A DNA stretch of 64,000 nucleotides. It comes from Novosphingobium sp. Chol11. Its GTDB lineage: Bacteria > Pseudomonadota > Alphaproteobacteria > Sphingomonadales > Sphingomonadaceae. Where the stretch lies: the NCBI RefSeq assembly GCF_945870625.1, contig NZ_CAMBTS010000001.1, forward strand, positions 28,432 through 92,431, read 5' to 3'. Both the position numbers and the translations under genes were made by a program. Position 1 is the first letter of the stretch. Every line of letters starts with the position of its first letter. Below are positions 1 to 64,000 of this stretch, piece after piece. Below the pieces are notes generated by a model. That model saw nothing but the letters and a program-made list of their open reading frames with translations. It was not told the DNA's origin and made no database searches.

Positions 1-801
1 CAGATGATCCGCCGAAAGTGCCCCGTAATGCGCTGCTAATGCCGCGCTATTGCTGTTGGAAAGCTGCTCTGCATGGAGCTTGACCGGCAATCCGTGGGCC
101 TTTGCTGCCGTGAAAATGCGGTCCACTTGCGCCGTGCTAAATCCGATTGTCTCGCAAAAAGCGTCCACCGCGTCGGCCAGACCGGCTTTGGCAATGGCGG
201 GTAGCATGGTATTGCAGACCAGCTCGACATAACCGTCGGGATTGTCGGCATACTCGCTTGGCAAGGCATGCGCGCCCAGAAACGTGGTGCGGACCGACAC
301 CGGGCGCGCTCGCTCCAGCGCGCGCGCCGCACGCAACATCTTGATTTCATTGGCAAGGTTAAGGCCATAACCCGACTTGACCTCGATCGTGGTTGCGCCT
401 TCGCCGATCAGCGCATCAAGCCGGGGCAGGGCGCTGGCAGTAAGCTCAGCCTCGCTCGCGGCGCGGGTCGCCTTCACGGTTGAAATAATGCCCCCGCCAG
501 CGCGAGCGATCTCCTCATAAGATGCTCCCGCCAGCCGCAGTTCGAACTCGTGCGCCCGGTTGCCCGCGTGGACCAGATGGGTGTGGCAATCAATTAGGCC
601 GGGGGTGATCCAGCGCCCCGCACAATCAATGATATCCGGCGCATCGAGCGCGGGCGCGCCGGCCTTGGCTCCGGCATATAAGATGCGGCCATCGCGCGCG
701 GCCACCATGCCGTCCTCGATCAGGCCAAGGTCGGTGCCTGCCATCGTTGCCAAGCGGGCATTGCGCCAGATGCGATCACAGATGATGGATTCGGTGCTCA
801 T
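1..801 (-). CDS. hutI: Imidazolonepropionase (3' end runs off the window)
   Basis: Manual translation from ATG at 801: [20 protein letters not shown]...[37 protein letters not shown]...[10 protein letters not shown]...FLGAHA...DAFCE...KLHAEQLS...SADHL. These are HutI amidohydrolase motifs. Divergent from hutF. Confidence 0.95.
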
Positions 802-830
802 GGGCAAAGACAATTGCAAATTCGGCGATA

Positions 831-842
831 ATGTCTAGACAT
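831..842. promoter_or_regulatory. Probable HutC operator
   Basis: Perfect 12-bp palindrome ATGTCTAGACAT in the 74-bp hutI/hutF divergent gap; resembles the TGTA-N2-TACA type HutC box; hutC is adjacent. Confidence 0.75.
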
Positions 843-875
843 AAAATCGGTGCCATGCGGAAGGGAATGTCGGCC

Positions 876-2240
876 ATGCAGCATATCTGGTTTGAGGCCG
901 CGCTCCTTGCCGATGGCTGGGTCAGGGGCGTGCGCCTTGCGGTCGGCGAAGATGGTAGAATCGCTGCGCTCGTGTGCGGGGTTGAGGCGCAGGCTGATGA
1001 CCAGCGCGGCGGCATCGCCCTGCCGGGCCTTGCCAACGTACACAGCCACGCCTTTCAGCGCGGCATGGCCGGTCTGGCCGAATATCGCGGATCGGACAAT
1101 GACGACTTCTGGAGCTGGCGGGCGCTGATGTACCGGTTTCTCGACCGGCTTAACCCAGACGATATCGAGGCCATTGCCGCGCTGGCCTATGCCGAAATGC
1201 TTGAGACCGGGTTCACCCGCGTCGGTGAGTTTCATTATCTGCATCATGCCCCCGATGGCAGCGGCTATGCCGATCCGGCGGAACTGGCGGCGCGTATTGC
1301 AGCGGCAGCGGAGACGACCGGCATCGGGCTCACCTTGCTGCCGGTGTTCTATCGCTACGCCGGGTTTGACCGCCGTCCGCCCGAGCATGGGCATATCCGT
1401 TTCGTCACCGATTGCGATGGCTTTGCCCGCCTGTTCGAGCGCAGCCGGGCCGCGATTGCCGGATTGCCCGACGCCAATATCGGCATCGCTCCGCATAGCC
1501 TGCGCGCGGTGGATACCGGCGATCTTGCGGAGATCCTCTCGCTCGTGCCTGGTGGCCCGGTCCACATTCATGCCGCCGAACAGACCGGGGAGGTCGAGCA
1601 ATGTGTCGCAGCGCTGGGCGCTCGGCCAGTCGAGTGGTTGCTGGATCATGCCGGTGTCGACGCGCGCTGGTGCCTGATCCACGCCACCCACCTTGATCCG
1701 GCCGAGACCGCAAGGTTGGCCCGCAGCGGCGCAGTCGCAGGGCTGTGCCCGATCACCGAGGCCAACCTTGGCGACGGAATTTTCCCCGCGCCCGCCTTTC
1801 TCGCAAGCGGCGGTCGGTTCGCCATCGGCACCGACTCCAACATCGTGATCGATCCGGCGCGCGAATTGCAAACGATGGAATATGCGCAGCGGCTCGTCTT
1901 GCGCAAACGCAACCTTCTGGCGAGCAACACCGAGCCGTCCACCGGCTCGCGGTTGTTTGGCGGCGCGCTTTCGGGCGGTGCGCAGGCACTGGGCCAAAGC
2001 AGCGCGGGCCTTGCCATCGGCGCACCCGCCGACATCGTGGGCCTCGATCCAGATGCGCTCGCGATGGTTGGCCGGGGCCCCGAAATGGCGCTGGACAGCT
2101 GGATCTTTGCAGGCGGCCACGATGTGGTCTGCGATGTGTGGCGGCGCGGGCGGCACTTGGTGGTGGGCGGGCGACATATTGCGCGCGAAGAGATTGCGGC
2201 GCGCTATCAGCGCACGATGATCAAGCTGCTGAGCGATTGA
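876..2240 (+). CDS. hutF: Formimidoylglutamate deiminase
   Basis: PGLANVHSHAFQRGMAG, TRVGEFHYLHH, APHSLRAV, HIHAAEQ, CPITEANLGDG, IGTDSN motifs. Start set at ATG 876, after AAGGGA. Confidence 0.95.
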   Translation: MQHIWFEAALLADGWVRGVRLAVGEDGRIAALVCGVEAQADDQRGGIALPGLANVHSHAFQRGMAGLAEYRGSDNDDFWSWRALMYRFLDRLNPDDIEAIAALAYAEMLETGFTRVGEFHYLHHAPDGSGYADPAELAARIAAAAETTGIGLTLLPVFYRYAGFDRRPPEHGHIRFVTDCDGFARLFERSRAAIAGLPDANIGIAPHSLRAVDTGDLAEILSLVPGGPVHIHAAEQTGEVEQCVAALGARPVEWLLDHAGVDARWCLIHATHLDPAETARLARSGAVAGLCPITEANLGDGIFPAPAFLASGGRFAIGTDSNIVIDPARELQTMEYAQRLVLRKRNLLASNTEPSTGSRLFGGALSGGAQALGQSSAGLAIGAPADIVGLDPDALAMVGRGPEMALDSWIFAGGHDVVCDVWRRGRHLVVGGRHIAREEIAARYQRTMIKLLSD

Positions 2241-2956
2241 TGGGGGTGCCGCTTCCTTTGGGCCGCCGCATCCGCGCGGATATCGAAGCGCAGATCAAGG
2301 GAGGGCATTGGCCGCCGGGGTATCGCCTGCCGACCGAGCAGGAGCTGCAAACGCGCTATGGCTGTGCCCGCGCGACAGTGGGCAAGGCGCTCTCGGCTTT
2401 GGCCGATGCCGGGTTGGTTGAACGGCGCAAGAAGGCGGGTACGATTGTCGCGACGCCTCGCGCCCACACCGCTGTGCTGACCATTCCCGACATTGCAGAA
2501 GTGATGGCGGCGCGCGGACAGGCCTATCGGTTCGAGCTGACAGGCCGCGCGGTCCGTGCGGTCGATCCGGCGAGCAGCAATGAACGCGCATTGATGGCGC
2601 ATGGGGCGATGATCGCACTAGCGGGGATGCATCACGCCGATAGCAGCGTGTTTGCCCTCGAACGCCGCGTGATCAGCCTGGCGCAAGTGCCCGAGGCCGA
2701 GAGCGAGCCGTTTGTTCGGCAGGCGCCCGGTACCTGGCTATTGCAGCATATCCCTTGGACCAGAGCGCGGCATCGCATTTGCGCGGCAAGCCTCGCTGCT
2801 GAGGACGCGCGCGCGCTGGGTTTGCCGGAAGGTTCGGCGTGTCTGCGGCTGGAGCGCTGGACGTGGCGCGAGCTTGCCGGGATCACGTATGTCGAGCAGA
2901 CGTTTGCGGCGGATCAGTTCGATCTTATCGCCGAGTTTTCGCCCGGCGGCGTTTAG
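2240..2956 (+). CDS. hutC: Histidine utilisation repressor (GntR HTH + UTRA domain)
   Basis: W.PG.RLPTEQEL...YGCARATVGKAL..L...GLVERRKKAGT.V HTH, followed by a UTRA-like domain. ATG overlaps the hutF TGA. The ORF-track upstream extension is a shadow over hutF. Confidence 0.9.
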   Translation: MGVPLPLGRRIRADIEAQIKGGHWPPGYRLPTEQELQTRYGCARATVGKALSALADAGLVERRKKAGTIVATPRAHTAVLTIPDIAEVMAARGQAYRFELTGRAVRAVDPASSNERALMAHGAMIALAGMHHADSSVFALERRVISLAQVPEAESEPFVRQAPGTWLLQHIPWTRARHRICAASLAAEDARALGLPEGSACLRLERWTWRELAGITYVEQTFAADQFDLIAEFSPGGV

Positions 2957-4428
2957 TTTCCGCCAGATTCTGCCGGCTTGCCAAGTCTGGTGGGCACCGA
3001 CGCATCCTGCCAGCCGCCGCCCAGCGCCTTGAACAGGCTGATCTGCGCCTCGGCAACCGCGGCATCGGAGGCGGCGCGCGCGGCGCGCGCATTGGCGCGG
3101 TCGCTTTCGGCCTGGATCAGCTGCAGGAAATTGTCCGCCCCGGCATCGAAGCGCAGCCGCGAAAGCTGCGCGGCCTTGGTGCTCGAAGTTTCTGCGCGGG
3201 CTAGCGCAGCAGTGCGGTCCAGTGCCCCGGCATAGCGCGCCAGCGCCTGTTCGGTCTCATTAAGCGCAGTCAGCACCGCGCCATCAAAGCGCGCAAGGGC
3301 GGCATCGGCAGTTGCTCGCGACTGACGGATACGCGCGCGGGCGATCGTTTGATTGGGCAAGGTCCAGCTGATCAGTGGGCCGAATGAATAGCGCACGGCG
3401 GTCGGCTGGAAGAACTGGCTGCCGCGCGTGGCATTCTGGCCGATGCTGCCCATCAGCTGGATCTTGGGATAGAGTTCGGCAATCGCGACCCCGATCCGGG
3501 CGGTGTCGGCGGCAAGGCTGCGCTCGGCTGCGCGCACATCGGGGCGGCGCGCGATGAGCGCCGCGCCGTCGCCTGCCGGAATCGCTGCGGCGAGTTGCGG
3601 CGGCGCAGTGCACCGCGCGGCCTCGGCATCGATATCCTCGGGCGGGCGCCCGGTTAGCGTGGCAAGCGCATAGAGCGAGGCGCGTTGTTCGGCTTCGAAA
3701 GCGGGCAATTGCGCCTGAGCTTGCGCAAGCAGCACATCGGCGCGTTCGACATCGCGCCGCGTGCCGCGCCCGGCGTTGAACAAGGTCGTGGTCAGCTTGA
3801 AAGTGTTTTGCTGGAGATCGACTGTTTCGCGCGCCACCGCGCGCTGCGCAGCATTGGTGCAGGCGGCGACATAAGCCCGGGCAGTCTCTGCCGCGATGGA
3901 AACGCGCGCAGCGTCGAGCTGGGCAGCAGCGGCCTCGACATCGCCCCGGCTGGCCTCCACCGCGCGGCTTACGCCGCCGAACAAATCAAGCTCATAAGCG
4001 ACATCAAAGCCTGATTGGAACTGATCGAAGCGGAACGTGCGCACCTCGCGGCCGCCCGCGCCGAACGCTGCTGCCGAAGCGCTGTTGCTTTGCACGCGGT
4101 TGGCCTGCGCGGTTATATCGGTTGATGGCAGCTGCGCGCCGCGCTGTTCGGAAAGGATGGCGCGCGCCCGCGCCAGGTTTGCGGCGGCCTCGCGGATCGT
4201 GGTGTTGTGCGCAAGCGCCTCTGTCACCAGCCGGTCGATGACCGGGTCCTGATAGAGCTGCCACCAACGATCAGGCAGAGGCGCGGCCGAGATGGCCCCA
4301 AGGTTGCGCGCAGTTTCGGCCAGCGGGCCGATCGGCGTGCCGCCCGGAGGGGCAGGCTGCGCATACTTCGGCCCGACGACGCATCCGCCAAGCAGCGCGA
4401 TGAGCGCGAATGCGCAGAGGCACTTCAT
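2953..4428 (-). CDS. RND efflux outer-membrane lipoprotein (NodT/OprM/OprN family)
   Basis: Lipobox LLGGC, YELDLFG, RRPDVRAAE, ELYPKI.L.G motifs; last gene of the MFP-RND-OMF operon. Confidence 0.92.
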   Translation of the reverse strand: MKCLCAFALIALLGGCVVGPKYAQPAPPGGTPIGPLAETARNLGAISAAPLPDRWWQLYQDPVIDRLVTEALAHNTTIREAAANLARARAILSEQRGAQLPSTDITAQANRVQSNSASAAAFGAGGREVRTFRFDQFQSGFDVAYELDLFGGVSRAVEASRGDVEAAAAQLDAARVSIAAETARAYVAACTNAAQRAVARETVDLQQNTFKLTTTLFNAGRGTRRDVERADVLLAQAQAQLPAFEAEQRASLYALATLTGRPPEDIDAEAARCTAPPQLAAAIPAGDGAALIARRPDVRAAERSLAADTARIGVAIAELYPKIQLMGSIGQNATRGSQFFQPTAVRYSFGPLISWTLPNQTIARARIRQSRATADAALARFDGAVLTALNETEQALARYAGALDRTAALARAETSSTKAAQLSRLRFDAGADNFLQLIQAESDRANARAARAASDAAVAEAQISLFKALGGGWQDASVPTRLGKPAESGGN

Positions 4429-7400
4429 GGCAATGCCTCAGGCTCCGGCGCGCGCTGCGCCGGGGGTGGAGGCGGATCAGGATCGGGCTTGCGGCGGTTG
4501 AGCAGTTTGCTTGCCCTGTCGCCCAGCTTGCGGCTGATCACGTAGAAGCTCGGCGTGAACAGCAGCCCGAACGTCGTCACACCGATCATGCCGAAGAACA
4601 CGGCAACGCCCAGCGCGCGGCGCAATTCGGAACCCGGTCCCGAGCCGATGACCAGCGGCAATGTGCCCAGGATGAAGGCAATCGAAGTCATCAGGATCGG
4701 GCGCAGGCGCTGCGCGGCCGCATGTTCTGCAGCTTCGCGAAGGCCCATGCCGAAATCCTCATTCTGCTTGGCAAATTCGACGATGAGGATCGCATTCTTT
4801 GCTGCCAGCCCGATCAGCACAACCAGCCCGATCTGGGTCAGGATATTGTTATCGAGCCCCATCAGGTTCACCCCGACAATCGCCGCAAGCAGACACATCG
4901 GCACGATCAGGATCACCGCCAGCGGCAGCACAAGGCTTTCATAATTGGCCGCAAGCAGCAGGAACACGAACAATACGGCAAGGCCGAACACCAGGCTGCC
5001 GGTGTTGCCCGCTTGTTGCTGCGCATAGGCGAGTTCGGTCCATTCAAAGCGCATGCCCGCCGGCAAGGTCTCATCAGCGATCTTGGCCATGGTGACCAGC
5101 GATTGCCCTGAGGAGTAACCGTGCGCAGTGTCGCCTTGAAGTTCGGCCGAGGGGTAGAGATTATAGCGCACCACCCGATATGGCCCGCTGCTGTTCTTTA
5201 GCGTCATCACCGCATCGAGCGGCACCATCGCGCCCGAGGCCGAGCGGGTCCGCAGTTTTCCGATATCGGCGATGTCGTCGCGGTAAGGAGCGTCCGCCTG
5301 TGCGGTGACGCGGTAAGTCCGCCCCAGGAAATTGAAGTCGTTGATGTAGGTGGAGCCGAGATAGGTGCCAAGCGTGCTGAACACATTGGCGACCGGCACG
5401 CCAAGCTGCTCGGCGCGCTCGCGGTCGATATCGGCCTTGAGCCGCGGCGTGCGCACGTTGAAGGTGGTGAAAGCATTGGCGATGCCCGGGGTCTGGTTCG
5501 CCTTCATCATCATGGCAAAGGCGGCGCCTTCAAGCGCGGCATAGCCTTGATTTTGCCGATCTTCGATCAGCATCTTGAACCCGCCGCCGGTGCCCACGCC
5601 GCGCACTGGCGGCGGCGGGATGACAAGCACTACGCCATCAGTGATCGCGCCATAGGCCTTGCGCAGTTCATTGGCGACGGCGTCAGCATGGGGGCGTTCG
5701 CTGCTTGGCTTCAGCCCGATGAACATCGCGGCCGCATTGGGCGCGTTCGAGAAAGTTGCCCCATCGAGACCGGCAAAGGCGACCGTCGATACCGTCGCTG
5801 GGTTCTTGAGCGCCAGAGCCTGCACGCGCCGAAGTACTTCTGTCGTCCGATCAAGCGAAGAGCCGGGCGGCAATTGTGTGGCAACGATCAAATAGCCTTG
5901 ATCCTGCGCCGGAATGAACCCGGTGGGTGTCGCGGAAAATCGCCACGCGGCAAGGCCGATGAGCCCGGCATAAACGATGACGATCAGCCCCAGAGCACGC
6001 ACCGCGCGCGCCGTGAATTTGCCATAGCGGCGGCCAAGGCGATCGAAGCCAGCATTGAAACTGCGCGCAAAGCGGGTGCCGATCCCGCGCAACCCAGGCG
6101 GCGGAGGGCTCTCTGCATGCGGATTGGGCTTCAGGATCAGCGCTGCGAGTGCCGGCGACAAGGTGAGCGACACGAACGCAGAGATCGCGGTTGCCGATAC
6201 AATGGTCAGCGCAAACTGCTGATAGAACTGCCCCGAAATGCCCGGAATGAAGCTGGTCGGAATGAATACCCCGCACAGCACCAGCGCAATAGCGATGAGC
6301 GCGCCGCCAACTTCGTCCATCGTTTCATGCGCAGCGGCAAGCGGGCTCAGGCCCTTTTCCTCCATCAGCCGCTCGATATTCTCGACCACGACAATCGCGT
6401 CATCGACCACAATGCCGATGGCCAGCACCATTCCGAACAGCGAGAGATTGTTGAGCGAAAAGCCGAACAGCGCAAGTACGGCAAGCGAGCCGATCAACGA
6501 TACCGGAATGGCGATCAGCGGGATGACGGCCGCACGCCAGCTCTGCAGAAACAGCAGCACGACCAAGGCTACCAGAAAAAGCGCCTCGTACAAGGTTTCC
6601 TGAACCGCTTCGATCGAAGCTTCGATGTATTCGGTAGGATTGTAGGCGATCTGATAGGTCATACCCGGCGGGAAGCTTTGCGCCGAGAGCGCGATTTCAT
6701 CCTTTACCGCCTGCGCTGCTTTCAGCGCGTTCGATCCGGGCAGCTGGGTAAGGCACACGGTTGTCGTTGGCTGATTTGAAAAGAACGGGTTGATGCCATA
6801 ATCTTGCGCGCCAAGCTCGATCCGCGCGACATCGCGCAAGCGTGTCATCCGCCCTTGCGCGTCGCGCTTGACGACGATTTCGCCGAATTGGTCGGGGCGG
6901 GTCAGCCGGCCCTCGGTCTCGAGGCCAAGCTGGAAAGCAGTGCCCCCCTGATTGAACGGGGGTTGGCCGATTGATCCGATCGCAACTTGCGCGTTCTGTG
7001 CCCTTACAGCCCCCGTAATCTCATCGACCGTCAGATTGCGCACTGCGGCCAGATCGGGATCGATCCAAACGCGCATGTTGTAGTCGCGCGCACCAAAGAT
7101 GCGCGCGCCGCCGATGCCAGGAATGCGCGCGAGCCGATCTAGGATCTGGGTTGTCGCGTAATTCGAGATGTATTGCTGGCTCAGCGTCTTGTCTGGTGAA
7201 AACAGCGAGGCGCAGAGCAGCAGATCGGGCGTGTTCTTGCGTGTAGTCACGCCAATTTGGCGAACCTGCTCGGGCAGTCGCGGCTCGGCAGTGGCGACGC
7301 GGTTTTGCACGAGCACTTGGGCTTGATCCACTTTGGTGCCGGGCTTGAAGGTGACCGTGATCGCAATCGCGCCGTCGCCGGTGGACGAGGAGGACATGTA

Positions 7401-7634
7401 CAGCATGTTCTCAACGCCGTTGATCGATTCCTCAAGCGGTGCCGCCACGGTTTCGGCCAGCGTTTCGGCATTGGCACCGGGATAGTTGGCGCTGACAACC
7501 ACCGTCGGCGGCGCAATCTCAGGATACTGCGCAACGGGCAAGCCCGGATAGGCAACCAGCCCGAATACGATGATGAGCACCGAAAGCACGGCCGAGAAGA
7601 TCGGCCGGTCGATGAAGAAGTGCGGAAAGCGCAT
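4425..7634 (-). CDS. RND efflux permease (AcrB/MexF-like, HAE1)
   Basis: 1069 aa; FFIDRPIF start, proton-relay motifs IGIVVDDAIVVVEN, GLAAKNAILIVEF and RLRPILMTS; Pro-rich C-terminal tail. Confidence 0.95.
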   Translation of the reverse strand: MRFPHFFIDRPIFSAVLSVLIIVFGLVAYPGLPVAQYPEIAPPTVVVSANYPGANAETLAETVAAPLEESINGVENMLYMSSSSTGDGAIAITVTFKPGTKVDQAQVLVQNRVATAEPRLPEQVRQIGVTTRKNTPDLLLCASLFSPDKTLSQQYISNYATTQILDRLARIPGIGGARIFGARDYNMRVWIDPDLAAVRNLTVDEITGAVRAQNAQVAIGSIGQPPFNQGGTAFQLGLETEGRLTRPDQFGEIVVKRDAQGRMTRLRDVARIELGAQDYGINPFFSNQPTTTVCLTQLPGSNALKAAQAVKDEIALSAQSFPPGMTYQIAYNPTEYIEASIEAVQETLYEALFLVALVVLLFLQSWRAAVIPLIAIPVSLIGSLAVLALFGFSLNNLSLFGMVLAIGIVVDDAIVVVENIERLMEEKGLSPLAAAHETMDEVGGALIAIALVLCGVFIPTSFIPGISGQFYQQFALTIVSATAISAFVSLTLSPALAALILKPNPHAESPPPPGLRGIGTRFARSFNAGFDRLGRRYGKFTARAVRALGLIVIVYAGLIGLAAWRFSATPTGFIPAQDQGYLIVATQLPPGSSLDRTTEVLRRVQALALKNPATVSTVAFAGLDGATFSNAPNAAAMFIGLKPSSERPHADAVANELRKAYGAITDGVVLVIPPPPVRGVGTGGGFKMLIEDRQNQGYAALEGAAFAMMMKANQTPGIANAFTTFNVRTPRLKADIDRERAEQLGVPVANVFSTLGTYLGSTYINDFNFLGRTYRVTAQADAPYRDDIADIGKLRTRSASGAMVPLDAVMTLKNSSGPYRVVRYNLYPSAELQGDTAHGYSSGQSLVTMAKIADETLPAGMRFEWTELAYAQQQAGNTGSLVFGLAVLFVFLLLAANYESLVLPLAVILIVPMCLLAAIVGVNLMGLDNNILTQIGLVVLIGLAAKNAILIVEFAKQNEDFGMGLREAAEHAAAQRLRPILMTSIAFILGTLPLVIGSGPGSELRRALGVAVFFGMIGVTTFGLLFTPSFYVISRKLGDRASKLLNRRKPDPDPPPPPAQRAPEPEALP

Positions 7635-7641
7635 TGGCGGT

Positions 7642-8850
7642 TTACTTGGCCTGCGCTTCGGCAGCGGGCGGGGCCGAAATCGGTATCGAAACTGGCGCGG
7701 TATTGGCAGCGCGCGGCTTGAGCGAGATCTGGGTGGCCGTCACGGGCATGCCGGGCTGGAGCCGGGTCAGACCGTTGATCACCACGCGGTCGGTGGGCGC
7801 AATGCCCTCCCTGATCACGCGCAGGCCTTCGATGGGCGGACCGGTCACAACCGGGCGCGGCGCAACTTTGCCATCCTTGCCGACGACATAAACCAGCTTG
7901 CGCGTCTGATCGGTGATGATCGCCTCGTCCGGGACCAGCATCGCGTGATAGGTGCCCGAGCCAAGCAGCCGCGCCCGTCCGAACAAGCCGGGCGTCAGGA
8001 ACCCGGTGGGATTGGCGACAACTGCGTGGGCGCGGATCGTTCCAGAATTGGGGTCGATCGCGTTATCGACAAACTGCATCCGGCCACGCCAGCGATAGCC
8101 ACCTTCGTCGGCGAGTTGGATCTCGACCGGATTTGGGGTGTCGCGCGACGATCCGCGCGAGCCTTCCTGATCCTGTCGGAGGTACTTGAGATAAAACGAC
8201 TCGGCCCCATCGAACGAAAACCAGATCGGATCGGTGGAGATGACGCGCGTGAGCACAGTCTGTCCTTCGGTGACCAGATTGCCCCGGCTTACTTTTCGAT
8301 CGGAAACCCGGCCAGTGATCGGCGAAGTGACATTGGTAAAGCCCAGATTGAGCGCCGCGATGGCCACGGCGGCGCGTCCTGCTGCGACATCGGCGCTGCT
8401 GCTACGCGTCGCTGCCAGCTTGGCCTCATATTCCTCCTTGGAGATCGCCTGTGCGTCGAGCAACGTCTTGGCGCGCGCGAACTCGCTGCTGCCATTGGCC
8501 TGCGCCGCGCGCGCTTTGGCCAACTGCGCTTCCGCTTGGGCCAGCGCTGCGCGATAAGGGCGCGGATCGATGATGAACAGGGTCTGCCCCTGCCGCACGA
8601 TCTGGCCGTCGGAAAACAGCACCCGGTCAATCGCGCCCGATACGCGCGGGCGAAGCTCGACATCCTGAATAGCCTCGAACCGGCCGATGTATTCGTCCCA
8701 GTCGACGATATTGCGCTGCAGCGCGGTCGCCACGGTCACTTGCGTCGGCGGCGGTGGCGGCGGCGCAGAATTGGAGCATGCCGCTGTGTTCACGAGCAGC
8801 AGCGCCAGCATTGCCCCAGCCGCCCGCCGATCAAAAAACACCTGCATCAT
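7642..8850 (-). CDS. RND periplasmic adaptor (membrane fusion protein)
   Basis: Lipobox TAAC, ELRPRVSGAI..V.F.DGQ.V..GQ.LF.IDPRPY, SPITGRV, D..SGTI..RA motifs. Confidence 0.93.
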   Translation of the reverse strand: MMQVFFDRRAAGAMLALLLVNTAACSNSAPPPPPPTQVTVATALQRNIVDWDEYIGRFEAIQDVELRPRVSGAIDRVLFSDGQIVRQGQTLFIIDPRPYRAALAQAEAQLAKARAAQANGSSEFARAKTLLDAQAISKEEYEAKLAATRSSSADVAAGRAAVAIAALNLGFTNVTSPITGRVSDRKVSRGNLVTEGQTVLTRVISTDPIWFSFDGAESFYLKYLRQDQEGSRGSSRDTPNPVEIQLADEGGYRWRGRMQFVDNAIDPNSGTIRAHAVVANPTGFLTPGLFGRARLLGSGTYHAMLVPDEAIITDQTRKLVYVVGKDGKVAPRPVVTGPPIEGLRVIREGIAPTDRVVINGLTRLQPGMPVTATQISLKPRAANTAPVSIPISAPPAAEAQAK

Positions 8851-8952
8851 GCCAGCCCTTGGAAATACAACATCTTAGATCGCCCTGTTAACGCCCTTCA
8901 ACCATTAGGGTTGCAAGCACAATACGCTTGTCCAGCATTATGGTTAAAGGGA

Positions 8953-10521
8953 TCAGCTCGGCGTTGGTTCCGCCAAAGGACTGCCATCCGAGAGTTGCTC
9001 GCGCCGCACCAGCAAAATGAGCAGCACCGCTGATGCCGTCATCATGGCGATCATCGTCCATGCATCGTTGATCGCCTCGACCAACGCGGCCTTTTCGACC
9101 AATGGGCGCACAAGTTCGGTGGTAAACTCGTCCGGCGGCTGGCCCACTTGCTCCAGAAAGGCGTCGCGCGGGATGCCGATGCGCAGTGCTGTTGCCAGAT
9201 CGCCCGCGCGCAGCTTCGCCGCGATGGCGAGGCCGTGTGCAGTGCTTTGGCTGAAAATGACCGTGTCGATCAACGCCAGCCCTAGCGCACCGCCCAGATT
9301 GCGCATCAGATTGAACAGGCCGCTGCCATCGGCGACCAGCGCAGGCGGTAGCAAGCCCAGCGCAAGGCGAGTGGGCGGCAACAGGCAGAACATCGTTGCC
9401 GCGCCGCGCAGCATCTGCGGCAGCATCATCTCCGCCGCGTCTGTCTCCGCCGTCTGCCGCGCGCTCAGCGCCATGCCTGCGGCAAACAGCATAAACCCTG
9501 CGAACGTGAGTAGTCGCGGATCGACCCGGCGCTCAAGATAAACCGCAAGCGGGGCGGAGACCAACTGCGCGATGCCGGTGGCCAGCATGATCTCGCCGAT
9601 CCGCAGCGCGCCATCGCCGCGCACCAGGCCAAGGAAGAACGGCATCAGATAGGTAGAGCCGAACAGACCGATGCCCAGCACGAAGCTGAGCACGCAGCCG
9701 ATCGCGAAGTTGCGGTCGGCAAAGCATTTGATCTCCACCAGCGGCCAGCGCGAACGCAGCGTCTTGAACACAAAGAACGCCCCGCATGCCAAGAACGCTG
9801 TCATCAGGACCAGGACGCGCGGTGCATCCCAGCCCAGCGATGGCGCATCTTTAAGGCCAAGCTCGAACGCGGTGAGCGATACCGCCAGCACAACAAGGGC
9901 AACCGGATCGAACGCGCGCGCGCTGCGCCGGTTGGCCGCATTACCGCTTAGCAGTGCCGCAGCGCCAAATGCGGCGAGCACACCGGGCGCGATGTTGATA
10001 GCAAAGAGCCAATGCCACGACCAGGTTTGCGTGATCCAGCCGCCAACGATCGGCCCGACCGTCGGCGCCAGCACCGCCGCGACACCGGCAATGGTGGTTG
10101 CCGCCCCCTGTGAGCGTTCTGGAAACAGCAGGAAGACGGCGGAAAAGACTGCGGGGATCAGCGTGCCGCCTGCAAAGCCCTGCACGATCCGCCAGATGAT
10201 CAGCGTTTCGAAATTCTGCGCCAGCGCGCATCCGGCCGAAGCGACGGTGAAGGCTGCGACCGCGCCTACAAACAGCCAGCGCATGCCAAACCGCGCAGTC
10301 AGGTAGCCGGTGAGCGGGATGGCCACGATCTCTGCGGTCAGATACGCGGTCTGCACCCACAGCATGCGGTCTGGCGAAATTCCCAATGCCTGCTGGATCG
10401 TGGGAAGCGAGGTGACGACAATCTGGATGTCGAGGATTGCCATGAACATGCCCAGGCACATCACGATGAAACCTGCCCAGATGCGCAAACCGGTTTTTGC
10501 AGTGGGGGCCAGATCGTTCAT
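8953..10521 (-). CDS. DHA2 family MFS efflux permease (EmrB/QacA-like)
   Basis: GMFMAILDIQIV..SLP.IQ, WVQTAYL.AE, RIVQGFAGG, APTVGPIVGGWIT, SGLFNLMRNLGG motifs; about 14 hydrophobic segments. Confidence 0.92.
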   Translation of the reverse strand: MNDLAPTAKTGLRIWAGFIVMCLGMFMAILDIQIVVTSLPTIQQALGISPDRMLWVQTAYLTAEIVAIPLTGYLTARFGMRWLFVGAVAAFTVASAGCALAQNFETLIIWRIVQGFAGGTLIPAVFSAVFLLFPERSQGAATTIAGVAAVLAPTVGPIVGGWITQTWSWHWLFAINIAPGVLAAFGAAALLSGNAANRRSARAFDPVALVVLAVSLTAFELGLKDAPSLGWDAPRVLVLMTAFLACGAFFVFKTLRSRWPLVEIKCFADRNFAIGCVLSFVLGIGLFGSTYLMPFFLGLVRGDGALRIGEIMLATGIAQLVSAPLAVYLERRVDPRLLTFAGFMLFAAGMALSARQTAETDAAEMMLPQMLRGAATMFCLLPPTRLALGLLPPALVADGSGLFNLMRNLGGALGLALIDTVIFSQSTAHGLAIAAKLRAGDLATALRIGIPRDAFLEQVGQPPDEFTTELVRPLVEKAALVEAINDAWTMIAMMTASAVLLILLVRREQLSDGSPLAEPTPS

Positions 10522-10715
10522 CGCTGAGATATCCAGAATGAGGCAGAACGCCTACGTGCCAATTTTGCGGCTGCGCGCGGTCGTCGAAGGTGCTCGCCGA
10601 TTGCCCTCATGGCGTCGTCCGTATCCGGGAACAACTATGATTGCGAACGGGTTTGAGGGCAATGTGCAAAGGTCGGGCCGTAGGGCCCACAGCCAGCTAC
10701 TTTAAGGAAGACTGC

Positions 10716-11768
10716 TTGAAGCGCCCCGTAACCATTCTTTCGCTGGCCACGGCCACACCGCCGCACGAGTTGTCGCAAGAGGCGGCATTGCAAACCTCGC
10801 GCACGCTTTTGGCGGCGCAGTTTCGCGATTTTGAGCGCATGAGCGCGGTGTTTGCAAACGCCGGAATCGCCTTTCGCCAGCTCGCCCGCCCGGCCGAATG
10901 GTATCTTCAACCGCAGGGCTTTCCTGAACGCACGGCTGTTTATCTCGAAGTGGCGCTGGATCTTTTCGTGGCGGCCGCCAGTGCCGCGCTGGCCGAGGCG
11001 CGTATCGATGCCGATGCCATCGATACGATCGTCACGGTCTCTTCAACCGGCATCGCCACCCCCGGTCTGGAGGCGCGGGCGATGGGCCGGATGGGCTTTC
11101 GCAGCGATGTGGAGCGCGTGCCGGTGTTCGGCCTCGGCTGCGCAGGCGGCGTCTCCGGATTGTCGCTGGCCGCCAAGCTGGCACGGGTTTCGCCGGGATC
11201 GACGGTCCTGTTCGTGACAGTGGAGCTGTGCAGTCTGGCTTTGCGCACCGACGATGTGAGCAAAGCCGATATCATCTCGGCCGCGCTGTTTGGTGACGGC
11301 GCAGCGGCGTGTGTCGTGCGGGTTGGCGATGAAGGCTTTGCCGAAATCACCTGCAATGCGGAAACGACCTGGCCCGATACACTCGATATCATGGGCTGGA
11401 ACATGGAGCCTAACGGCCTTGGGGTCGTGCTGAACCGCGCGATTCCCGCCTTTGCGCGCCGGAACATGGCGGAGGCGATGGAAAAGATGCTGGGCGGCCA
11501 AAATCTGCGGATTGGCGATATCGACCGGTTTATCTGCCATCCGGGCGGGGCCAAAGTGGTCGATGCGATGGAGACCGCGCTTTCGCTCAATCAAGGATCG
11601 CTTGATCATGAGCGCGAAGTGCTGCGGCTTCACGGCAATATGTCGGCGCCTACGGTGCTGTTCGTGCTGGACCGGGTGCGCGCGCAGGAAATGCCGCCGC
11701 TGTCGGTGCTCACCGCGCTCGGGCCGGGCTTTACTGCCAGTGCTGTCACGCTTAGGCGCGCGGCATGA
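10716..11768 (+). CDS. Type III polyketide synthase (chalcone synthase-like; BpsA/SrsA-type)
   Basis: Catalytic triad present: FGLGCAGG (Cys), ICHPGG (His), HGNMS (Asn); also VELCSL, LFGDGAAA and GPGF. TTG start at 10716 follows AAGGAAG. Confidence 0.92.
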   Translation: MKRPVTILSLATATPPHELSQEAALQTSRTLLAAQFRDFERMSAVFANAGIAFRQLARPAEWYLQPQGFPERTAVYLEVALDLFVAAASAALAEARIDADAIDTIVTVSSTGIATPGLEARAMGRMGFRSDVERVPVFGLGCAGGVSGLSLAAKLARVSPGSTVLFVTVELCSLALRTDDVSKADIISAALFGDGAAACVVRVGDEGFAEITCNAETTWPDTLDIMGWNMEPNGLGVVLNRAIPAFARRNMAEAMEKMLGGQNLRIGDIDRFICHPGGAKVVDAMETALSLNQGSLDHEREVLRLHGNMSAPTVLFVLDRVRAQEMPPLSVLTALGPGFTASAVTLRRAA

Positions 11769-12274
11769 GCCTGCCTTATGTGATCATGGCGCTGGTCACG
11801 CTGCAGCGTCTTGGCGAGCTGATCATCGCCAATCGCAACACTCGCGATTTGCGCGCGCGCGGTGCGATCGAGTTCGGGCGGGGCCATTATCCGGCGATGG
11901 TGGCGATGCACGGCGCTTGGCTTGTCGCGCTGTGGCTGTCGGTCGGCGGCACATCTGTCAATCTGCCGCTGCTGGCCGTGTTCGGCGTTTTGCAAGCCTT
12001 GCGCGTTTGGGTGCTGGCCACGCTTGGCCGCCGCTGGACCACGCGCATCATCGTGTTGCCCGGTGCCGAACTGGTTCGGGGCGGACCATTCCGCTTCTTG
12101 CGGCACCCGAATTATTGCGTGGTGGTCGGCGAAATTGCGGTGCTGCCCCTCGTGTTTGGGCTGACATGGATCGCGGTGCTGTTTTCGCTGCTCAATGCCG
12201 CGATGCTGTGGGTGCGGATCGGCGCGGAATCCCGCGCGCTTTATGGTTTGCCGGTGGCTGCAAGCGAGGGCTGA
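11765..12274 (+). CDS. Isoprenylcysteine carboxyl methyltransferase family protein (BpsB/SrsB-like)
   Basis: QRLGEL..A.RN, TLG.RWTTRII, GPFRFLRHPNY motifs; ATGA overlap with the PKS. Confidence 0.88.
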   Translation: MSLPYVIMALVTLQRLGELIIANRNTRDLRARGAIEFGRGHYPAMVAMHGAWLVALWLSVGGTSVNLPLLAVFGVLQALRVWVLATLGRRWTTRIIVLPGAELVRGGPFRFLRHPNYCVVVGEIAVLPLVFGLTWIAVLFSLLNAAMLWVRIGAESRALYGLPVAASEG

Positions 12275-12546
12275 ACCTTCGCTTTCGCCATCGATTCGCG
12301 CTCGGCTTTGATGCGCAGCATCGCGGCGTGGCAGATAGCCGATGTTTGGTCCACTTTGGCGATCATGCAGGCCTCGACGCGCTTTCGGCTGAGGGTGCGC
12401 ATTTCCGCCGGGCAAAGCCGCCGCGCTTCCTGCGCGCAGGCGCGCTTGCCAAGATCAGGAACGGCAAAAGCCGTGCCCGAAGCCGCCAGAAGCGCGCAGG
12501 CAAAAGCAGCGGTCAACGGGCGGCCTAGCGAGGCGATAGGGTCCAT
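12241..12546 (-). CDS. Small secreted four-Cys protein (cysteine-rich repeat type)
   Basis: AGGAA SD before ATG 12546; signal-like FACALLAASGTAFA; C-x7-C-x14-C-x11-C pattern in the mature part. Confidence 0.65.
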   Translation of the reverse strand: MDPIASLGRPLTAAFACALLAASGTAFAVPDLGKRACAQEARRLCPAEMRTLSRKRVEACMIAKVDQTSAICHAAMLRIKAERESMAKAKVQPSLAATGKP

Positions 12547-12625
12547 GAGGTCATTTCCTGAGTTCGACGACGGGTTCGCCCATGCCTTACATTGCGCCGC
12601 ATGAACGGCCAATGTCGCTCTGCGC

Positions 12626-13399
12626 TCAGCCGGTTTCAACCAGATTGATGCCGCCCGCCCGAATGCGCGCTCGCAAACCTGGATGATCGATCCGGTCGGT
12701 GACGAGATGGTGCAGAGCCTCGATTCCGGCAATCCGCAGCGGCGCTGCGCGGCCGATCTTGCTGGCGTCTGCCACCAGGATCACCTCGCGCGCATGGCGG
12801 ATGATGCTGCGCGAAACCTGCACTTCATCGGGATCGAAATCGAGCAGATCACCTTCGAACGACAGACCTGACGCGCCGATCAGCGCATAATCGACCCGGA
12901 AGTTATCGAGAAACTGGTGCGCCAGTGCGCCGACCACCGCGCGGTCGCTGCTGCGCACTTCCCCGCCGACCGCAATCACGGCAAGACCGGGCCGACCGGC
13001 AAGCTGATCAACGACGTTGAGATTGTTGGTGATGACCATCAGTTTCTGATGATGCGCGAGATGCCGGGCGGCAGCCTCGGTCGTGGTGCCGATATTGATG
13101 AACAGCGAGGCCCCCTCGGGCACTAGCCGCGCCGCCGCAGCGCCGATCCGCGCCTTGGCATCGGCGGCGAGGCGGCGCCGCTCGTCATAGAGCAGATTGG
13201 CGATCCCCGAACCGATCGCCGCGCCGCCATGCACGCGCGCAAGCAAAGATCGCTCGGCCAGCCGGTTCAGGTCTTTGCGGATCGTTTGCGGCGTTACCCC
13301 GTGCGCCTTGGCCAGCGCCGCCACATCGACCTCGCCGGCCACGCGTGCGCTTTCGAGAATTGCAGCATGCCGGGCGGCAAGATCATGCCTGCTCGACAT
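12626..13399 (-). CDS. glpR: DeoR-family glycerol-3-phosphate regulon repressor
   Basis: HGVTPQTIRKDL..L....L.RVHGGA HTH; LFINIGTT, ITNNLNV and ADASK sensor motifs; overlaps the glpD stop by 17 nt. Confidence 0.88.
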   Translation of the reverse strand: MSSRHDLAARHAAILESARVAGEVDVAALAKAHGVTPQTIRKDLNRLAERSLLARVHGGAAIGSGIANLLYDERRRLAADAKARIGAAAARLVPEGASLFINIGTTTEAAARHLAHHQKLMVITNNLNVVDQLAGRPGLAVIAVGGEVRSSDRAVVGALAHQFLDNFRVDYALIGASGLSFEGDLLDFDPDEVQVSRSIIRHAREVILVADASKIGRAAPLRIAGIEALHHLVTDRIDHPGLRARIRAGGINLVETG

Positions 13400-14924
13400 G
13401 AACCTGCGCGGTGCGTTTCCGAATGAGGTGGCCATCGATGGCGGCGGCGGTGCCCGGGGGCACATGCAGGCCCATCTTGCTGCGCCGGTAGAGGATGTCT
13501 TCGGCGCTGCACGCCCATTCCTGTTCGGCAAGATAATCGACCTCGGCCTGGGTCAATCCGCCTCCGAAGTCGGTGCCCAGATCGTCTGGCACTTGCGCAT
13601 CGCCCAGCAGGTTTTGCACCCGCGTGCCATAAGCACGGGCGAGGCGGCGCAGGAGCGCGCGGGGCAGGGAGGGGCGCTCGGCCGCCAACGCTGCGACAAA
13701 GCCCTCGAAATCGTCGCCCGGAATATCGCCGCCGGGCAGATCCGCGCCTGCGGTCCATGGCCCCCGTGCCGCCGGAAAGAACGGCGTAAGCTTCTCCAGC
13801 GCATGCTCTGCCAGCTTGCGAAATGTCGTGATCTTGCCGCCGAACACGCTGAGCATCGGTGCTTTGCCATCGGCGGCATCGAGATCGAGCACATAGTCGC
13901 GCGTGACGGCAGACGCGCTGGCGGCATGGTCGTCATAAAGCGGGCGGATGCCGGCGTAACTCCACACCACGTCTTCCGGCTGGATCTGCGTCTTGAAATA
14001 GCGGCGCACGGTTTCGCATAGATAGGCGGTTTCGCCTGGCGAGATTTCGGCGCGGCCGGGCAAGCCTTCCCATGGCTCGTCGGTCGTGCCGATCAGCGTG
14101 AAGTTGGTCTCGTAAGGGATTGCAAACACGACCCGTTTATCCGGGTTCTGCAACATGAAGGCGTGATCGCCATCATAAAGCCGGGGCACCACGATGTGGC
14201 TGCCCTTGATCAGCCGGACGCCGCGATCTTGCCGCGCGCTTGCAACACGCTGGAGCACGTCCTCGACCCACGGGCCTGCGGCGTTGACCAGCGCCTTTGC
14301 CATCACGGCCCGTTCGCCCTGCGGACCACGTATCAGCGCGCTCCACTGCGGACCTTCGCGTTTCGCAGACACCAGCCGGGTGCGTGTCTCTATCCGCGCC
14401 CCGCTTTCTGCAGCATCGCGCGCATTCAGAATTACCAGCCTGCTGTCTTCAACCCAGCAATCGGAATAGACGAACGCTGTTTTTGAGCCGGGCAGCAGGC
14501 CGTTGTTCAAAGACGAACGGCGCAAATCGACCGTCTTGGTCGCGGGCAGTTTCTTGCGCCCGCCAAGGTGGTCATAGATAAACAGGCCGAGCCGCACGAG
14601 CCAGGCCGGGCGCGGAGAATTGAGCTGCGGCAGCACGAACGCGAGCGGCCAGATGATATGCGGGGCCATGCCGAGCAGCCGCTCGCGCTCGATCAACGAT
14701 TCGCGCACCAGCCGGAATTCGTAATATTCAAGATAGCGCAGCCCGCCATGGATCAACTTGGTGCTGGCCGAGGAGGTGTGGCTGGCCAAGTCTTCCGCCT
14801 CGACAAGCAGCACCGAAAGCCCGCGCCCGGCGGCATCGCGCGCAATACCCGTGCCGTTGATCCCGCCGCCGATGATCAGTAGATCGTATGCCTCGTGCAG
14901 TTCCTTTTGCACTCCGGTTGTCAT
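13383..14924 (-). CDS. glpD: Glycerol-3-phosphate dehydrogenase (FAD)
   Basis: [55 protein letters not shown] motifs. Confidence 0.95.
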
Positions 14925-14987
14925 GCTCGAATTCCTTGCTCCATTACTCCTACCATAAGCGCTTGTCGGGGCAAAAACAATGGATGC

Positions 14988-15034
14988 GAACGCCAAACGA
15001 AATGCTATGAAGCCCAAAAGAACGCAAAACGAAA
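14988..15034. promoter_or_regulatory. Tandem candidate GlpR sites
   Basis: GAACGCCAAACGAAA (14988-15002) and GAACGCAAAACGAAA (15020-15034), 32 bp apart, in the glpD/glpK divergent gap; each contains TTTCGTT on the minus strand. Confidence 0.6.
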
Positions 15035-15044
15035 GGGAGGGGTG

Positions 15045-16544
15045 ATGGCCGAGGCAACGCACATTCTAGCGATCGATCAAGGGACGACCACGACGCGCTC
15101 CATTGTGTTTGACGCAGCGGCCCGGCCCGTTGCGACCGCGCAGGCCGAGTTTGCGCAGCATTATCCGCAAGCCGGCTGGGTTGAGCATGACGTCGAAGAT
15201 ATCTGGCGCGATGCGCTGGCTACGGCGCGCGAGGCCATCGACAAGGCTGGGCTGACCGCCAGCGATATTGCCGCCATCGGCATCACCAACCAGCGCGAAA
15301 CCGCCGTGATCTGGGACCGCGCGACCGGCGAGCCGATCCACCGCGCGATTGTCTGGCAGGATCGGCGCACCGCTGATACCTGCGCGGCGCTCAAAGCGGA
15401 TGGCGCAGAGCTGATGGTCAGCGCGCGCACCGGCTTGCTGGTCGATCCGTATTTCTCGGGCACAAAGGTGGCCTGGATGCTCGATCATGTGCCGGGCGCG
15501 CGGGCGCGGGCGGAGCGCGGCGAACTGGCTTTCGGCACCATCGATTGCTTCTTGCTGTGGCGCTTCACCGGCGGGGCGGTGCACGCCACCGATGTGACCA
15601 ACGCCGGCCGCACGATGCTTTATGATATCCACCGCCAATGCTGGGACGAGGAATTGTGCCACCTGCTGCGTGTGCCGATGACCCTGCTGCCAACGGTTTG
15701 CGACAACAGCCAGGTGTTTGGCGAAACCAGCCTGCTCGGCGCGCCGATCCGCATCGCCGGGATGGCGGGCGATCAGCAGGCAGCGCTGTTCGGGCAGGCC
15801 TGCTTTGCTGCGGGGCAAGCCAAATCGACCTATGGCACCGGCTGCTTCATGTTGCTCAACACCGGCGAAGACGCGTTCACCTCGCACAACCGCCTGCTAA
15901 CCACGCCTGCCTATCGCCTTGGCGGCAAGATGACGTACGCGCTCGAAGGTTCGATCTTTGTGGCGGGCGCAGCGATCAAGTGGCTGCGCGACGGAATCGG
16001 CGTGATCGCCCATGCCAGCGATACGCATGGGCTGGCGGCGCAAGTGCCCGACAGCCACGGGGTGTATATGGTGCCCGCCTTTACCGGGCTGGGCGCGCCG
16101 CATTGGGACCCGGACGCGCGCGGCGCGATCTTCGGGCTGACGCTCGGTTCGACGCAGGCGCATCTGGCGCGCGCCGCACTGGAGGCGGTGGGGTATCAGA
16201 CGCTAGATCTGGCGCGCACGATGGCCGCAGATGGCGCCAAGGCTCCTGAAACCTTGCGCGTGGATGGCGGCATGGCAGCCAACGACTGGCTTTGCCAATT
16301 CCTGGCCGATCTGCTCGGTGCTGCGGTCGAGCGTCCTGCGCATCTTGAGACGACCGCCCTGGGTGCGGCCTTTCACGCAGGGCTGGCGGTCGGTGTGTGG
16401 AGCGATCTGGCGGCGTTGGAGCAGACGTGGACCAGCGGCAGTCGCTTCACGCCTAAAATGAGCGCATCGCAGCGCGATCCGCTGGTGGCGGGTTGGCATG
16501 ATGCGGTGGCGCGAACACTCTCGCACATGGAGCGCCGGGCATGA
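15045..16544 (+). CDS. glpK: Glycerol kinase
   Basis: [58 protein letters not shown] motifs; GGAGG SD. Confidence 0.96.
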
Positions 16545-17842
16545 TGCGGCCTGCGATTGGCCTTGCGGCCTTGTTGCTCACAGCGGCAGCACCGCCATGC
16601 GTACCCGAAATCGGCGCACCCGAGCTTGCCGCGCTGGGTCCAAACGGGGCAGGCGTGATGCTGCGCACCGTCGTCGACCGAGGGCAGGTGGAGGCATTAG
16701 GCAGCTTTGCCAGCGGCCAGCTGCTGCGCAGCGACCGCACTTTGCCGCTGATGATCTGGTATCCGGCGAAGGTTTCGGCCAAGGCGAAGCGCGCAACTTA
16801 TAGCGCCAGCTTGGTGGGAGAGGTTCCCGGCACAGCGGCGCGCTTCACCGTGCCCGGCCTTGCTGTGCGCGGCGCGGCGCCTGCGGGCAAGGGCTATCCT
16901 ATCGTCCTGCTCTCGCACGGGTATAACAACGATCCGGCGATGCTCACTTGGCTGGCGGAAAATCTCGCGACCAAAGGCTATGTGGTGGTGGGCATCCGTC
17001 ACAACGATCCGCCGATCACCGATACCAAGCAGTCGCCCGCCACCTTGATCCGCCGCCCGCTCGATATTGCGTTTGTTTTGCGTCAACTGAAGGGCGGATT
17101 GCTTGGCCCTCTGGGCGATACGTCGCGGATCGCTCTGGCTGGGTACTCGTTCGGTGGTTACGGGGTGATCACGGTGGCAGGTGCCGGGCTCGATCCGGCG
17201 AGCCCGGCGGTCAAGCGCCTGCCGCCGGTCTTGGCGGATCGTTATGCAGGCGGCGGGCCGGAGGCGGCCAGCTTGAAAGATGGCGGCGTGAAGGCGGTTG
17301 TCGCCATTGCTCCGGCGGGCGGCGCTCCGGCGCTGGCATGGGGGAGGGGCCTAGGCGATGTCCGCGCGCCGCTGCTGATTGTGGCCGGGACTGCCGACCG
17401 GACCGTGGGCTATGATCCGGGTCCGGCCTCGATCTTTGCCGGAGCGACAGGCGCGGATCGTTACATGCTGGCCCTTCAAGGCGCGGGCCATGCCATCGGC
17501 ACCAATCCGCCGCCCGCGCAGATGCGCGGCAACTTATGGAACTTCGACTGGTTTGAGGACCGCGTGTGGCGCAAGACGCGGGTGAACGGCATCGCGGTCC
17601 ATTTCATCACCGCGTTTCTGGACGTGCACTTAAAGGGCGATGCCAGCAAGCAGGCCTATCTGGATGTGCCCGGCGAAAGCTCGGACGGCGCGGTTTGGAA
17701 GGGCGGGCCCGCTCCCTATGCTGCGGTCAGCCAAGGCGGCGACAATCCGACATGGAAAGGCTTCGTGAAGGACCATCAGGACGGGCTGATGTTGCGCCAT
17801 CTCGCGGCCAAGCCTACGCAAACGCCCGTGCCGAAGCCCTGA
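16541..17842 (+). CDS. Secreted alpha/beta-hydrolase (dienelactone hydrolase / PAF-AH-like)
   Basis: Signal-like N-terminus; LLSHGY; nucleophile elbow GYSFGG; GTAD (Asp); GAGH (His). Confidence 0.82.
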
Positions 17843-17850
17843 TCGCCTGA

Positions 17851-18873
17851 TCAGTTGGCCGAGAGCGCGGGCGGCTGGGCGGCGCCGTTCGGCGCACCAT
17901 ACGTGAAATGGCTGATGATCCAGTCGCGCAGCATGTAGATCGCCGGATCGGCTAGATCTTCGGTATGCGTCTTGAGGTAATAGCCGAAGCCGTCGCCGGA
18001 GATGCGGTCAAACGGCATGACCAGCTCGCCCTTGGCGATCTCCTGCGCGAACATGTCGATATCCGCGAGCACGACGCCTGACGCGCTCATAGCATAGCGC
18101 ACCGCCGAAAATGCGGTGTCAAAGGCAAGGCCATCGTTCGTGTCGATCGCTAGGCGCTGCTGATCGGCATAGCTGCTCCACAGCAGCCCGCGCGGCTCGC
18201 CCTCCAGCTTGACATGGAGCAGCTCGTTATCCTGCAGGAACTGTTCGAGGCCCTTGCCTTTATGCGCGTCTGCCGTGGCGGGCGAGCAGAGCGGCGCAAC
18301 CCGCACCATCCAGAGCAGATCGGCGACCTTGTCGTCCACATTGGGCCGATCAAACACGATCGCCATATCGACATTGGCCCTGGGTTCGCCGGTCACGTTC
18401 GACGAGGTGACGTCTATGCGCACCTCGGGATGCTCTTTGTGAAAGTCGCGGATCAGCGGCAACGCGTTCTGGTAGAGCAGCGATGGGGGAATGTGCAGCC
18501 GCAGCGGTCGGCTTTCGAGATCCTTGTTGCGGATCGTGTTGATCGTCTGCTCCATCCGGTCGAGGCATTTGCCGATGACCGGGAGCAGGATCGCGCCCGC
18601 AGGGGTCAGCTTAAGGCCAGTCGGCCCACGCTCGAACAAAGGCTTGCCGACAAGATCTTCGAGGCTGCTGACATGGCGGCTCATCGCGCTTTGTGAGACC
18701 GTCAGGGCCTGCGCGCCCCCGGTAAAGCTCATGTGGCGGCCCACGGCCTCAAACGCGCGCAAGGCGTTGAGCGGCAGCCAGCGTCGATTGATGAGGCGGT
18801 CGGTGGCTATCTGAATTTCTCCCTCGCTCGCAGCAGATTGCCCGCCGCATTGATCTACGTCAATGCGGGTCAT
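17851..18873 (-). CDS. LysR family regulator (GcvA/AmpR-like)
   Basis: WLPLNALRAFEAVGRHMSFT.GA..L.VSQSAMSRHV..LE HTH. Start uncertain; the SD points to 18810 (see findings). Confidence 0.9.
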   Translation of the reverse strand: MTRIDVDQCGGQSAASEGEIQIATDRLINRRWLPLNALRAFEAVGRHMSFTGGAQALTVSQSAMSRHVSSLEDLVGKPLFERGPTGLKLTPAGAILLPVIGKCLDRMEQTINTIRNKDLESRPLRLHIPPSLLYQNALPLIRDFHKEHPEVRIDVTSSNVTGEPRANVDMAIVFDRPNVDDKVADLLWMVRVAPLCSPATADAHKGKGLEQFLQDNELLHVKLEGEPRGLLWSSYADQQRLAIDTNDGLAFDTAFSAVRYAMSASGVVLADIDMFAQEIAKGELVMPFDRISGDGFGYYLKTHTEDLADPAIYMLRDWIISHFTYGAPNGAAQPPALSAN

Positions 18874-18944
18874 TCTCGGTACGGCCTTGCCGAATTATAA
18901 GCAGATATAATATAGGCTTCCGCCCATGGTTATGGAACACGCTG

Positions 18945-19901
18945 ATGCAACTGCCTCCCGAATTCGATTTCCATGCGCTCGAAGTGTTCGTCCTGACTGT
19001 CGATCTGGGCGGGATGACCGCGAGCGCGCAGCAACTGCGCATCACCCAATCGGCGGTTTCGCAAACCATCGCGCGGCTTGAACAGGGGATCGGCACGGTG
19101 CTGTTCGACCGGGCGCTGCGGCCCTTGGGGCTCACGCCTGCGGGGCGCGCGCTTTATGAGCGGGCGACGCGCCTTCTGGCCAGCGCGCGCGCTGTGGTTG
19201 ACGAGGTGCGCGAAGGCGCCAACCAGCCGATCGACAAAGTCACCGTCGGCATGTCGGAAACGGCCGCGATCCTCCTCACTGCGCCGCTCCTTGTGCAGCT
19301 TGGGCCGAAAGTTGGGCGCTGGCGCGTGCGATCGGGAATTTCGCTTAGTCAACAGCAGGATTTCCTCGCGCGGCGCTGCGACATGCTCGTGACCGGCAGC
19401 AGCGCGCTCGAAAAGCACGAGGGGATCGAGCATCATGATGTGCTCGATGATCCGTTCCTGCTGGTGTTTCCTAAGGATTATCGCGGCTTGGCCGATGATA
19501 TCGAAGCCATTCAAGGCCTTCCGTTCGTGCGGTATTCGCTGGAGACCGGGATGGGACAGCGGATCGAAAGTCAGCTTCTGCGGATGCGGCTGAGGCTGCC
19601 CAATGTGATCGAGGTGGAAAGCATTCACCAGCAGCTCAACTCGGTAACGCACGGGATTGGCTGGAGCATTACTTCGCTGCTGTGCCTTGCCGCCATGCCC
19701 GAGGTCATCCCTGATCTGCGGGTCGAGCCCCTGCCGCGCGCACGCTTTTCCCGGCGGATACAGGTCGTGAGCCGCGCGGGTGAGCTGGGCGATCTGGCTG
19801 TGCGCACCGCAGCGCTGGCAGGCGAAGTGATCCGCGAGCACAGCCTGCCGCCCGTTCTCGAACAGCTGCCATGGGCTAAAGACCTGATTGCGCTGACCTG
19901 A
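18945..19901 (+). CDS. LysR family regulator
   Basis: ALEVFVLTVDLGGMTASAQQL.ITQSAVSQTIARLE..IG..LFDR HTH plus substrate-binding domain. Confidence 0.92.
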   Translation: MQLPPEFDFHALEVFVLTVDLGGMTASAQQLRITQSAVSQTIARLEQGIGTVLFDRALRPLGLTPAGRALYERATRLLASARAVVDEVREGANQPIDKVTVGMSETAAILLTAPLLVQLGPKVGRWRVRSGISLSQQQDFLARRCDMLVTGSSALEKHEGIEHHDVLDDPFLLVFPKDYRGLADDIEAIQGLPFVRYSLETGMGQRIESQLLRMRLRLPNVIEVESIHQQLNSVTHGIGWSITSLLCLAAMPEVIPDLRVEPLPRARFSRRIQVVSRAGELGDLAVRTAALAGEVIREHSLPPVLEQLPWAKDLIALT

Positions 19902-20051
19902 TCCGGCAGGCACCCAGGGCATTACCGAAGTGAATATTATACATTAATTTATTTCATGGGCTGAATGAGAGATCGAAAAGGGCTAAACTTATTGGCCATC
20001 GCGGGTCTGCCATCACAGACCCCGATTTCGTCATTTTGAGCGGGTGTAACT

Positions 20052-21179
20052 ATGAATCTCATGACATCCCCGGTTACGGTCAAGGACAAGGGCCTTGAGG
20101 TTGCGCTGCCCAGCGGCGAATTGGCCTATTTCAATCATTATTGGCTGCGCGACAATTGCTCGACCTCGTTCGATCCCGAAACGCGCGAGCGGGTGTTCGA
20201 TATCTTTCATCTCGCGCAGCCGCCCCATCCATCTTCCGCGCACGTCGCCAATGGCGCGCTGGAAATTGTCTGGTCGGGCGAAAATCACACCAGCCGCTAT
20301 CCGCTTGGCTGGCTGGAAAGCTACAGCAAGGGCGAACGCCGCGCTGATCCGGCCGAACTGAAGCGTGTCTCGTGGTATGGCGATCATTACCCGAAGATGG
20401 CCCGCTTTGCCCATGCCGACCTGATGGCTGATCGCCAGCTGGTGGCGCAGTGGCTGCGCGCCATGCTGGTCGAAGGCGTGTCGCTCGTCACCGAGATGCC
20501 CGACAGCGATCAGGCGTTGACCGATCTGGTGAAATTGATGGGGCAGGTCCGCCCCACGTTCTTCGGCGACTATTTCGATGTGCGCACGCATATCGCGCCG
20601 ACCAATCTCGCTTACACCGCCAAGGCGCTGGAGCTGCACACCGATGTGCCGGCCGAAGACCTCGCCCCCGGCGTGCAGTTCCTGCATTGCCGCGCCAACA
20701 GCGTTGAAGGCGGCGAAAACCTGTTCCTTGATGGGCTGGCGGTGGCCAATGATCTGCGCGAACAGTTTCCAGAAGACTTCAAGCTGCTCTCCGAAACTGC
20801 CGTGCCGTTCTACTTCGAGCACGACAATCAGGATGTCCGCGCCCGCCAGCGGGTGATCGAGCTTGACGAAAACGGCGATGTGTCAGGCGTAACCATCAGC
20901 CAGCATATGGCCGATGTGTTCGATCTGCCGCAGCACTTCATGGACCGTTATTACCCGGCGTTCTGCCGTTTCGGGCGGATGTTGCAGGCCGACAAATACC
21001 TCATGCGGTTCCGGATTGCGGCGGGCGAATGCATCGTGTTCGACAACCACCGCATCGTCCATGGCCGCTCGGCTTATTCGGCGACCAGTGGTGATCGCTA
21101 TCTGCGCGGCACTTATGCCGATCGCGGCGAGATGCGCAGCACGTATCGCGCGCTCACCAGCAAAGGCCGCTTCGCATGA
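20052..21179 (+). CDS. Fe(II)/2-oxoglutarate dioxygenase, gamma-butyrobetaine/trimethyllysine dioxygenase-like (TauD family)
   Basis: N-terminal WLRDNC domain; facial triad LHTD...FDNHRIVHGR; N.AYT..ALELHTD and LRGTY.D motifs of the BBOX/TMLD family. Confidence 0.88.
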   Translation: MNLMTSPVTVKDKGLEVALPSGELAYFNHYWLRDNCSTSFDPETRERVFDIFHLAQPPHPSSAHVANGALEIVWSGENHTSRYPLGWLESYSKGERRADPAELKRVSWYGDHYPKMARFAHADLMADRQLVAQWLRAMLVEGVSLVTEMPDSDQALTDLVKLMGQVRPTFFGDYFDVRTHIAPTNLAYTAKALELHTDVPAEDLAPGVQFLHCRANSVEGGENLFLDGLAVANDLREQFPEDFKLLSETAVPFYFEHDNQDVRARQRVIELDENGDVSGVTISQHMADVFDLPQHFMDRYYPAFCRFGRMLQADKYLMRFRIAAGECIVFDNHRIVHGRSAYSATSGDRYLRGTYADRGEMRSTYRALTSKGRFA

Positions 21180-21904
21180 GCGATCTTGACGGCGAAGCGC
21201 TGCACCAGCTTCGCGTCGATCTGGCGGCGGCCTTTCGGCTGACCGCACATTTTGGCTGGCATGAATCGGTGGGCAATCATTTCAGCGCGGCGGTCTCTGA
21301 CGATGGTCGGCGTTTTTTGCTGAACCGCAAGTGGCAGCACTTTGCCTCGATCCGTCCCGATGATCTGATGCTGCTCGATGCTGGCGATGCCGATGTGATG
21401 ACGCGTAGCGATGCACCCGATGCATCTGCATGGACCATCCACGGTGCGATCCATCGCGAATGTACGAGGGCGCGGGTGATCCTGCATTGCCATCCGCCTT
21501 ATACCACCGCGCTGGCGACTTTGCGCGATCCCTCACTCCTGCCGCTCGACAACAACACCGCGCGGTTCTTTAATCGCGTCGGCATGGATCTGGAGTTTGG
21601 CGGGATCGCCGACGAGGCTGCCGAAGGTGCCCGGCTTGCCGCCTCGCTGGGCAATTACAAAACGCTGATGATGGGCAACCACGGCCTGACTTGCATCGGC
21701 GACACGGTGGCCGAAGCGTTCGAGGATCTCTATTTCTTCGAGCGCGCGGCGCAGACACTGATGCTGGCCTACGCCTCGGGTAAGCCACTCAATGTGCTAT
21801 CTGACGAGATTGCCGAGAAAACCGCGCAAGGGTGGGACGACTACAAAGGCATGGCCTTTGCCCATTTCGATTATCTCAAATCGACGCTCGGCGCGCTGAA
21901 CTGA
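21176..21904 (+). CDS. Class II aldolase/adducin family protein
   Basis: LAAAFRL...FGWHES..NHFSA, IHGAIH, LHCHPPY, MGNHG metal-binding His motifs; ATGA overlap with the dioxygenase. Confidence 0.88.
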   Translation: MSDLDGEALHQLRVDLAAAFRLTAHFGWHESVGNHFSAAVSDDGRRFLLNRKWQHFASIRPDDLMLLDAGDADVMTRSDAPDASAWTIHGAIHRECTRARVILHCHPPYTTALATLRDPSLLPLDNNTARFFNRVGMDLEFGGIADEAAEGARLAASLGNYKTLMMGNHGLTCIGDTVAEAFEDLYFFERAAQTLMLAYASGKPLNVLSDEIAEKTAQGWDDYKGMAFAHFDYLKSTLGALN

Positions 21905-21909
21905 CGCGC

Positions 21910-22989
21910 ATGACCGGCATTCCTGCCACCATGACCGCCGTGCTCATGACCGGCAATGGCGGCTTCGACAAGCTGGATATCCGCAGCGATGTGGCCGTGC
22001 CGGTCCCGGGCCCGGGCGCTGTGCTGATCCGCGTGGGCGCGGCGGGGGTTAATAACACCGATATCAACACGCGCACTGCCTGGTATTCAAAGTCTGTCGT
22101 CGCCGCGACCGAGGCTGGCGGCAGCGATGGCTTCGCCGAGGCGCGGACCGAGGATTCGGGCTGGGCCGGAAATTTGCCGCAATTCCCGCGCATTCAGGGG
22201 ACCGATGCCTGCGGCCGGATCGTGGCGGCGGGGCCAGGGGTGGACCCCGCGCGGATCGGCGAGCGCGTGCTGGTCGAGCCAGTGTTTCGCGGGGCAAGCC
22301 GGTTTGAGGCAACCTATTTCGGCTCGGAAGTCGATGGCGCGTTTGCAGAGTTTGCGCGTGTGCCCGCGATCCATGCGCACCGGATCGAGTCGGCGCTCAG
22401 CGATGCCGAACTTGCCTCGTTTCCCTGCGCCTATTCGGCTGCGGAGAATATGCTGACCAGAGCCAGGCTGGCCGACGGTGAGCGCGTGCTGATCACCGGC
22501 GCTTCGGGCGGGGTAGGGTCGGCAGCAGTCCAACTGGCGCAGCGGCGGGGCTCCAGCATCGTTGCCTTAGCGAGCGCTGACAAAGCCGACGCTGTGCTCG
22601 CATTGGGCGCGGCGCAAGTCTTGCCGCGCGATGCCGATCTGGCAGCCATATTCGGGCCGGATCATTTCGACGTGGTGATCGACATCGTTGGCGGCGCAGG
22701 CTTTCCCGCGCTGTTCCAGGTCTTGAAGCGCGGCGGGCGCTATGCCGCAGCAGGGGCGATTTCCGGGCCGATTGTCGAACTCGACTTGCGCACGCTATAC
22801 CTTAAAGACCTCACTTTGCTGGGGTGCACGATCCTCGAACCAGAGGTATTTCCAAACCTCGTCGGCTATATAGAGCGCGGCGAGATCCACCCTCTGGTAT
22901 CCGCGACATGGCCATTGGCGCAGATTGTCGAGGCGCAGCGCGCCTTCCTGACCAAACAGCATGTCGGCAAAATCGTCCTCATCCCCTGA
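21910..22989 (+). CDS. MDR-family alcohol dehydrogenase / quinone oxidoreductase
   Basis: VLIRVGAAGVNNTDI, PRIQGTDACG, ITGASGGVGSAAVQLA, GKIVL motifs; no structural-Zn Cys cluster. Confidence 0.85.
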   Translation: MTGIPATMTAVLMTGNGGFDKLDIRSDVAVPVPGPGAVLIRVGAAGVNNTDINTRTAWYSKSVVAATEAGGSDGFAEARTEDSGWAGNLPQFPRIQGTDACGRIVAAGPGVDPARIGERVLVEPVFRGASRFEATYFGSEVDGAFAEFARVPAIHAHRIESALSDAELASFPCAYSAAENMLTRARLADGERVLITGASGGVGSAAVQLAQRRGSSIVALASADKADAVLALGAAQVLPRDADLAAIFGPDHFDVVIDIVGGAGFPALFQVLKRGGRYAAAGAISGPIVELDLRTLYLKDLTLLGCTILEPEVFPNLVGYIERGEIHPLVSATWPLAQIVEAQRAFLTKQHVGKIVLIP

Positions 22990-23005
22990 AAGAAAGCTCC
23001 TTCTC

Positions 23006-23959
23006 ATGAAAATCGGATTTATCGGCCTTGGCAACGTTGGCGGCAAGCTGGCCGGGAGCCTGATCCGCAACGGCCATGATGTCACCGTGCGCGATCTCGA
23101 TGCCGGGCTGGTGGCCGAATATGTCGCGCGCGGCGCGGCCTCCGCCGATAGCCCGCGGGCGTTGGGCGAAGCGGTGGATGTGATCATCACCTGCCTGCCG
23201 TCCCCCGCCGCGAGCGCCGCCGTAGCCGAGGGCGAGGACGGGTTCTTGCAGGTGATGCGCCCAGGGCAGGTGTGGATGGAGATGAGCACGACCGACTATG
23301 CTGAAGTGCTGCGGCTCGGACCGCTGGTCGAAGCGCGCGGCGGCCTGTTCATGGAATGCCCGGTTTCGGGCGGGTGCCACCGTGCTGACACCGGCAACAT
23401 CTCGATCTTCGCCGCCGGCCCGCGCGAAGGGTTCGAGCGGGTGCTTCCCGTACTCACCACTTTGGGCCGCCGCGTGCTGCACACCGGCGATTGGGGCACC
23501 GCCTCGCAGCTCAAAGTCATGACCAATTTCCTGTGCACCGCGCACCTCGTCGCGCTCGCCGAGGCGCTGACCGTGTGCAAGGCGGTGGGTTTGGACATGA
23601 ACACGACTTACGAGGCGATCCGCATTTCGTCGGGCAACAGCTTTGTTCACGAAACGGAATCGCAGGTGATCTTGAACGGTAGCCGCGACATCAACTTCAC
23701 GATGGACCTCGTCTCCAAGGACGTCGGCCTGTTCGACAAGATCGCGCAGGAAACCGGCGTGCCAGTCGAAATGTCGCCGCTGATCGTGCGCCTGTTCAAG
23801 GAGGGCGAGGCCTCCTACGGCTCGCGCGAAAACTCGCCCAACATCATCCGCCGCTACGAAGAGCCAGTCGGCGTTAAAGTGCTGGGCACGGGCTTTCCCG
23901 AGCAGATGGTGGACGACGAGCCCGAAGAGCCAGGCTACGAAGTGGTGCCGCGCCGGTAA
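23006..23959 (+). CDS. NAD(P)-dependent oxidoreductase, 3-hydroxyisobutyrate dehydrogenase family
   Basis: KIGFIGLGNVG Rossmann motif, CPVSGG, catalytic Lys in LKVMTN, FTMDLV.KD. Confidence 0.87.
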   Translation: MKIGFIGLGNVGGKLAGSLIRNGHDVTVRDLDAGLVAEYVARGAASADSPRALGEAVDVIITCLPSPAASAAVAEGEDGFLQVMRPGQVWMEMSTTDYAEVLRLGPLVEARGGLFMECPVSGGCHRADTGNISIFAAGPREGFERVLPVLTTLGRRVLHTGDWGTASQLKVMTNFLCTAHLVALAEALTVCKAVGLDMNTTYEAIRISSGNSFVHETESQVILNGSRDINFTMDLVSKDVGLFDKIAQETGVPVEMSPLIVRLFKEGEASYGSRENSPNIIRRYEEPVGVKVLGTGFPEQMVDDEPEEPGYEVVPRR

Positions 23960-23996
23960 ACGGCCCACCGCTGCTGAAGCCCTTTTTTCAAGATGC

Positions 23997-24066
23997 GCTC
24001 ATGCTGAGCCTGTCGAGGCGTGTTGGCGCAGCGGTTGCGTGAGTACCCTTTGACAGGCTCAGGGTA
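23997..24066. repeat. REP-like intergenic palindromic element
   Basis: CTGAGCCTGTC (24004-14) and GACAGGCTCAG (24052-62) form a perfect 11-bp inverted repeat. Each half also folds alone (GCTCA-tgc-TGAGC; TACCCT-N11-AGGGTA). Lies between convergent genes. Confidence 0.6.
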
Positions 24067-24102
24067 TGCTGGGGTTGTGGCGGAAACTTTGAGCGTTAAG
24101 CT

Positions 24103-25731
24103 CTAACTGACCTGCGCCGCTGCGCGGATCAGGGCTGCGCCCTTTTCGGCGACCATGACCGTGGGCGCGTTGACATTGCCGGAGGTGATCGAGGGAAAGA
24201 TCGAGGCGTCAATCACCCGCAGATCTGCGATGCCATGCACGCGCAGCTGGTTGTCGACCACGCTGCGCGCTGGGTCGGTCCCCATCATGCAGGTCGAGGT
24301 GGGGTGGTAGACCGTGTCGGCGCGGGCGCGAAAATCTTCTAGCAGGCTGTCCTCGTCGGCGCATTGCGTGCCCGGCACAAGCTCCTCGGTGATCACTTCT
24401 GAGAGCGGGCGGCTTTGCGCAATCTGGCGCAGCAGGCGAACCCCAGCGCGCGCTTCGGCCACATCCTGTTCGGTGGCCAAATAGTTTGGGTGGATGGCAG
24501 GCTTGGCAAAGGGATCGGGTGAAGCAATCGCGAGGTGCCCCCTGCTGGTCGGTCGGCAGCTGTTGAACGAAAGCAGAAACGCAGGGAAAGGATCGGGATT
24601 GAGCAGCCGCCGCGATGCGAGCGGGGTCTTGGTGTAGCTCACCGGGCTGAAGTAAAGCTGCAAGTCAGGCCGGGCCAAATCGGGCGACGAGCGCACAAAG
24701 CCGCCGGCCTGGTTGACGCTCATCGAGAGTGGCCCGTGCCGGTTGAAAAGATAATGCAAGGCCGCCCAAGCCTTGCCGCGAAAGGGGCCCAGCTCGTTGT
24801 TCAAGGTCGGCACTGAGGTGCGATAGAAATAGCTGACGGCAAGGTGATCCTGCAGGTTTTGTCCGACCGCTGGATTGTGATGCACCACCGCGATACCTTG
24901 CTGGCGCAAGGTTTCCCCATCGCCGATGCCCGAATGCTGTAGCAGATGCGGAGAGCCAATCGCGCCTGCGCACAGGATCACCTCGCGGCGCGCGCGAATC
25001 ACCTTCTCGCGCTTGCCTTGTCGGTACGCGACACCGACCGCGCGGCCATTTTCGATCAGCACGCGGGTGGCCTGTGTATGCTTCATCAATTTAAGATTGG
25101 CGCGGCGGCGCGCGGGCCAGAGGTAGGCGTTGGCAGTCGAGGCGCGCCAGCCGCCGCGCGTGTTGATCTGATAGATGCCGAAGCCTTCGCCTGCCGGACC
25201 ATTGAAATCGCGCGTTTCGGGAAAACCCATTTCGCGGCCCGTGCTCAAAAACCAGTCGCACAAGGGATGTACATGGCGGCTGATGTCGGTCACGTGTTGT
25301 GGTCCGCCCCGGCCGTGCCGGTCGCTCGGGCCCAGATCATGATCTTCCGTGCGAATGAAAAAGGGCAGCACGTCGTCCCAGCTCCAGCCGATGTTGCCTG
25401 CCGCGCGCCAATCCTCAAAATCATGCGGAAAGCCGCGCACATGGACCATGGCATTGATCGAGCCCGATCCGCCGATTACTTTGCCCCGCGGCCAATAGCT
25501 GCTGCGCCCGCCCAGCGCCGCAATCGGCTGAGTATCGAACATCCAGTTGATCTTGGGATCGAAAAACGTCCGGCCATAGCCGATCGGCAGCTGAATCCAG
25601 ATCGACATGTCCGATCCGCCCGCTTCAAGGAGCGCGACTTTGACGTCTGCGTTTTCGGTCAGGCGGCTGGCCACCACGCAGCCAGCCGTGCCCGCGCCAA
25701 CGATGACGTAATCGGCTTCTTCGGTGTCCAT
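24103..25731 (-). CDS. GMC oxidoreductase (choline dehydrogenase-like)
   Basis: DYVIVGAGTAGCV, WPRGKVIGGSGSINAM, VGQNLQDH, YHPTSTC, GNVNAP motifs. Confidence 0.92.
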   Translation of the reverse strand: MDTEEADYVIVGAGTAGCVVASRLTENADVKVALLEAGGSDMSIWIQLPIGYGRTFFDPKINWMFDTQPIAALGGRSSYWPRGKVIGGSGSINAMVHVRGFPHDFEDWRAAGNIGWSWDDVLPFFIRTEDHDLGPSDRHGRGGPQHVTDISRHVHPLCDWFLSTGREMGFPETRDFNGPAGEGFGIYQINTRGGWRASTANAYLWPARRRANLKLMKHTQATRVLIENGRAVGVAYRQGKREKVIRARREVILCAGAIGSPHLLQHSGIGDGETLRQQGIAVVHHNPAVGQNLQDHLAVSYFYRTSVPTLNNELGPFRGKAWAALHYLFNRHGPLSMSVNQAGGFVRSSPDLARPDLQLYFSPVSYTKTPLASRRLLNPDPFPAFLLSFNSCRPTSRGHLAIASPDPFAKPAIHPNYLATEQDVAEARAGVRLLRQIAQSRPLSEVITEELVPGTQCADEDSLLEDFRARADTVYHPTSTCMMGTDPARSVVDNQLRVHGIADLRVIDASIFPSITSGNVNAPTVMVAEKGAALIRAAAQVS

Positions 25732-25739
25732 TTTGAGCC

Positions 25740-26927
25740 TCAGTGAACCGGGTGCTGCGTCATCTCGAGATGCAGCATCGTGCCTGTGTAGGGATTGGCG
25801 CGCGCCACTTCTTCGTTCAGCTCGACGCCCAGCCCGGGCGCGGTGGGCGGAATGACATGGCCCTGCTCGAACTGCATCGGGGTTTTCAGGATATCGCTGT
25901 GAAAACCGCCCCATTCCTCGATGCTTTCAAGGATGAGGAAATTGGGCGAACACGTCGCCAGCTGGACATTGGCCGCGCCGACGACCGGGCCGCAATAGAG
26001 ATGCGGCGCGATCTGGATATGGCGCGCCTCGGCCATGCCGGCGATCTTCTTGGCCTCCAGAAGCCCCCCCACGCGGCCAAGGTTCATTTGGAGAATGGCG
26101 GCGCTGCCTGCTTCGATCAGACGGGCAAAGTCATACTTGGTGGTCAGACGTTCGCCCGTCGCGATAGGAATGCTGGTCGCGCGCGCGACTTTGGCCATTT
26201 CTTCGGGCGCATCGGGGGGAACGGGTTCTTCGAGCCAAAGCGGGTCATAGGGCTCTAGCCGCTTGGCCAGACGGATTGCGCCGGCAGCGGTCATCTGGCC
26301 ATGCGTTCCGAACAGGAGATCGGCCTTGGTGCCCACCGCTTCGCGCAAGGTCCGCGCAAAACGCTCGCTCAACTCCAGCGCTTCCAATGACAATTGGCGC
26401 CCGTCAAACGCGGTGTAGGGCCCGGCAGGATCGAACTTGAGCGCGGTAAAACCCATATCCAGATACTCGGCGGCGCGGATGGCCGCGAGATCGGGGTCGT
26501 GATAAACGTCGGTTTGATCGCCGGGGCGCGGATAAATGTAAGTGTAGGAGCGGAGCCGCTCGTGTACTTGCCCGCCGAGCAGCTTGTAGACCGGCTGATT
26601 GGCTGCCTTGCCGACGATGTCCCAGCACGCCATTTCAAGCGCGCTCAGCACGCCCATCAGCGAGAGATCGGGATGCTGGGTAAACGCGCTGGAATAGACC
26701 CGCCGCCACAGCGCTTCGATATTGTGCGGATCGATGCCGGCGGCGTAACGCGCAAACACGTCCTCGATCATCTTGGCAACCAGATGCGGCGAAAACGGCA
26801 CGCAATAGGCCTCGCCGATCCCCGAGATGCCATCGTCCGTGGTCAGTTTGACGAAAACGAAATAGCGCCCGCCGAAATGTGGCGGCGGATTGCCGACCAC
26901 GAATGTCTCGATATCGGCAAGCTTCAT
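25740..26927 (-). CDS. Mandelate racemase/galactonate dehydratase-like enolase superfamily protein (atypical active site)
   Basis: GIGEA, SALEMACWDI.GK...PVY.LLGG, KFD, WLEEP, TGERL, APH, P..PGLGVE motifs. Confidence 0.9.
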   Translation of the reverse strand: MKLADIETFVVGNPPPHFGGRYFVFVKLTTDDGISGIGEAYCVPFSPHLVAKMIEDVFARYAAGIDPHNIEALWRRVYSSAFTQHPDLSLMGVLSALEMACWDIVGKAANQPVYKLLGGQVHERLRSYTYIYPRPGDQTDVYHDPDLAAIRAAEYLDMGFTALKFDPAGPYTAFDGRQLSLEALELSERFARTLREAVGTKADLLFGTHGQMTAAGAIRLAKRLEPYDPLWLEEPVPPDAPEEMAKVARATSIPIATGERLTTKYDFARLIEAGSAAILQMNLGRVGGLLEAKKIAGMAEARHIQIAPHLYCGPVVGAANVQLATCSPNFLILESIEEWGGFHSDILKTPMQFEQGHVIPPTAPGLGVELNEEVARANPYTGTMLHLEMTQHPVH

Positions 26928-28381
26928 GATGCGCGGAAGCCGTTCACGACCTTGACTTCGAGGAAGTCATGCAGGCCAAATTCGCCCCATTCGCGCCCGT
27001 TGCCCGATTGCTTGTAGCCGCCGAACGGCGAACCATAATCCTGACCCGCGCCATTGATGTGCACGCTGCCTGCGCGCACCAGCCGCGCGACGCGCCGCGC
27101 TTTGTCGAGATCGTCGCTCTGGACATAACCTGCCAGACCATAGGGGCTGTCGTTGGCAATCGCGATGGCTTCCGCCTCGTCGGCAAAGGGGATCATGACC
27201 AGCACAGGCCCGAAAATCTCCTCCTGCGCCACCGTCATCTGGTTGGTCACATCGGCAAACACGGTGGGCTTCACGAAATAGCCCTGCTCGAAGCCTTCGG
27301 GCTTGCCCGGACCGCCCGCGACCACGCGCGCGCCTTCGGCAATGCCCGCCTCGATCAAACGCTGGATCTTGGCGAAATGGACTTTGCTGACCACAGGGCC
27401 GATGTGCTTGCCCGGCTCACGCGGATCGCCGACCTTGATCTTGTCCGCAGCCGCAGCTGCGAGCGCGACCGCTTCGTCATAAACCGAGGCTTCGACCAAC
27501 ATGCGGGTCGGCGCGTTGCACGATTGGCCAGCGTTCTCGAAGCAATGGCGCACCCCGCGCGCGATCGCTTTGGGCAGATCGGCGTCGGCAAAGACGATGT
27601 TGGCCGATTTGCCCCCCAGCTCTTGCGAGACGCGCTTAACCGTCTCGGCCGCCGTCTTGGCAACATGGACGCCCGCACGGGTCGATCCGGTGAACGAGAC
27701 CATCTCGACCAGCGGATGCCCGGTCAGCGCATCGCCGATCCCGGCGCCGGTGCCGTGGACCATGTTGAACACGCCTGCGGGAAAGCCCGCCGCATCGATG
27801 AACTCGGCGAAAAGCTGCGCCGAGAGCGGGGCGATTTCGCTGGGCTTGAGCACCATCGTGCAGCCTGCAATCAGCGCGGGGCCGATCTTCGCGGCGAGCT
27901 GGTTGATCGGCCAATTCCACGGGGTGATCAGCACGCACACGCCTACTGGCTCGTGCACCAGCATGGCATGGCCGCCCATCGGCTTTTCCCATGCCATCGC
28001 GCGCGCCGCGGTGATCGTCTCGCGCAAATGGCCGGGTCCGCATTCGGCCTGCGCATCGCGCGAGAGATCGAGCGGCGCGCCCATTTCGGTGGTGATCGCG
28101 GTGACCATTTCGTCATAGCGTGCTTCGAACACCGCGATCAGCTTTTCGGTGAGCGCGATCCGTTCATCAAGGGTGAGCGCGGCAAAGCCACCGAAGGCGG
28201 CATGCGCGGCGCGCACCGCCCGGTCGGCATCGTCCGGGCCGCACAAGGCAACTTGCGCGCAGACGTCCTCGGTTGCCGGATTGATGGCTTCGAAGATTTC
28301 GCTTGAAGTGGCGGGCAGCGTCCATTCACCGCCGATGTAGGACTTAAGCAACTGCACGGGGGAGTTCGTCGACATAACCAA
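26924..28381 (-). CDS. Aldehyde dehydrogenase
   Basis: ITPWNWP, LKPSE, SFTGST, ELGGKS (Glu), GQSCNAP (Cys), EEIFGPV, YGL, PFGGYKQSG motifs; start 28381 or 28375. Confidence 0.95.
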   Translation of the reverse strand: MVMSTNSPVQLLKSYIGGEWTLPATSSEIFEAINPATEDVCAQVALCGPDDADRAVRAAHAAFGGFAALTLDERIALTEKLIAVFEARYDEMVTAITTEMGAPLDLSRDAQAECGPGHLRETITAARAMAWEKPMGGHAMLVHEPVGVCVLITPWNWPINQLAAKIGPALIAGCTMVLKPSEIAPLSAQLFAEFIDAAGFPAGVFNMVHGTGAGIGDALTGHPLVEMVSFTGSTRAGVHVAKTAAETVKRVSQELGGKSANIVFADADLPKAIARGVRHCFENAGQSCNAPTRMLVEASVYDEAVALAAAAADKIKVGDPREPGKHIGPVVSKVHFAKIQRLIEAGIAEGARVVAGGPGKPEGFEQGYFVKPTVFADVTNQMTVAQEEIFGPVLVMIPFADEAEAIAIANDSPYGLAGYVQSDDLDKARRVARLVRAGSVHINGAGQDYGSPFGGYKQSGNGREWGEFGLHDFLEVKVVNGFRAS

Positions 28382-29681
28382 TGGCTCGTTTCTGATCAGC
28401 TACGATGTACTTCGCAGCCATGAAATAGTGGAACGCGGCCCAGAAGCCGGTCGGCGCGAGGATGAGCAGGGCCGAACGCAGCGAGGCGGCGTCTGGCCCG
28501 GCGGGGCCGGCGAAGTAATCGCTGAGCATGCCGACGCCTTGCGGCGCGACAATCAGGTTGAACACGTTGGCGACGAGCAGCGCGATGGCACTGAACATCG
28601 CGCGCATCTTGGGCGGTGCGAGGTTTTGGCCCAGCGCGAAGGCAGGGCCGATATAGAAATAGATGCCGGGGATGAAGAGCCAGAGCGAGATCGTCGCGAT
28701 GGTCAGGGAATTGGTGTAAAATGCCAGGATCGAGGGGATTGTGGCAGCCACCGTTACCCCGCCCAACAGGTAAACAATTCTGCGCGGATCGACATAGGAC
28801 GGCCGCCCCAGCAGCCAAGCGGTGAGCAGCGAAGCGCCGATGCCCATGACCAGATGAATCGGGCCGACGATGCCGCCCGCTGCGCCGACGTCAAGATTGT
28901 ACGTGCGCTGGAGGAATGTTGGCGTGAACCACATCAGCCCCCAACCCCACAGCGCCGAAACCCCGCTGCCCATCATCACATGCACTGCGGCGCGCTGGCT
29001 GAGGCAGAAGCGCAGGGTTTCGCCGAGCGTTGGCGATTTATCGGTATCGACCGCGTCAAGCTGACCGCGCTTCGGCTCTTTGATGGTCGCCATGATGAGC
29101 AGAGCAAGAAAGACGCCCGGAATGCCGAGCACGAGGAAGGCCGCCCGCCAGCCATATGCATGCGCGACTGCGCCTGCCATGTCCGCGCCGAGCCATGCGC
29201 CGATCGGTGCGCCGAGGCAGAAGATCGTCATCGCCATCGGGCGGCGCGCGGCCGGAAAGTAATCGCAGATGATCGACGTGCACGAAGGCGTTCCGCCCGC
29301 TTCGCCGATACCAACCCCCATGCGCGCGAGCAGCAAGGTCGTATAGCTGCGCGACAGGCCGCACAGCGTGGTCATCAGCGACCATAGCGTGATCGACACC
29401 GCGAGGAGATTGCGCCGGTTCGAGCGGTCGGCGATCCACGATAGCGGGATGCCCATGGTGACATAGAACAGCGCCAGTGAGACGCCGGTGAGGAAGGCGA
29501 CGCCGCCATCACTGAGATTTAGCTCGAGCCGGATTTCCTCGAGCACGGTGGACATGACGTAGCGATCGGCGATGTTGATCGTGTAGGCCAGCATCATGAT
29601 CATCAACACATACCAGCGCAGCGCAACCGAGGCGGATGCTTCGCCCGCCGGGACGTCATTTGCCGTGCCGATACCCGCCAT
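28344..29681 (-). CDS. MFS transporter (spinster-like)
   Basis: YTINIADR, IADRSNRRNLL, ARMGVGIGEAG motifs; 12-TM pattern. Confidence 0.9.
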   Translation of the reverse strand: MAGIGTANDVPAGEASASVALRWYVLMIMMLAYTINIADRYVMSTVLEEIRLELNLSDGGVAFLTGVSLALFYVTMGIPLSWIADRSNRRNLLAVSITLWSLMTTLCGLSRSYTTLLLARMGVGIGEAGGTPSCTSIICDYFPAARRPMAMTIFCLGAPIGAWLGADMAGAVAHAYGWRAAFLVLGIPGVFLALLIMATIKEPKRGQLDAVDTDKSPTLGETLRFCLSQRAAVHVMMGSGVSALWGWGLMWFTPTFLQRTYNLDVGAAGGIVGPIHLVMGIGASLLTAWLLGRPSYVDPRRIVYLLGGVTVAATIPSILAFYTNSLTIATISLWLFIPGIYFYIGPAFALGQNLAPPKMRAMFSAIALLVANVFNLIVAPQGVGMLSDYFAGPAGPDAASLRSALLILAPTGFWAAFHYFMAAKYIVADQKRAIGYVDELPRAVA

Positions 29682-30117
29682 ACCTTGAAGTCCTGTTCTG
29701 TTACGGTACCTGTTTCAGGCCTTGCGGCATGAACCTCCCGGTCCGGCGAATAACATTCGCTGTTCCCTTGCTTGAACGGCAGGCCGCAATAGTCAAGCGC
29801 GCGGTGGCAAAGGCGAAGCGATTGCGGAACGCTTGCTGCGATGCATTAGCAGCCACTTAGCGCGGCAATAAGCCCACTCTATGCAACTGCGGAGGGGTAC
29901 TGCCCATTCGCAGCGCCATGGCGCAAATGGCCGATTTGCGCGACTTACGCCGAAAATTCAGCGAAACCCGCCTGCGCGGCTAACATCCAAATGCGCACCA
30001 TAAGCAACTTTTGTGCTCTCAAATTGTTATTTTGCCATGGGTTCATGCTGAAATCCGATTGGAAGCGCACCGCCCGTTGGTTCACCTCCGCGATCAGGAT
30101 TGCATTGGACCAACGAC

Positions 30118-31332
30118 ATGAACGATTTTAGCCGAATTGGCGCACTCCTCGCCCAACGGCGCGAAGGCCATTGCCTGCCGCAAGGGCTGTACAATGGCCT
30201 CGACGCATTTGCGTTTGATCAAGAGGCGATTTTTGGCACCAGCTGGCTGATGGCCGGCTTCGAGTGCGAATTGCCAAGGCCCGGCAGTTATCTCTCGCAG
30301 ATGTACGGCAAGTGGCCGTTGCTGATCGTGCGCGGCAAAGACGGCGAGATCCGCGCGTTTCATAACAGCTGCCGCCATCGCGGCTCGATGATCTGCCCCC
30401 CGGGAAGTGGCTCCTCACCCAAACTGGTGTGCCCTTATCACCGCTGGACGTACGAGCTTGACGGCTCGTTGCTCTCCGCGATGCGCATGGGCGATGATTT
30501 CGAGAAAGACGAGCACGGGCTTCACCCGGTGCGGATCGAGCTGGTCGCGGGTGCGATGTTTATCTGCTTTTCGGACAACCCGCCGCCATTCTCCGATTTT
30601 GCGGCAAAGCTGGAAACCTATCTGGTGCCCGCCAATCTCAAAGATGGCAAGCTGGCCTTCCAGAGCACCATTTCCGAATCAGCGAACTGGAAGCTGGTGA
30701 TGGAAAACGGCCGCGAGTGTTATCATTGCGCGACCGGCCACCCTGAGCTTTCGCGCACTTTTCCGGTGGGCATGTCGAAGCATTTCGACGTGGCTGACGA
30801 TGCGCGTGCGCAGGCGTTTCTCGACGAGATGCAGGCCTGCGGCCTCGCCACCGAGGCCCTCGAGGGCAGCTGGTGGCAATTGGCGCGGTTCTCGCTGAAC
30901 CGCGATGTGGTCTCGCTTTCGATGGATGGTCAGCATGTCGTCAAAAAGCTGATGACCGATCTCAATGGCGGCTATGTCGGCTCGATGCGGTTGGCGGTCG
31001 ATCCGCACTGCTTCATGCATTCGGTGGCCGATCACACCTTCATGTTCAGCGCGATGCCAGTTTCCCCCTGCGAGACCCATGTTACGGGCAAGTGGATCGT
31101 GCACAAGGATGCGGTGGAAGGCGTGGACTACACGATCGAAAGCCTGTCAGACCTATGGACCCGCACCAATTTGCAGGACAAGGAATTGGCCGAAAACAAC
31201 CAGCTTGGCGTGAACAGCCCGGGTTACACCCCGGGGCCATACTCGCGTGATGCCGAGATGCTGGCGCTGCGCTTTACCGACTGGTACGTTGAGACCGCAC
31301 GCAAATTTGTCGAGACTCATGGCCAAGGATAA
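30118..31332 (+). CDS. Rieske oxygenase alpha subunit, GbcA/Stc2-like (betaine N-demethylase type)
   Basis: Rieske CRHRG...CPYHRWTY; NWKL..EN.RECYHC..GHPEL; TN.QD..LAENNQ.GV.SP.Y.PGPYS C-terminus typical of the glycine-betaine/stachydrine demethylase clade. Confidence 0.85.
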   Translation: MNDFSRIGALLAQRREGHCLPQGLYNGLDAFAFDQEAIFGTSWLMAGFECELPRPGSYLSQMYGKWPLLIVRGKDGEIRAFHNSCRHRGSMICPPGSGSSPKLVCPYHRWTYELDGSLLSAMRMGDDFEKDEHGLHPVRIELVAGAMFICFSDNPPPFSDFAAKLETYLVPANLKDGKLAFQSTISESANWKLVMENGRECYHCATGHPELSRTFPVGMSKHFDVADDARAQAFLDEMQACGLATEALEGSWWQLARFSLNRDVVSLSMDGQHVVKKLMTDLNGGYVGSMRLAVDPHCFMHSVADHTFMFSAMPVSPCETHVTGKWIVHKDAVEGVDYTIESLSDLWTRTNLQDKELAENNQLGVNSPGYTPGPYSRDAEMLALRFTDWYVETARKFVETHGQG

Positions 31333-32590
31333 CTCTGGGGATAACCCCGGACCATATCGCCCCGAAACGCTGGCCGTGGCCTTTGGCTTCGACCCGCAGA
31401 CGGCCATGGGCGCGGTCAAGCCGCCGGTCTATCTGACCTCGACTTTCATCTACCCGTCGGCTCAGCATGCCAAGGACGTCCACCGCGCATTCTTCGATGC
31501 AGAAGGCCCTTTGGTGGGGATAAGCAACCACATTTATTCGCGGCTCGGGCATCCCGGCCTCGATATTCTGGAAACGCGGCTGGCGGCGATTGATGGCGCA
31601 GAGGCGGCGGCTGCTTTTTCGAGCGGCATGGCCGCGCATTCTTCAATCGCGCTGGCATTCGTCCGCCCCGGCGAGAGCGTGCTCTATGGCCGGCCGATCT
31701 ATGGCGGCGTTGATATGCTTTATTCGCAGGTGATGCCGCAATTTGGCCTGCATTTCGAAAATTACCTTGATGGGACCGACCCTGAAGGTGTGCGCAAGGC
31801 CGCCGATGCGGCGCTGGCGAAGGGGCCGCTGGCGCTCATCGTCGCCGAAACTCCGGCCAATCCGACTGCCGCGATTGTCGATCTTGATTTGATGGTAGCG
31901 GTGGCCGACGAAGTTGGCACGCGGACGGGCAAGCGGCCGCTGGTGGTGGTGGACAACACATTGCTCGGCCCGTTTGCCCAGCGCCCGATCGAGCACGGCG
32001 TGGACCTGTGTATGACTTCTCTGACCAAATATTGCGCCGGGCACAGCGATTTGCTGGCGGGCGGCATCAGCGGGCGAACCGATCTGATCCATCAACTTCG
32101 CACTTTGCGCACCACGTGGGGCAATCATCTCGATCCATTTACATCGTGGCTGGTCGTGCGCAGCCTTGAATCGGCTTCGGTGCGGATCGAGCGCGCGATG
32201 AGCAACGCGCGGCTCGTGGCCGAATTCTTGCGCGATCATCCCAAGGTCGCCGGGGTCACGTATCTCGGCTTTCTGCCCGAAGGGTCGCGGCGGCGCGAAG
32301 TCTATGACCGGCAATGCAAGGGCGCTGGATCGACCTTCTCGTTCCATCTCCATGGCGGCGAGGCGGAATCGTTTCGCATGCTCGATCACCTGCGGTTGTT
32401 GAAATTGGCGGTCAGCCTCGGCGGCTCCGAAACACTGATCTGCCATTCGGCGACCACCACGCATTATGCCGTGCCGCGCGAGATGCGGCTGGCAGGCGGG
32501 ATCACCGATGGCACGATGCGGCTTTCGGTAGGACTGGAACATCCCGACGATCTGATTGCAGATCTGCGCCAAGCGCTTGAGGCGGTTTGA
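31319..32590 (+). CDS. Cys/Met metabolism PLP enzyme (cystathionine gamma-synthase / methionine gamma-lyase family)
   Basis: AVKPPVYLTSTF, YSRLGHP, FSSGMAA, ETPANPT, VDNT, SLTKY.AGHSD (PLP Lys), LAVSLGG.ETL, RLSVGLE motifs. Confidence 0.92.
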   Translation: MAKDNSGDNPGPYRPETLAVAFGFDPQTAMGAVKPPVYLTSTFIYPSAQHAKDVHRAFFDAEGPLVGISNHIYSRLGHPGLDILETRLAAIDGAEAAAAFSSGMAAHSSIALAFVRPGESVLYGRPIYGGVDMLYSQVMPQFGLHFENYLDGTDPEGVRKAADAALAKGPLALIVAETPANPTAAIVDLDLMVAVADEVGTRTGKRPLVVVDNTLLGPFAQRPIEHGVDLCMTSLTKYCAGHSDLLAGGISGRTDLIHQLRTLRTTWGNHLDPFTSWLVVRSLESASVRIERAMSNARLVAEFLRDHPKVAGVTYLGFLPEGSRRREVYDRQCKGAGSTFSFHLHGGEAESFRMLDHLRLLKLAVSLGGSETLICHSATTTHYAVPREMRLAGGITDGTMRLSVGLEHPDDLIADLRQALEAV

Positions 32591-32591
32591 A

Positions 32592-34052
32592 ATGCACGCA
32601 AATAACGGAATCGATGAATCCGCCATCAATGGCAGGTTTCCAGCGCCATCGCAGCGCTATGATCTGGTCGTGATCGGCGCTGGCCCGGCCGGCATCGCAG
32701 CGGCGATGGCCAGCTCGGGCAAGGGCAAGTCGGTGCTGCTGATCGATGAGCATCCTGTGCCCGGCGCGATGATGGGCAACGACGTGCCGCTGATGTTTGG
32801 CGGGCGGATGACCACTGCCACACTGAACCCCGAGCGCATGGTCGAAACCGTGTTCGTGACCGAGCCCGCGCTCGAAGCCGCGATGGAGGCGGGCGTGGAA
32901 GTGCTCTTGGGTACGTGCGCGTGGGGCGTCTACCGCAATGGACCGGGGATGGCCGCGTTGCCCGAGCGCGTGGTCGGCCTGGCCGATGCCAGCCGCGCCT
33001 GGATGGTCGGCTTCGATCACCTTGTGATGGCGACCGGCGCGCGCGATCTGGCTATCGGTTTTCCCGGCTGGAACCAGCCCGGTGTGATGGGCGCGGCGGC
33101 GCTGACCATGCTGCTGGCGCGCTATGAAGCGTTTGCGGGCAAGCGGGTGTTATTCATCGGTAGCCACGATCTCGCGCTCGAAACTGCGTTGCTCGCGCGC
33201 GACAAGGGCATCGATGTCGCAGGTCTGGTCGAAGTGCGTGGGTGCCCACAGGGCCGGGCCGAGCTGGTCAGCGCGCTGGAGCAGGCGCAGATCCCGTTTT
33301 TCCTTAATGACGCGATTGCGGAGGCCAAGGGCGGGCTCGACGGCGTATCGGGCGCAGTGCTGCGCTCCGGCGCTGCCATTGACTGCGATACAATCTGCCT
33401 TGCCTTTGGCACGGTGCCTGCCATCGAATTGGTCGATGCGATGGGCGGCGCGCGCACTCTGGATGGGATGCGCGGCGGCTATGTGCCGGGCATCGAGGAG
33501 GGCGTGAGCTTTGTCGGCGATTGCGCGGGCCTTGCCGATACCGGGTTTGACCATGTGGCTTACCGGATGGATTGGGCGCAGGCGCTGGGCGCGCTGAGCA
33601 AGCCCGATACCATCGTCTGCCAGTGCGAAGAAGTGACCCGCGCCGATCTTATCGGAGTGCAGCCGCCGAACTATCTGTCGCGCCCGGACCCGATGGCGGC
33701 GCGCTCGCTCGAAAGCCTGCTTGGCGATGGCCCAGCCAATCAGGACCAGATCAAGCGGCTGACCCGCGCGGGCATGGGCGTGTGCCAGGGCCGCCGCTGC
33801 CGCGATCAGGTGGCGATGATCCTGGCGCTGGAATCGAACAAGCCGTTTGGCACCATTCCGCTCGCCTCGCACCGTGCGCCGGTTCGCCCGATCCCGCTTA
33901 AAGTGCTCGCCGATTGGGATGAAGACCCCACCATGCGCGCGGGCTGGGATGTGTGGTTTGGCATTCCCACCCAGTGGACGCCCTACCGCGACATCGGCAC
34001 GCCGCGCGAAAAGGTGCATCAGGACATGATTTCCGGGAACATGAGCCTGTGA
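32592..34052 (+). CDS. FAD/NAD-binding oxidoreductase with C-terminal BFD-like [2Fe-2S] domain (HcnB/OoxA-like alpha subunit)
   Basis: VIGAGPAG, ATGARD...FPGW..PGVM, CQCEEVT...KRLTRAGMG.CQGRRC, R.PVRPI motifs. Confidence 0.85.
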   Translation: MHANNGIDESAINGRFPAPSQRYDLVVIGAGPAGIAAAMASSGKGKSVLLIDEHPVPGAMMGNDVPLMFGGRMTTATLNPERMVETVFVTEPALEAAMEAGVEVLLGTCAWGVYRNGPGMAALPERVVGLADASRAWMVGFDHLVMATGARDLAIGFPGWNQPGVMGAAALTMLLARYEAFAGKRVLFIGSHDLALETALLARDKGIDVAGLVEVRGCPQGRAELVSALEQAQIPFFLNDAIAEAKGGLDGVSGAVLRSGAAIDCDTICLAFGTVPAIELVDAMGGARTLDGMRGGYVPGIEEGVSFVGDCAGLADTGFDHVAYRMDWAQALGALSKPDTIVCQCEEVTRADLIGVQPPNYLSRPDPMAARSLESLLGDGPANQDQIKRLTRAGMGVCQGRRCRDQVAMILALESNKPFGTIPLASHRAPVRPIPLKVLADWDEDPTMRAGWDVWFGIPTQWTPYRDIGTPREKVHQDMISGNMSL

Positions 34053-35188
34053 GCGCGGCGATGAAGGTAGTCGTGGTCGGGGGCGGGGTGACGGGTCTGA
34101 GCGCCGCATGGTGGATGGCGCGTTCGGGCGTGCATGTCACGGTGCTCGACAAGTTCATCGTCGGCTGGGAAGCTTCAGGCCGCAACGGCGGCGGGGCATC
34201 GCATTATCAAAGCCCGCTGTTTGAAGAAGAGCAGCGGATGTGGCCGCAGATGGACGCGTTGCTTGGTTATCCGACCGAGCACCAGAAAGAGCGCATTGTC
34301 ATCGCAGTGACCGAGCGCCAACTGGGCCAATATCACTACATCGCCAAGATGAACAACGAGATGGGCCACCGGGTCGATCTGCTCGATGCCAAACAGGCGC
34401 AGACCGCGGTGCCGCTGGCGGGTGAAAACTGCCTTGGCGGGATGCAATATCGCTTCGGCGGCCACGCCAATCCCCAGCGCACGGTGCAGGCTTATGCTTG
34501 GGCGCTGCAGGATCTGGGCGGGCGCATCGTGCAGCACAGCCCGGTCACCGGTTTTAAGACGCAGGGCGGCAAGGTGACGGTGGTCGAGTCTGCGACTGGG
34601 CGCTACGAATGCGATGCGGTTGTCGTCGCGGCGGGCCCGCAGATCAGCGGCTTGATGGCGCAGCTGGGCGTGGATGTGCCTCTTGCGGCGGCGCGCGCCG
34701 AGATGATCGTGACCGAACCTGCGCCGATGATGCCGCTGGGCGGGGTGGACGGCAACGGGCTTTATGGCCGCCAGACAATGCGCGGCAATCTGGCCTATGG
34801 CGGCGGCCCGCACGAGTGGATCGATGTCGATGCGACTGGCCCGGCGGCGCGGCCGACTTCGCCGTTGACGCGCAATCTGGCGCGGCGCGTGGCGGAGTTG
34901 CTGCCCAAAGCAGCGCACCTCAGCGTGATCCGCAGCTGGGCAGGCGTCATCGAGAATACCCCCGATGGCCGCCCGATCATCGACCGGATGCGCGATCCTG
35001 AAAACGTCGTGGTCGCGACGATGTCGGGCGTCGGGTTTGGGCTTTCGCCCGCTTCGGGCCATGCCATTCGCGATCTGGCGATCGAGGGGCATTGCACCTT
35101 TACCGATATTGGCAAGCTGTCGCTCTCGCGCTTTGATGGCATTGCGCCTGATTGGCGCGCGCAGCGGGGGTGGCTTGCAGCCGCATGA
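34049..35188 (+). CDS. FAD-dependent amino-acid oxidase (HcnC/OoxB/DAO-like beta subunit)
   Basis: VVVGGGVTGLS, ASGRNGGG, G.ANPQ, WAG....TPDG.PII, G.GLSPA.G motifs; GTG start overlaps the upstream stop (alternative ATG at 34061). Confidence 0.85.
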   Translation: MSAAMKVVVVGGGVTGLSAAWWMARSGVHVTVLDKFIVGWEASGRNGGGASHYQSPLFEEEQRMWPQMDALLGYPTEHQKERIVIAVTERQLGQYHYIAKMNNEMGHRVDLLDAKQAQTAVPLAGENCLGGMQYRFGGHANPQRTVQAYAWALQDLGGRIVQHSPVTGFKTQGGKVTVVESATGRYECDAVVVAAGPQISGLMAQLGVDVPLAAARAEMIVTEPAPMMPLGGVDGNGLYGRQTMRGNLAYGGGPHEWIDVDATGPAARPTSPLTRNLARRVAELLPKAAHLSVIRSWAGVIENTPDGRPIIDRMRDPENVVVATMSGVGFGLSPASGHAIRDLAIEGHCTFTDIGKLSLSRFDGIAPDWRAQRGWLAAA

Positions 35189-36453
35189 ACAGGTATTCGG
35201 TTTTTGGCCTGATGCGCGGCGCGCTGGGCGGGCAGAAGCACTGGCAGCCCGCGTGGCGCGATCCAGAGCCGCGCGCGAGCTATGATGTCGTGATTATCGG
35301 CGGCGGCGGGCATGGGCTGGCCACCGCATATTACCTCGCCAAGGTCCACGGTGTGCGCAATGTCGCGGTGCTGGAGAAAAGCTGGATCGGCGGCGGCAAT
35401 ACCGGGCGCAACACTACCTTGGTGCGCTCCAACTACCGGCTCGCGCCGCTGCACAACCTGTTCGATTTCGGGCTGAAGATGTGGGAGCATCTTTCCGACG
35501 AATTGAATTACAACGTGATGTTTTCCCCGCGCGGCGCGATGTTCCTCGGCCATTCGGATGCGGACATGACCATGCTGGCGCAGCGCGGCGATGCCTTGCG
35601 CTGCGACGGGATCGATGCCGAATTGCTCACGCGCGATGAGGTTGCCAAAGTCGAGCCGTTGATCGACATGTCGCGCACCGCGCGTTTCCCCATCGAAGGC
35701 GCGCTGATGCAGCCGCGTGGGGGCACGGCGCGGCATGATGCAGTTGCATGGGGTTATGCGCGTGCCGCCGATGTGCTGGGTGTCGACATCATCCAGAAAT
35801 GCGAAGTGACCGGGTTTGTGCGTGATGGCGCCGATGGTTCGGGGGCGGTGGTCGGCGTGGAGACCACGCGCGGGCGGATCGGCGCTGGCCGCGTCGGCAT
35901 CTGCGTAGCAGGGCATAGCGGGCAAGTGGCGGGGCTGGCGGGCCTCAAGCTACCGATAGAATCGCAGACCTTGCAGGCGGTGGTGACCGAGGGCGTGAAA
36001 CCGATGGTGAACAGCTCGGTGATGTCGCAATCGCTTCATTGCTACGTCAGTCAGTCGGACAAGGGCGGCATCGTGATGGGCGGCGATCCCGACAACTGGC
36101 CAAGCTACGCACGGCGCGGCCAGCCAACGGTGATCGAGACGGCGATTGCCCAGACTATCGCGATCATGCCCGCGCTCTCGCGGCTGCGCATGCTGCGCAC
36201 GTGGTCGGGCGTGACAGACATGAGCTTTGATGGCGCGCCGATCATCGGGCCGACGCCGGTGCGCAACCTCTTCATCAACGGCGGCTGGTGCTATGGCGGG
36301 TTCAAGGCAACGCCTGCTTCGGGCTGGACGTATGCGCATACTTTGGCAACCGGGGCGGCGCATCCGCTGAACGCGCCGTTCGCGCTCGATCGGTTCGTGC
36401 GCGGAGCCACTGTCGATGAAACCGGGGTCGGCCCGATGCCGAACCACCGCTAG
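35185..36453 (+). CDS. soxB: Sarcosine oxidase subunit beta family
   Basis: YDVVIIGGGGHGLATAYYLA, GGGNTGRNTT.VRSNY, GGTARHDAVAWGYA, GWCYGGFKATP motifs. Confidence 0.9.
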   Translation: MNRYSVFGLMRGALGGQKHWQPAWRDPEPRASYDVVIIGGGGHGLATAYYLAKVHGVRNVAVLEKSWIGGGNTGRNTTLVRSNYRLAPLHNLFDFGLKMWEHLSDELNYNVMFSPRGAMFLGHSDADMTMLAQRGDALRCDGIDAELLTRDEVAKVEPLIDMSRTARFPIEGALMQPRGGTARHDAVAWGYARAADVLGVDIIQKCEVTGFVRDGADGSGAVVGVETTRGRIGAGRVGICVAGHSGQVAGLAGLKLPIESQTLQAVVTEGVKPMVNSSVMSQSLHCYVSQSDKGGIVMGGDPDNWPSYARRGQPTVIETAIAQTIAIMPALSRLRMLRTWSGVTDMSFDGAPIIGPTPVRNLFINGGWCYGGFKATPASGWTYAHTLATGAAHPLNAPFALDRFVRGATVDETGVGPMPNHR

Positions 36454-36466
36454 GTCTGGCGCTGAG

Positions 36467-36730
36467 ATGTATCTGATCGATTGCCCCCATTGCGGCCCGC
36501 GCGCGCAGCTTGAATTCACCTATGAGCGCACGATGGATTCCATCGCGCCTGCAGGTGCGGACCCGCAAGAGGCGATGCGCGTGCTCTATAGCCGCGCCAA
36601 TCCGATGGGCGCGGATGACGAGGTTTGGCGGCATACTTACGGCTGCCGTGCGTGGCTGGTGCTGACGCGCAACCGCATGACGCACAGCATCGATGCGGTG
36701 CGCGCTGTTGGGCCGGAGACTCTGGCATGA
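36467..36730 (+). CDS. soxD: Sarcosine oxidase subunit delta
   Basis: I.CPHCGPR...EF.Y ... R.NP.G...E.W.H..GC..W....RN Zn-binding pattern. Confidence 0.88.
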   Translation: MYLIDCPHCGPRAQLEFTYERTMDSIAPAGADPQEAMRVLYSRANPMGADDEVWRHTYGCRAWLVLTRNRMTHSIDAVRAVGPETLA

Positions 36731-39507
36731 GCGCTGGTCCATCACGCATTTCCCCCGGCGGCGAGACTGTTACATTCACCTTCGACGCGGTGACCTACTG
36801 CGCGCGCGCAGGCGATACCCTTGCCGCCGCGCTGCTGGCCAATGGCGTTGGGCTTGTCGCCCGCAGCTTCAAGTATCACCGCCCGCGCGGGATCATGGCG
36901 GCCGGGATCGAGGAGCCGAACGCGCTGGTAACAGTGGGCGAGGGCGGGCGCGCCGAACCCAATACGCGCGCGACCGATCTGTTTGTGTATGAAGGCATGG
37001 TCGCGAAAAGCCAGAACGCCTGGCCCAGCCTGTCGCTCGATCTGGGCGCGGCGTTAGGGCTGGCTTCGCCTGCGCTGCCTGCGGGCTTTTATTACAAGAC
37101 GTTCTTTGGCCCGGCCAAACGCTGGATGCGTTATGAGTGGCTCATCCGCCGCGCCGCTGGCCTCGGCAACGCGCCGACCTTGCCGGACCCTGACAAGTTC
37201 GCGCAGCGCGCCGCGTTTTGCGATGTGTTGGTGGTCGGCGCTGGCCCCGCCGGGATCAAGGCTGCACTGGAAGCGGCGGAGAGCGGCGCGCAGGTCATGC
37301 TGGTGGAGCAGGACGCGGTCTTGGGCGGTTCGCTCCACCGCGATCCCGATCCGGAATGCGACGCGGCGTGGATCGCAGCATCGGCAGCGCGCATTGCCGC
37401 GCTGGGCGGACGCATTTTGCTGCGCACGACCGCTTCGGGCTATTGGGACCACAATTTTCTGACGCTGACCCAGCGTCTGGCCGAACCCGGCGCGGTGCCG
37501 GCGCATGGCTTTGCACAGCAACTGTGGCATTTGCGCGCGGGCCGGGTGGTGCTGGCGACGGGCGTGATCGAGCGCCCGATCCCATTTACCAACAACGACC
37601 GGCCGGGCGTGATGCTGGCAGGTGCAGTGCGCACTTATGTGCGGCGCTACGGCGTGCTGCCGGGCCGGCGCGTGGTCATCGCCGCCAACAACGATGACGC
37701 TTATCGCACAGCGGCGGCGCTGATCGAAGCGGGCGCGGAAGTGCTCGCCATCCTGGATTCGCGCTCCTCGTCGACCGCCGATGCGCCTGATGGCGTGCCG
37801 GTTCTTTACGACGCGAGGCCGACCCACGTTAGCGGCACCGCGCATCGCCTGAGCCGCGTCACGGCGCTTGTCCGCGAGCGCGAGCAAAGCTGGACTGCTG
37901 ATTTGCTGGCGGTTTCGGGCGGGTTCGTGCCGGTGGCGCACCTTCACATGCAGGCGGGCGGCAAGCTTGACTGGAACGAGGCGGCGCAGGCGTTTGTGCC
38001 CGGCGTAACGCATCAGAACTGCGTCACGATTGGCGCAGCCGCTGATCCCGTTCCGGCCACACCTGCGGCGCCAGCTGGCCATCCCAAGAAAAGCTTTGTC
38101 GATTTCCAGAATGACGTCAGCCTCGCCGATATCGATCTGGCCTGGCAGGAAGGCTATCGTTCGGTCGAACACCTCAAGCGCTATACCACGCTGGGCATGG
38201 CGACCGATCAGGGCAAGACCAGCAACATGGTCGCGCTCTCCCGGCTCGCCGAGCGCGGTCATGTGTCGGTGCCGCAGGCGGGGCTGACGACGTTCCGCCC
38301 GCCGTTCACGCCGGTGACTATGGGGCTGTTCGCCGGTGCCGGTGCGCGCAATGCGGCGGCGCATGAGCGGCGGCTGGCGCTGTATGATTTGCATGAGGCG
38401 CGGGGGCCGGTGTGGCAGCCGCTTGGCTATTGGTTCCGACCGCGCGCCTATACGCTGGGCAGCGAGACGCTGGCCGAGGCGGCGCTGCGCGAGGCGCGCG
38501 GCGTGCGCACCAGCGTTGGCCTCACCGATGTTTCCACGCTGGCCAAGTTCGAAGTCAGCGGCCCGGATGCGGCGGCGCTGCTCGAAATTGTTTGCGCCAC
38601 GACCGTCTCAAAGCTGGCGGCGGGGCGCGGACGCTACACGTTCATGCTGCGCGAAGACGGCATGGTGTTTGACGATGGCACCGTTTGGCGGCTGGCCGAA
38701 GATCGCTACCTGCTGACCAGTTCGACCGGCGGCGCCGACCGGATGGCCAGCCACCTCTCGTTTGTGCGCAATGTGCTGCGGCCTGAATTGCGGGTGTCGG
38801 TGGTCAATGTGCAGGAGCATCATGCCGGAATTGCGTTCGCCGGACCGAAAGCCAGCACGCTGCTGGCCGGGCTGATCGGAGAAGCGCCGCCGCGCCATAT
38901 GTCGCTGGCCCGCGCGGTGATCGCCGGGGTGCCGGTGTTGCTTCTAGCGGCGAGCTACAGCGGCGAGCGCGCATTCGAAATTTATGCCGAGGCAACACAG
39001 GCGCAGCCGGTGTGGCGGGCGCTCGCCGCCGCTGCCGAGGCCGAGGGTGGCGCGCCTTATGGCATGGACGCGATGGAATTGCTGCGCATCGAGAAGGGCC
39101 ATGTCGTCGTCGGCGGCGAAGTCGATGGGCGCACCACGCCGCGCGATCTGGGCCTCGACAAGATGCTGAACAAGGCGGGCGGCTTCATCGGCGCGAATGG
39201 ACTGCAACGGCCTGCGCTGAGCGAGCCGGGGCGGATCGAGCTGGTCGGGCTTGAAGCATTGGGTGGCGAGATTGCCGAGGGGGCGATGCTAATCGGCGCG
39301 GGCGGCGGAGCACCGCAGGGCCATGTAACGGCGGCGGGACGGCGCGTGATCGAAGGCGGCGCTATCGCGCTGGCGCATCTGGCCGGGGGCCATGCGCGCC
39401 GCGGCGAGGAGCTGACCGCGGCTTCGCCTACCCGCGGCATTACCACTCGCGTTCGCGTGGTCGCGCCGCATTTCTATGATCCGGCCGGAGAGCGCTATCG
39501 TGACTGA
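36727..39507 (+). CDS. soxA: Sarcosine oxidase subunit alpha family
   Basis: GDTLAAALLANG, RSFKYHRPRG, AGFYYKTF, EHLKRYTTLGMATDQGKTSN, TFRPP, DVSTLAKF, RIEKGH motifs. Confidence 0.9.
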   Translation: MSAGPSRISPGGETVTFTFDAVTYCARAGDTLAAALLANGVGLVARSFKYHRPRGIMAAGIEEPNALVTVGEGGRAEPNTRATDLFVYEGMVAKSQNAWPSLSLDLGAALGLASPALPAGFYYKTFFGPAKRWMRYEWLIRRAAGLGNAPTLPDPDKFAQRAAFCDVLVVGAGPAGIKAALEAAESGAQVMLVEQDAVLGGSLHRDPDPECDAAWIAASAARIAALGGRILLRTTASGYWDHNFLTLTQRLAEPGAVPAHGFAQQLWHLRAGRVVLATGVIERPIPFTNNDRPGVMLAGAVRTYVRRYGVLPGRRVVIAANNDDAYRTAAALIEAGAEVLAILDSRSSSTADAPDGVPVLYDARPTHVSGTAHRLSRVTALVREREQSWTADLLAVSGGFVPVAHLHMQAGGKLDWNEAAQAFVPGVTHQNCVTIGAAADPVPATPAAPAGHPKKSFVDFQNDVSLADIDLAWQEGYRSVEHLKRYTTLGMATDQGKTSNMVALSRLAERGHVSVPQAGLTTFRPPFTPVTMGLFAGAGARNAAAHERRLALYDLHEARGPVWQPLGYWFRPRAYTLGSETLAEAALREARGVRTSVGLTDVSTLAKFEVSGPDAAALLEIVCATTVSKLAAGRGRYTFMLREDGMVFDDGTVWRLAEDRYLLTSSTGGADRMASHLSFVRNVLRPELRVSVVNVQEHHAGIAFAGPKASTLLAGLIGEAPPRHMSLARAVIAGVPVLLLAASYSGERAFEIYAEATQAQPVWRALAAAAEAEGGAPYGMDAMELLRIEKGHVVVGGEVDGRTTPRDLGLDKMLNKAGGFIGANGLQRPALSEPGRIELVGLEALGGEIAEGAMLIGAGGGAPQGHVTAAGRRVIEGGAIALAHLAGGHARRGEELTAASPTRGITTRVRVVAPHFYDPAGERYRD

Positions 39508-39994
39508 GCTGACGATCACCGCGCTGCCGCCTGCGCCGCTGAACGCGGCCGAAATCTGGAGCAATCCTGCGCAAGTTTCGGTCAGGTGTCAGGCGGCTCT
39601 GGGCTTCGCGCTGCCCGGCATGGGGCAATCGGCGGGGAGCGAGGCGCTGAAATTGCTCCGCTATGAGCCGACGGTGTGGCTGGCCGAAGGCGACGTAGCG
39701 CCGCTCGCGGCGGTTTTGGCCGAAGACGGCGCAATCACAGCCATCGGCGGCGGCATCGTGCGGGTGCGCATCGCAGGGGCGGGATGGCGCGCGCTGTTGA
39801 TGCAAGGCGGGGTGTTTGAAGCGGAAGCCGCCGCCTTCGCACCGGGGCACTGTGCGGCAACGGTAATCGATCATGTCGCGGTGCGTCTGTTTGTGGAAAA
39901 CGAAGATGCCTGTCTTGCTTATGTGCCATCAAGCTATGCCGCTGCGCTGATGCACTTCTGGCATGATGTGCTTCCGCTGGTTGGCGCAGATTGA
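39500..39994 (+). CDS. soxG: Sarcosine oxidase subunit gamma-like (divergent)
   Basis: Position after soxA; P..WL, F..G.CA.T....V and V..SYA..L..W pattern; GTG overlaps the soxA end. Confidence 0.65.
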   Translation: MTELTITALPPAPLNAAEIWSNPAQVSVRCQAALGFALPGMGQSAGSEALKLLRYEPTVWLAEGDVAPLAAVLAEDGAITAIGGGIVRVRIAGAGWRALLMQGGVFEAEAAAFAPGHCAATVIDHVAVRLFVENEDACLAYVPSSYAAALMHFWHDVLPLVGAD

Positions 39995-40000
39995 CGCTTG

Positions 40001-40022
40001 CGCCCCTGCCTGCGCAGGGGCG
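40001..40022. terminator. GC-rich hairpin between convergent operons
   Basis: CGCCCCTGC-ctgc-GCAGGGGCG perfect 9-bp stem; no U-tract, so a terminator role is uncertain. Confidence 0.4.
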
Positions 40023-40033
40023 TGGCGGGCATT

Positions 40034-41314
40034 TCAGGCCCGTGCCTGCATCGGATCGGCGGCTGACAGGATAACGCGGGCTTCGATCCCGCCGCCAGGC
40101 TGTCGTCGTTCGCGGACGCGCAAGGCCAGCGTAGCGGCAAAAGCGACGGCGCTCATGCTGGCGAACATCACCAGCATGGCATCGTACCCTTGCGGATTCT
40201 GAGGCCCGGCGGCAAACGCATCGTTGAGCCCGCCCGCCGCAAAATTTGCCGCTGCCAGCCCAAGGCTCTGCAGCATGTTGATCAGGCCGTAGGCGGTGCC
40301 GATGCGGCTTTTTTCCGCCAGCATCGCGGTGGCAGGCCAGATCACTGCGGGAATGACCGAAAAACTGATCCCCATCAGCACTGTGGAAACCCAAAGCCCC
40401 CAATCGGTGAGCGCGAGCACCATGAAGGTTAGCGGCATGAGCGCCGCGCCTATGGTCAGCAGGCTTGCGCGCAGGCCCACCTTGTCGGCGATCAGTCCGA
40501 AAACCGGGGTCGCAAAGATCGCGGCTGCAAAGACCCAACTGTTGGCAATGCCGGCCTCCGCCAGCGTGATCCCTTTGACGTCCTGAAAAAACTGGATCGA
40601 AAAGGTCGAGCGGAATGGAAAGAAAACGCTGGCAAACAGCACGTTGAGCCACAGGATGTACCAGAACGAGCGGCTGAAGGTGAACAGATCGCTGAACACG
40701 AACCGCTCCCCCGGCGTGCCGACCACGCGCAGATGGGGCAAGCGGCGATCAAGCAGATAGAGCGCCAGCGATGTGATGACGCCGATCGCAGTGAGACCGG
40801 CGGCCAGCCACAGCGGCGGTTGCCAGCCGATGGCATAGAGCGGGGCGGCCCAGCTTGTCGAAGTGTCGGCAGCATAAGAACCAACGCGCGCCAGCGAAAA
40901 GAACAGGGCAACCGCCAGTGCGCCGCCGCCGCCATGAAACCACTGTGCCAGAACCACGAGGAGCGCGATGTAAAGTGTTTCGTTGCCGAGCCCGAACAGC
41001 AGCCGTCCGACGATCATCACCATATAAGGTTCGCCAATCGCGGTCAGCACCGCGCCTAGCGTGCACAAGATCGCCGCGCCGAGCGCCGCCCGCGCCGCGC
41101 CGATCCGGTCGATCAGCACGCCGCCGATAATCGCCAGCGGAATGTTTGGCAGGCTGAACACCGCGCCCAGCGTGCCAATCTGGCTCTGGCTGAAGCCGCG
41201 CTGATCGCGCAGCAGATCGGCAATCGGCGCGATCGAATCATAGGTATAGTAACTGCCCATGATCGTCAGCGCCGCAAGCAGCAGCACGACCCATCTCACC
41301 TGCGTTTCGGCCAT
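40034..41314 (-). CDS. MFS transporter, MFSD1-like
   Basis: GSY.TYD, S.PN....GG.LIDR, GR..FG.G.E.L, WF.G, ARVGS, FPF, WP, GTAYG....Q..GLA motifs; GAAGGGGA SD before ATG 41314. Confidence 0.85.
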   Translation of the reverse strand: MAETQVRWVVLLLAALTIMGSYYTYDSIAPIADLLRDQRGFSQSQIGTLGAVFSLPNIPLAIIGGVLIDRIGAARAALGAAILCTLGAVLTAIGEPYMVMIVGRLLFGLGNETLYIALLVVLAQWFHGGGGALAVALFFSLARVGSYAADTSTSWAAPLYAIGWQPPLWLAAGLTAIGVITSLALYLLDRRLPHLRVVGTPGERFVFSDLFTFSRSFWYILWLNVLFASVFFPFRSTFSIQFFQDVKGITLAEAGIANSWVFAAAIFATPVFGLIADKVGLRASLLTIGAALMPLTFMVLALTDWGLWVSTVLMGISFSVIPAVIWPATAMLAEKSRIGTAYGLINMLQSLGLAAANFAAGGLNDAFAAGPQNPQGYDAMLVMFASMSAVAFAATLALRVRERRQPGGGIEARVILSAADPMQARA

Positions 41315-41338
41315 CTGCTCCCCTTCGCGATGCGGCAC

Positions 41339-42703
41339 TTAGTGCAGGCGCGCACCTTGCCGGCGCAGTTCGGCCTGCACCGCGCCGACATCGATATCGG
41401 CAAAACTGCGCCCCGTCTTCACCGCAATCGCGGCGGCGGTTCCCGCACCTTGGCCCGATACCGCGCAGCACATCATGTTACGCACCGCAGCATGGCTGAC
41501 CTTGTCGCCGCCGATCACGCGGCCCGCCACGATCAGGTTGTCGATGCCTTTGGGCAGCAGCGCGCGGTAGGGCACATGGAAGTAGCGCCCGGTGGTCGGC
41601 AGGATGAGCAAGCCGTAGCCATCGATGAATTCCGGGAAAATGCCGATTGAATCCTCGAAGCGGGCTTGCTGGCGCACGTCGTCGGCGGACATGTTGTAGG
41701 CAGCATCGATCTTGCGGGTGTCGCGGATGCCCAGGGTCATCCCGAAATTGCGGATCTTGGCAGTTTCGCAGCCCGGCATGAAACCGCGCAGGGCCTTGAT
41801 CGCCAACATCGCATCGCGCCGCCCGCGCATCTCGCCCTCGGTCAGCGCGGCGGGATCGGTGCCATCCAGCGTGAAGTGCACCAGATTGAGATACGTGAGA
41901 TCGCCTTGATCCGAAACCGTGCCCCAAGTGCCGGCGATGGTCGCCAGGTTGCGCGGCAACAGCCCGGCATCGAGCGCCTGCTGAAATGGCTTGCGCAGGA
42001 ACGGGGAGAACAGCGCGTCCTCCTTGCCATCGGTGGTGATGTCCCATTCGCCATTGCCCGCCCAATCGCCATACGTCTGCGGATCGGCTTTGACCGCTTC
42101 GATAAAGCGCGGCTTGTTCACCCCGCTCATCGAGAACATCACCGAGACCGACATCATTTCGTCCACCGGATGTTTGAATGTCGGCGCGCCGCCGCGAAAC
42201 GCGAGGTCGGCGTCGCCGGTCGCATCGACGATCCGTTTGGCCAGAATTGCCTCGCGGCCCGCCTTGCTCTCCACGATCACTCCCCGCATCACGGTGCCTT
42301 CCATGATCGGGGCAACGACCAAGCGGTGGAGCATGGGGATCACGCCCGCTTCCTCGACCAGCACATCGGCCACATATTTGAAGGCTTCGGCATCGAGCGA
42401 ATGGCTGATCGATTGCGGTTCGGGCATGGCGGCGTCCATCGCGATGGCGCGATCCTCGAATTCGCGGCCGATGCCTTCGCTATCGATGGTGGCAGGGTGG
42501 CGATACCATGCAAAGCCCTCCACGCCGACTTGCGTGATGTTGCCGCCAAAGCAGCCATAGCGTTCGACCAGCGTGGTTTTGACGCCCGCGCGGGCGCTGG
42601 CCAGCGCAGCGGCGAGGCCGCCGGGGCCAGAGCCGACCACCAGCACGTCGGTTTCATGGATCACGTCGATCCGGCGGGCGGGTTCTTCGATGCTGTGGCT
42701 CAT
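41339..42703 (-). CDS. FAD-dependent oxidoreductase (FAD_oxidored/GidA-like family)
   Basis: DVLVVGSGPGG.AAA.A.AR.G, VDATGDADLA, G.RDTR.I, VPYRAL.P, NL.VAGR, GQGAG.AAA motifs. Confidence 0.85.
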   Translation of the reverse strand: MSHSIEEPARRIDVIHETDVLVVGSGPGGLAAALASARAGVKTTLVERYGCFGGNITQVGVEGFAWYRHPATIDSEGIGREFEDRAIAMDAAMPEPQSISHSLDAEAFKYVADVLVEEAGVIPMLHRLVVAPIMEGTVMRGVIVESKAGREAILAKRIVDATGDADLAFRGGAPTFKHPVDEMMSVSVMFSMSGVNKPRFIEAVKADPQTYGDWAGNGEWDITTDGKEDALFSPFLRKPFQQALDAGLLPRNLATIAGTWGTVSDQGDLTYLNLVHFTLDGTDPAALTEGEMRGRRDAMLAIKALRGFMPGCETAKIRNFGMTLGIRDTRKIDAAYNMSADDVRQQARFEDSIGIFPEFIDGYGLLILPTTGRYFHVPYRALLPKGIDNLIVAGRVIGGDKVSHAAVRNMMCCAVSGQGAGTAAAIAVKTGRSFADIDVGAVQAELRRQGARLH

Positions 42704-42795
42704 GCCGCCTCTTAGACCGTGCCTTAGCATTTTTGAATAAGCGGATCGCAGTTTTGAGCACGACAGCGCCCATGCCGCTTTGCTAGTGCTGCTGC

Positions 42796-45156
42796 ATGAG
42801 CAAAACCATTGTCGAAGCCGCCGTTTCGGCCGAACGCACCGAACTTGTCACGACGCTAGAGGCGATCGAGCAGCGGCTGCGCTGGCTTTCCTCGTGGACC
42901 ATCCACAATGCCAACCATTTGCGCGAAAGCCGCGACGGCTTGAAAGTTGGCGGGCATCAGGCCTCGTGCGCGTCGATCACCACGATCATGGCGGTGCTCT
43001 ATTTCCATGCCCTGCGCGCCTCTGACAAGGTTGCGGTGAAGCCGCACGCCGGGCCGGTGCTGCATGCGATACATTACCTGATGGGCGGACAAAGCCGCGA
43101 GCAGCTTGAGGCGTTTCGCGCGCTAGGCGGGGCGCAGTCTTATCCCTCGCGCACCAAAGATAGCATTCCGGTCGATTTTTCGACTGGGTCGGTTGGCCTT
43201 GGTGTGGCCATAACCGCGTTTGCCAGCCTGGTGCAGGACTATCTTGTGGCGCATGGCCAGCTGGCGCAAGCCGATACCGGGCGGATGATCGCGCTGATGG
43301 GCGATGCCGAGCTTGATGAGGGCAACATCTACGAGTGCCTGATCGAGGGCTACAAGCACGATATCCGCAATTGCTGGTGGATCGTCGACTACAATCGTCA
43401 ATCGCTGGACAGCACAACGGCCGACCGCATGTTTCGCCGCTTTGACGACATCTTCGAAACCTGCGGCTGGCGGGTGATCACGCTCAAGCACGGCAAGATG
43501 CAGCGGGCGGCCTTTTCCCGGGCTGGCGGGCCGGCAATCGAGCGCTGGATCGACGATTGCCCCAATGCCGAATACGCCGCGCTCACGTATCAGGGCGGCG
43601 CCGCCTGGCGCGAACGGATGAACGCAGATCTCGCCGGAGATAAAGCGGCGCTGGCGCTGATTGCCAGCTTCGATGACGAGGCGCTCTCGGCGCTCATGCT
43701 CAATCTGGGCGGGCACTGCGTAGAAACGCTGCTCGATGCGTTCGCGGCGGCAGCGGACGAGCGCCCGACGATGTTCATCGCCTATACGGTCAAGGGCTAT
43801 GGTTTGCCGTTTCAGGGGCACAAGGACAATCATGCCGGGCTGATGAACCCGACCCAGATGGCGGATCTGCGCGCCAGCCTCGGGATCGCGGAGGGCACCG
43901 AGTGGGAGCCACTCGGCGGGCTGGGCAGCAATGTGGCCGCCAAAGCGCGCGACGCCATCGAACGCGCGCGCGCCGCGCTCGGCTCAAGCGCGCGTCCATC
44001 GCCTGCGATTGCGCTGCCTGCGATGCTGCCAGCGCCCGATGGCGCGGTCCAGGCGACGCAGGCCGCGTTTGGTCGGGTGCTGCTTGATCTCGCCAAGTCA
44101 GGTCATCCGTTGGCCGACCGTATCGTGACAACCTCCCCGGATGTTACCGTCTCGACCAACCTTGGCGCGTTCGTGAACCAGCGCGGGCTCTTTCGGCGGC
44201 AGGAATTGAAGGACATCTTCGCAGGCTACAAGATACCCAGTCCGCAGAAATGGGCAGGGCACGAGGCCGGACAGCACATCGAACTGGGGATTGCCGAGAA
44301 CAACTTGTTCCTGATGCTCGCCGCGCTCGGGTTGGCGGGTCCCTTGTTTGGTTCCCGCCTGCTGCCAGTGGGTACCGTCTATGATCCGTTCATCGCGCGC
44401 GGGCTCGATGCGCTGAATTATGCCTGCTATCAAGATGCCCGGTTTCTGTTGGTGGCGACGCCTTCGGGTGTCACGCTGGGGCCCGAGGGCGGCGCACACC
44501 AGTCGATCAATTCGCCGTTGATCGGGATGGGGCAACCGGGGCTGACCTATTTTGAGCCTGCTTATGCCGATGAAGTGGCGCTGCTGATGCACTGGGCGTT
44601 TGGCCATATGCAGGCGGCAGACGGGGGTAGCGTTTATTTGCGCCTATCGACGCGGGCGATTGATCAGATCGAACGCACGGATGATGGCTGGCAGGTCGAT
44701 GCGCTGCGCGGCGGCTATTGGCTACGCAAGCCAGCAAGCGGGACGAAGCTGGCGCTTGTCGCCATCGGCGCGATCATGCCCGAGGCTTTGGCGGCATGGG
44801 AGGCGCTGGCCGGGGATGTGCCCGGGATCGGGCTGCTGGCGGTGACTTCTCCTGATTTGTTGCACCGCGATTGGTCGGCTGCGCAGGCCGCGCGCTGGAC
44901 CGGCGGGATGCGCGCGCCTTGCCACATCGAGCGATTGCTGAGCCCGCTCGCGGACGATGCCGGGCTCGTTACCGTGATCGATGGATCGCCCGCTGCGCTG
45001 TCATGGCTCGGGGGTGTGCGTGGGCAACGGGTCGCTCCGCTGGGCACAGACCGCTTCGGTCAGACCGGCGATCTTCCTGATCTCTATCGGGCTTACCGAC
45101 TGGGTAGCGAGGCGATTGTCGATGGCGCAGCCGAAATCATTCTCGGAGCGCGATGA
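42796..45156 (+). CDS. Homodimeric ThDP enzyme, AceE (pyruvate dehydrogenase E1)/transketolase-like
   Basis: KVGGHQAS.AS, QSYPS, STGSVGLG, GDAELDEGN (ThDP-binding), YTVKG, IAENN, EGGAHQS, G.D.FGQ.G motifs. Confidence 0.85.
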   Translation: MSKTIVEAAVSAERTELVTTLEAIEQRLRWLSSWTIHNANHLRESRDGLKVGGHQASCASITTIMAVLYFHALRASDKVAVKPHAGPVLHAIHYLMGGQSREQLEAFRALGGAQSYPSRTKDSIPVDFSTGSVGLGVAITAFASLVQDYLVAHGQLAQADTGRMIALMGDAELDEGNIYECLIEGYKHDIRNCWWIVDYNRQSLDSTTADRMFRRFDDIFETCGWRVITLKHGKMQRAAFSRAGGPAIERWIDDCPNAEYAALTYQGGAAWRERMNADLAGDKAALALIASFDDEALSALMLNLGGHCVETLLDAFAAAADERPTMFIAYTVKGYGLPFQGHKDNHAGLMNPTQMADLRASLGIAEGTEWEPLGGLGSNVAAKARDAIERARAALGSSARPSPAIALPAMLPAPDGAVQATQAAFGRVLLDLAKSGHPLADRIVTTSPDVTVSTNLGAFVNQRGLFRRQELKDIFAGYKIPSPQKWAGHEAGQHIELGIAENNLFLMLAALGLAGPLFGSRLLPVGTVYDPFIARGLDALNYACYQDARFLLVATPSGVTLGPEGGAHQSINSPLIGMGQPGLTYFEPAYADEVALLMHWAFGHMQAADGGSVYLRLSTRAIDQIERTDDGWQVDALRGGYWLRKPASGTKLALVAIGAIMPEALAAWEALAGDVPGIGLLAVTSPDLLHRDWSAAQAARWTGGMRAPCHIERLLSPLADDAGLVTVIDGSPAALSWLGGVRGQRVAPLGTDRFGQTGDLPDLYRAYRLGSEAIVDGAAEIILGAR

Positions 45157-45169
45157 TCGCGCATTAAAT

Positions 45170-45577
45170 CTAGACAGGCCGAATGCGTGACTGGTTGACG
45201 TGCGGGCTTGAGACGCGGTGACGCGGCTCGACATGCCACTCCCCGTTCATCTGCGCGACGTGCGCTTTGTGCTGCAACGCTTCAGCAAGGGCTTCCGGTG
45301 AGAGCGGGGTATCAAGCTCGAGGCCAAAGGAACTGCGCGTAAACCAGCGCACCGTGCCATTCAGGACTTGATCTCCGGGCAAGATCACCGTTACGCATTC
45401 ACCTCGCGCCGGTGCGGGCCCCTTCGTGCGCGCGCCAAGGCCAGTCGACGAGATGTTGCGGACAACAATATCATGCTGCTCACCGCTGCGCAGCACAAGC
45501 CGCGCGCTGACGATTCGGGGCTGGCGCGTGTCGCGCACCGTCTGGTCAATCGGGAAATGATCTTGCATGAAAGACAT
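45170..45577 (-). CDS. PilZ-domain protein (first Arg of RxxxR missing)
   Basis: TRQPR...VRNISSTGLG...G.VRW....FGL PilZ pattern; start uncertain (45592, 45577 or 45568). Confidence 0.75.
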   Translation of the reverse strand: MSFMQDHFPIDQTVRDTRQPRIVSARLVLRSGEQHDIVVRNISSTGLGARTKGPAPARGECVTVILPGDQVLNGTVRWFTRSSFGLELDTPLSPEALAEALQHKAHVAQMNGEWHVEPRHRVSSPHVNQSRIRPV

Positions 45578-45752
45578 GACCGCGACGAACACCCGACAAG
45601 AGAGCCGATGCCCTCACGTTTTCCCTAGGGGCGATACTAAACCGAAATCGTAAACGTCTGGTTATGGCGGATAAATTAACTGGATACATTTGCCTTGAAG
45701 ATCGCGATATGCACGGTGGCGCTTTGTCCAAGCCTGGCGGGCGAGCCGCCGA

Positions 45753-46058
45753 TCAAGCGCTGATCAGGCCAATCGCCTCGATTTGTGCAGGGCTATATCC
45801 CTGAGCGGCCAAGGCGGGGGCATACTGCATTGCCGGACGGCGCAGCCGTTCGCTGGCGCACAGGAATTCGCGCAAAGGGCGCAAGTGCTCCGGCACTGGC
45901 AGACGGCGGCGACCGGTAAGGGCAGCGACAAAGCGCAGGCCTATGGTCTCACCGGACGTTTCAGCGCAACCACAGTCTGCGGCGGCTTGTAAGGCGGATT
46001 GCACGTCGCGCCATTCGGATTGGCTCAAGTTTGGCATTGTTACATGAGAACGCATCAT
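45753..46058 (-). CDS. Hypothetical protein (~100 aa)
   Basis: GGAG SD just before ATGATG at 46058/46055; downstream of pirin on the same strand; CGC motif and C-terminal G(Y)S.AQI.A pattern. Confidence 0.55.
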   Translation of the reverse strand: MMRSHVTMPNLSQSEWRDVQSALQAAADCGCAETSGETIGLRFVAALTGRRRLPVPEHLRPLREFLCASERLRRPAMQYAPALAAQGYSPAQIEAIGLISA

Positions 46059-46069
46059 CAATCTCCGAG

Positions 46070-46096
46070 GCGAACCAGCCTGCAAGGCTGGTTCGC
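46070..46096. other. Perfect 12-bp hairpin in the pirin-hypothetical gap
   Basis: GCGAACCAGCCT-gca-AGGCTGGTTCGC; no U-tract; ends 3 nt before the SD of the downstream gene. Confidence 0.55.
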
Positions 46097-46147
46097 GCCA
46101 AGTGCGTTAAGGGTTACGAGGGAGAGGCAGGTAAACTTCATGCGCGC

Positions 46148-46843
46148 TCAGGCGGCATCAACCATGATGATTTCGCTGTCTTCGATCGCCATTACGCGCA
46201 GCACAGCCATTTCGCTGATTGCAGCACCATCACGCGCATTCACGGTCATATCCTCGATCTGCACTTTGCCGGTGGCAGGGACGAGGTAGGCCTTGCGCGC
46301 CGTGCCCAGCACATATTCGGCGCTGGTCCCGGCCTTCAGTGTCGCACCCAGCACGCGGGCATCGGTGCGGATCGGCAAGGCATCGTCCTCGCTGTAGCCT
46401 GATGCCAGTGTGACGAACCGCCCAGCACGGTCTCCTTGGGGGAAAGGGCGGGCATCCCAGCTCGGTGCTTCGCCTCGGCGGGTAGGCATGATCCAGATCT
46501 GGAAAATGCGGGTCGTCACATCCTCGTGATTGTACTCCGAATGGCGAATGCCGGTGCCCGCGCTCATCACCTGCACATCGCCTGCTTCGGTGCGACCCTT
46601 GTTGCCAAGGCTATCCTGATGCGTAATCGCGCCCTCGCGGACATAAGTGATGATCTCCATATCGTTGTGCGGATGGGGTGGAAAACCGGTGTGCGGCGCG
46701 ATCTGGTCGTCGTTCCACACGCGCAGGTTGCCCCAGTTCATCCGCGCGGGATCATGATATCCAGCGAACGAGAAGTGATGCTTGGCATTGAGCCAGCCAT
46801 GGTTTTCGCCGCCAAGCGAAGCAAAAGGACGAAGTTCGATCAT
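46148..46843 (-). CDS. Pirin family protein (YhhW-like)
   Basis: HGWL..KHHFSF..Y, LRVWNDD, GF.PHPH.DMEI.TY, H.DSLGN, MSAGTGI.HSE.N, QIWI motifs; true start is ATG 46843. Confidence 0.93.
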   Translation of the reverse strand: MIELRPFASLGGENHGWLNAKHHFSFAGYHDPARMNWGNLRVWNDDQIAPHTGFPPHPHNDMEIITYVREGAITHQDSLGNKGRTEAGDVQVMSAGTGIRHSEYNHEDVTTRIFQIWIMPTRRGEAPSWDARPFPQGDRAGRFVTLASGYSEDDALPIRTDARVLGATLKAGTSAEYVLGTARKAYLVPATGKVQIEDMTVNARDGAAISEMAVLRVMAIEDSEIIMVDAA

Positions 46844-46975
46844 AAGAGGTTTCCGATGAGGCGCGGCCACGGTCAAACGCTCAAGGCCTGCTTGCTGTTG
46901 CTCCCCATATAGACCCATCGACCTTGTCTGTTCAGTGAGATAAATTGCATCCAAATCTTCGAAAGAATCGCAGTT

Positions 46976-47905
46976 ATGGCCGATCCTGGGCTGCCGACGT
47001 TTGATCAGTTGCGCATCTTTCTGGCGATCGTCGATACTGGCAGCTTTGCGGCTGCGGGGCGCAGGCTCAATCGCGCGGTCTCGGTGATCAGCTACGGGAT
47101 CGCCAATCTTGAAACGCAGCTCGGCCTTGCGCTGTTTGACCGGGAAGGCACACGCCGGCCCCAGCTGACCGAGGCCGGACGCGCGTTGCTGGCCGAGGCG
47201 CGCGGCATCGCGCAGGGTTTTGACGGGCTGCGCGCCAAGGCCAAGGGCCTGCTGGGCGGGCTTGAAGCGGAAGTGGGCTTGGCGGTGGACGTGATGTTTC
47301 CTTCCGCCCGCGCGGCCAAAGTGCTGCGCCTGTTTGCCGCCGAGTTTCCGACAGTGCAGCTGCGCCTGCATGTCGAGGCGCTGGGCGCGGTGGCGGCCAT
47401 GGTGATAGATCAGGCGGCGGTGATCGGGATTTCCGGGCCGTTTGTGACGGGGGTTGCCGATCTGGATAGCTGCCTCGCGGGCTCGACAGTGCTGGTGCCG
47501 GTGGCTTCGCCCGATCATCCCTTGGGAAGCATGACGCAAATCGCGCCCGGGGCAGGGCGCGATTATACGCAGCTGGTGCTTTCGGACCGTTCAAGCTTTA
47601 CCAAGGGCCAGGATTTTGCGGTGATCAGCGCGAAGACATGGCGGCTGGCGGACCTAGGCGCAAAGCATGCACTGCTCAAAGAAGGAATCGGTTGGGGCAA
47701 TATGCCGCTGCCAATGGTGGTCGATGATCTGGCTGCGGGCCGATTGGTGCGCCTCGCGATGCCTGATTTTACGGGCGGGATATTCCGGTTTGCCGGGATT
47801 TGGCGGCGGGACACGCCGCCGGGGCCAGCAGCGCGGTGGCTGCTCGATCAGTTTACCGCGCTTGGTTTGAGTGATGGCAATGGCGATCACTTGGCCGATG
47901 TTTAG
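46976..47905 (+). CDS. LysR family regulator, divergent from pirin
   Basis: DQLRIFLAIVDTGSFAAAGR.L.RA.S.ISY.I.NLE.QLG..LFDR HTH; GIGWG.MP motif. Confidence 0.93.
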   Translation: MADPGLPTFDQLRIFLAIVDTGSFAAAGRRLNRAVSVISYGIANLETQLGLALFDREGTRRPQLTEAGRALLAEARGIAQGFDGLRAKAKGLLGGLEAEVGLAVDVMFPSARAAKVLRLFAAEFPTVQLRLHVEALGAVAAMVIDQAAVIGISGPFVTGVADLDSCLAGSTVLVPVASPDHPLGSMTQIAPGAGRDYTQLVLSDRSSFTKGQDFAVISAKTWRLADLGAKHALLKEGIGWGNMPLPMVVDDLAAGRLVRLAMPDFTGGIFRFAGIWRRDTPPGPAARWLLDQFTALGLSDGNGDHLADV

Positions 47906-47914
47906 GCAGATGGG

Positions 47915-48769
47915 CTAAGCCAGCGTTGCTGACGCGCTCATCAACTGGCGGCCATCGCCGGCAAAGGCCGCGAGGGCCAGCTCTTCTCCCTCGCGGCGCA
48001 GCGCAAGGTGCATAGGTTCGCCGCACATCCCGGGCGAAACGGCGCGGAAGGAGAAGCTGGCCAGGGCATTCTCCCCATGTTCGCGCCGGGCGAGATCGAG
48101 CAACAGGGTGGCGATCAATGGTCCATGCACGACCAGCGCACGGTAGCCTTCGACATTGCGGGCATAGGGCGCGTCATAGTGGATCCGGTGGCTGTTGAAA
48201 GTAAGCGCCGAGTAGCGGAACAACAGCGCCTCTGCGGGCACGAGCGCGCGCGTGTGGTCCCACCCAGCGGGATCGAACGCCCCGTCTCCCGGCGGCGGCG
48301 GAACTGGCGCTGCGCCCACAGGCGATGCCTCGCGGTAGACCAGTGATTGCACCTCGCGCACCGCCAGATTGCCATCGGCCAGCGTCTCGTGTGCCACTTC
48401 CACAAACACCAGCGCGCCCGAGGCCCCCGACTTGGCGGCGACCGAGGCCACCTTCGATACGCGTTCGATCCGGGCAGCGGGCGGGATTAGGCTGATAAAT
48501 TCCAGTTTGCTGGCCGCCCACATGCGGCGGGGCAGCGGGATGGGCGGGAGGAAGCTCGCCGGGCTGTCGTCGCGGCGCGGGTGGCCATCTTCGCCGAGTG
48601 CGGCCGTGGGTGCATCAGGCACGCACAGGCACCAGTGCAGCCCTTGCGGAACTTCATTTCCGATGGGCGTCGAGCGATCAAGTGCGGCGCACCAGCGCAT
48701 GATCAGGCCCGGCGTAAGTTCATCCTGCCGCCGCTCTTCGCGCCCGATCCACCCATCCCAGTCGCCCAT
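47915..48769 (-). CDS. Double hot-dog hydratase, mesaconyl-C4-CoA hydratase / itaconyl-CoA hydratase (Meh/Ich) family
   Basis: W..WIGR, DGHP, F.PP.PLPRRMWA, K.G.SG.L.FV.V, LLFRYSALTFNSHRIHYD.PYA..VEGY..LVVHGPL motifs; ATG overlaps the upstream TGA. Confidence 0.85.
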   Translation of the reverse strand: MGDWDGWIGREERRQDELTPGLIMRWCAALDRSTPIGNEVPQGLHWCLCVPDAPTAALGEDGHPRRDDSPASFLPPIPLPRRMWAASKLEFISLIPPAARIERVSKVASVAAKSGASGALVFVEVAHETLADGNLAVREVQSLVYREASPVGAAPVPPPPGDGAFDPAGWDHTRALVPAEALLFRYSALTFNSHRIHYDAPYARNVEGYRALVVHGPLIATLLLDLARREHGENALASFSFRAVSPGMCGEPMHLALRREGEELALAAFAGDGRQLMSASATLA

Positions 48770-50358
48770 CAGTTTCGCCCATCCAATAGTCCGCGCGCGA
48801 TCACTTGTGCCTGAATTTCCGCAGCGCCTTCGAAGATATTGAGGATGCGGGCATCGCACAGCACGCGGCTGATCTCGTATTCCAGCGCATAGCCGTTGCC
48901 GCCATGAATTTGCATTGCGGCATCGGCCATGCTCCATGCGCAGCGCGCGGCATGGAGCTTGGCCATGCCGGCCTCGATATCGCAACGCTTGCCCTGATCT
49001 TTGGCGCGCGCAGCGGCATATGTCAGCTCGCGCGCCATCACGATATCGACGAGGCCCATCGCCAGCTTGTCTGCCACGCGCGGGAACGCGATGATAGATT
49101 TGCCGAATTGCTTGCGGGCAAGCGCATAGTTCAGCCCCAGTTCGAGCGCGCGGCGCGCCACACCGACGGCGCGGGCAGCAGTCTGGATCCGCGCGCCTTC
49201 GAAAGTGCGCATCAGCTGTTTGAAACCCTGGCCTTCCTCGCCGCCAAGCAAGGCATCGGCTGGCGCGCAAAGGCCGTCGAATTGCAGCGCATATTCGCGC
49301 ATGCCGCGATAGCCCAGCACCTCGATCTCGCTGCCGCTCATGCCCTCGGCAGGGAAGGGATCGCCTTCCGTTCCGCGCGGCTTTGGCACCAGCAGCATCG
49401 ACAGGCCGGTATAGCCCCTTTGATCCGGCAGAGTGCGCGCCAGCAAGGTCATCATATCAGACCGGGCGGCGTGGGTGATCCAGGTCTTGGCGCCGGTGAT
49501 GTGCCACTCTTCACCACTGCGCCGCGCGCGGGTTTGCAGCGCGCCAAGGTCTGATCCGGTATCGGGTTCGGTGAATACCGCCGTGGGCAGGATTTCGCCG
49601 CTGGCGATGCGCGGCAGCCATTGCGCCCTTTGCGCCTCGGTGCCGCCGAGCGCGATCAGTTCGCCCGCGATTTCGGAGCGGGTGCCGAGTGAGCCTGCGC
49701 CGATCCAGCCGCGCGACAGTTCCTCCGTCACGAGGCACATCACCAGCTTGCCAAGGCCAAGGCCGCCGTATTCCTGCGGGATGCACACCCCGAACGCGCC
49801 TAGCTCTGCCATTGCGGCGATGGTCCCATCGGGGATCAGCGCGTTGGCGAGATGCCAGCCATGAGCATGGGGCAGGATTTCAGCGTCGGTGAACCGGCGG
49901 AATTGGTCGCGGATGGTATCGAGGTCGCTGTCTTGCAGGCTTTCACTGGGCCACTGGCCTTCGCCAAGGAGGCGGGCGAGCTCAGCGCGCAGGGGCGCTT
50001 GGTCGGCGGTCAGCATCTCCCTCGCCGCGTCCTCGAGCGCGCGGGCGGCGTCTGCCAAGCCGAGGTCGGCGGGACGGACCATTTCGCCCGGACCCATGGG
50101 CAAGCCGCCAATTAGTTGGGCGATGATTTCGGCGAAGGCCAGCTTGGCCACCAGTTCGTCGGCTGGATTGCCCCCTGCGTTTCCATCGGCCCATTCCAGC
50201 GTCGCCTCCAGCGCGGCAACGCTAGTGGCGATCCATGCAAAGCCATGCGCGGCACGCTGCTCATCGTTGATGCTGCGCGTTTCAAGCCGCCGGGCGAGCG
50301 CTGCTTTGGCGCTGTCGGTGTAGCCCTGCGCAGCCGCCAAAGCGTGCCGGAGCATCAC
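48769..50358 (-). CDS. mcd: Acyl-CoA dehydrogenase, (2S)-methylsuccinyl-CoA dehydrogenase-like
   Basis: 529 aa with the ~150-aa N-terminal extension (EQ.AAHG.AW.AT); GSLGTRSEIA, EIEVLGYRGM.EY, FKQLM.TFE.ARIQTAARA, FPRV..KL, IFEGAAEIQ signatures. Confidence 0.78.
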   Translation of the reverse strand: MMLRHALAAAQGYTDSAKAALARRLETRSINDEQRAAHGFAWIATSVAALEATLEWADGNAGGNPADELVAKLAFAEIIAQLIGGLPMGPGEMVRPADLGLADAARALEDAAREMLTADQAPLRAELARLLGEGQWPSESLQDSDLDTIRDQFRRFTDAEILPHAHGWHLANALIPDGTIAAMAELGAFGVCIPQEYGGLGLGKLVMCLVTEELSRGWIGAGSLGTRSEIAGELIALGGTEAQRAQWLPRIASGEILPTAVFTEPDTGSDLGALQTRARRSGEEWHITGAKTWITHAARSDMMTLLARTLPDQRGYTGLSMLLVPKPRGTEGDPFPAEGMSGSEIEVLGYRGMREYALQFDGLCAPADALLGGEEGQGFKQLMRTFEGARIQTAARAVGVARRALELGLNYALARKQFGKSIIAFPRVADKLAMGLVDIVMARELTYAAARAKDQGKRCDIEAGMAKLHAARCAWSMADAAMQIHGGNGYALEYEISRVLCDARILNIFEGAAEIQAQVIARGLLDGRN

Positions 50359-51578
50359 GCGCGTTCAAACACCGCCGCGATGCCTTGGCCGCCGCCGATA
50401 CACATGGTTTCAAGGCCGAAGCGGCCCTGACGGCGGACCAGTTCGCGGGTCAGGTTGGCGAGAATGCGGCCCCCGGTGGCGCCGATCGGGTGGCCGAGCG
50501 AAATCCCCGAACCGTTGACGTTGAGGATGTCGTGGCGGCTGTCGTCCTCGCTCCAGCCCCAACCTCTGAGCACGGCGAGCACTTGCGGGGCGAAGGCTTC
50601 GTTCAATTCGACCAGATCGATATCGCTCCACGAGAGGCCGCTGCGCGCGAACAGGCGCTCCACCGCCGGAACCGGGCCGATGCCCATTCGGCTTGGCTCG
50701 CAGCCAGCGGCAGCGGCGGAGTGGAACCAGGCGATGGGTTCGAGGCCCAATTCGTCAAGCTTGTCCTCGGCCACGACAAGACAGGCGGCGGCGGCATCGT
50801 TCTGCTGGCTGGCGTTGCCCGCAGTCACTACCCCGCCTTCGAGTGCGCGCAGCTTGCCAAGGCTTTCGGCGGTGGCATCGGCGCGATATCCTTCGTCATG
50901 CGCGAAGATGAGTGGATCGCCCTTTTTCTGAGGGACGGGGACCGGCACCAGCTCGTCGTCAAAAAGGTGCGCTGCCCATGCGGCGGTGGCGCGCTGGTGC
51001 GAGCGGGCGGCATAAGCGTCGGCGGCTTGGCGGGTGATGCCATAATCCTTGGCGAGATTTTCCGCGGTTTCGATCATGCCCGAGATGAACCCGAAGCGCG
51101 CTTCCGGCTGCGACATCACGCGCCCGCGCGTCAGCCGGTCGTGCAGCACGAGGCTTCCGGCGCGGACACCTTTTCGGATGTCGGTGGTGTAATGCTCGAC
51201 ATTCGACATCGATTCTGCGCCGCCCGCAACCACGACATCGGACATGCCCGACTGGACCATCATGGCGGCGTTGATCACCGCCTGCAGGCCCGAGCCGCAG
51301 CGCCGATCGAGCTGATAGCCAGGCACTTCGAGGGGCAGGCCCGCGGCGAGCCAAGACCAGTGGCCGATGGCCGGGGCTTCGCCGTTGCCATAGCCTTGTG
51401 CGAAGACGACATCATCGACGCGCGCAGGATCGATCCCGGTTCGCTCCATCAATGCCTTCAGGATGACCGCGCCCAGATCGGCGGCAGTCAATGGAGCGAG
51501 CGCTCCGCCGAACTTGCCGACGGCGGTGCGGATCGGTGCAACAATGGCGGCGCGGCGCAGGGAGGGGCGGGTGGTCAT
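50355..51578 (-). CDS. Acetyl-CoA C-acyltransferase (thiolase)
   Basis: RT.VGKFGG, DRRCGSG (Cys), NEAF, GHPIGATG (His), MCIGGGQG (Cys) motifs. Confidence 0.95.
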   Translation of the reverse strand: MTTRPSLRRAAIVAPIRTAVGKFGGALAPLTAADLGAVILKALMERTGIDPARVDDVVFAQGYGNGEAPAIGHWSWLAAGLPLEVPGYQLDRRCGSGLQAVINAAMMVQSGMSDVVVAGGAESMSNVEHYTTDIRKGVRAGSLVLHDRLTRGRVMSQPEARFGFISGMIETAENLAKDYGITRQAADAYAARSHQRATAAWAAHLFDDELVPVPVPQKKGDPLIFAHDEGYRADATAESLGKLRALEGGVVTAGNASQQNDAAAACLVVAEDKLDELGLEPIAWFHSAAAAGCEPSRMGIGPVPAVERLFARSGLSWSDIDLVELNEAFAPQVLAVLRGWGWSEDDSRHDILNVNGSGISLGHPIGATGGRILANLTRELVRRQGRFGLETMCIGGGQGIAAVFERA

Positions 51579-52783
51579 GCTGGAGTTCCTACTATGCCGG
51601 TATCGATCAAACGGGCAATTTCGCCTGACGAAAGCTGCAGATGATCAGCGAGCACGCGTTCGGAGTGCTCGCCGATGAGCGGGGCGGGGGCAGGGGGCTG
51701 CCGTTCAAGCTGCGGGATGGTGGCGAAGGGGCCAGCGGCAGGATAGGCAAAGCCGCTGGGGTTATTGTCGGTCACGGCAAACATCGGATTTTCCCCGACG
51801 AGGCGGGGATCGGCGATGGCTTCGGGCATGGTTTTGTAAGGACCGTGGGTGACGCCTGCGGCATCGAGCCGGGCGGCGAGCTGCGCATGGGTGAGCGCCG
51901 CTGCGCTGCGTTCGATCAGGCGGTAGATGGCTTCGCGGTGGGTGAAGCGCACGCCGTCGTCGCCGGTGAACGAGATACCCAGCGCGGCCTCGATGCTCGC
52001 CAGCGCTTCGCCAAGATCGAGCGCGCGGGCAAGGCCTTGCCACTGGCGTTCGTTGATTGCGACGATCATCACGCGCACGCCGTCATGCGTCACAAAATCG
52101 CGGCCGATGGTCCCGAATACACCGTTGCCCAGCCGCTCACGGTCTTTGCCAGTATAAAGTACCTCAGCCACGCGGCCGAGATTGGCGGCGGAGCCCATGG
52201 CAATGTCGGTGAGGGGGAGGCGCACTTCGCCGCCAAGCCCGGTATGCTCGCGCCGGCGGACGGCAGAAACCATGGCGAACGCTGCATAAGCACCAGTCAG
52301 CAAGTCCCACGCCGGAAGCACATGGTTGACCGGCGCATTGCTTTCCAGTGGCCCGGTGAGCGCGGGGAAACCGACGGCAGCGTTTGCGGTATAATCGAGC
52401 GCAATCGCGCCGTCTGGCCAGCCCATTACGCGCACGGTGATCAGATCGGCGCGGCCTGCCGCCAGTCTTTCGTGCGCCATGAAACCGCCGACCGGCAGAT
52501 TGGTAATCAGGTTGCCGACGCTTTGGACCAGCCGGGTGAGCAATTCGCGCCCTTCGGGCCGGGTAAAGTCGAGCGCCAGGCTCCGCTTGGCGCGATTGAG
52601 GTTTTCCCACGAGAGGGAGTCGCCGCGCGCCGTTACCGGCCAGCGCCGGAAATCCTGCCCGCCGCCGATCTGATCGACCCGGACGACGTCCGCCCCGAAC
52701 TGTGCGCAATAAAGCCCCGCAGTGGGCGAGGCAACGAAGGACGAGACCTCGATCACCGAGAGCCCGGAGAGGATATCGTACAT
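51575..52783 (-). CDS. mct: Family III CoA-transferase, mesaconyl-CoA C1-C4 CoA-transferase (isomerase)-like
   Basis: FVA.P......AQ.GADV.R.D.IGGG.D..RWPVT, DYT.N...G.P..TGP, VNHVLPAWD..TG, R...GN...G..GRDF.T.DG.RVM, NPMF motifs, which match the Mct subfamily as I recall it. Confidence 0.78.
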   Translation of the reverse strand: MYDILSGLSVIEVSSFVASPTAGLYCAQFGADVVRVDQIGGGQDFRRWPVTARGDSLSWENLNRAKRSLALDFTRPEGRELLTRLVQSVGNLITNLPVGGFMAHERLAAGRADLITVRVMGWPDGAIALDYTANAAVGFPALTGPLESNAPVNHVLPAWDLLTGAYAAFAMVSAVRRREHTGLGGEVRLPLTDIAMGSAANLGRVAEVLYTGKDRERLGNGVFGTIGRDFVTHDGVRVMIVAINERQWQGLARALDLGEALASIEAALGISFTGDDGVRFTHREAIYRLIERSAAALTHAQLAARLDAAGVTHGPYKTMPEAIADPRLVGENPMFAVTDNNPSGFAYPAAGPFATIPQLERQPPAPAPLIGEHSERVLADHLQLSSGEIARLIDTGIVGTPA

Positions 52784-52809
52784 TCAGCGCGCTCCGGCCG
52801 GATGCGGGT

Positions 52810-54003
52810 TCACGCTTGCGCCCCGGATGCGAAATCGCGCAGCATTTGCTTGGCAATAACCAGCTGCATGATCTGCGTCGTGCCCTCATAGATGCGGTAA
52901 ATACGGCTATCGCGAAAGAAGCGCTCCGCCGCGTATTCAGCCAGATAGCCCGCGCCGCCATGGATCTGCACGCACCGATCGGCCACCCGGCCGCACATTT
53001 CGGAGGCAAACATTTTGAACGAGGCGGCTTCCATCAGGATTTTCTCGCCCCGATCCGCCTTGGCGATGGCATCGCGCATCATGCATTCCGAAGCATATAT
53101 TTCGGCCTGACTGTCCGCCAGCATGGCCTGGATAAGCTGAAACTGCGCGATCGGTTCGCCGAAGGCCTTGCGCTCGGTGGCGTAGCGGGTTGCGGTATCG
53201 AGAATGCGCCGCGCATACGCGGTAGCCGCCGCGCCGACCGACAGTCGTCCGTTGTCGAGGCTTTGCATGGCGATGGCAAAGCCTTTGCCTTCCTCGCCGC
53301 CGAGCAGCGCATCACCGGGGACATGCACATCGTCCATGATGATGTCGCCGATGTGGCTGCCCGATTGGCCCATCTTCTTGTCCGATTTGCCGCGCGTGAT
53401 CCCCGGCGTATCGAGCGGCACGAGAAAGGCCGAAACATGCGCGTTCTTGGCCAGCGTTTCTTTGGACGTGCGGGCCATAATCAGCGCCATTTTGGCAAAA
53501 GGCGCGTTGGTGATGTAGCGCTTGGTGCCATTGAGCACATAGCCGTTGCCCGAGCGCACCGCCGTGGTCGCCATAGCCGCCGAATCCGAGCCAGAGCCCG
53601 GCTCGGTGAGGCCGAACGAGGCGATTTCGCCAGCGGCAAGGCGCGGCAGCCATTCGTCCTTCTGCTCGGCCGTTCCGGCATTCTTGATCGCCGAGCAGAC
53701 CATGCCGAGGTTGATCGAGATGGTCGAGCGGAAGGCCGGCATGGCATAGCTTACGGTGTGGATCGAGGTGATGTACTGGCTGATGTTCATGCCTGCGCCG
53801 CCGTACTCCTCGGGCATGGTCAACCCGAAAAGACCCATCTGGCGCATCTCATCGAGCAGATCGGCGGGGATGGCATTGGCGGCGATCACGTCATCTTCGG
53901 CCGGGATCAGCCGCTCGCGCACATAGTGTGTCAACTGGCCGTGAAACTGTTCGAACGTATCGGGGTCCATTCCGGGATTCTGGCCGGCATTTGGCATGCT
54001 CAT
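52810..54003 (-). CDS. Acyl-CoA dehydrogenase
   Basis: GL..PEEYGG.G, FGLTEP.SGSD, LNGTKRYITN, KMG..G, LD.GR, R.AFG..I..FQ, RIYEGTTQI motifs; GAGGA SD before ATG 54003. Confidence 0.93.
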   Translation of the reverse strand: MSMPNAGQNPGMDPDTFEQFHGQLTHYVRERLIPAEDDVIAANAIPADLLDEMRQMGLFGLTMPEEYGGAGMNISQYITSIHTVSYAMPAFRSTISINLGMVCSAIKNAGTAEQKDEWLPRLAAGEIASFGLTEPGSGSDSAAMATTAVRSGNGYVLNGTKRYITNAPFAKMALIMARTSKETLAKNAHVSAFLVPLDTPGITRGKSDKKMGQSGSHIGDIIMDDVHVPGDALLGGEEGKGFAIAMQSLDNGRLSVGAAATAYARRILDTATRYATERKAFGEPIAQFQLIQAMLADSQAEIYASECMMRDAIAKADRGEKILMEAASFKMFASEMCGRVADRCVQIHGGAGYLAEYAAERFFRDSRIYRIYEGTTQIMQLVIAKQMLRDFASGAQA

Positions 54004-54013
54004 CAGTTGGTCC

Positions 54014-54931
54014 TCAGATCGGATCATACGGGAAAACATGCGCGGTCACTTCGTCCTCGCGCGCGAACGAAGCGCTGAACGCCGGGATCAGCTCGTCCGC
54101 AATCGACTGCGGTGTCCAGCCTTCGGGATTGACCATCGAGCGGATCGGGCGAGGTTTTGAAAACAGCACGATCTCGTTCTTGCGGACCGCAAAGATCTGG
54201 TTGTTGACCGCTTTGGCGAGATCCGAGGCAAGATAGGCGACCAGCGGCGCGATCTTGTCTGCGCTCATCGATTTGAGCCGCTCGACCCGCTGCTTTTGTG
54301 CGGGCGTTTCTGCAGGGATCGAGGCGGTCATCCGGCTCCATGCAAATGGCGCGATGCAATTGGAGCGCACACCCACGCGCGCCATATCGAGCGCGATCGA
54401 ATGCGATAACGCGACGAGGCCGAGCTTGGCTGTCGAGTAATTGGCCTGCCCGATATTGCCGATGAGGCCGCTGGTCGAGGTGAAGTGAATGAAGCTGCCC
54501 GACTGCTGCTCGCGGAAATATGGAGTGGCTGCCTTCGAGACGTTGAACGCGCCCGTCAGGTTGACGTCGATCACGCTGGTCCAGTCCGCATGGCTCATCT
54601 TGTGCCACATCCCGTCACGCAAGATGCCGGCGTTGTTCACCACCGCATCGATCCGGCCAAACTGGGCGATGGCATCTTCGATGATCGAGGTTGCGCCAAC
54701 CGGATCGGCCACGCTGGCCAGGTTGGCGAAAGCACGGCCGCCGCTGGCCCGAATTTCCGATGCAGTGGTTTCGGCAGGGCCCGAATCGCCGCCGTCGCCG
54801 CTTTGCGCCACGCCCGGATCATTGACGATCACCGCCGCGCCCTCACGCGCGCACAGCAGCGCAACTTCGCGGCCGATCCCGCGCCCGGCGCCGGTCACAG
54901 CGACAACTTTGCCTTCGAGTATTCCCGCCAT
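54014..54931 (-). CDS. SDR, 3-hydroxyacyl-CoA dehydrogenase-like (HSD17B4/Fox2 N-domain type)
   Basis: VTGAGRGIGR, VNDPG, VNNAGILRD, TSTSGL.GN.GQANY..AK (YxxxK), N.IAP.A.SRM motifs; GGAGAG SD. Confidence 0.88.
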   Translation of the reverse strand: MAGILEGKVVAVTGAGRGIGREVALLCAREGAAVIVNDPGVAQSGDGGDSGPAETTASEIRASGGRAFANLASVADPVGATSIIEDAIAQFGRIDAVVNNAGILRDGMWHKMSHADWTSVIDVNLTGAFNVSKAATPYFREQQSGSFIHFTSTSGLIGNIGQANYSTAKLGLVALSHSIALDMARVGVRSNCIAPFAWSRMTASIPAETPAQKQRVERLKSMSADKIAPLVAYLASDLAKAVNNQIFAVRKNEIVLFSKPRPIRSMVNPEGWTPQSIADELIPAFSASFAREDEVTAHVFPYDPI

Positions 54932-54986
54932 GTCCGACTCTCCCAAGCACAGAATGCACTCGCTTACCGGCCCATGCCAGCAATTC

Positions 54987-55002
54987 AACATCCCGGAATG
55001 TT
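54987..55002. promoter_or_regulatory. Near-perfect 16-bp palindrome upstream of the acyl-CoA operon
   Basis: AACATCCC/GGAATGTT (one mismatch), 55 bp upstream of the SDR start, inside an AT-rich patch. Confidence 0.4.
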
Positions 55003-55192
55003 TTTCACTGTTTTGAATAGGCTCCCGCCCAGTACTGGATCGGTCTTCGATCAAGGCCATCGCCCTGCCCGCAGCATGCGCTGGGTGCTGGCAGCAAAGC
55101 CTCGCAATCCGGCTCAAGGCGATCTGACTAAGTGGTTTTCCCGATGGTCGCTATCAGCCGGTCGTAGGCACACGTCGTGCAATAGACACATC

Positions 55193-56476
55193 ATGCTTAA
55201 ACGTGTCCCCACAGATCAGATCAAGCTTGGCATGTTCATCCACAAGCTGGAAGGCAGCTGGTTTCAGCATCCCTTTTGGAAATCGAAGTTTCTCCTGACC
55301 GATGAGGGCATGCTGCAGACTTTGACCAGCAGCGATGTTCCCGCCGTGACGATCGACACCGAGCGCGGGATTGATTTTTTTGAGCAACCGAGTGCGCCCA
55401 GTACGCAACCGGTGGCGCGGGTGTTTGGCGGTGGGCGGCCCAATCTGGTGCGCACCATGCCGCCAGCTAATGGTCGAGTTGCGATTAGCGCCGCAGTCGC
55501 TCAATCTACAACCGTCGCCGAGTTCGGCAAGGCGCGCCAGATCACGCAGCGAGCGGGCAAAGTCGTCAGCCGCGTGTTTTTGAAGGCCCGACTGGGCAAA
55601 GCCTTCGAAGCTTCCGAAATCGAGCCGGTGATCGACGAGATTTATGCCTCGGTCCAGCGCAATCTTTATGCCTTCAATGGTCTCCTGCGGTGCCAGCAGG
55701 ACCGCGATTTCGTTTACCGGCATGCGCTTGCGGTCAGCGCCTTGATGATCTCGCTCGCCCGGCAGATGAAGCTGTCGCCGCTCGATATCCGCGAGGCAGG
55801 CATGGCCGGGCTGATGATGGATATCGGCATTGGCCAATTGCCCGACAAGAGCATCGCCAGCATGGTCAATCTCCGCCAGCTTTCAAGCGAGATGCTCGCC
55901 CAGCATGTCCTGCTCGGTTATGCTTTGCTCAAAGCTTCCGGCGGGGTTCCCAAGCGGGTTCTTGATGTGAGTTTGCAGCACCATGAGCGGCTCGATGGCA
56001 CCGGCTATCCCAATGGCTATGCAGGCAGTGATATCGGCCTTTTCCCTCGGATGGCCGCGATTTGCGACGAATACGATTACCTGGTTTCGTCTGACGGTGA
56101 ACGCATCGGACTTGATCCGGGCGCAGCGATCCGCGCCCTTGGCGAAACCGGCGGCGGCGGGCTCGATCCCGAGATCATGTGCCATTTCATCGAAATGCTG
56201 GGCGTCTATCCGATTGGCGCGTTTGTGAGCTTGCGGTCGGGCCGTCTGGCCATGGTGGTCGATGAAGACCCCCATGATCATGCGTTGCCGATCGTGCGCA
56301 CGTTCTTCTCGAGCGAGAGCGGCAAGCGGATCAAGAGCGAGACAATTGCACTGGCGCACTGTTTCGGCGCGGACGAGATTGTTGGCGTTGCCGAACTGGC
56401 GGGGCTTGATCTGCCCGATCTGGGCGATCTGCGCAAATCCATCCTCGCGGCCTATGCGCGCGAAGCGGGCGGCTGA
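55193..56476 (+). CDS. DUF3391 + HD-GYP domain protein, degenerate HD motif
   Basis: N-terminal LGMFIH.L..SW..HPFW; HHERLDG.GYP.G intact; HD site reads LMMDIGI instead of LLHDIGK. Start is ATG 55193. Confidence 0.88.
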   Translation: MLKRVPTDQIKLGMFIHKLEGSWFQHPFWKSKFLLTDEGMLQTLTSSDVPAVTIDTERGIDFFEQPSAPSTQPVARVFGGGRPNLVRTMPPANGRVAISAAVAQSTTVAEFGKARQITQRAGKVVSRVFLKARLGKAFEASEIEPVIDEIYASVQRNLYAFNGLLRCQQDRDFVYRHALAVSALMISLARQMKLSPLDIREAGMAGLMMDIGIGQLPDKSIASMVNLRQLSSEMLAQHVLLGYALLKASGGVPKRVLDVSLQHHERLDGTGYPNGYAGSDIGLFPRMAAICDEYDYLVSSDGERIGLDPGAAIRALGETGGGGLDPEIMCHFIEMLGVYPIGAFVSLRSGRLAMVVDEDPHDHALPIVRTFFSSESGKRIKSETIALAHCFGADEIVGVAELAGLDLPDLGDLRKSILAAYAREAGG

Positions 56477-56527
56477 GAGCATTCCTGCAAACCGCCGCAA
56501 ATCGCCCGGAAGAGCGACCGAACGCGC

Positions 56528-56562
56528 AAAAAAAAAGGCCGAACGGTTGCCCGCTCGGCCTT
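56528..56562 (-). terminator. Rho-independent terminator
   Basis: Minus strand AAGGCCGAGCGG-GCAA-CCGTTCGGCC followed by T9. Confidence 0.88.
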
Positions 56563-56596
56563 GGAAGTTTGGGAGAGGATGCCTGAAAGGCTCAGC
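56528..56596 (-). ncRNA. Probable alpha-r8 (suhB/MmgR)-like small RNA
   Basis: 5' hairpin GCCU-UUC-AGGC, then single-stranded AUCCUCUCCCAAACUU, then the terminator; same layout and core as the UUUCCUCCCUAGACUU + terminator of MmgR/suhB as I recall it. 5' end estimated. Confidence 0.55.
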
Positions 56597-56641
56597 ATGA
56601 GTGCAGCGCGCAGGCGTTTTGAGCAAGTGCGAAGAGGGCGT

Positions 56642-58279
56642 TTACAGTTGCGCTTCTTGCATCTGCCTAACGAGGCTGCTCGCAACCGCCTCGGCAACCT
56701 TGATTCCATCAACCGCGGCAGAGAGAATTCCGCCGGCATAACCCGCGCCTTCGCCCGCTGGATAAAGCCCGTGAGTGCCCAGACTCTGAAAATCCTTCCC
56801 CCTCGTAAAGCGCACCGGCGAGGAGGTGCGTGTCTCGACTCCAGTGAGAACTACATCCGGATGATCATAACCGGGCATCTGCCGACCAAATGCAGGCAGC
56901 GCCTCACGTAGCGCCTCGATGGCAAATGATGGAAGGCACTGCGCAAGATCGGTGAGATGCACGCCCGGTTGGTATGACGGAATGATCGATCCCAGCTCTG
57001 TCGATGGCTTGCCGACAAGGAAATCGCCCAGCTTCTGGCCCGGCGCCTGATAGTTTGATCCCCCGGCCTTGAATGCCAATTCCTCCCAGCGGCGCTGATA
57101 GGCGATCCCGGCCAGCGGTCCGCCCGGAAAATCGCGCTCGGGGGTGATATCCACGACAAGTCCGGAGTTCGCATTGAACTCTGCGCGCGAATGCTGGCTC
57201 ATCCCGTTGGTCACGAGGTGGCCTGGCTCCGACGCTGCCGCCACGACCTGGCCGCCCGGGCACATGCAGAAGCTATAAGCAGAGCGGCCGTTCGCGCTCT
57301 GATGCGACAGCGAATATGCCGCTGGCCCGAGAATCTTGTTCCCGGCGAATGCGCCATAACGGGCTTGGTCGATCAGGCTTTGCGGATGTTCGATGCGAAC
57401 GCCGATCGCAAAAGGCTTGGCCTCGGCGTGTACGCCCCGGTCGCACAGCGCCTGAAACGTATCGCGCGCCGAATGCCCGACGGCGAGGATCACGTGGCGG
57501 GCGGGCAGGAAAACGCCGCCGGACAGATGCAGGCCGGTTAGCTGGCGTTGGCCATCGGGCATGCGTTCAATCTCGAAATCTTCGACGCGCGTTTCGAAAC
57601 GGTATTCACCGCCCAGCGCCTCGATCGTCTGGCGGATCGACATCACCATGGTCACCAACCGGAACGTGCCGATATGCGGATGCGCTTCGAACAGGATATC
57701 GGCCGGCGCCCCCGCTTTGACGAACTCGACCAGCACCTTGCGCCCGAGATGGCGCGGGTCCTTGATCCGGCTGTAAAGCTTGCCGTCTGAGAATGTGCCT
57801 GCGCCTCCCTCGCCGAATTGGACATTCGATTCGGGGGTCAGCACACTTTTTCGCCATAGCGCCCAGGTGTCCTTGGTGCGCGCACGCACAGCCTTGCCGC
57901 GTTCGATGATGATCGGTTTGAGGCCCATCTGCGCCAGGATCAACGCCGCCATCAGGCCGCAAGGACCGGCCCCGATGACCACGGGACGCGGGCCGGACCA
58001 AGCGCCCGGGGCCATGACGGGGAACCGATATGCCGTGTCAGGAGCAGGGCGCAGTTGACCACCGGACGCGCGGGCGAGCACGGCTGCCTCGTCGGCTAAA
58101 GTCACGTCGAGCGCATAGACCAGCGAAATCGCCGATTTGCGCCGCGCATCGTTGCCGCGCTTGACCACAGAATAATGAATGAGGTCGCTCGCCTCGATCG
58201 CCAGCCGCCCGCATATTGCCGCTTCGAGGTCTGCGGGGGTGTGGTCGATCGGCAATTTGAGTTCGTTGAGGCGAAGCAT
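56642..58279 (-). CDS. Uncharacterised FAD-dependent dehydrogenase (COG2509-like)
   Basis: PVVIGAGPCG, SNVQFGEGGAGTFSDGKL, PHIGT, GHSARDT, FCMCPGG.V, ETRTSSP, GEGAGYAGGI.SAA.DG motifs. Confidence 0.9.
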   Translation of the reverse strand: MLRLNELKLPIDHTPADLEAAICGRLAIEASDLIHYSVVKRGNDARRKSAISLVYALDVTLADEAAVLARASGGQLRPAPDTAYRFPVMAPGAWSGPRPVVIGAGPCGLMAALILAQMGLKPIIIERGKAVRARTKDTWALWRKSVLTPESNVQFGEGGAGTFSDGKLYSRIKDPRHLGRKVLVEFVKAGAPADILFEAHPHIGTFRLVTMVMSIRQTIEALGGEYRFETRVEDFEIERMPDGQRQLTGLHLSGGVFLPARHVILAVGHSARDTFQALCDRGVHAEAKPFAIGVRIEHPQSLIDQARYGAFAGNKILGPAAYSLSHQSANGRSAYSFCMCPGGQVVAAASEPGHLVTNGMSQHSRAEFNANSGLVVDITPERDFPGGPLAGIAYQRRWEELAFKAGGSNYQAPGQKLGDFLVGKPSTELGSIIPSYQPGVHLTDLAQCLPSFAIEALREALPAFGRQMPGYDHPDVVLTGVETRTSSPVRFTRGKDFQSLGTHGLYPAGEGAGYAGGILSAAVDGIKVAEAVASSLVRQMQEAQL

Positions 58280-58386
58280 GCGGCTGGCCCTAGTGGGTTT
58301 TGCAACCGCTTGAAATCGCCGAGTTGCAAAATCCAGCGCAACCTGCAGATGCGATCACTCAGGTTGGTATGCGGGAACCGACTGCT

Positions 58387-58701
58387 CTATTGGATATGGC
58401 CCGAGATCACTGCTTCGAACACTGCGGGATGCAGCGGCTCGACAAATGCGCAGCCGGCCTCGAACTGATCGCTCCAGACCACAGTGGCGTGACGCGGTTC
58501 AAGCCCCGGCAACGTGATCCAGACGACTTCGCCTTCGCGCAGACGTTCCATCCCCGAGAAGCGCAGTCCATGCACTGAAAGGTCGAGCGTTTTGGCAACG
58601 AGCCTGACCAGTTTGCGCTTGTATTGGACTTGAACCGCGATGTGACGCCGTTCGGAGCGGCGCTGCGTCAATGCATCTGGCGTAGGCTGCTGGGCGGGCA
58701 T
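58387..58701 (-). CDS. PilZ-domain c-di-GMP receptor
   Basis: RRSERR (RxxxR) and DLSVHG (DxSxxG) intact; VVW...F.AGC.F..PL ending. Confidence 0.85.
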   Translation of the reverse strand: MPAQQPTPDALTQRRSERRHIAVQVQYKRKLVRLVAKTLDLSVHGLRFSGMERLREGEVVWITLPGLEPRHATVVWSDQFEAGCAFVEPLHPAVFEAVISGHIQ

Positions 58702-58762
58702 AGTGACTCCGGCAAACGTGTCCTTGATCGGAGCGGACGATTGCAGGATAGTGCAAGATCAC

Positions 58763-58786
58763 TTACAATCGGTTAACACATTGTAA
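58763..58786. promoter_or_regulatory. 24-bp dyad in the PilZ/dipeptidase divergent gap
   Basis: TTACAAT-cg-GTTAAC-ac-ATTGTAA; 20 of 24 positions symmetric. Confidence 0.55.
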
Positions 58787-58892
58787 TGCAACATATACCC
58801 GGCCTCTTTCCGCTCTTGTGGCGATCACGTTGCTGGCTCGCTCCACAAATATGCAGCGCGAACGACAAGAACTGCCCCAAGGAGACCGCGAC

Positions 58893-60122
58893 ATGCGTCT
58901 GATTTTCCTCGCTGCGAGCGCCTTGACGCTCACGTTGTCGGCATCCAGCGCATCGGCGCGGGCGGACCGGGCGCTGACAGACTTCCATGAAAGCCTGCTG
59001 ACGCTCGATTCGCATCTCGATACGCCGGCATCGCTGGTGCTGCCCGGCTGGTCGATCGTTGCGCCGCACGATGTTCATGCCGACTACACGCAAGTGGATG
59101 TCCCGCGGATGAAGCGAGGCGGCCTCGATGGCGGGTTCTGGGTGATCTACACGCCGCAAGGACCGCTCGATCCTGAGGCAGCGCGAAAGGCGCGCGATTT
59201 TGCGCTGATGCGCGGCATCGCTGTGCGCGAAATGGTGGCCGCGCACCCCGATCAGTTTGCCATGGCCAGCAGCGCCGCCGAGGCCCCTCGCATTGCCGCA
59301 AGCGGGAAACGGGTGGTCTATCTTTCCATCGAAAATGCCTGGCCATTGGGGGACGATCCCAGTCTGCTGCGCTCGTTCTTTGCGATGGGGGTGCGCATGG
59401 CCGGTTTTGCGCACTTCAGGACCAACCAGTTTGCAGACAGTTCGACCGACCAGCCCAAGTGGGATGGGTTGAGCCCGCTGGGTGTGCAGCTGCTTGCCGA
59501 GATGAACCGCTTGGGCATTGTGCCCGATCTTTCGCACAGCTCTGATCACGCGCTGGATGATGCATTGCGTCTGTCGAAATCGCCGCTGATACTGTCCCAT
59601 TCAGGCTGCAAGGCGGTGTTCGATCATCCGCGCAATATTGATGATGCGCATCTGCGTGCGCTGGCGGCGCAGGGCGGCGTGATCCAGATCAACTCGGTCT
59701 ATGTGAAGGCGGCCAAATCCAATGCCCAGCGCGATGCAGCAAGCAAGGCGCTTGAGGCGCGATTCCCTGAAGACCGGGCGCTCAGCGTTGCCGAGCACGC
59801 AGACTTGCTGGCGCAGCGCCGTGAGATCGACCGCAAATTTCCCGAAGATCGCGCCACGTTCGATGATGTGATGGCCAATTTGCTCCATGCCATCAAGGTC
59901 GCCGGGGTCGATCATGTCGGCATCGGGCTGGATTGGGATGGCGGCGGCGGTGTCATCGGGCTTGAGGACGTGGTTGATCTGCCCAAACTCACCCGCGCAT
60001 TGCTGGCGGCAGGACATAGCAGGGATGACGTCGCCAAGATCTGGTCTGGCAACGTGCTGCGTGTGCTGACCGCGGCTGAGGCCGCAGCCCGGCAAGAAAA
60101 TCAAGCTTCGCCGGGGGCTTAG
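58893..60122 (+). CDS. Membrane dipeptidase (peptidase M19), exported
   Basis: Signal peptide; DSHLD, SIEN, HFRTN, DLSH, LSHSG, HVGIGLDWDG metal/catalytic motifs; AAGGAG SD before ATG 58893. Confidence 0.92.
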   Translation: MRLIFLAASALTLTLSASSASARADRALTDFHESLLTLDSHLDTPASLVLPGWSIVAPHDVHADYTQVDVPRMKRGGLDGGFWVIYTPQGPLDPEAARKARDFALMRGIAVREMVAAHPDQFAMASSAAEAPRIAASGKRVVYLSIENAWPLGDDPSLLRSFFAMGVRMAGFAHFRTNQFADSSTDQPKWDGLSPLGVQLLAEMNRLGIVPDLSHSSDHALDDALRLSKSPLILSHSGCKAVFDHPRNIDDAHLRALAAQGGVIQINSVYVKAAKSNAQRDAASKALEARFPEDRALSVAEHADLLAQRREIDRKFPEDRATFDDVMANLLHAIKVAGVDHVGIGLDWDGGGGVIGLEDVVDLPKLTRALLAAGHSRDDVAKIWSGNVLRVLTAAEAAARQENQASPGA

Positions 60123-60125
60123 GCT

Positions 60126-61637
60126 CTAAACTGCCTCAGCCGGCACGTTCACCCGGACCTCGGCTTTCAAGGCGAGATGGGCGGCCAGAGCTTTGAGATC
60201 GCGCTCTACCCCCTCGTTTACCAGCGCCGCGATGGCGGGCCGCACGCAGAGCAGCAGCAAGCCGCGCTCGGCGGTAAGCGAACTGCCGCTCAAGCCTTCT
60301 AATGTGCAACTGCTAAACCTGCGGCACAGGCGCGTGGCAAGCCCGACGGCATGGGCTTCGCGCAACTGCGCAGGCGAAATGAGCGCGGTAAGTTCGGGCG
60401 ATAAGCCCAGTGATCCGGTGTTCGCGCCCATCGCCGCCGCCAGCGCCACCCGCGCGCGCGCGTCAGCGCCAATCCAGCGCTTGCGCAAGGCCCAGTCGCG
60501 CGCCAGATCGCCGCGCAGATTTGGCTCCACTTTGGTCGAGGCAAGGCAGAGCATGATGGCTGCAAGACGAATGCCATGATCTGTCTGCTCATTCTCAGCC
60601 GCGCAGGCCATCTTTACCGCCGCGCCGATCCAGTCCGCGACCATTCCAGCGGTTGCCGCCGATACGGAATATTCAGCGGCAAAGGCGGTCGCCCCGGCGA
60701 CGAGCGGATCTTGCGCTTGCAGCGCTGGCGGCATGGATTGCCACAAGATGCCCTCGCGCAGACCCCATGATGAGAAAATCAATCGTCCAGGCTGCAAAGT
60801 GCGGATCAAAATCGCCAGCAGAGCCCCAGTATCGGGCAGGCTCGCCAACCGCGCATTGGCCACGCCCACGAGCGGAAGCATTGTATCGGGCTTTTTGCGG
60901 GCAAGGCCTCTGGCGATCTTGAACGCCTCTTCCGGCGCGATCTCGAAGCCATGGGGATCATCGATCGGCCAGTCCGTGGCATGGATGGCATAGCGGGCGA
61001 AAGCACGTAGTGAGCCGCCGACGAGATAGAGCGCAGAGCCGGGCGCCGCTTGCCACGCGGCCTTTTTGACGGCCTTGTTGATGCGTTGGGCAAAGGCGCG
61101 TTCGCCGTTGGCGCGCATCGCGGGCAGGTTTAGCGAACCGAGCGGCATACTGATGCCGTGGCGACAGCTCGGGGCATCGACATCGACCAGTTCGAGGCTT
61201 CCACCGCCAAGATCGCCGACCACGCCGCGCGCGCCGGGGAATGCCCCCATCACCCCGTGTGCGCTGGTGATGGCCTCTTCTTCTCCGCTGAGCAGGCGAG
61301 GCTCCAAGCCCAGATCCTGAACCGCGCGCAGGAATTCGGGGCCATTGCCAGCATCGCGTACGGCCGCTGTTGCCACAACGTCAACCTGGCCGATCCGCTC
61401 AAGCCGCAGTAAAGTGTGATAGCGCGCGAGGCTGGAAAGCGCGGCGGCCATGGCACGCTCGGCAAGCATCCCGGTTTCCGCCACGCCTTTGCCCAGCCGC
61501 GCGGTAATCTTTTCGTTGTGGAGCACTTCGGGCGCGCGGATCGGCCCGCCATAAATGACCAGGCGCACCGTGTTCGATCCGATGTCGATGATCGCCCGGG
61601 TGGGTTCATGGGGCGAGGTACGGTCGAACTTTGCCAT
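60126..61637 (-). CDS. ppx: Ppx/GppA exopolyphosphatase
   Basis: IIDIGSNTVRL, VATAAVRDA.NG, LSGEEEA, DLGGGSLE, S.WGLREG motifs; directly downstream of ppk1. Confidence 0.92.
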   Translation of the reverse strand: MAKFDRTSPHEPTRAIIDIGSNTVRLVIYGGPIRAPEVLHNEKITARLGKGVAETGMLAERAMAAALSSLARYHTLLRLERIGQVDVVATAAVRDAGNGPEFLRAVQDLGLEPRLLSGEEEAITSAHGVMGAFPGARGVVGDLGGGSLELVDVDAPSCRHGISMPLGSLNLPAMRANGERAFAQRINKAVKKAAWQAAPGSALYLVGGSLRAFARYAIHATDWPIDDPHGFEIAPEEAFKIARGLARKKPDTMLPLVGVANARLASLPDTGALLAILIRTLQPGRLIFSSWGLREGILWQSMPPALQAQDPLVAGATAFAAEYSVSAATAGMVADWIGAAVKMACAAENEQTDHGIRLAAIMLCLASTKVEPNLRGDLARDWALRKRWIGADARARVALAAAMGANTGSLGLSPELTALISPAQLREAHAVGLATRLCRRFSSCTLEGLSGSSLTAERGLLLLCVRPAIAALVNEGVERDLKALAAHLALKAEVRVNVPAEAV

Positions 61638-61641
61638 GCGA

Positions 61642-63843
61642 TCAGGCCCGGGTTGCCCCGCCACGGCGCAGCGCAAGCTTGGGCACCTTGCGACCTTTGG
61701 TCAGCGCGGCACCGCGCCCCGATAGCGACGGGTTGGTCATGAAATAGCGATGCACATTGAAAGGATTTTCGCCGCGTTCGGTGCGGTGATAGGTGCCATC
61801 GGGGCTGAGATCCCAGCTTTGTTCGGTGTCGAGCAGATTTGCCAGCATGACCTGATCCAGCACCTGATCGTGAACGGTCGCATTGCGGATCGGCACCAGG
61901 ACCTCGACGCGCCGATCAAGATTGCGGCTCATCCCGTCTGCCGATGAAATGAAGACTTTCGCGCGCCGATTCGGCATCGCGCCGCCATTACCGAATGCCC
62001 AGATGCGGCTGTGTTCAAGAAAACGCCCGATGACCGATTTGACCGAAATGTTCTCCGACATGCCCGGCACGCCTGGGCGCAGGCAGCAAATCCCGCGAAC
62101 CACCAGCCGGATATCGACCCCCGCGTTGCTCGCAGCGTAAAGCAGCAGGATCAACTGGCTATCGGTCAGTGAGTTGAGCTTGGCCCAGATCGTTGCCGGT
62201 CTGCCACTCTGCGCCAGCGCGATCTCGTGTTCGATACATTCATAGAGCTTGCGGCGCAGGCCCAGCGGCGCAATCGCGAGCATTTCGGTCGCTTTGGGCT
62301 CGATATAGCCGGTAATGAAATTGAACAGCAGGCCAGCGTCGCGTCCAAACTTGGGGTCGGCGGTAAAAAAGCTGAGATCGGTATAGATCCGCGCGGTGAA
62401 CGGATGATAATTGCCAGTGCCGAAGTGGCAATAGGTGCGATAGGCATTGCCCTCGCGCCGCACCACCATCGATACTTTGGCGTGGGTTTTCCAATCGACG
62501 AAGCCATAGATCACCTGCACGCCTGCTTGTTCAAGCTGCGAGGCCCACATCAAATTCTGCTCTTCGTCGAAGCGCGCCTTGAGCTCCACCACGGCGGTGA
62601 CTGATTTCCCTTCCTCGGCCGCCGCGATCAGCGCCGCGATGACTGCTGATTGCTTGCCCGCGCGATAAAGCGTCTGCTTGATCGCAACGACGTCGGGATC
62701 GGCCGCAGCCTGGCGCAGGAAATCGACCACCACATCGAAGCTTTCGAACGGGTGATGGATGACGAGGTCTTTCTCGCGGATCGCGGCGAAGGCATCGCCG
62801 TTGTGTTCGAGAATCCGTTCGGGGTAGCGCGGGTTGTAAGGTTCAAACTTCAGATCAGGGCGGTTTTCGTCGATCACGCCTGAAAGTCCGCTCATGCTGA
62901 GCAGCCCGGCGGATTTGGTCACCAGCGCCAGATCAAGCCCAAGCTGATCGCGCAGCAATTGTTCGGCCTCGGGATCAAACCCTTCCTGCAACTGAAGCAG
63001 GATCACTTTGCCGCGGCGGCGACGCTGGATCGCGGTGCGGAAATATCGCACCAGATCTTCGGCATCCTCTTCGATCTCGAGATCGCTATCGCGAAGCAGC
63101 CGGAATGTGCCGTAGCCATTGATGCGAAAACCCGGGAACAGTCTCGCCGCATTGCGCCGTACCAGTTCCTCGATGCTGATCCAGCACGCCGCTTTGCCCA
63201 CCAGCCGCACAAAACGCGGCAGAGCGGACGGGATCAGAATCATCTCATTGACCGGCGCGCCATCGGCAATGCGGGTCAGCGTGAAGATCATGCCCGTGCC
63301 CTGGTTGGCGATGAAGGGAAATGGATGCGCCGGATCAATCGCTTGCGGGGTCAGCGCTGGGAAAACATGCGCCTCGAAATAGTTGGACAGCCAATCGGTC
63401 TGCGCTTTGTCGAGCTTTCCGTCGCTGATCAGGTGGATGCCGGCCGCATCGAGCAACTTCGAGAGGTCCGCCAGAATTTCCTGTTGTGCGTGAACAAGGT
63501 CGGTCACGCTGGCATAAGCGGCCTGCAATTGCTCGCGCGGGGTCAGGCCGTCGATCGACAGTTCGTCGATCCGCTGGCGCACCTGACCGGCGAGGCCGGC
63601 TACGCGGACCATCATGAATTCATCCAGATTGCTTCCCGATATCGACAGGAAGCGCAGCCGCTCAAGCACGGGATAATGGGGGTTTTGCGCCTCGGCCAGC
63701 ACCCGGCGGTTGAACGCCAGCCAGCTCAATTCGCGGTTGAAGAAGCGCGCTGGCGGATCGGTTTCCTCGTGCTCGGCAGACAACGGCCCCGGTTGCTCGA
63801 TCTGCGGCGTTTCTGTATCGACTGATGCCATCGCGGGTTCCAT
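61642..63843 (-). CDS. ppk1: Polyphosphate kinase 1
   Basis: FFNRELSWL.FN.RVL, HPFPF, HHPFESF (phospho-His), IKQTLYR, ELKARFDEE.N, KTHAK, H.GTGNY, GRFLEH.R, SSAD.M.RNL..RVE motifs; start 63843 or 63831. Confidence 0.97.
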   Translation of the reverse strand: MEPAMASVDTETPQIEQPGPLSAEHEETDPPARFFNRELSWLAFNRRVLAEAQNPHYPVLERLRFLSISGSNLDEFMMVRVAGLAGQVRQRIDELSIDGLTPREQLQAAYASVTDLVHAQQEILADLSKLLDAAGIHLISDGKLDKAQTDWLSNYFEAHVFPALTPQAIDPAHPFPFIANQGTGMIFTLTRIADGAPVNEMILIPSALPRFVRLVGKAACWISIEELVRRNAARLFPGFRINGYGTFRLLRDSDLEIEEDAEDLVRYFRTAIQRRRRGKVILLQLQEGFDPEAEQLLRDQLGLDLALVTKSAGLLSMSGLSGVIDENRPDLKFEPYNPRYPERILEHNGDAFAAIREKDLVIHHPFESFDVVVDFLRQAAADPDVVAIKQTLYRAGKQSAVIAALIAAAEEGKSVTAVVELKARFDEEQNLMWASQLEQAGVQVIYGFVDWKTHAKVSMVVRREGNAYRTYCHFGTGNYHPFTARIYTDLSFFTADPKFGRDAGLLFNFITGYIEPKATEMLAIAPLGLRRKLYECIEHEIALAQSGRPATIWAKLNSLTDSQLILLLYAASNAGVDIRLVVRGICCLRPGVPGMSENISVKSVIGRFLEHSRIWAFGNGGAMPNRRAKVFISSADGMSRNLDRRVEVLVPIRNATVHDQVLDQVMLANLLDTEQSWDLSPDGTYHRTERGENPFNVHRYFMTNPSLSGRGAALTKGRKVPKLALRRGGATRA

Positions 63844-64000
63844 AAGGTTGCTTGGTTGCCTTCAGGTGATCAGTACACCACTCGTTAGTCGCATAGCACA
63901 AGGCTGACGGGAAAGGGCAAGCTTGCGAGGCGGGCGTATGAACAGAAATCGGTCCTAGCGCGAAGCGCATTCAGTCCGACTGCGCAAGCGTACTCCGATC

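What the first reader, a model, noticed from the sequence alone, without database searches (positions are those of the whole stretch)
17851..42703. 25-kb, four-operon catabolic region for an unidentified N-methylated or quaternary amine
Seen: four tightly coupled operons (20052-23959 +, 29681-24103 -, 30118-39994 +, 42703-40034 -) encoding a BBOX-like dioxygenase, aldolase-fold protein, two dehydrogenases, GMC oxidase, enolase-type enzyme, ALDH, two MFS transporters, a Rieske demethylase-type oxygenase, PLP lyase, HcnBC-like pair, soxBDAG and an unassigned flavoprotein. Known: these families act on betaines and N-methyl amino acids (GbcA, Stc2, BBOX, BetA, Sox). The set does not match the choline-betaine, carnitine (no carnitine dehydrogenase or BKACE) or stachydrine (no HpbA or proline racemase) clusters as I know them. 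No TonB-dependent receptor or folate genes are in the window. Inference: a pathway for a different substrate, still unassigned.
Basis: partly seen in the sequence, partly recalled or inferred. Interest (0 to 1): 0.65.

Follow-up and report, generated by a model that had tools for sequence, protein, structure and literature searches.

The report
Composite betaine-breakdown gene island in sphingomonad
A lake-water sphingomonad has gathered several gene modules around a conserved operon that strips three methyl groups from an unidentified betaine-type amino acid and then splits it with a vitamin-B6 enzyme; it matches no pathway I found described, and the substrate (best guess: the head group of algal betaine lipids) is untested.

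Summary
One correction: 18945-19901(+) is a second LysR regulator.

The same genome carries a canonical choline-to-glycine cluster on another contig, with BetA, BetB and SoxA above their curated cut-offs. The window's genes therefore form a separate, paralogous system.

The conserved heart is a LysR1 regulator next to Rieske-PLP-HcnB-HcnC-SoxBDAG. It appears in about 50 of 80 related loci, with a 41-bp operator-like element that has one strong copy in the window.

In one sample of 151 Sphingomonadales genomes:
- The core occurs in 5 genomes.
- The enolase-type gene of operon 2 and the flavoprotein of operon 4 occur in the same 4, all core-positive, often at other loci.
- The BBOX-like gene occurs only in this genome.

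Parts of all four operons and an exported esterase recur around the core in other arrangements in other families.

Verdict: a real, partly co-conserved quaternary-amine island with an unassigned substrate. My best guess is homoserine betaine or the DGTS head group. Operon 1 is the least firmly linked. I found no matching pathway in the literature searched.

The parts
16541..17842 (+). Exported serine carboxylesterase (cutinase/PETase/PAF-AH-like), translationally coupled to glpK
   Evidence: Pfam PETase and PAF-AH_p_II. It has a signal peptide, and Ser203/Asp286/His317 are invariant in 14 orthologues. The AF2 model (pLDDT 78) best matches cutinases, PETases and a feruloyl esterase. It lies beside the core in 13 of 80 loci, on either side, and in 4 of 4 other core-positive Sphingomonadales genomes. 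ATGA overlap with the glpK stop.
17851..18873 (-). LysR1, a GcvA-type LysR regulator and the conserved regulator of the core operon
   Evidence: Pfam HTH_1 and LysR_substrate; GcvA subfamily 178 bits, below the 288 cut-off. It lies divergently next to the Rieske gene in 55 related loci. Here an 11-kb block separates the two.
18945..19901 (+). LysR2, a second LysR regulator upstream of operon 1
   Evidence: NCBIfam LysR hits. Homologues of 49-55% identity lie next to the hydrolase or core in G484, G523, L031, L032 and L037.
20052..21179 (+). Fe(II)/2-oxoglutarate dioxygenase of the trimethylammonium-recognising clade (TmpA/BBOX/TMLH-like)
   Evidence: Pfam TauD and GBBH-like_N. Scores: TmpA 294 bits (cut-off 400), BBOX 285 (cut-off 414). 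Best solved structure is TmpA 6npb, 194 bits. Present only in this genome of 151 Sphingomonadales and in 6 of 401 Alphaproteobacteria.
21176..21904 (+). Class II aldolase-fold protein, 4-nt overlap with the dioxygenase gene
   Evidence: Pfam Aldolase_II; NCBIfam PRK07490 346 bits, above the 260 cut-off. It pairs with the dioxygenase in L040, L106/L114, L107 and L111.
21832..22989 (+). MDR-family (zinc-ADH/quinone reductase-like) dehydrogenase; start uncertain
   Evidence: Pfam ADH_N and ADH_zinc_N. Homologues of 54-55% identity lie next to LysR1 and the core in Caulobacteraceae loci L058 and L059.
22961..23959 (+). Beta-hydroxyacid dehydrogenase (HIBADH family; not a true HIBADH)
   Evidence: Pfam NAD_binding_2 and NAD_binding_11; best NCBIfam hits (L-threonate DH 164 bits, tartronate-semialdehyde reductase 157) are all below cut-off. 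It tracks with the operon-2 module: 85-88% identity in L040, G484 and G523, and it neighbours the enolase-type gene in many Alphaproteobacteria.
24103..25914 (-). GMC flavoprotein alcohol dehydrogenase/oxidase (likely true start near 25743)
   Evidence: Pfam GMC_oxred_N and GMC_oxred_C; BetA equivalog 458 bits, below the 732 cut-off. The genome's true BetA is on contig C49.
25740..26927 (-). Enolase-superfamily enzyme of an uncharacterised subgroup
   Evidence: Pfam MR_MLE_N and MR_MLE_C. Scores 428-604 bits against function-unknown structures 4e5t, 4e4u, 3t4w, 3rcy and 4j3z. Gly replaces the first metal Asp (FGTHGQ) in all 31 orthologues checked. Within 151 Sphingomonadales it occurs only in core-positive genomes.
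26924..28381 (-). NAD(P)-dependent aldehyde dehydrogenase
   Evidence: Pfam Aldedh, 528 bits; BADH 420 bits, below the 669 cut-off. It is kept in the order MFS-ALDH-Enol-GMC in G484, G523 and L001-L007.
28344..29681 (-). MFS transporter whose best family match is the D-galactonate transporter model (TIGR00893)
   Evidence: Pfam MFS_1; TIGR00893 125 bits, below cut-off. It is kept with operon 2 in relatives.
30026..30066 (+). Conserved operator-like element upstream of the Rieske gene (presumed LysR1 box)
   Evidence: A weight matrix built from 43 distinct sites in related loci gives one strong hit in the 64-kb window, 29.7 bits. The next unrelated hit scores 5.8 bits.
30118..31332 (+). Rieske non-haem iron oxygenase of the GbcA/Stc2 betaine N-demethylase family; no reductase gene in the region
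   Evidence: Pfam Rieske and Ring_hydroxyl_A; GbcA 426 bits, below the 670 cut-off. Solved structures: 3n0q 377 bits, Stc2 3vca 371, CntA only 129. A second paralogue sits in the canonical cluster on C49.
31319..32590 (+). Cys/Met-metabolism PLP enzyme (PRK07049 group), presumed gamma- or beta-lyase acting after demethylation
   Evidence: Pfam Cys_Met_Meta_PP, 324 bits; PRK07049 513 bits, above the 504 cut-off. The PLP Lys, Asp, Tyr and carboxylate Arg are kept, and the MGL-type Cys is Gly. Nearest structures, 5ijg and 7swh, have no assigned function.
32556..35188 (+). HcnB/OoxA-like and HcnC/OoxB-like subunits of a heteromeric amine dehydrogenase (32556-34052 and 33953-35188)
   Evidence: Pfam Pyr_redox_2, SO_alpha_A3 and BFD-like 2Fe-2S for one subunit, DAO for the other. 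The beta-like subunit is closest to 1y56_B, 92 bits. No HcnA-like small subunit gene.
35152..39994 (+). Divergent heterotetrameric sarcosine-oxidase-family genes soxB, soxD, soxA and soxG
   Evidence: SoxB 628 bits (cut-off 529, passed). SoxA 984 (cut-off 1164), SoxD 74 (cut-off 116) and SoxG 45 (cut-off 144) all fall short. The C49 paralogue SoxA scores 1365.
40034..41338 (-). Second MFS transporter
   Evidence: Pfam MFS_1. A 77%-identical homologue follows soxG in L007.
41339..42730 (-). PF12831 FAD-dependent oxidoreductase of unknown function
   Evidence: Pfam FAD_oxidored, 289 bits. No informative solved relative. It follows soxG in L001, L002 and L004 at 87-89% identity. It has the same phyletic pattern as the enolase-type gene. 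In G484 and G523 it lies downstream of genes that match this window's GMC and ALDH at 35-41% identity.
42796..45156 (+). Transketolase/PDH-E1-like ThDP enzyme; association uncertain
   Evidence: Pfam Transketolase_N and Transket_pyr; E. coli PDH E1 132 bits. It lies next to LysR1 in 8 Sphingomonas loci. However, 80%-identical homologues elsewhere lie in PEP-mutase/ICL-ALDH-E1-DUF1838 operons with no amine genes.

Best explanation
The region is a composite catabolic island for a quaternary ammonium compound that is not glycine betaine.

Core. LysR1 controls the eight-gene operon 3.
- Inferred from family chemistry: a GbcA/Stc2-type Rieske monooxygenase removes the first methyl group from an N-alpha-trimethyl amino acid.
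- The HcnB/HcnC-like flavoprotein removes the second methyl group.
- The divergent SoxBDAG removes the third, passing it to folate.
- Only then can the Cys/Met-family PLP enzyme bind the free alpha-amino group and cleave the carbon skeleton by gamma- or beta-elimination to a 2-oxo acid and ammonia.

Accessory parts.
- An exported serine esterase, co-transcribed here with glycerol kinase, acts first, outside the cytoplasm, on an esterified form of the substrate.
- Operon 2 (MFS, ALDH, enolase-type enzyme, GMC) with the HIBADH-like dehydrogenase oxidises an alcohol to a carboxylate. It then acts on the proton next to that carboxylate, giving elimination or epimerisation.
- Operon 4 adds a second transporter and a flavoprotein of unknown role.
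- The BBOX-like dioxygenase and aldolase-fold pair under LysR2 is a separately mobile add-on. It probably funnels a related trimethylammonium compound into the island.

Best-guess substrate (speculative): diacylglyceryl-trimethylhomoserine (DGTS) from algae.
1. The esterase removes the acyl chains.
2. The glyceryl ether is broken. Either GMC and ALDH oxidise it to a glycerate ether and the enolase-type enzyme performs beta-elimination, or the PLP enzyme performs gamma-elimination after demethylation.
3. Homoserine betaine is demethylated three times.
4. Homoserine, or O-glyceryl-homoserine, goes to 2-oxobutyrate and ammonia.

Shown: the gene families, the conservation, the co-occurrence, and the separate canonical pathway. 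Inferred: every reaction and the substrate.
For: Gene families and their sub-threshold scores against characterised equivalogs.

A complete canonical cluster on contig C49 of the same genome: TBDR, BetB, BetA, BCCT, a DMGDH-like gene, Rieske, SoxB and SoxA.

Core synteny in about 50 of 80 loci from Sphingomonadales, Caulobacteraceae and others. In Sphingorhabdus-type loci, C1-disposal genes lie beside it: FdsGBA, FdhD, PurU and class III ADH.

One strong conserved operator copy at 30026-30066.

The PLP enzyme keeps the PLP-Lys, Asp, Tyr and carboxylate-Arg.

Phyletic pattern in one sample of 151 Sphingomonadales genomes:
- Core in 5 genomes.
- Enolase-type gene in 4 and PF12831 flavoprotein in the same 4, all core-positive. 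The chance of one such 4-genome nesting is about 2e-7 by genome and 4e-5 by genus.
- In G484, G523 and G535 these genes lie at other loci.

Recurrent co-localisation in different gene orders in L001-L007, L040, L058, L059 and L078. In G484, operon 2 lies among PurU and two DMGDH-like genes.

The esterase is exported, has an intact catalytic triad, lies next to the core in several genera, and is coupled to glpK here.

A CATGGGC half-site occurs in three other promoter regions: 3 observed against 0.28 expected.

I found no described homoserine-betaine or DGTS catabolic route. Homoserine betaine is reported as an environmental dissolved metabolite (PMC11166142, listed).
Against: - No substrate, activity or expression data exist. 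No RNA runs hold the region.
- No reductase partner for the Rieske oxygenase is encoded in the region.
- The enolase-type/HIBADH pair occurs in 12% of Alphaproteobacteria, mostly without the core and without amine genes. Its chemistry may have nothing to do with betaines.
- The BBOX-like pair is usually free-standing and is absent from the other core-positive genomes.
- The strong LysR1 operator precedes only operon 3.
- The glpK-esterase coupling is seen only in this genus.
- The MFS of operon 2 best matches an acid-sugar (D-galactonate) transporter model rather than a betaine transporter.
- Homoserine could enter central metabolism without a dedicated lyase.
- Other agents' identical guess for the core (earlier notes) is not independent evidence.
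Confidence: 0.5

Rival explanations
1. Chance or ecological mosaic. The four operons serve different substrates: operon 1 a gamma-butyrobetaine- or phosphonate-type amine, operon 2 a polyol or acid sugar, operon 3 a betaine, operon 4 something else. They sit together only because such accessory genes collect in one flexible region.
For: The enolase-type/HIBADH pair is common without the core and in non-amine contexts. The BBOX-like/aldolase pair is a free-standing LysR unit elsewhere. In G484, G523 and G535, operons 2 and 4 lie at other loci than the core. There are separate regulators, and only one strong LysR1 operator. The operon-2 MFS resembles acid-sugar transporters.
Against: Operons 2 and 4 have identical, rare phyletic patterns nested in the core's pattern in 151 genomes. 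The same families re-associate around the core in at least four gene orders across families. In G484, operon 2 sits among PurU and DMGDH-like genes, and the operon-4 flavoprotein follows genes that resemble betB and betA.
Confidence: 0.22
2. A second, redundant choline/glycine betaine route. GMC and ALDH make glycine betaine from choline. Rieske, HcnBC and SoxBDAG take it to glycine. The PLP and enolase-type enzymes do side jobs.
For: The families match each step of the known route. The Rieske enzyme scores 426 bits against GbcA, slightly more than the C49 paralogue at 405.
Against: The genome already has a full canonical set, with BetA, BetB and SoxA above their cut-offs. The window's GMC, ALDH and SoxA, D and G are below theirs. 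A Cys/Met-family PLP enzyme has no role with glycine, yet it is the second gene of the operon in essentially all relatives. This route would not need the enolase-type enzyme or the esterase.
Confidence: 0.1
3. A proline-betaine or hydroxyproline-betaine-type route. The enolase-superfamily enzyme acts as a betaine epimerase, the Rieske enzyme as demethylase, the HcnBC-like enzyme as a D-amino-acid or D-hydroxyproline dehydrogenase, and ALDH as a semialdehyde dehydrogenase.
For: The Rieske enzyme is as close to Stc2 (371 bits) as to any solved relative. From my own knowledge, heteromeric HcnBC-like enzymes include D-hydroxyproline dehydrogenase. An enolase-superfamily member and an ALDH are present.
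Against: There is no StcD/HpbA-type N-methylproline demethylase, no pyrroline-hydroxy-carboxylate deaminase and no proline racemase in the region. The enolase-type enzyme's nearest relatives are a function-unknown group and acid-sugar dehydratases. The structures I recall for HpbD are not among the 60 best. The PLP lyase and SoxBDAG are left unexplained.
Confidence: 0.07
4. A trimethyllysine, gamma-butyrobetaine or carnitine-type route. The dioxygenase hydroxylates, the aldolase-fold enzyme cleaves or decarboxylates, ALDH, HIBADH and GMC oxidise the products, and the demethylases finish the job.
For: The dioxygenase belongs to the TmpA/BBOX/TMLH clade. An Arctic SAR11 genomic island combines BBOX, a class II aldolase, HIBADH, ADH, ALDH and choline dehydrogenase with carnitine dehydrogenase and BKACE (PMC12421898).
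Against: There is no carnitine dehydrogenase or BKACE here. The dioxygenase pair is absent from the other core-positive Sphingomonadales genomes in the sample. GbcA/Stc2-type Rieske enzymes and a Cys/Met PLP enzyme point to an alpha-amino-acid betaine, not an omega-trimethylammonium acid.
Confidence: 0.08

Closest known systems
Glycine betaine catabolism: GbcAB (or BmoAB), then DgcAB or DMGDH, then SoxBDAG (Pseudomonas, Chromohalobacter)
   Same: Three successive N-demethylations. The first is by a Rieske oxygenase of the same family and the last by a heterotetrameric sarcosine-oxidase-type enzyme. LysR/GcvA-type control. C1-disposal genes nearby in relatives.
   Different: The Rieske enzyme is below the GbcA cut-off and no GbcB reductase gene is present. 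The middle step is encoded by an HcnB/HcnC-like pair, not DgcAB or DMGDH. A Cys/Met PLP enzyme is built into the operon. The Sox subunits are divergent. The genome has the canonical pathway elsewhere.
Stachydrine and hydroxyproline-betaine catabolism (Stc2-4/StcD in Sinorhizobium; HpbA-D in Paracoccus and Pelagibaca)
   Same: A Rieske betaine demethylase about as similar as GbcA. An enolase-superfamily member and an ALDH in the neighbourhood. The substrate is an amino-acid betaine rather than glycine betaine.
   Different: No StcD/HpbA flavoenzyme, no reductase, and none of the genes downstream of hydroxyproline. The enolase-type enzyme belongs to another, uncharacterised subgroup that lacks the first metal ligand.
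Choline oxidation BetA/BetB, and sphingomonad polyethylene-glycol breakdown (GMC dehydrogenase, aldehyde dehydrogenase, then ether cleavage; the latter recalled from memory)
   Same: Operon 2 pairs a GMC alcohol dehydrogenase with an ALDH to turn an alcohol into a carboxylate, next to a transporter.
   Different: Both enzymes fall well below the BetA and BetB cut-offs. An enolase-superfamily enzyme sits between them. The substrate is unknown.
TmpA/TmpB trimethyl-aminoethylphosphonate route and BBOX/TMLH of carnitine biosynthesis
   Same: The operon-1 dioxygenase is in the same trimethylammonium-recognising clade. TmpA is the best solved relative.
   Different: It scores below every equivalog cut-off. 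No HD-domain TmpB is present. Its partner is a class II aldolase-fold protein instead.
Arctic SAR11 genomic island (PMC12421898)
   Same: It combines BBOX, a class II aldolase, HIBADH, ADH, ALDH and choline-dehydrogenase-type genes with betaine transport.
   Different: That island has carnitine dehydrogenase, BKACE and an ABC transporter. The paper's passages I read do not list a Rieske, PLP, HcnBC or Sox gene. Its function is likewise inferred only.

Membership tests
Glycine betaine monooxygenase GbcA (NCBIfam NF058607) | Score at or above the curated equivalog cut-off of 670 bits | tested here: not met
   425.7 bits. The paralogue on contig C49 scores 405 bits.
Glycine betaine monooxygenase GbcAB | Adjacent GbcB-type ferredoxin-NAD(P)H reductase gene | tested here: not met
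   None of the genes from 16541 to 45156 has an FNR-type or plant-type ferredoxin reductase architecture.
Heterotetrameric sarcosine oxidase SoxBDAG | All four subunits above the TIGR01372-01375 cut-offs | tested here: inconclusive
   SoxB passes: 628 bits against a cut-off of 529. SoxA (984 against 1164), SoxD (74 against 116) and SoxG (45 against 144) do not. Gene order and domain make-up are as in the family.
Choline dehydrogenase BetA and betaine-aldehyde dehydrogenase BetB | Scores above TIGR01810 (732 bits) and TIGR01804 (669 bits) | tested here: not met
   458 and 420 bits. The C49 genes score 807 and 683 and pass.
Gamma-butyrobetaine dioxygenase, TMLH and TmpA | Score above an equivalog cut-off (414.75, 268.3 or 400 bits) | tested here: not met
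   285.5, 175.7 and 294.3 bits. The best solved relative is TmpA, 194 bits.
Carnitine catabolism (CDH plus BKACE) | [quoted passage not shown] | tested here: not met
   No such Pfam or NCBIfam hit among the region's genes.
Stachydrine/hydroxyproline betaine pathway | StcD/HpbA-type N-methylproline demethylase and an HpbD-type betaine epimerase | tested here: not met
   No OYE/FMN-type demethylase in the region. The enolase-type enzyme's best relatives are function-unknown structures and acid-sugar dehydratases. The identity of the HpbD structures is recalled from memory.
Cys/Met-metabolism PLP enzymes (fold type I, gamma family) | PLP-binding Lys, the Asp that binds the pyridine N, the stacking Tyr, and the Arg that binds the alpha-carboxylate | tested here: met
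   The alignment to Citrobacter MGL shows SLTKY (Lys), VVDNT (Asp), IYGG (Tyr) and MRLSVGLE (Arg). PRK07049 scores 513 bits, above the 504 cut-off.
Methionine gamma-lyase | Equivalog score, and the active-site Cys next to the stacking Tyr (residue role recalled from memory) | tested here: not met
   TIGR01328 scores 325 bits, below the 550 cut-off. The position holds Gly.
Enolase superfamily acid-sugar dehydratases (GalD/ManD type) | Three acidic metal ligands, and an equivalog score | tested here: not met
   Gly replaces the first ligand (FGTHGQ) in all 31 orthologues. Galactonate dehydratase scores 246 bits, below the 311 cut-off. The fold and the two Glu ligands are kept.
HcnABC / opine oxidase / archaeal PDH1-type heteromeric amine dehydrogenases | An alpha-like (Pyr_redox_2 plus SO_alpha_A3) and a beta-like (DAO) subunit, and in three-subunit members a small 2Fe-2S subunit | tested here: inconclusive
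   The alpha-like and beta-like genes are present, and the beta-like one is closest to 1y56_B. There is no room for a small-subunit gene. A BFD-like 2Fe-2S signature lies inside the alpha-like protein.

The most novel reading that the evidence does not exclude
The island encodes a complete, undescribed bacterial route for mineralising the algal betaine lipid DGTS:
1. An exported esterase removes the acyl chains.
2. GMC and ALDH oxidise the glyceryl end.
3. A metal-site-variant enolase-superfamily enzyme breaks the ether by beta-elimination.
4. Three different demethylases convert homoserine betaine to homoserine.
5. A new Cys/Met-family lyase yields 2-oxobutyrate and ammonia.
Probability: 0.2. 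Interest if true: 0.85.

Novelty: new variant of a known kind. Interest (0 to 1): 0.62.

Why it matters
Betaines and betaine lipids are large pools of carbon and nitrogen in lakes and oceans. I found no description of how bacteria break down homoserine betaine or DGTS.

This window adds to the already noted eight-gene operon a set of co-conserved partner genes: an exported esterase, an alcohol-to-acid oxidation module with an unusual enolase-superfamily enzyme, and a PF12831 flavoprotein with its own transporter. These partners narrow the possible substrates. They also give function-unknown families a testable context, including five solved but unassigned enolase-type structures and two PLP enzyme structures. 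Cultured strains carry the same genes, so the question is directly testable.

Tried and rejected
- Promoter and terminator scans gave no more sites than shuffled sequence.
- No RNA sequencing run holds the region, so co-induction could not be tested.
- Searches for the PDB codes of the enolase-type relatives found no paper.
- Searches for homoserine betaine or DGTS catabolism found no pathway.
- The transketolase/E1-like gene was considered as a 2-oxobutyrate-handling step. It was set aside because 80%-identical homologues lie in unrelated PEP-mutase/ICL-ALDH operons.
- The long minus-strand ORF 18930-19922 was rejected as a gene: it has no family hit, and the plus strand encodes a LysR.
- The PF12831 flavoprotein has no informative solved relative.
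- A gapless weight-matrix scan found no second strong LysR1 box. Only a weak shared half-site was seen.
- I could not test for DGTS synthesis genes or a GbcB-type reductase elsewhere in the genome.

Full report
**What is there.**

- Operon 1 (+): a TauD/GBBH-like dioxygenase (20052-21179), a class II aldolase-fold protein (21176-21904, 4-nt overlap), an MDR dehydrogenase and a HIBADH-family dehydrogenase.
- Operon 2 (-): MFS, ALDH, an enolase-superfamily protein and a GMC flavoprotein.
- Operon 3 (+): a GbcA/Stc2-type Rieske oxygenase, a Cys/Met-family PLP enzyme, an HcnB/HcnC-like pair and soxBDAG.
- Operon 4 (-): a PF12831 flavoprotein and a second MFS.

There are two corrections. The long minus-strand ORF 18930-19922 has no family hit, and the plus strand there (18945-19901) encodes a second LysR regulator. 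A cutinase/PETase-like hydrolase lies just upstream at 16541-17842. Its ATG overlaps the stop codon of glpK, and it turned out to belong to the conserved set.

Logan contigs from four lake-water metagenomes cover the operon junctions at even depth, so the arrangement is not an assembly artefact.

**It is not the canonical pathway.**
None of the candidate betaine enzymes reaches the curated cut-off of its characterised equivalog:

| Enzyme | Score (bits) | Cut-off (bits) |
|---|---|---|
| GbcA | 426 | 670 |
| BetA | 458 | 732 |
| BADH | 420 | 669 |
| BBOX | 285 | 415 |
| TmpA | 294 | 400 |
| SoxA | 984 | 1164 |

The same genome has a full choline-to-glycine cluster on contig C49. It holds a TonB-dependent receptor, BetB (772 bits), BetA (807), a BCCT permease, a DMGDH-like DAO-GcvT fusion, a second GbcA-like Rieske (405), SoxB (694) and SoxA (1365). 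The window's genes are therefore a paralogous, separate system.

**The conserved core.**
Eighty loci encoding Rieske relatives (52-77% identity) were fetched. Most come from freshwater Sphingomonadales, Caulobacteraceae and Acetobacteraceae.

A protein-by-locus matrix shows LysR1 next to Rieske-PLP-HcnB-HcnC-SoxB-D-A-G wherever the contigs allow, in about 50 loci. In most relatives LysR1 lies divergently right next to the Rieske gene. In the window, LysR2, operon 1 and operon 2 (about 11 kb) lie between them.

A 41-bp element (consensus TTGACATAGGGCTATGCGAAAATGCGATT) is conserved between LysR1 and the Rieske gene. A weight matrix built from 43 distinct sites gives one strong hit in the whole window, at 30026-30066 (29.7 bits; the next unrelated hit scores 5.8). 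Sphingorhabdus-type loci carry formate dehydrogenase, FdhD, MobA, PurU and class III ADH genes beside the core, as expected for a pathway that releases formaldehyde and methylene-folate. In this genome those genes lie on other contigs.

**Are the four operons co-conserved?**
One fixed sample of 151 Sphingomonadales genomes was searched with one marker per module.

| Marker | Genomes with a match |
|---|---|
| PLP enzyme (core) | G000, G526, G484, G523, G535 |
| Enolase-type gene (operon 2) | G000, G484, G523, G535 (88-90% identity) |
| PF12831 flavoprotein (operon 4) | the same four (79-80% identity) |
| BBOX-like gene (operon 1) | G000 only |
| Esterase at 45% identity or more | all five core-positive genomes, plus two others |

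For one marker, the chance that all four of its genomes fall inside the five core-positive genomes is about 2e-7. Counted by genus (3 of 54) it is about 4e-5.

The linkage does not depend on adjacency. In G484 operon 2 is 42 kb from the core and the flavoprotein is on another contig. In G523 and G535 both are on other contigs.

In G484 the operon-2 unit reads TBDR, TPR-sulfotransferase, MFS, ALDH, Enol, GMC, then a LysR, then ALDH2-HIBADH. PurU and two DMGDH-like genes flank it. There the flavoprotein follows genes that match this window's GMC and ALDH at 35-41% identity and may be betA and betB. A serine dehydratase gene lies nearby.

Other loci rebuild the association in other gene orders:

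- L040 (a Novosphingobium MAG): ALDH-Enol-GMC, HIBADH and the BBOX-like/aldolase pair, directly beside LysR1 and the core.
- L058 and L059 (Caulobacteraceae): ALDH-Enol-GMC, ALDH2-HIBADH and the MDR beside LysR1.
- L078: ALDH2-HIBADH and the esterase.
- L001-L007: operon 2 divergent from the core, and the flavoprotein or second MFS after soxG.

**What weakens a single-pathway reading.**

- At class level the enolase-type gene occurs in 49 of 401 Alphaproteobacteria. It is usually next to a HIBADH-like gene and sometimes next to GMC and ALDH. The core is mostly absent, and the three contexts annotated hold no amine genes.
- The BBOX-like gene has orthologues in only 6 of 401 genomes. Its usual context is a bare LysR-dioxygenase-(aldolase) unit.
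- Only operon 3 has the strong LysR1 box.
- A CATGGGC half-site does occur in the LysR1/LysR2, operon 1 and operon 4 promoter regions (3 observed against 0.28 expected), and CATGGGT lies inside the core operator. This is only suggestive.
- The transketolase/E1-like gene after operon 4 is beside LysR1 in eight Sphingomonas loci. Elsewhere its 80%-identical homologues sit in unrelated operons. I do not count it as part of the pathway.

**Mechanism.**
From the established chemistry of the families (my knowledge):

- GbcA/Stc2-type Rieske enzymes demethylate quaternary N-alpha-trimethyl or dimethyl amino acids.
- DAO-type heteromeric flavoenzymes oxidise tertiary or secondary amines. Their relatives include HcnBC, opine oxidase and PDH1; the closest solved chain here is 1y56_B.
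- SoxBDAG oxidises N-methyl amino acids with folate.
- A PLP enzyme cannot bind a substrate until the alpha-amine is primary. The PLP step must therefore follow three demethylations.

The PLP protein keeps the catalytic Lys, Asp, Tyr and the carboxylate-binding Arg. It lacks the methionine-gamma-lyase Cys. Its nearest structures, 5ijg and 7swh, have no assigned function.

An alpha-amino acid with a leaving group on the gamma (or beta) carbon is thus the likely demethylated product. Homoserine betaine, free or as the ether-linked head group of DGTS, fits this logic.

It also gives roles to the accessory parts:

- The esterase. All orthologues have signal peptides, the Ser-Asp-His triad is invariant, and the fold is cutinase-like. 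In this genus it is co-transcribed with glycerol kinase.
- GMC, ALDH and the enolase-type enzyme. They could oxidise the glyceryl end to a glycerate ether, then remove the alpha-proton and eliminate the ether.

All of this is inference. Nothing in the data names the substrate. Other agents of this scan reached the same guess for the core operon in other genomes, which is not independent support.

**The enolase-type enzyme.**
It belongs to a subgroup with five solved, unassigned structures, against which it scores 428-604 bits. In this subgroup Gly replaces the first metal-binding Asp in all 31 orthologues examined. Its chemistry may therefore depart from ordinary acid-sugar dehydration.

**Literature.**
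Full-text searches found no catabolic route for homoserine betaine or DGTS, and no paper on the related structures.

One paper describes an Arctic SAR11 island that combines BBOX, a class II aldolase, HIBADH, ADH, ALDH and choline-dehydrogenase-type genes with carnitine dehydrogenase and BKACE (PMC12421898). The operon 1 and 2 family set therefore recurs in quaternary-amine contexts far from sphingomonads.

**Verdict.**
This is a real quaternary-amine catabolic island, distinct from the characterised choline, carnitine and stachydrine routes. A widely conserved core and co-conserved accessory modules make it up. Operon 1's dioxygenase pair is the least firmly attached part, and the substrate is still unassigned.

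I rate it a new variant of a known kind, with moderate to high interest. Cultured carriers make it directly testable.

Noticed in passing
window 16541-16544: The glpK stop codon overlaps the start codon of the exported esterase (ATGA). Glycerol kinase and the esterase are therefore probably co-translated. The same neighbourhood (esterase-glpK-glpD) occurs in the congeneric genome G526.
   Followed up: partly
window 25740-26927: The enolase-superfamily protein has Gly in place of the first metal-binding Asp (FGTHGQ) and Asn/Ala in place of the dyad Asp. FGTHGQ is invariant in 31 orthologues of 53-90% identity. Five related solved structures, which score 428-604 bits, have no assigned function.
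   Followed up: partly
genome contig C49 (locus L089 1-19788): A complete canonical cluster lies in the same genome: TonB receptor, BetB, BetA, BCCT permease, a DMGDH-like gene, a GbcA-like Rieske, SoxB and SoxA. A third SoxB paralogue lies on C76 near PurU.
   Followed up: yes
genome contig C1:17638-22398 (6-10 kb before the window start): A TonB-dependent receptor and a TPR-sulfotransferase-domain protein lie here. They are homologous to a pair that lies next to the core or operon 2 in at least 17 related loci and in G484. The role of the sulfotransferase-like protein is unknown.
   Followed up: partly
window 18930-19922 (-): A 330-codon open frame antisense to the LysR2 gene has no family hit. 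It is most likely a high-GC artefact.
   Followed up: yes
window 42796-45156: The 786-aa transketolase/PDH-E1-like protein has about 80%-identical homologues in Novosphingobium and Brevundimonas. There it sits in a conserved operon: unknown gene, PEP-mutase/ICL-family gene, ALDH, E1-like gene, DUF1838. That operon's function is also unknown.
   Followed up: partly
window 10641-11768: A type III polyketide synthase (chalcone/stilbene synthase-like) gene lies between an MFS efflux gene and the glp genes.
   Followed up: no
window 18874-18944, 19902-20051, 42704-42795: The heptamer CATGGGC occurs in three of the four promoter-bearing intergenic regions (0.28 expected). The longer form CATGGG[CT][GT][GC]AA occurs only twice in the 64 kb, both times beside LysR2. 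This may be a LysR half-site.
   Followed up: partly
loci L144 and L147 (genomes G484, G523): The PF12831 flavoprotein orthologue (79-80% identity) lies directly downstream of genes that match this window's GMC and ALDH at 35-41% identity, which may be betA and betB. In G484 an L-serine dehydratase and a POT-family transporter gene lie nearby. This hints at a role in choline or betaine metabolism for this unassigned family.
   Followed up: partly

Follow-up and report, generated by a model that had tools for sequence, protein, structure and literature searches.

Novosphingobium sp. Chol11 carries a gene for a putative Fe(II)/2-oxoglutarate (2OG) hydroxylase that overlaps a gene for a class II aldolase-fold protein, which raises the question of what compound the two enzymes process and by what chemistry. 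A preliminary description of the 64,000-nucleotide stretch analysed here (the window) had proposed a carnitine-biosynthesis-like route on a trimethylammonium substrate, with trimethyllysine-type hydroxylation, cleavage by a metal aldolase and aldehyde oxidation. The gene content it gave for positions 20052-23959, a dioxygenase, an overlapping aldolase-fold gene, an MDR and a beta-hydroxyacid dehydrogenase, agrees with the open reading frames and with Pfam. All four genes lie head to tail on the + strand. The locus is laid out as follows.

17851-18873, - strand: LysR-family regulator, GcvA / choline-sulfate-regulator-like, divergent from the operon side (Pfam HTH_1 and LysR_substrate)
18945-19901, + strand: second LysR-family regulator, directly upstream of the dioxygenase gene and co-directional (Pfam HTH_1 and LysR_substrate)
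19902-20051, + strand: A+T-rich intergenic region, presumed from its sequence to be the promoter/operator of the operon
20052-21179, + strand: Fe(II)/2OG hydroxylase of the two-domain BBOX/TmpA/DfmD family, separate subfamily (375 aa)
21176-21904, + strand: adducin-type class II aldolase-fold three-His metalloenzyme, proposed scission enzyme (242 aa; NCBIfam PRK07490)
21910-22989, + strand: MDR-superfamily oxidoreductase, quinone/enoyl-reductase type, sphingomonad-only accessory (Pfam, NCBIfam)
23006-23959, + strand: beta-hydroxyacid (HIBADH-family) dehydrogenase, sphingomonad-only accessory (Pfam, NCBIfam)
24103-29681, - strand: convergent four-gene unit (MFS, ALDH, MR_MLE, GMC), found with the pair in Sphingomonadales only
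24103 to about 25737, - strand: GMC/choline-dehydrogenase-like oxidoreductase of this unit
25740-26927, - strand: MR_MLE enolase-superfamily protein of this unit
26924-28381, - strand: ALDH of this unit
28344-29681, - strand: MFS transporter of this unit

The first two genes of the operon share 4 nt, the ATGA at 21176-21179 serving as both start and stop. The MDR reading frame opens at 21832 and has an ATG at 21910, 5 nt past the aldolase-fold stop codon; the HIBADH frame opens at 22961, with an ATG at 23006, 16 nt past the MDR stop. The Pfam domains of the four products are TauD and GBBH-like_N, Aldolase_II, ADH_N and ADH_zinc_N, and NAD_binding_2 and NAD_binding_11, respectively. A consensus sigma-70 site was not found in the 19902-20051 intergenic region. 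Against NCBIfam models, the divergent LysR protein scores 178 bits for the GcvA subfamily and 151 bits for chol_sulf_TF, in both cases below the cut-off.

The dioxygenase belongs with the two-domain Fe(II)/2OG oxygenases BBOX, TmpA, TMLD and DfmD, whose triad, 2OG arginine and two domains it possesses. It matches Pfam TauD with 135 bits, and its N-terminal GBBH-like (DUF971) domain, PF06155, scores 26.7 bits for a cut-off of 22.8. The HxD...H facial triad, already described as intact, consists of H196, D198 and H337 (H202, D204 and H347 in BBOX), and R349 aligns with the 2OG arginine R360 of BBOX; these four residues are invariant in an alignment of 40-43 sequences. The AF2 model (pLDDT 92) matches TmpA, BBOX and DfmD over approximately 370 columns (TM of 0.87 with the BBOX-type entries 3ms5, 3o2g and 4bg1), and the next-best fold has an E-value of 1e-11. 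TmpA (6npb) is the closest structure both by sequence (E 2.8e-56, 32% identity) and by Foldseek (2.6e-36). Each of these three solved neighbours acts on N-trimethyl substrates.

The protein is nevertheless outside every curated family of known function to which it was compared. It scores 294.3 bits against NCBIfam TmpA (NF049936, cut-off 400), 285.5 bits against gamma-butyrobetaine hydroxylase (TIGR02409, cut-off 414.75) and 175.7 bits against trimethyllysine dioxygenase (TIGR02410, cut-off 268.3). The last is the weakest of the three matches and caused trimethyllysine dioxygenase to be rejected as an identity, which also leaves the trimethyllysine-type hydroxylation first envisaged without support. 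Many orthologues are automatically annotated as gamma-butyrobetaine dioxygenase. However, of the BBOX-type Cys3His zinc site, the WLRDNC motif region keeps C36 and H79 alone; the single remaining Cys noticed initially is C36, the two others being absent. The GBBH-like clades of the same alignment, unlike the dioxygenase clade, carry CxCxxC. An isofunctional GBBH was therefore rejected on the basis of its score, its reduced zinc site and the replacement of BBOX N293 by Q284. TmpA was likewise rejected, given the score, an N185/Q284/H285 site instead of N187/N287/R288, and the lack of an HD-domain TmpB gene downstream. The tree recovers the dioxygenase sequences as a monophyletic clade (100/100) whose stem is 2.5 substitutions per site long. 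Identity to other clades does not exceed 40%, and the clade stands apart from the Cys-rich GBBH-like clades, nearer to the TmpA-like clade.

Pocket residues were placed through alignment only. In these terms, aromatic residues F171, F175, Y188 and Y355 occupy the cage positions of BBOX Y177, W181, Y194 and Y366. Kept aromatic positions, and the N-trimethyl substrates of the solved relatives, make a trimethylammonium substrate plausible. The acid-binding residues of BBOX and TmpA are named in PMC9296572; N185 corresponds to BBOX N191 and TmpA N187, Q284 to BBOX N293, and Q284/H285 to TmpA N287/R288. This last replacement fits a substrate whose acid group is not a dianionic phosphonate. The clade also has two extra invariant arginines, R214 and R352, a glutamate (E202) in place of a TmpA Arg, and the specific residues E256/H257 and S283/Q284/H285. 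R214, R352 and E202 hint at a substrate charge pattern different from that of plain beta-alanine betaine, perhaps with a second carboxylate.

The partner protein falls within NCBIfam PRK07490 (NF005689), a family without a name or an assigned function, with 346.6 bits for a cut-off of 260. Its three metal ligands are H104, H106 and H169. In FucA, Glu73 and Tyr113' are catalytic and Asn29, Thr43, Gly44, Ser71 and Ser72 bind phosphate (PMC11841055). The Glu73 position reads A85 (PDASAW) here, as the preliminary description had cautioned, and two of the five aligned phosphate positions are kept (N34 and S84). A FucA-type aldolase was rejected because of these changes, although the three His are present. 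One qualification concerns E150, which is invariant and lies 19 residues ahead of H169. Pyruvic oxime dioxygenase (POD) has Glu164 19 residues before His183, and this Glu is reported to take the place of Glu73 in space (PMC11841055). The identical spacing suggests that the acid may be relocated rather than lost, and E150 may be a general acid/base of the sort that an aldolase or lyase needs.

The model of this protein (pLDDT 96) has 3ocr, an entry with no assigned function, as its top match, followed by POD, NovR and TqaM, ahead of HMPD decarboxylase and FucA. The nearest solved relatives with known function are therefore POD, NovR and TqaM, three-His Fe(II) oxygenases. Their Foldseek TM values are 0.81-0.89, compared to 0.70-0.72 for FucA-type aldolases, and the FucA entries are the most distant among the matches listed with an assigned enzyme activity. 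NovR, 3ocr and 4xxf have Ala or Gly at the Glu73 position when aligned with the partner protein. With three His, no Glu73 carboxylate and a close fold, the protein groups structurally with NovR/CloR, TqaM and POD. By sequence and model, its resemblance is weakest to true FucA aldolases and strongest to this O2-dependent group. This weakens the idea of a metal aldolase as the second enzyme and favours a CloR/NovR-like oxidative enzyme, which had been raised as a caveat. The fold also includes decarboxylases (OtnC, PhtC, HMPDdc), a dehydratase (MtnB) and true aldolases.

Comparison of loci indicates which genes belong together. The aldolase-fold gene lies directly downstream of the dioxygenase gene in 68 of 80 alphaproteobacterial loci, spanning Sphingomonadales, Rhizobiales, Rhodobacterales and Kiloniellaceae, and the 4-nt overlap is kept in 56 of the 66 loci where it could be measured. 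This conserved adjacency and translational coupling, extending over four orders, show the two genes to be a functional couple. Eleven loci with enough downstream sequence have no aldolase-fold gene; the five of these genomes that were searched held only a paralogue (49-58% identity), located elsewhere. The conserved unit comprises the dioxygenase, the aldolase-fold gene and a LysR regulator only, the regulator being the sole other conserved neighbour outside sphingomonads. Rhizobiales and Rhodobacterales have a single divergent LysR gene rather than two. In Novosphingobium loci, orthologues of the 17851-18873 regulator occupy the same place and are 82-96% identical; those of the 18945-19901 regulator are 80-93% identical. 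No transporter was conserved with the pair among the loci compared, and neither a carnitine dehydrogenase nor a BKACE gene was linked to it in any of the 80. The pair is thus a conserved, uncharacterised two-enzyme unit, here in a lake sphingomonad.

The MDR, HIBADH, GMC, ALDH, MR_MLE and MFS genes accompany the pair in Sphingomonadales only, and ALDH, MDR and HIBADH are missing from most of the loci, so the ALDH step of the carnitine analogy is not supported. The convergent unit still adjoins the pair, in rearranged order, at seven loci (L046, L048, L051, L062, L066, L070, L075). The MDR is zinc-less, with GTDACG where zinc ADHs have GHE; its best NCBIfam matches, all far below cut-off, are the PIG3 quinone oxidoreductase subfamily and crotonyl/acryloyl-CoA reductases. 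Across Novosphingobium loci whose dioxygenases are 76-78% identical, HIBADH identity is 94-97%. Betaine-type neighbours in sphingomonads include a GbcA-like Rieske oxygenase, a BetA-like GMC and the choline-sulfate-regulator-like LysR; the transporter there belongs to the anion-type MFS proteins rather than to the BCCT or betaine ABC systems.

The position after the hydroxylase gene is itself informative. In the TmpA-like sister clade, an HD-domain TmpB-like gene is directly downstream in 7/7 genes sampled. In the dioxygenase clade, the aldolase-fold gene takes its place, and no HD homologue was found in the window. Moreover, aldolase-fold paralogues at 46-54% identity adjoin three other hydroxylase classes: PhyH (L111, L112, L115/L144, L116, L122), membrane di-iron FA_hydroxylase (L127, L131, L133), and Rieske and GMC (L109, L143). 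Some of these loci also carry amino-acid-type ABC transport genes or a GbdR/CdhR-type AraC regulator.

Hydroxylation followed by cleavage is the likeliest logic of the pair. Family membership and conserved ligands suggest that the dioxygenase, with Fe(II), 2-oxoglutarate and O2, would hydroxylate a small betaine-type acid. If TmpA and BBOX are a guide, the target carbon would be one removed from the N+-bearing carbon, and beside the acid group if the substrate is the size of 2-trimethylaminoethylphosphonate (TMAEP). The coupled genes, the swapped partner and the structural neighbours suggest that the aldolase-fold enzyme then breaks the product, filling the place of the HD-domain oxygenase TmpB after TmpA. 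Like TqaM and NovR, this enzyme would most likely use O2 to decarboxylate a 2-hydroxy-3-ammonio acid oxidatively, with non-oxidative retro-aldol cleavage and trimethylamine elimination as live alternatives. For example, beta-alanine betaine would give its 2-hydroxy derivative, then glycine betaine and CO2. Beta-alanine betaine is produced in marine communities (PMC9321204); no documentation of it was found for freshwater sphingomonads or soil rhizobia. The MDR, HIBADH, GMC, ALDH, MR_MLE and MFS proteins would be lineage-specific additions that feed or drain the core. As a whole, a LysR-controlled catabolic unit that hydroxylates a small trimethylammonio acid and cleaves the product, perhaps by oxidative decarboxylation to glycine betaine, is our leading but tentative reading, with a chance somewhat short of even. 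Of the carnitine-like scheme it retains the coupled pair, the plausible trimethylammonium substrate and hydroxylation before cleavage; its succession of trimethyllysine hydroxylation, aldol reaction and ALDH is not supported.

The second enzyme could instead be a genuine metal-dependent retro-aldolase acting on a beta-hydroxy product such as 3-hydroxy-trimethyllysine or a 3-hydroxy-2-trimethylammonio acid. Cleavage would yield an aldehyde and either glycine or glycine betaine, and in sphingomonads the aldehyde would pass to ALDH, HIBADH or MDR. The intact three-His site, an E150 that may stand in for Glu73 as in POD, the tight coupling, and the ALDH and HIBADH genes adjoining the pair in Sphingomonadales would suit this scheme. 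A85, the largely altered phosphate site, the lower TM values to FucA-type enzymes, the weak TMLD match and the absence of ALDH and HIBADH from most loci make it unlikely. To our knowledge, moreover, no metal aldolase of this fold splits a beta-hydroxy amino acid or betaine. Still more doubtful is a substrate other than a quaternary amine, the clade having taken on some other small polar acid (amino, guanidino or sulfonium). The very long stem, the clade-specific residues, the anion-type MFS, and the pairing of paralogues with PhyH and amino-acid-type ABC transporters would accommodate such a substrate. Aromatic residues at 4/4 aligned cage positions, the N-trimethyl substrates of 3/3 solved relatives and the betaine-type neighbours in sphingomonads speak against it.

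Two further possibilities are each very improbable. If the dioxygenase were a bacterial gamma-butyrobetaine hydroxylase making L-carnitine, its partner would act on carnitine or 3-dehydrocarnitine, for instance as a beta-keto-acid decarboxylase, an activity that OtnC, PhtC and HMPDdc bring within reach of the fold. The frequent annotation, the 285-bit GBBH match, and an Arctic SAR11 island that groups two BBOX genes with a class II aldolase, CDH, BKACE, HADH, ADH, ALDH and CHDH (PMC12421898) are in line with this role; a score far below the cut-off of 415, a position in the tree closer to TmpA, the Gln at BBOX N293 with differing adjoining pocket-strand residues, and the lack of linked carnitine genes in the 80 loci are not. 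TauD-type enzymes are able to expel leaving groups via hydroxylation, so trimethylamine might leave when the N-bearing carbon is hydroxylated; or the aldolase-fold enzyme might eliminate it, turning a 2-hydroxy-3-ammonio acid into pyruvate. The second enzyme would then be a lyase, isomerase or oxo-acid decarboxylase, not an oxygenase. The presence of MtnB and beta-keto-acid decarboxylases in the fold would allow this, and the GMC, ALDH, HIBADH and enoyl-reductase-type MDR of sphingomonads would suit three-carbon oxo/hydroxy acids. However, the carbon that BBOX and TmpA hydroxylate lies one position beyond the N-bearing one, and both retain the amine (PMC9296572, PMC8177086), and no trimethylamine-handling genes are linked.

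Among known systems, human BBOX1, Pseudomonas sp. AK1 GBBH and trimethyllysine hydroxylase share with the dioxygenase the fold, triad, 2OG arginine, aromatic positions and WLRDNC motif. The zinc site, the Gln at N293, the clade-specific arginines and the unlinked carnitine genes distinguish it from BBOX/GBBH, and a catabolic role is likelier for it than a biosynthetic one such as that of BBOX/TMLD. FucA has the fold and metal histidines of the partner but differs in Glu73 and the phosphate site. TqaM (fungal 2-aminoisobutyrate pathway) and NovR/CloR (aminocoumarin) belong to the same fold subgroup (TM 0.85-0.89, HMMER E 1e-16 to 1e-14), with three His and Ala or Gly at the Glu73 position. In their pathways an oxygenase step comes first and they then work on an alpha-hydroxy acid, as proposed for the aldolase-fold protein, and the TqaM substrate, judging from its pathway, would be a beta-amino alpha-hydroxy acid with the skeleton of the product proposed here. 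However, identity is only 22-24%, and the invariant residues D82, D125, N127, T128, R130, D138, D146, W220 and H230 are absent from them. They are biosynthetic and fungal or actinomycete, whereas the present gene is LysR-regulated and proteobacterial, its iron and O2 dependence being predicted only.

The TmpA/TmpB system of Leisingera caerulea, which converts 2-trimethylaminoethylphosphonate to 1-hydroxy-TMAEP and then to glycine betaine and phosphate, is likewise a two-gene unit in which a BBOX-family Fe/2OG hydroxylase precedes a cleaving enzyme, and N185 matches TmpA N187. It differs in that TmpB is an HD-domain diiron oxygenase, not an aldolase-fold three-His protein, and in the acid site, the family score and the separate long-stem clade of the dioxygenase. 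Since phosphonate genes are not linked to the pair, a C-P substrate is unlikely. PhnY/PhnZ, acting on 2-aminoethylphosphonate, use another cleaving enzyme and probably attack another bond (C-P, compared to C-C or C-N here), but follow the same hydroxylate-then-cleave order. PhnY is a PhyH-family dioxygenase, and the PhyH pairing of the aldolase-fold paralogues mirrors the PhnY/TmpA duality.

The dioxygenase and the aldolase-fold protein open a run of four tightly packed genes on the + strand of the window (20052-23959), in which the ATG of the aldolase-fold gene overlaps the stop codon of the dioxygenase gene (ATGA at 21176-21179). The preliminary description of this sequence proved right at every point that could be checked, including its remark that the position of the FucA catalytic Glu is not occupied by Glu in the aldolase-fold protein; the alignment places an Ala there.

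Genes of the cluster, their surroundings and paralogues in the same genome (G000)
17851-18873, - strand: first LysR regulator, upstream of the pair
18945-19901, + strand: second LysR regulator, upstream of the pair
20052-21179, + strand: dioxygenase, 375 aa, Pfam TauD and GBBH-like_N
21176-21904, + strand: aldolase-fold protein, 242 aa, Pfam Aldolase_II
ATG at 21910, + strand: MDR (medium-chain dehydrogenase/reductase), starting 5 nt past the aldolase stop
ATG at 23006, to 23959, + strand: HIBADH-type dehydrogenase, starting 16 nt past the MDR stop
24103-29681, - strand: convergent unit downstream of the pair (MFS transporter, ALDH, MR_MLE protein, GMC oxidoreductase)
Beyond the convergent unit 24103-29681: GbcA-like Rieske oxygenase and Cys/Met-family PLP enzyme
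G000:C9:823-1461, G000:C27:23503-24108 and G000:C150:1795-2607: three paralogous genes, two aldolase-fold and one TauD-type

The GMC open reading frame as listed, 24103-25914 (-), shares 175 nt with the MR_MLE gene, and Pfam matches it only from residue 68 onward; its true start is probably near 25737. Elsewhere in the genome, the two further aldolase-fold paralogues show 38% and 29% identity, and the one further TauD-type gene (30% identity) lies inside a 591-aa open frame.

A scan limited to one genome for each species yielded 241 dioxygenase relatives, and the best 80 of these 241 loci were examined. These 80 are alphaproteobacterial throughout, with dioxygenase identities of 64-95%. The aldolase-fold gene lies directly 3′ of the dioxygenase gene in 68 of the 80, and the 4-nt overlap is found in 56 of the 66 loci with both gene ends readable. 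The pair is put at more than 200 species genomes of Alphaproteobacteria, rhizobia, agrobacteria and roseobacters among them, adjacency having been counted in the best 80 loci. The MDR, HIBADH, GMC, MR_MLE, ALDH and MFS genes join the pair only in Sphingomonadales, where they are still adjacent despite changes of order or strand (L046, L048, L051, L062, L066, L070, L075). In Rhizobium, Yoonia and others, the pair and a divergent LysR gene sit amid unrelated housekeeping genes, without a transporter. Among the 80 neighbourhoods, only LysR is conserved beside the pair outside Sphingomonadales, with neither a transporter nor a downstream pathway. The conserved unit, the pair plus LysR, is smaller than the four-gene cluster first noted. 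Because LysR is the sole conserved neighbour outside Sphingomonadales, gene context does not name the substrate; the neighbourhoods of the closest dioxygenase paralogues (L086, L087) gave no clue to it. In 11 loci with enough downstream sequence, LysR and the dioxygenase occur without an adjacent aldolase-fold gene; five of these genomes were searched, and each holds only an aldolase-fold paralogue of 49-58% identity elsewhere. Exact-protein look-ups of two roseobacter orthologues gave no recorded entry. Databases name the pair "gamma-butyrobetaine dioxygenase" or generic TauD enzyme, with "class II aldolase", annotations that are probably misleading.

The dioxygenase scores below the curated cut-off of each of three characterised isofunctional families (TmpA, 294 against 400; GBBH, 285 against 415; TMLD, 176 against 268). 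By sequence, TmpA (6npb, E 2.8e-56) comes closest among solved structures, with human BBOX and DfmD next. The same three lead the matches of its AF2 model (pLDDT 92), no other being better than E 1e-11. The substrates of TmpA, BBOX and DfmD are N-trimethyl compounds (PMC8177086, PMC9296572). Two of 300 sampled genomes of the phylum hold orthologues of 59% identity or more, the next-best matches reaching at most 40%. In a maximum-likelihood tree the dioxygenase clade has support of 100/100 and a stem of 2.5 substitutions per site, and stands apart from both the TmpA-like and the Cys-rich GBBH-like clades. The clade alignment shows no variation in the iron triad (H196/D198/H337) or in R349, the arginine that binds 2OG. 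Residues F171, F175, Y188 and Y355 align with BBOX Y177, W181, Y194 and Y366, which we take to be the trimethylammonium cage. Pocket positions were assigned by alignment and the roles of acid-site residues were taken from the DfmD paper, which gives the acid binders as N191/N293 in BBOX and N187/N287/R288 in TmpA (PMC9296572). Their equivalents in the dioxygenase clade, N185, Q284 and H285, are all invariant. Moreover, R214 and R352 are clade-specific invariants, and E202 replaces a TmpA Arg. We read this pattern as a dioxygenase that probably keeps sites for a cationic head and for an acid group and has become adapted to a different acid, one that would not be a dianionic phosphonate and may bear an extra negative charge; the extra arginines R214 and R352 discourage being specific about the substrate.

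The aldolase-fold protein lies above the cut-off of NCBIfam PRK07490 (346.6 against 260), a family without assigned function. The metal ligands H104, H106 and H169 are invariant, and the Ala at the FucA Glu73 position is shared with NovR, 3ocr and 4xxf. In pyruvic oxime dioxygenase (POD), Glu164 is said to fill the place of Glu73 (PMC11841055); the invariant E150 of the aldolase-fold protein has the same spacing to the third metal His. With the AF2 model (pLDDT 96), the top Foldseek match is 3ocr, a structure without assigned function, followed by POD, NovR and TqaM (TM 0.81-0.89); 4xxf, HMPD decarboxylase and adducin rank lower, then FucA (TM ~0.70-0.72). POD, NovR/CloR and TqaM are three-His Fe(II) enzymes using O2, and NovR/CloR and TqaM decarboxylate alpha-hydroxy acids oxidatively (PMC13111500, PMC12816470). 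The family-specific invariants D82, D125, N127, T128, R130, D138, D146, W28, W53, W86, W220 and H230 would suit a cationic substrate with a carboxylate. Long open reading frames around some paralogues were considered as fusions and rejected, Aldolase_II being the only domain found.

Two comparative facts carry most weight: the exchange of an HD-domain for an aldolase-fold partner, and the occurrence of aldolase-fold paralogues beside other hydroxylases. In the TmpA-like clade, an HD-domain TmpB-like gene lies immediately 3′ of the dioxygenase gene in all seven sampled cases, the HD-domain proteins sharing 58-80% mutual identity. In the clade of the window's dioxygenase the aldolase-fold gene holds that position, and no HD homologue was found in the window. 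Sister clades of one hydroxylase family thus have different enzymes next in line. About 22 of 300 sampled genomes hold members of the aldolase-fold subfamily at 46-54% identity. Paralogues stand beside PhyH-type Fe/2OG dioxygenases (L111, L112, L115/L144, L116, L122), one such locus also having an amino-acid-type ABC transporter and LysR, and beside membrane FA_hydroxylase di-iron proteins (L127, L131, L133). A metagenome contig carries a Rieske oxygenase, a GMC oxidoreductase and an aldolase-fold gene as an operon with overlapping stops and starts (L109:86-3626); in a complete genome the same three genes occur together (L143:8357-13322) and adjoin a GbdR/CdhR-type AraC regulator carrying a DJ-1/PfpI domain. 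This placement does not hold for all aldolase-fold members, L146 being an example. The repeated hydroxylase neighbours say that the subfamily acts on products of C-H hydroxylation.

The island of the window likewise has a GMC and a Rieske gene. In addition, members of an aldolase-fold clade of ~50% identity have as flanking genes a CobW/COG0523 metallochaperone-type GTPase and a HAD hydrolase (L120, L123, L124, L125, L128, L129, L130; L123, L124, L125, L129 and L130 are from one genus, g20). These neighbours hint at assisted metal loading of the aldolase-fold protein, and the HAD and aldolase-fold neighbours recall the fungal pair of a HAD protein (TqaF) and TqaM.

We regard the sphingomonad additions as genes, specific to the lineage, that would feed or drain a quaternary-amine island. 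The MDR carries GTDACG where zinc alcohol dehydrogenases have GHE, and is probably of the ene-reductase type, since its best matches are quinone and enoyl-CoA reductases. HIBADH is 94-97% identical among Novosphingobium loci, where the dioxygenase and aldolase-fold genes reach only 74-80%, reflecting either unusually strong constraint or recent exchange. At a locus of a different family (L101, G236:C17:195857-208930), orthologues of HIBADH (77%), MDR (56%), the LysR of 17851 (63%), the GbcA-like Rieske oxygenase (52%) and the Cys/Met PLP enzyme (61%) are grouped around another BBOX-like paralogue (34%), and the aldolase-fold gene is absent; these genes therefore form a separate module associating with BBOX-family enzymes. 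The MR_MLE protein (25740-26927, -) has LFGTHGQ where galactonate dehydratases carry the first metal Asp. Orthologues of 52-55% identity with the same motif occur in two Rhodobacterales genomes (L100, 4059-5378, -, and L102), in operons with a TmpA-like dioxygenase, an HD-domain protein, a Zn-ADH and an MFS transporter. This enolase-superfamily branch thus travels with BBOX-family hydroxylases of two clades. A similar set is found in an Arctic SAR11 island: two BBOX, class II aldolase, HADH, ADH, ALDH, CHDH, CDH and BKACE (PMC12421898).

The comparison establishes that the two genes are coupled, to which families they belong, that their metal and cosubstrate sites are intact and that the partner enzyme has been swapped. 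The dioxygenase would hydroxylate a small trimethylammonio acid, on the TmpA and BBOX analogy at the carbon one removed from the N-bearing carbon, and the aldolase-fold enzyme would then break the hydroxylated product. For this second step we favour TqaM-type chemistry, in which a 2-hydroxy-3-trimethylammonio acid would undergo oxidative decarboxylation and yield glycine betaine and CO2; the TqaM substrate, judged from its pathway, is presumably a beta-amino alpha-hydroxy acid. TqaL was considered as a BBOX-like analogue of the dioxygenase and rejected, as the literature places it in PF10014; therefore only the TqaM half of the TqaL/TqaM analogy holds. Retro-aldol cleavage, elimination of trimethylamine to give pyruvate and decarboxylation of an oxo acid are other possible second steps. 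Beta-alanine betaine, which is produced in marine communities (PMC9321204), is only an example of a substrate, chosen for that origin and because its chain length is that of TMAEP. The full proposal, namely that the aldolase-fold protein works with Fe(II) and depends on O2, turning the dioxygenase's 2-hydroxy product into glycine betaine and CO2, and that its subfamily is a general cleavage partner acting after hydroxylation, is tentative and rather doubtful as a whole.

Quaternary amines, among them betaines, carnitine and choline derivatives, serve as major osmolytes and as sources of C and N in soil, plants, lakes and the sea. We know of no genes for the fate of several quaternary amines, including beta-alanine betaine. 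The literature searched assigns no function to the pair, contains no genes for beta-alanine betaine catabolism and makes no functional link between a BBOX-like enzyme and a class II aldolase, the sole match being the Arctic SAR11 gene list (PMC12421898). Once shown, the function of the pair would correct annotations, add a step to the betaine network and assign a role to the large aldolase-fold subfamily made up of PRK07490 and its neighbours, a recurrent hydroxylase companion. Were the second step oxidative, this protein would be the first of the NovR/TqaM type to serve bacterial catabolism and a case of convergence with HD-domain oxygenases. If the full proposal were true, beta-alanine betaine, or a trimethylammonio acid related to it, would reach the betaine pool by a new route of two enzymes, and the subfamily would have been enlisted by four hydroxylase classes unrelated to one another (BBOX-type, PhyH-type, Rieske and membrane di-iron).

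The pair had been interpreted as a coupled hydroxylate-then-cleave system with chemistry like that of carnitine biosynthesis. This interpretation is supported in part. Coupling and partner swap favour the former; the TMLD score and the restriction of ALDH to Sphingomonadales speak against the latter. By analogy, the pair appears to be a conserved hydroxylase and putative scission enzyme working in the manner of TmpA/TmpB, and is a member of neither the TmpA/TmpB system nor carnitine biosynthesis. Under the full proposal, the aldolase-fold protein would play the part for carboxylate betaines that TmpB and PhnZ play for phosphonates, and the favoured net reaction would be the carboxylate version of that of TmpA/TmpB.

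Follow-up and report, generated by a model that had tools for sequence, protein, structure and literature searches.

Operon joining beta-oxidation-type genes to Mcd-, Mct- and Ich/Meh-like genes in Novosphingobium: a candidate catabolic route for methyl-branched dicarboxylic acids

In the modified 3-oxoadipate pathway (mml) used for methylaromatics by Pseudomonas reinekei MT1 and Cupriavidus, a thiolase reportedly splits 4-methyl-3-oxoadipyl-CoA into methylsuccinyl-CoA and acetyl-CoA. Pseudomonas and Cupriavidus also carry an itaconate-methylsuccinate cluster that encodes Ict, Ich, Ccl, the C4-specific Mcd PA0879 and Msi (Gonner et al. 2025, PMC12290011). The Ich of P. aeruginosa has mesaconyl-C4-CoA hydratase activity, and the C1 ester was called a dead end in C. 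necator (PMC12290011). The synthetic THETA cycle has a methylsuccinate module made up of Ccr, Ecm, Mcd, Mct, Meh and Ccl; this module was designed by combining enzymes from various organisms and presented as new-to-nature (bioRxiv 10.64898/2026.01.16.699985). During anaerobic naphthalene degradation, the thiolase product undergoes an intramolecular CoA shift before an acyl-CoA dehydrogenase (ACAD) acts on it (ThnP/ThnO; PMC11659651). A literature search found no description in nature of the route proposed here for six Novosphingobium genes, which would be the natural counterpart of the THETA module and would complement the C4 route of Pseudomonas by one through the C1 ester.

These genes lie within the 64,000-nt stretch analysed (the window), which belongs to a lake-water metagenome-assembled genome, 6% of which is unassembled. 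They are tightly packed and all on the minus strand, from 54931 to 47915, confirming the co-orientation, the coordinates and the overlaps or gaps of at most 26 nt given in the original prediction. The first gene encodes an SDR (54014..54931, 305 aa) homologous to MFE-2-type (3R)-hydroxyacyl-CoA dehydrogenases. It is followed by genes for ACAD409 (52810..54039 for the longest ORF), a short-chain-type acyl-CoA dehydrogenase, for MctL (51575..52783, 402 aa), a family III CoA-transferase from a sphingomonad subclade of the Mct (mesaconyl-CoA C1-C4 transferase) branch, and for a degradative-type thiolase (50355..51578, 407 aa). The last two genes encode McdL (48769..50358, 529 aa), a homologue of (2S)-methylsuccinyl-C1-CoA dehydrogenase with the Mcd-specific N-terminal extension, and IchL (47915..48772, 285 aa), a double hot-dog hydratase of the Ich/Meh type. 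The operon joins fatty-acid-type chain-shortening enzymes with three enzyme types known from two carbon-assimilation pathways. ACAD409 and MctL are separated by a 26-nt gap, and the MctL/thiolase, thiolase/McdL and McdL/IchL junctions are 4-nt overlaps. Whether the SDR and ACAD409 genes overlap by 26 nt or stand about 10 nt apart hinges on the ACAD409 start, which N-terminal conservation among orthologues places probably at 54003 or 53997.

McdL matches the Mcd of P. denitrificans (PdMCD; PDB 6ES9) with 618 bits (E 1e-184) and 59% identity. The PdMCD specificity residues (PMC5798300) are all retained, namely Ser248, Arg252, Ala285, Phe287, Tyr375, Arg376, Glu380, Thr418, Arg421, Phe534 and Glu535; they cover C4 carboxylate binding, the C2-methyl pocket and catalysis. 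The protein, proposed at the outset to be Mcd-like, is an Mcd of the ethylmalonyl-CoA (EMC) pathway type: it shares with those of P. denitrificans and R. sphaeroides the extension, the three-arginine carboxylate site, the Ala285/Phe287 methyl pocket and the catalytic Glu. It differs from them by its gene neighbours (Mct-like, Ich-like and beta-oxidation genes) and by its phylogeny, as it groups with other MctL-linked Mcds in a clade apart from the Mcds of Ccr-positive genomes. The absence of ccr and ecm had been put forward as favouring a catabolic role. No Ccr above cut-off was found in the genome, nor any MaoC protein of the size of Mch (the four MaoC proteins are all small). There is no plausible Ecm candidate in the genome either, the second acyl-CoA mutase lacking the equivalent of Arg207, which we take to bind the substrate carboxylate. 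These absences indicate that McdL is not part of the EMC pathway. In a sample of 401 genomes, Ccr is encoded by 47 of the 54 Mcd-positive genomes, and mcd adjoins ccr in many EMC genomes (e.g. G136, G353, G317, G012 and G024). The MctL clade is found in six of the seven Mcd-positive, Ccr-negative genomes; each of the ten MctL-clade genomes encodes an Mcd of the C1 or C4 type, and Ccr is absent from all ten (Fisher p 6e-8, without correction for phylogeny).

The nearest characterised relatives of MctL are the Mct of Chloroflexus and Roseiflexus from the 3-hydroxypropionate bi-cycle (44% identity to C. aurantiacus Mct; PDB matches 7XKG, E 2e-99, and 8APQ, E 5e-96). MctL retains Asp165 for catalysis and Arg47 and Tyr136 for carboxylate binding, plus Asn100 and Asp135, and is paired with an Ich/Meh-type hydratase, as are the Mct-Meh pairs found near malyl-CoA-lyase-like genes in other Proteobacteria. 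However, it scores 347 bits against the Mct equivalog model TIGR04253, under the cut-off of 725. The Leu43 "cork" (a Leu or Ile at position 43 is reportedly a constant feature of intramolecular transferases) is replaced by Gln in MctL and by Gln or Pro in MctL-type proteins, and the CoA-adenine pocket is altered (Ile74/Arg75/Phe101/Arg104 to Phe/Thr/Leu/Gly). The Mct-like assignment thus stands as far as the branch is concerned but not at the equivalog level; given the score and the loss of Leu43, strict intramolecular action is a prediction. The proposed source of mesaconyl-C1-CoA would be Mcd, in a heterotrophic catabolic context, instead of Mch/Mcl as in the bi-cycle.

The sole solved relatives of IchL are structures of the P. 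aeruginosa itaconyl-CoA hydratase (8KHG/8HUC, E 1e-50 over 253 residues), in agreement with its original assignment as Meh/Ich-like; the Pfam domain FAS1_DH_region is matched with 24.7 bits. In other genomes, IchL homologues adjoin Mct-like, CitE-like and malyl-CoA-lyase-like genes. The window was correctly noted to lack a citramalyl-CoA lyase gene, and two CitE-like genes were found elsewhere in the genome. Their products match the halophile Mcl model weakly and no Mcl-type lyase was found in the genome; the best candidate for cleaving citramalyl-CoA is the CitE-type lyase encoded at C3:60262-61188. Four loci of relatives (L126, L128, L137 and L138) have a CitE orthologue placed between MctL and IchL; in L113, it immediately follows IchL.

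Among solved structures, the SDR (Pfam adh_short, 147 bits) is best matched by the MFE-2 dehydrogenase domains of Candida tropicalis (2ET6, 338 bits) and Drosophila and by that of human 17beta-HSD4; its orthologue in L013 has 304 aa. ACAD409 has all three ACAD Pfam domains, and its best PDB matches are SCADs (about 270 bits). A residue comparison with PdMCD found none of the three Mcd arginines, no carboxylate-binding arginines and the canonical Phe at position 285; a PA0879-like identity was rejected on sequence comparison. The thiolase scores 672 bits against NF004853 (PRK06205), above the cut-off of 551, versus about 350–360 bits against 3-oxoadipyl-CoA thiolase models, and its best PDB match is the M. 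smegmatis beta-ketothiolase (4ZRC/5BYV, 429 bits). The step that it may catalyse is that of the mml thiolase, but it is of the PRK06205 type and not of the PcaF type, and none of 80 loci has a gene for muconolactone isomerase or enol-lactone hydrolase near the cluster. The operon has no dedicated hydratase for the first beta-oxidation turn.

The six genes occur in identical order in Novosphingobium kunmingense. Among the 49 species-level loci with enough flanking sequence, eight have all six in the same order and eight more have five of them, a recurrence which argues that the arrangement is not due to chance. Within 8 kb of MctL, McdL is found in 34 of these loci, the thiolase in 33 and IchL in 28. 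The cluster recurs across Sphingomonadales, and versions without Mcd, without thiolase or without SDR/ACAD also occur, so that the six genes are better viewed as modules than as one obligatory linear pathway. In 21 related clusters, an ACAD about 60% identical to PA0879, a characterised methylsuccinyl-C4-CoA dehydrogenase, is present, often replacing McdL directly after the thiolase. No oxygenase, lactonase, ligase or transporter pointing to a substrate was found among the conserved neighbours.

Taken as a whole, these data slightly favour a catabolic unit that is independent of the EMC pathway and consists of two modules, its most likely role being the conversion of methyl-branched dicarboxylic acids into pyruvate and acetyl-CoA. 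ACAD409, the SDR and the thiolase would act together in (R)-type beta-oxidation to shorten a longer methyl-branched dicarboxylyl-CoA, with methylsuccinyl-CoA and acetyl-CoA as the products of thiolysis. In the other module, McdL would oxidize (2S)-methylsuccinyl-C1-CoA to mesaconyl-C1-CoA, MctL would shift the CoA to the C4 carboxyl of mesaconyl-CoA (the saturated ester being another possible substrate) and IchL would hydrate mesaconyl-C4-CoA to (S)-citramalyl-CoA. A CitE-type lyase encoded outside the operon would then release pyruvate and acetyl-CoA. We infer each catalytic step, the direction of flux, the thiolase substrate and the intramolecular action of the transferase from the six family placements, the conserved Mcd active site, the absence of EMC partner genes and the cross-species linkage. 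The original idea of a catabolic route therefore holds for the downstream half, from methylsuccinyl-C1-CoA to citramalyl-CoA, which is well supported by inference (McdL residues, no EMC partners, linkage), but not as a single linear six-gene pathway, the clusters being modular. The upstream half, with a 4-methyladipyl-CoA-type substrate, is a conjecture, as no conserved neighbour indicates any substrate. The score, Gln43 and adenine pocket of MctL, the missing first-turn hydratase and the lack of carboxylate-binding arginines in ACAD409 also count against the proposed pathway.

The end of this route, from mesaconyl-C4-CoA through (S)-citramalyl-CoA to pyruvate and acetyl-CoA, would be that of the Pseudomonas/Cupriavidus cluster, with which the operon shares an Ich homologue; PA0879-type ACADs and CitE are encoded in related sphingomonad clusters and elsewhere in the analysed genome. 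Unlike that cluster, it would proceed through the C1 ester by means of an EMC-type Mcd and an Mct-like transferase, the operon has no Ict orthologue, the genome encodes no MmgE/PrpD protein (Msi), and a thiolase, an SDR and an ACAD are attached. The order Mcd, Mct, Meh, Ccl, yielding acetyl-CoA and pyruvate, is also that of the THETA module, but three of the genes are here naturally linked and would be fed by catabolism instead of Ccr/Ecm. As for ThnP/ThnO, the dicarboxylate produced by thiolysis would bear its CoA at the "wrong" carboxyl, and a CoA shift would let the ACAD proceed, although ThnP is a family I transferase of unrelated sequence and its pathway has an alicyclic substrate.

The five non-Mcd genes would by themselves cover the four activities of beta-oxidation plus activation, and the operon might be a self-contained (R)-specific beta-oxidation unit for some acid, with Mcd as a late addition for a side product; we consider this unlikely. 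MctL would activate the free acid intermolecularly (e.g. from succinyl-CoA), ACAD409 would dehydrogenate the CoA ester, IchL would be an (R)-hydratase, the SDR would oxidize the (3R)-hydroxyacyl-CoA and the thiolase would cleave the product. This agrees with the MFE-2 type of the SDR, with IchL being the only hot-dog hydratase of the operon, with the lack of a CoA ligase in the operon and with the loss of Leu43 and of the Mct adenine pocket in MctL. ACAD409-MctL-thiolase-IchL clusters found within the same bacterial family, in genomes without C1-type Mcd, fit plain beta-oxidation equally well, though these genomes encode a C4-type Mcd elsewhere. However, such a function explains neither the C4-dicarboxylate ligands Arg47 and Tyr136 retained by MctL, nor CitE between MctL and IchL in four loci without an adjacent same-strand thiolase/ACAD set, nor the methylsuccinyl-CoA dehydrogenase of either type in every MctL-clade genome. 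It would also leave mesaconyl-C1-CoA without a fate in a genome devoid of Mch, and a PDB search revealed no detectable similarity of IchL to hydratase-2 or PhaJ structures.

Minimal clusters without beta-oxidation genes (MctL-IchL-McdL in L122, MctL-McdL in L085 and L087) would rather suit the salvage of free environmental branched C5-dicarboxylates (methylsuccinate, mesaconate, itaconate) by a sphingomonad analogue of the Pseudomonas/Cupriavidus cluster, as would the PA0879-type dehydrogenases and CitE mentioned above. Activation of the acid and equilibration between its C1 and C4 esters would both fall to MctL, much as IaaL, a family III transferase with inter- plus intramolecular activity, acts on phenylsuccinate (PMC11659651), and methylsuccinate is now considered environmentally relevant (PMC12290011). 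The thiolase, SDR and ACAD409 would then fulfil a loosely attached separate function, which is hard to reconcile with a thiolase gene translationally coupled to MctL and McdL by its 4-nt overlaps and adjoining MctL in 33 of the 49 loci; salvage is quite improbable, the more so as no conserved dicarboxylate transporter is found nearby and the genome lacks Msi. An assimilatory role, either in a Ccr-independent EMC variant or in a partial 3-hydroxypropionate bi-cycle tied to the propionyl-CoA synthase of the genome (full-length Pcs, 2934 bits to 6EQO), appears very improbable. The EMC pathway does comprise a thiolase, a reductase of the (R) type, a hot-dog dehydratase and Mcd, and Mct-Meh pairs adjoin malyl-CoA-lyase-like genes in other Proteobacteria. 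But neither Ccr nor an Mch-sized hydratase nor an Mcl-type lyase was found (the weak Mcl matches of the two CitE-like proteins apart), the second mutase lacks the carboxylate-binding Arg, the operon is unlinked to pcs and operon-type Mcds form a clade separate from EMC Mcds.

The flanks of the putative catabolic operon are unrelated to it (a convergent LysR gene, an HD-GYP protein, ppx/ppk, an MFS transporter, an FAD oxidoreductase and a transketolase-like protein). Its promoter is presumed, by position, to lie in the intergenic region 54932..55171, which separates the SDR gene from the divergent HD-GYP gene and where a sigma-70 consensus scan gave no match. The convergent LysR-type gene (46976..47905, plus strand; Pfam HTH_1 and LysR_substrate), whose end is 9 nt away from that of the hydratase gene, possibly encodes the operon regulator. 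L104 and L114, the two nearest relatives with synteny, carry its orthologues (71–75% identity) at the equivalent place, and a divergent IclR-type gene replaces it in other lineages.

Six co-oriented and tightly packed genes were found on the minus strand from 54931 to 47915, as expected from the original prediction. According to the ORF map, they encode an SDR (54931-54014, 305 aa), an ACAD (ACAD409; 54039-52810 for the longest ORF, 409 aa), a family III CoA-transferase (MctL; 52783-51575, 402 aa), a thiolase (51578-50355, 407 aa), a second ACAD of Mcd type (McdL; 50358-48769, 529 aa) and a hot-dog hydratase (IchL; 48772-47915, 285 aa), all families being confirmed by Pfam. The conserved N-terminus of its orthologues places the real start of ACAD409 at about 54003 or 53997, and the junctions consist of one 26-nt gap, three 4-nt overlaps and one ~10-nt gap or 26-nt overlap. 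Scanning the operon for promoters and terminators revealed nothing above the shuffled background. The flanks are unrelated to the operon. They carry a convergent LysR gene and, at 55172-56476, 60126-63843 and 41339-45156, genes for an HD-GYP protein (DUF3391), ppx, ppk, a divergent pair encoding an FAD-dependent oxidoreductase and a 786-aa transketolase/E1-like protein, and an MFS transporter, which elsewhere are linked to the cluster only in close syntenic relatives (loci L104 and L114). In a sequencing-run search, the window sequence was found only in lake-water metagenome DNA contigs, and an exact-sequence look-up of the 529-aa McdL returned no record.

McdL shares 59% identity (E 1e-184) with the structure of the (2S)-methylsuccinyl-CoA dehydrogenase of Paracoccus denitrificans (PdMCD, 6ES9). 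It has the N-terminal extension of Mcd (about 170 residues before the ACAD core), as its ACAD domains begin at residue 146 and the protein aligns with PdMCD from residue 22 onward, starting at PdMCD residue 44. In PdMCD, the C4 carboxylate is bound by Arg252, Arg376 and Arg421, which are positioned by Ser248, Thr418 and Glu380; Ala285 and a shifted Phe287 form the C2-methyl pocket, and Phe534-Glu535 is the catalytic pair (PMC5798300). The equivalents of the arginine cluster, Ser248, Thr418, Glu380, Ala285, Phe287 and Phe534-Glu535 are all identical in McdL and in all aligned operon orthologues. The sequence supports assignment of McdL to the family of (2S)-methylsuccinyl-C1-CoA dehydrogenases (Mcd), with oxidation to mesaconyl-C1-CoA as the predicted reaction.

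The best family of MctL is TIGR04253 (2-methylfumaryl-CoA isomerase) by far, with 347.4 bits against 123 bits for the second-best family, a score that lies below the equivalog cut-off of 725; its best structures are the Mct proteins of Roseiflexus and Chloroflexus (E ~1e-99). In the Chloroflexus enzyme, Asp165 is catalytic, Arg47 and Tyr136 hold the free carboxylate, the mouth of the tunnel is narrowed by Leu43 (a position reportedly taken by Leu or Ile in every intramolecular transferase), and Ile74, Arg75, Phe101 and Arg104 form the kinked-adenine pocket (PMC9813914). Asp165, Arg47 and Tyr136 are kept in MctL; the first two occur in 90/90 aligned homologues, and position 136 is mostly Tyr, with Phe or His in a few. 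Position 43 is occupied by Gln in the subclade of the window and by Pro in most sphingomonads, instead of Leu or Ile, and the four pocket positions are Phe, Thr, Leu and Gly. The proposed Mct-like nature of MctL thus holds for the closest family and structures and for the catalytic and carboxylate-binding residues, whereas the score under the family cut-off and the changed Leu43 and adenine pocket stand against it.

IchL was likewise expected to be a Meh/Ich-like hydratase, and it shows full-length similarity to the characterised itaconyl-CoA hydratase of Pseudomonas aeruginosa (8KHG/8HUC, E 1e-50, residues 7-259, i.e. 253 residues); no other significant relative was found in the PDB, and no NCBIfam model matched. 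The P. aeruginosa enzyme also works as a mesaconyl-C4-CoA hydratase (PMC12290011). The SDR, a predicted (3R)-specific enzyme, has its nearest relatives in the domains of peroxisomal MFE-2 that act as (3R)-hydroxyacyl-CoA dehydrogenases (2ET6, 338 bits; 3OML, 181 bits; 1ZBQ/1GZ6, ~170 bits), all of which rank before FabG structures. The thiolase exceeds the cut-off of the PRK06205 subfamily; in other respects it is a generic thiolase of the degradative type.

The genome that carries the window (a 3.23-Mb assembly in 179 contigs, 94% complete), which falls in Sphingomonadales according to its relatives, was searched for the partners that Mcd has in the ethylmalonyl-CoA (EMC) pathway. No Ccr was found in this assembly: the best match to TIGR01751 reaches 146 bits, for a cut-off of 378, and lies in a propionyl-CoA synthase (Pcs) of full length, whose reductase domain gives the hit. 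No hydratase of the size of Mch was found either, the only MaoC proteins being four small ones of 155-168 aa. Two mutase-family genes are present, encoding Mcm and a protein that consists of the large subunit only (contig C7, 30042-31607). The latter lacks a fused B12 domain and an equivalent of Arg207, the carboxylate-binding residue of Mcm, and is possibly similar to Icm, Hcm or Pcm. With a residue other than Arg at this position and just a generic mutase-domain match, it was judged unlikely to be Ecm, so that no convincing Ecm was found; because the mutase call was made by inspection, the absence of Ecm is less firm than that of Ccr. Since neither Ccr nor an Mch-sized hydratase was found in this 94%-complete assembly, assignment of the operon to the EMC pathway was rejected.

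The window holds no CitE-type lyase linked to IchL. Two CitE-like genes were found on other contigs of the genome, and either of their products could be the missing citramalyl-CoA lyase. One (contig C3, 60262-61188, within locus L010, 60262-61601) runs in the same direction as a gene for a 150-aa RipB/Ich-like MaoC protein and overlaps it slightly. The other (locus L009, contig C65, 8525-12400) adjoins genes for a CaiB-type CoA-transferase and an HpaB-like/4-hydroxybutyryl-CoA-dehydratase-like protein. In related clusters, a CitE-type lyase that is 45-50% identical to the one encoded on C3 lies between MctL and IchL (L126, L128, L137 and L138), directly after IchL (L113) or within the cluster (L132).

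A further ACAD, called c6, is encoded in 21 loci, beside McdL or often where McdL would be, immediately following the thiolase (L064, L090, L096 and L102). It is ~60% identical to PA0879 of P. aeruginosa, a characterised (RS)-methylsuccinyl-C4-CoA dehydrogenase (PMC12290011). As the PA0879 query gene, taken from the supplement of the paper, carries OCR frameshifts and plain tblastn understated identity, ungapped pieces were chained across frames, giving 264-269 aa and 390-408 bits for c6. The match of ACAD409 covers 99 aa and scores 127 bits, where the c6 ACAD scores 408; its closest solved structures are short-chain ACADs, and it retains the canonical Phe. Without any of the three Mcd arginines and with only patchy similarity to PA0879, it was rejected as a methylsuccinyl-CoA dehydrogenase. 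Contig C8 (52343-54803) carries an orthologue of c6, 72% identical to that of L064, then a second ACAD, and the same pair comes after IchL in Sphingorhabdus-type clusters (L092, L099 and L100). Judged by sequence, methylsuccinyl-CoA dehydrogenases of both the C1 and the C4 type thus seem to be encoded in this genome. It differs from the Pseudomonas-type itaconate/methylsuccinate cluster (Ict, PA0879-type Mcd, Msi, Ich and Ccl) in that no MmgE/PrpD protein, and hence no Msi of this type, was found in it, and the PA0879-type ACAD, on C8, lies outside the operon.

A scan of species-representative genomes yielded 80 loci, nearly all from Sphingomonadales, with a few from Caulobacteraceae, Microvirga, Methyloligella and Algimonas. 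Among the 49 loci with enough flank, MctL is accompanied at a distance of up to 8 kb by McdL (34 loci), the thiolase (33), ACAD409 (29), IchL (28) and the SDR (20); the six genes occur together in eight, and five of them (SDR absent) in eight more. These variable gene sets indicate that the cluster is modular. Recurring neighbours are regulators (IclR, LysR), more ACADs, thiolases, an SCPx-thiolase/DUF35/MaoC set and a FadB-type dehydrogenase. In a Novosphingobium-like chromosome (L012, 8575-9525), an IS110-family transposase gene directly upstream of MctL takes the place of the SDR and ACAD409 genes, the remaining cluster consisting of MctL, thiolase, Mcd and IchL. In another variant (L047, 1546-10724; L055, 9562-18206), MctL and an ACAD of Mcd type, which is McdL itself in L047 and a more distant protein (45% identical) in L055, are combined with an SDR, a double hot-dog hydratase resembling MFE-2, a DUF35/HMG-CoA-synthase-like protein, an SCPx-type thiolase and a crotonase, and additionally with IchL in L047; this gene set resembles those for side-chain or branched acyl-CoA cleavage.

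In a sample of 401 genomes of the phylum, Ccr is present in 47 of the 54 Mcd-positive genomes, its gene often adjoining mcd, and the MctL clade is present in six of the seven that lack Ccr. All ten genomes in which MctL reaches at least 49% identity encode an Mcd of C1 type, of C4 type or of each type, and none carries Ccr; a C1- or C4-type Mcd is present in 70 of the 391 remaining genomes (Fisher p 6e-8, phylogeny not being corrected for). The three genomes whose cluster consists of ACAD409, MctL, thiolase and IchL, and which have no C1-type Mcd, have the C4-type elsewhere. This co-occurrence, the CitE-type lyase linked in relatives and the PA0879-type ACAD of related clusters connect the cluster with methylsuccinyl/mesaconyl chemistry. 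A tree of motif-checked ORFs, with distant Mcd-like proteins as its root, unites the MctL-linked Mcds in a single group (27 rows, SH-aLRT 90, inner nodes 97-100), and the Ccr-positive Mcds stand apart.

Taken together, these data lead us to favour, with a little better than even confidence, a catabolic operon made of two modules. The chemistry of the downstream module, read from the protein families, appears fairly secure: McdL would oxidise (2S)-methylsuccinyl-C1-CoA to mesaconyl-C1-CoA, MctL would move the CoA to C4, as no Mch is available, IchL would hydrate the product to (S)-citramalyl-CoA, and a CitE-type lyase, for which the C3 gene is the best candidate, would release pyruvate and acetyl-CoA. 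Upstream, the thiolase, being translationally coupled to MctL and McdL, is the presumed source of methylsuccinyl-CoA, which it would form from the 3-oxoacyl-CoA of a longer methyl-branched dicarboxylate after oxidation by ACAD409 and the MFE-2-type SDR. By simple chemistry, a 3-methyladipate-type chain oxidised from its unbranched end would give the C1 ester and a 2-methyladipate-type chain the C4 ester, which would explain why C1- and C4-dehydrogenases and a C1/C4 transferase travel together. ThnP/ThnO provide a published precedent for thiolysis, then intramolecular CoA shift, then an ACAD (PMC11659651). The original prediction had the ACAD, SDR and thiolase shorten a 4-methyladipyl-CoA-type substrate to the substrate of Mcd; its Mcd, Mct and Meh steps are supported by sequence, linkage and the absent EMC partners, whereas its upstream substrate finds no clue among the conserved neighbours, which include no recurring oxygenase, lactonase, ligase or transporter.

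Reading the cluster as a plain operon for (R)-specific beta-oxidation, in which MctL would be an activating transferase, would account for the variant without Mcd and for the missing ligase; it is nevertheless unlikely, as it leaves unexplained the CitE linkage, the retained ligands of a C4-dicarboxylate, the universal presence of a methylsuccinyl-CoA dehydrogenase and the fate of mesaconyl-C1-CoA. The tight coupling of the thiolase is what a salvage pathway for free C5-dicarboxylates fails to explain, and this reading, which accommodates the minimal trios, is distinctly improbable. An assimilatory role is contradicted by the absence of the partner genes from the assembly. The two-module catabolic model may be extended to a general end-game for methyl-branched dicarboxylates in sphingomonads, with a shuttle Mct and converging C1- and C4-Mcds, a tentative proposal to which we give a low probability. 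In such an end-game, acids that the breakdown of terpenoids or methyl-alicyclic compounds may supply in lakes and soils would undergo (R)-type beta-oxidation from the unbranched end, stopping at methylsuccinyl-C1- or C4-CoA according to methyl position. The diverged Mct would be a promiscuous CoA shuttle, intramolecular on saturated and unsaturated esters and perhaps also intermolecular, priming the next substrate molecule, and the two specific Mcds would converge on mesaconyl-C4-CoA, then citramalyl-CoA, then pyruvate and acetyl-CoA.

The enzymes belong to known families but their combination appears new. Gonner et al. 2025 described catabolism via the C4 ester, and stated that the EMC enzyme is the sole known C1-type Mcd and that in C. 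necator the C1 ester would lead to a dead end (PMC12290011). A 2026 overview of branched C5-dicarboxylate routes includes no C1 or Mct branch; the operon would supply this C1 route and place these assimilation enzymes in a new setting, with Mcd serving catabolism and Mct/Meh acting outside autotrophic metabolism. Our literature search found no work on mesaconyl compounds in Novosphingobium or Sphingomonas and none joining methylsuccinyl-CoA, mesaconyl-C4-CoA and thiolase. The synthetic THETA cycle contains a designed module with the same order, Mcd-Mct-Meh-Ccl, which proved hard to establish in E. coli (bioRxiv 10.64898/2026.01.16.699985). If the end-game proposal were true, nature would already use this order, designed as new-to-nature. 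The enzymes of the operon, presumably co-evolved and co-expressed in nature, could serve the module in synthetic biology. As cultured carriers of the six genes exist, among them Novosphingobium kunmingense, N. percolationis c1, N. marinum DSM 29043, Sphingobium chungbukense DJ77 and Sphingopyxis sp. H050, the origin of methylsuccinyl-CoA in oligotrophic heterotrophs can be asked.

Elsewhere in the phylum, Mct-like transferases that are 53-64% identical to Chloroflexus Mct are paired with IchL homologues and adjoin malyl-CoA-lyase-like and malate-CoA-ligase-like genes, which supports the Mct/Meh reading of both families as a pair. The genome studied here also carries the trifunctional Pcs of the 3-hydroxypropionate bi-cycle, as an 1842-codon frame on contig C35 (9651-15179, enclosing L001 and L007) matches the Pcs structure 6EQO from end to end with 2934 bits, although Ccr, Mch and an Mcl-type lyase are all absent from it. 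Pairs of Mct and Meh adjoin one or two malyl-CoA-lyase-like genes in L051 (6580-12808), L059 (5578-10922) and L053 (8951-11067), whose hosts are a gammaproteobacterial genus and Ccr-positive alphaproteobacteria, which suggests that partial routes resembling the 3-hydroxypropionate bi-cycle or branches of the EMC pathway are widespread; the pair of L059 is also near malate-CoA-ligase-like genes and that of L051 near a gene for a 649-aa family I CoA-transferase-like protein.
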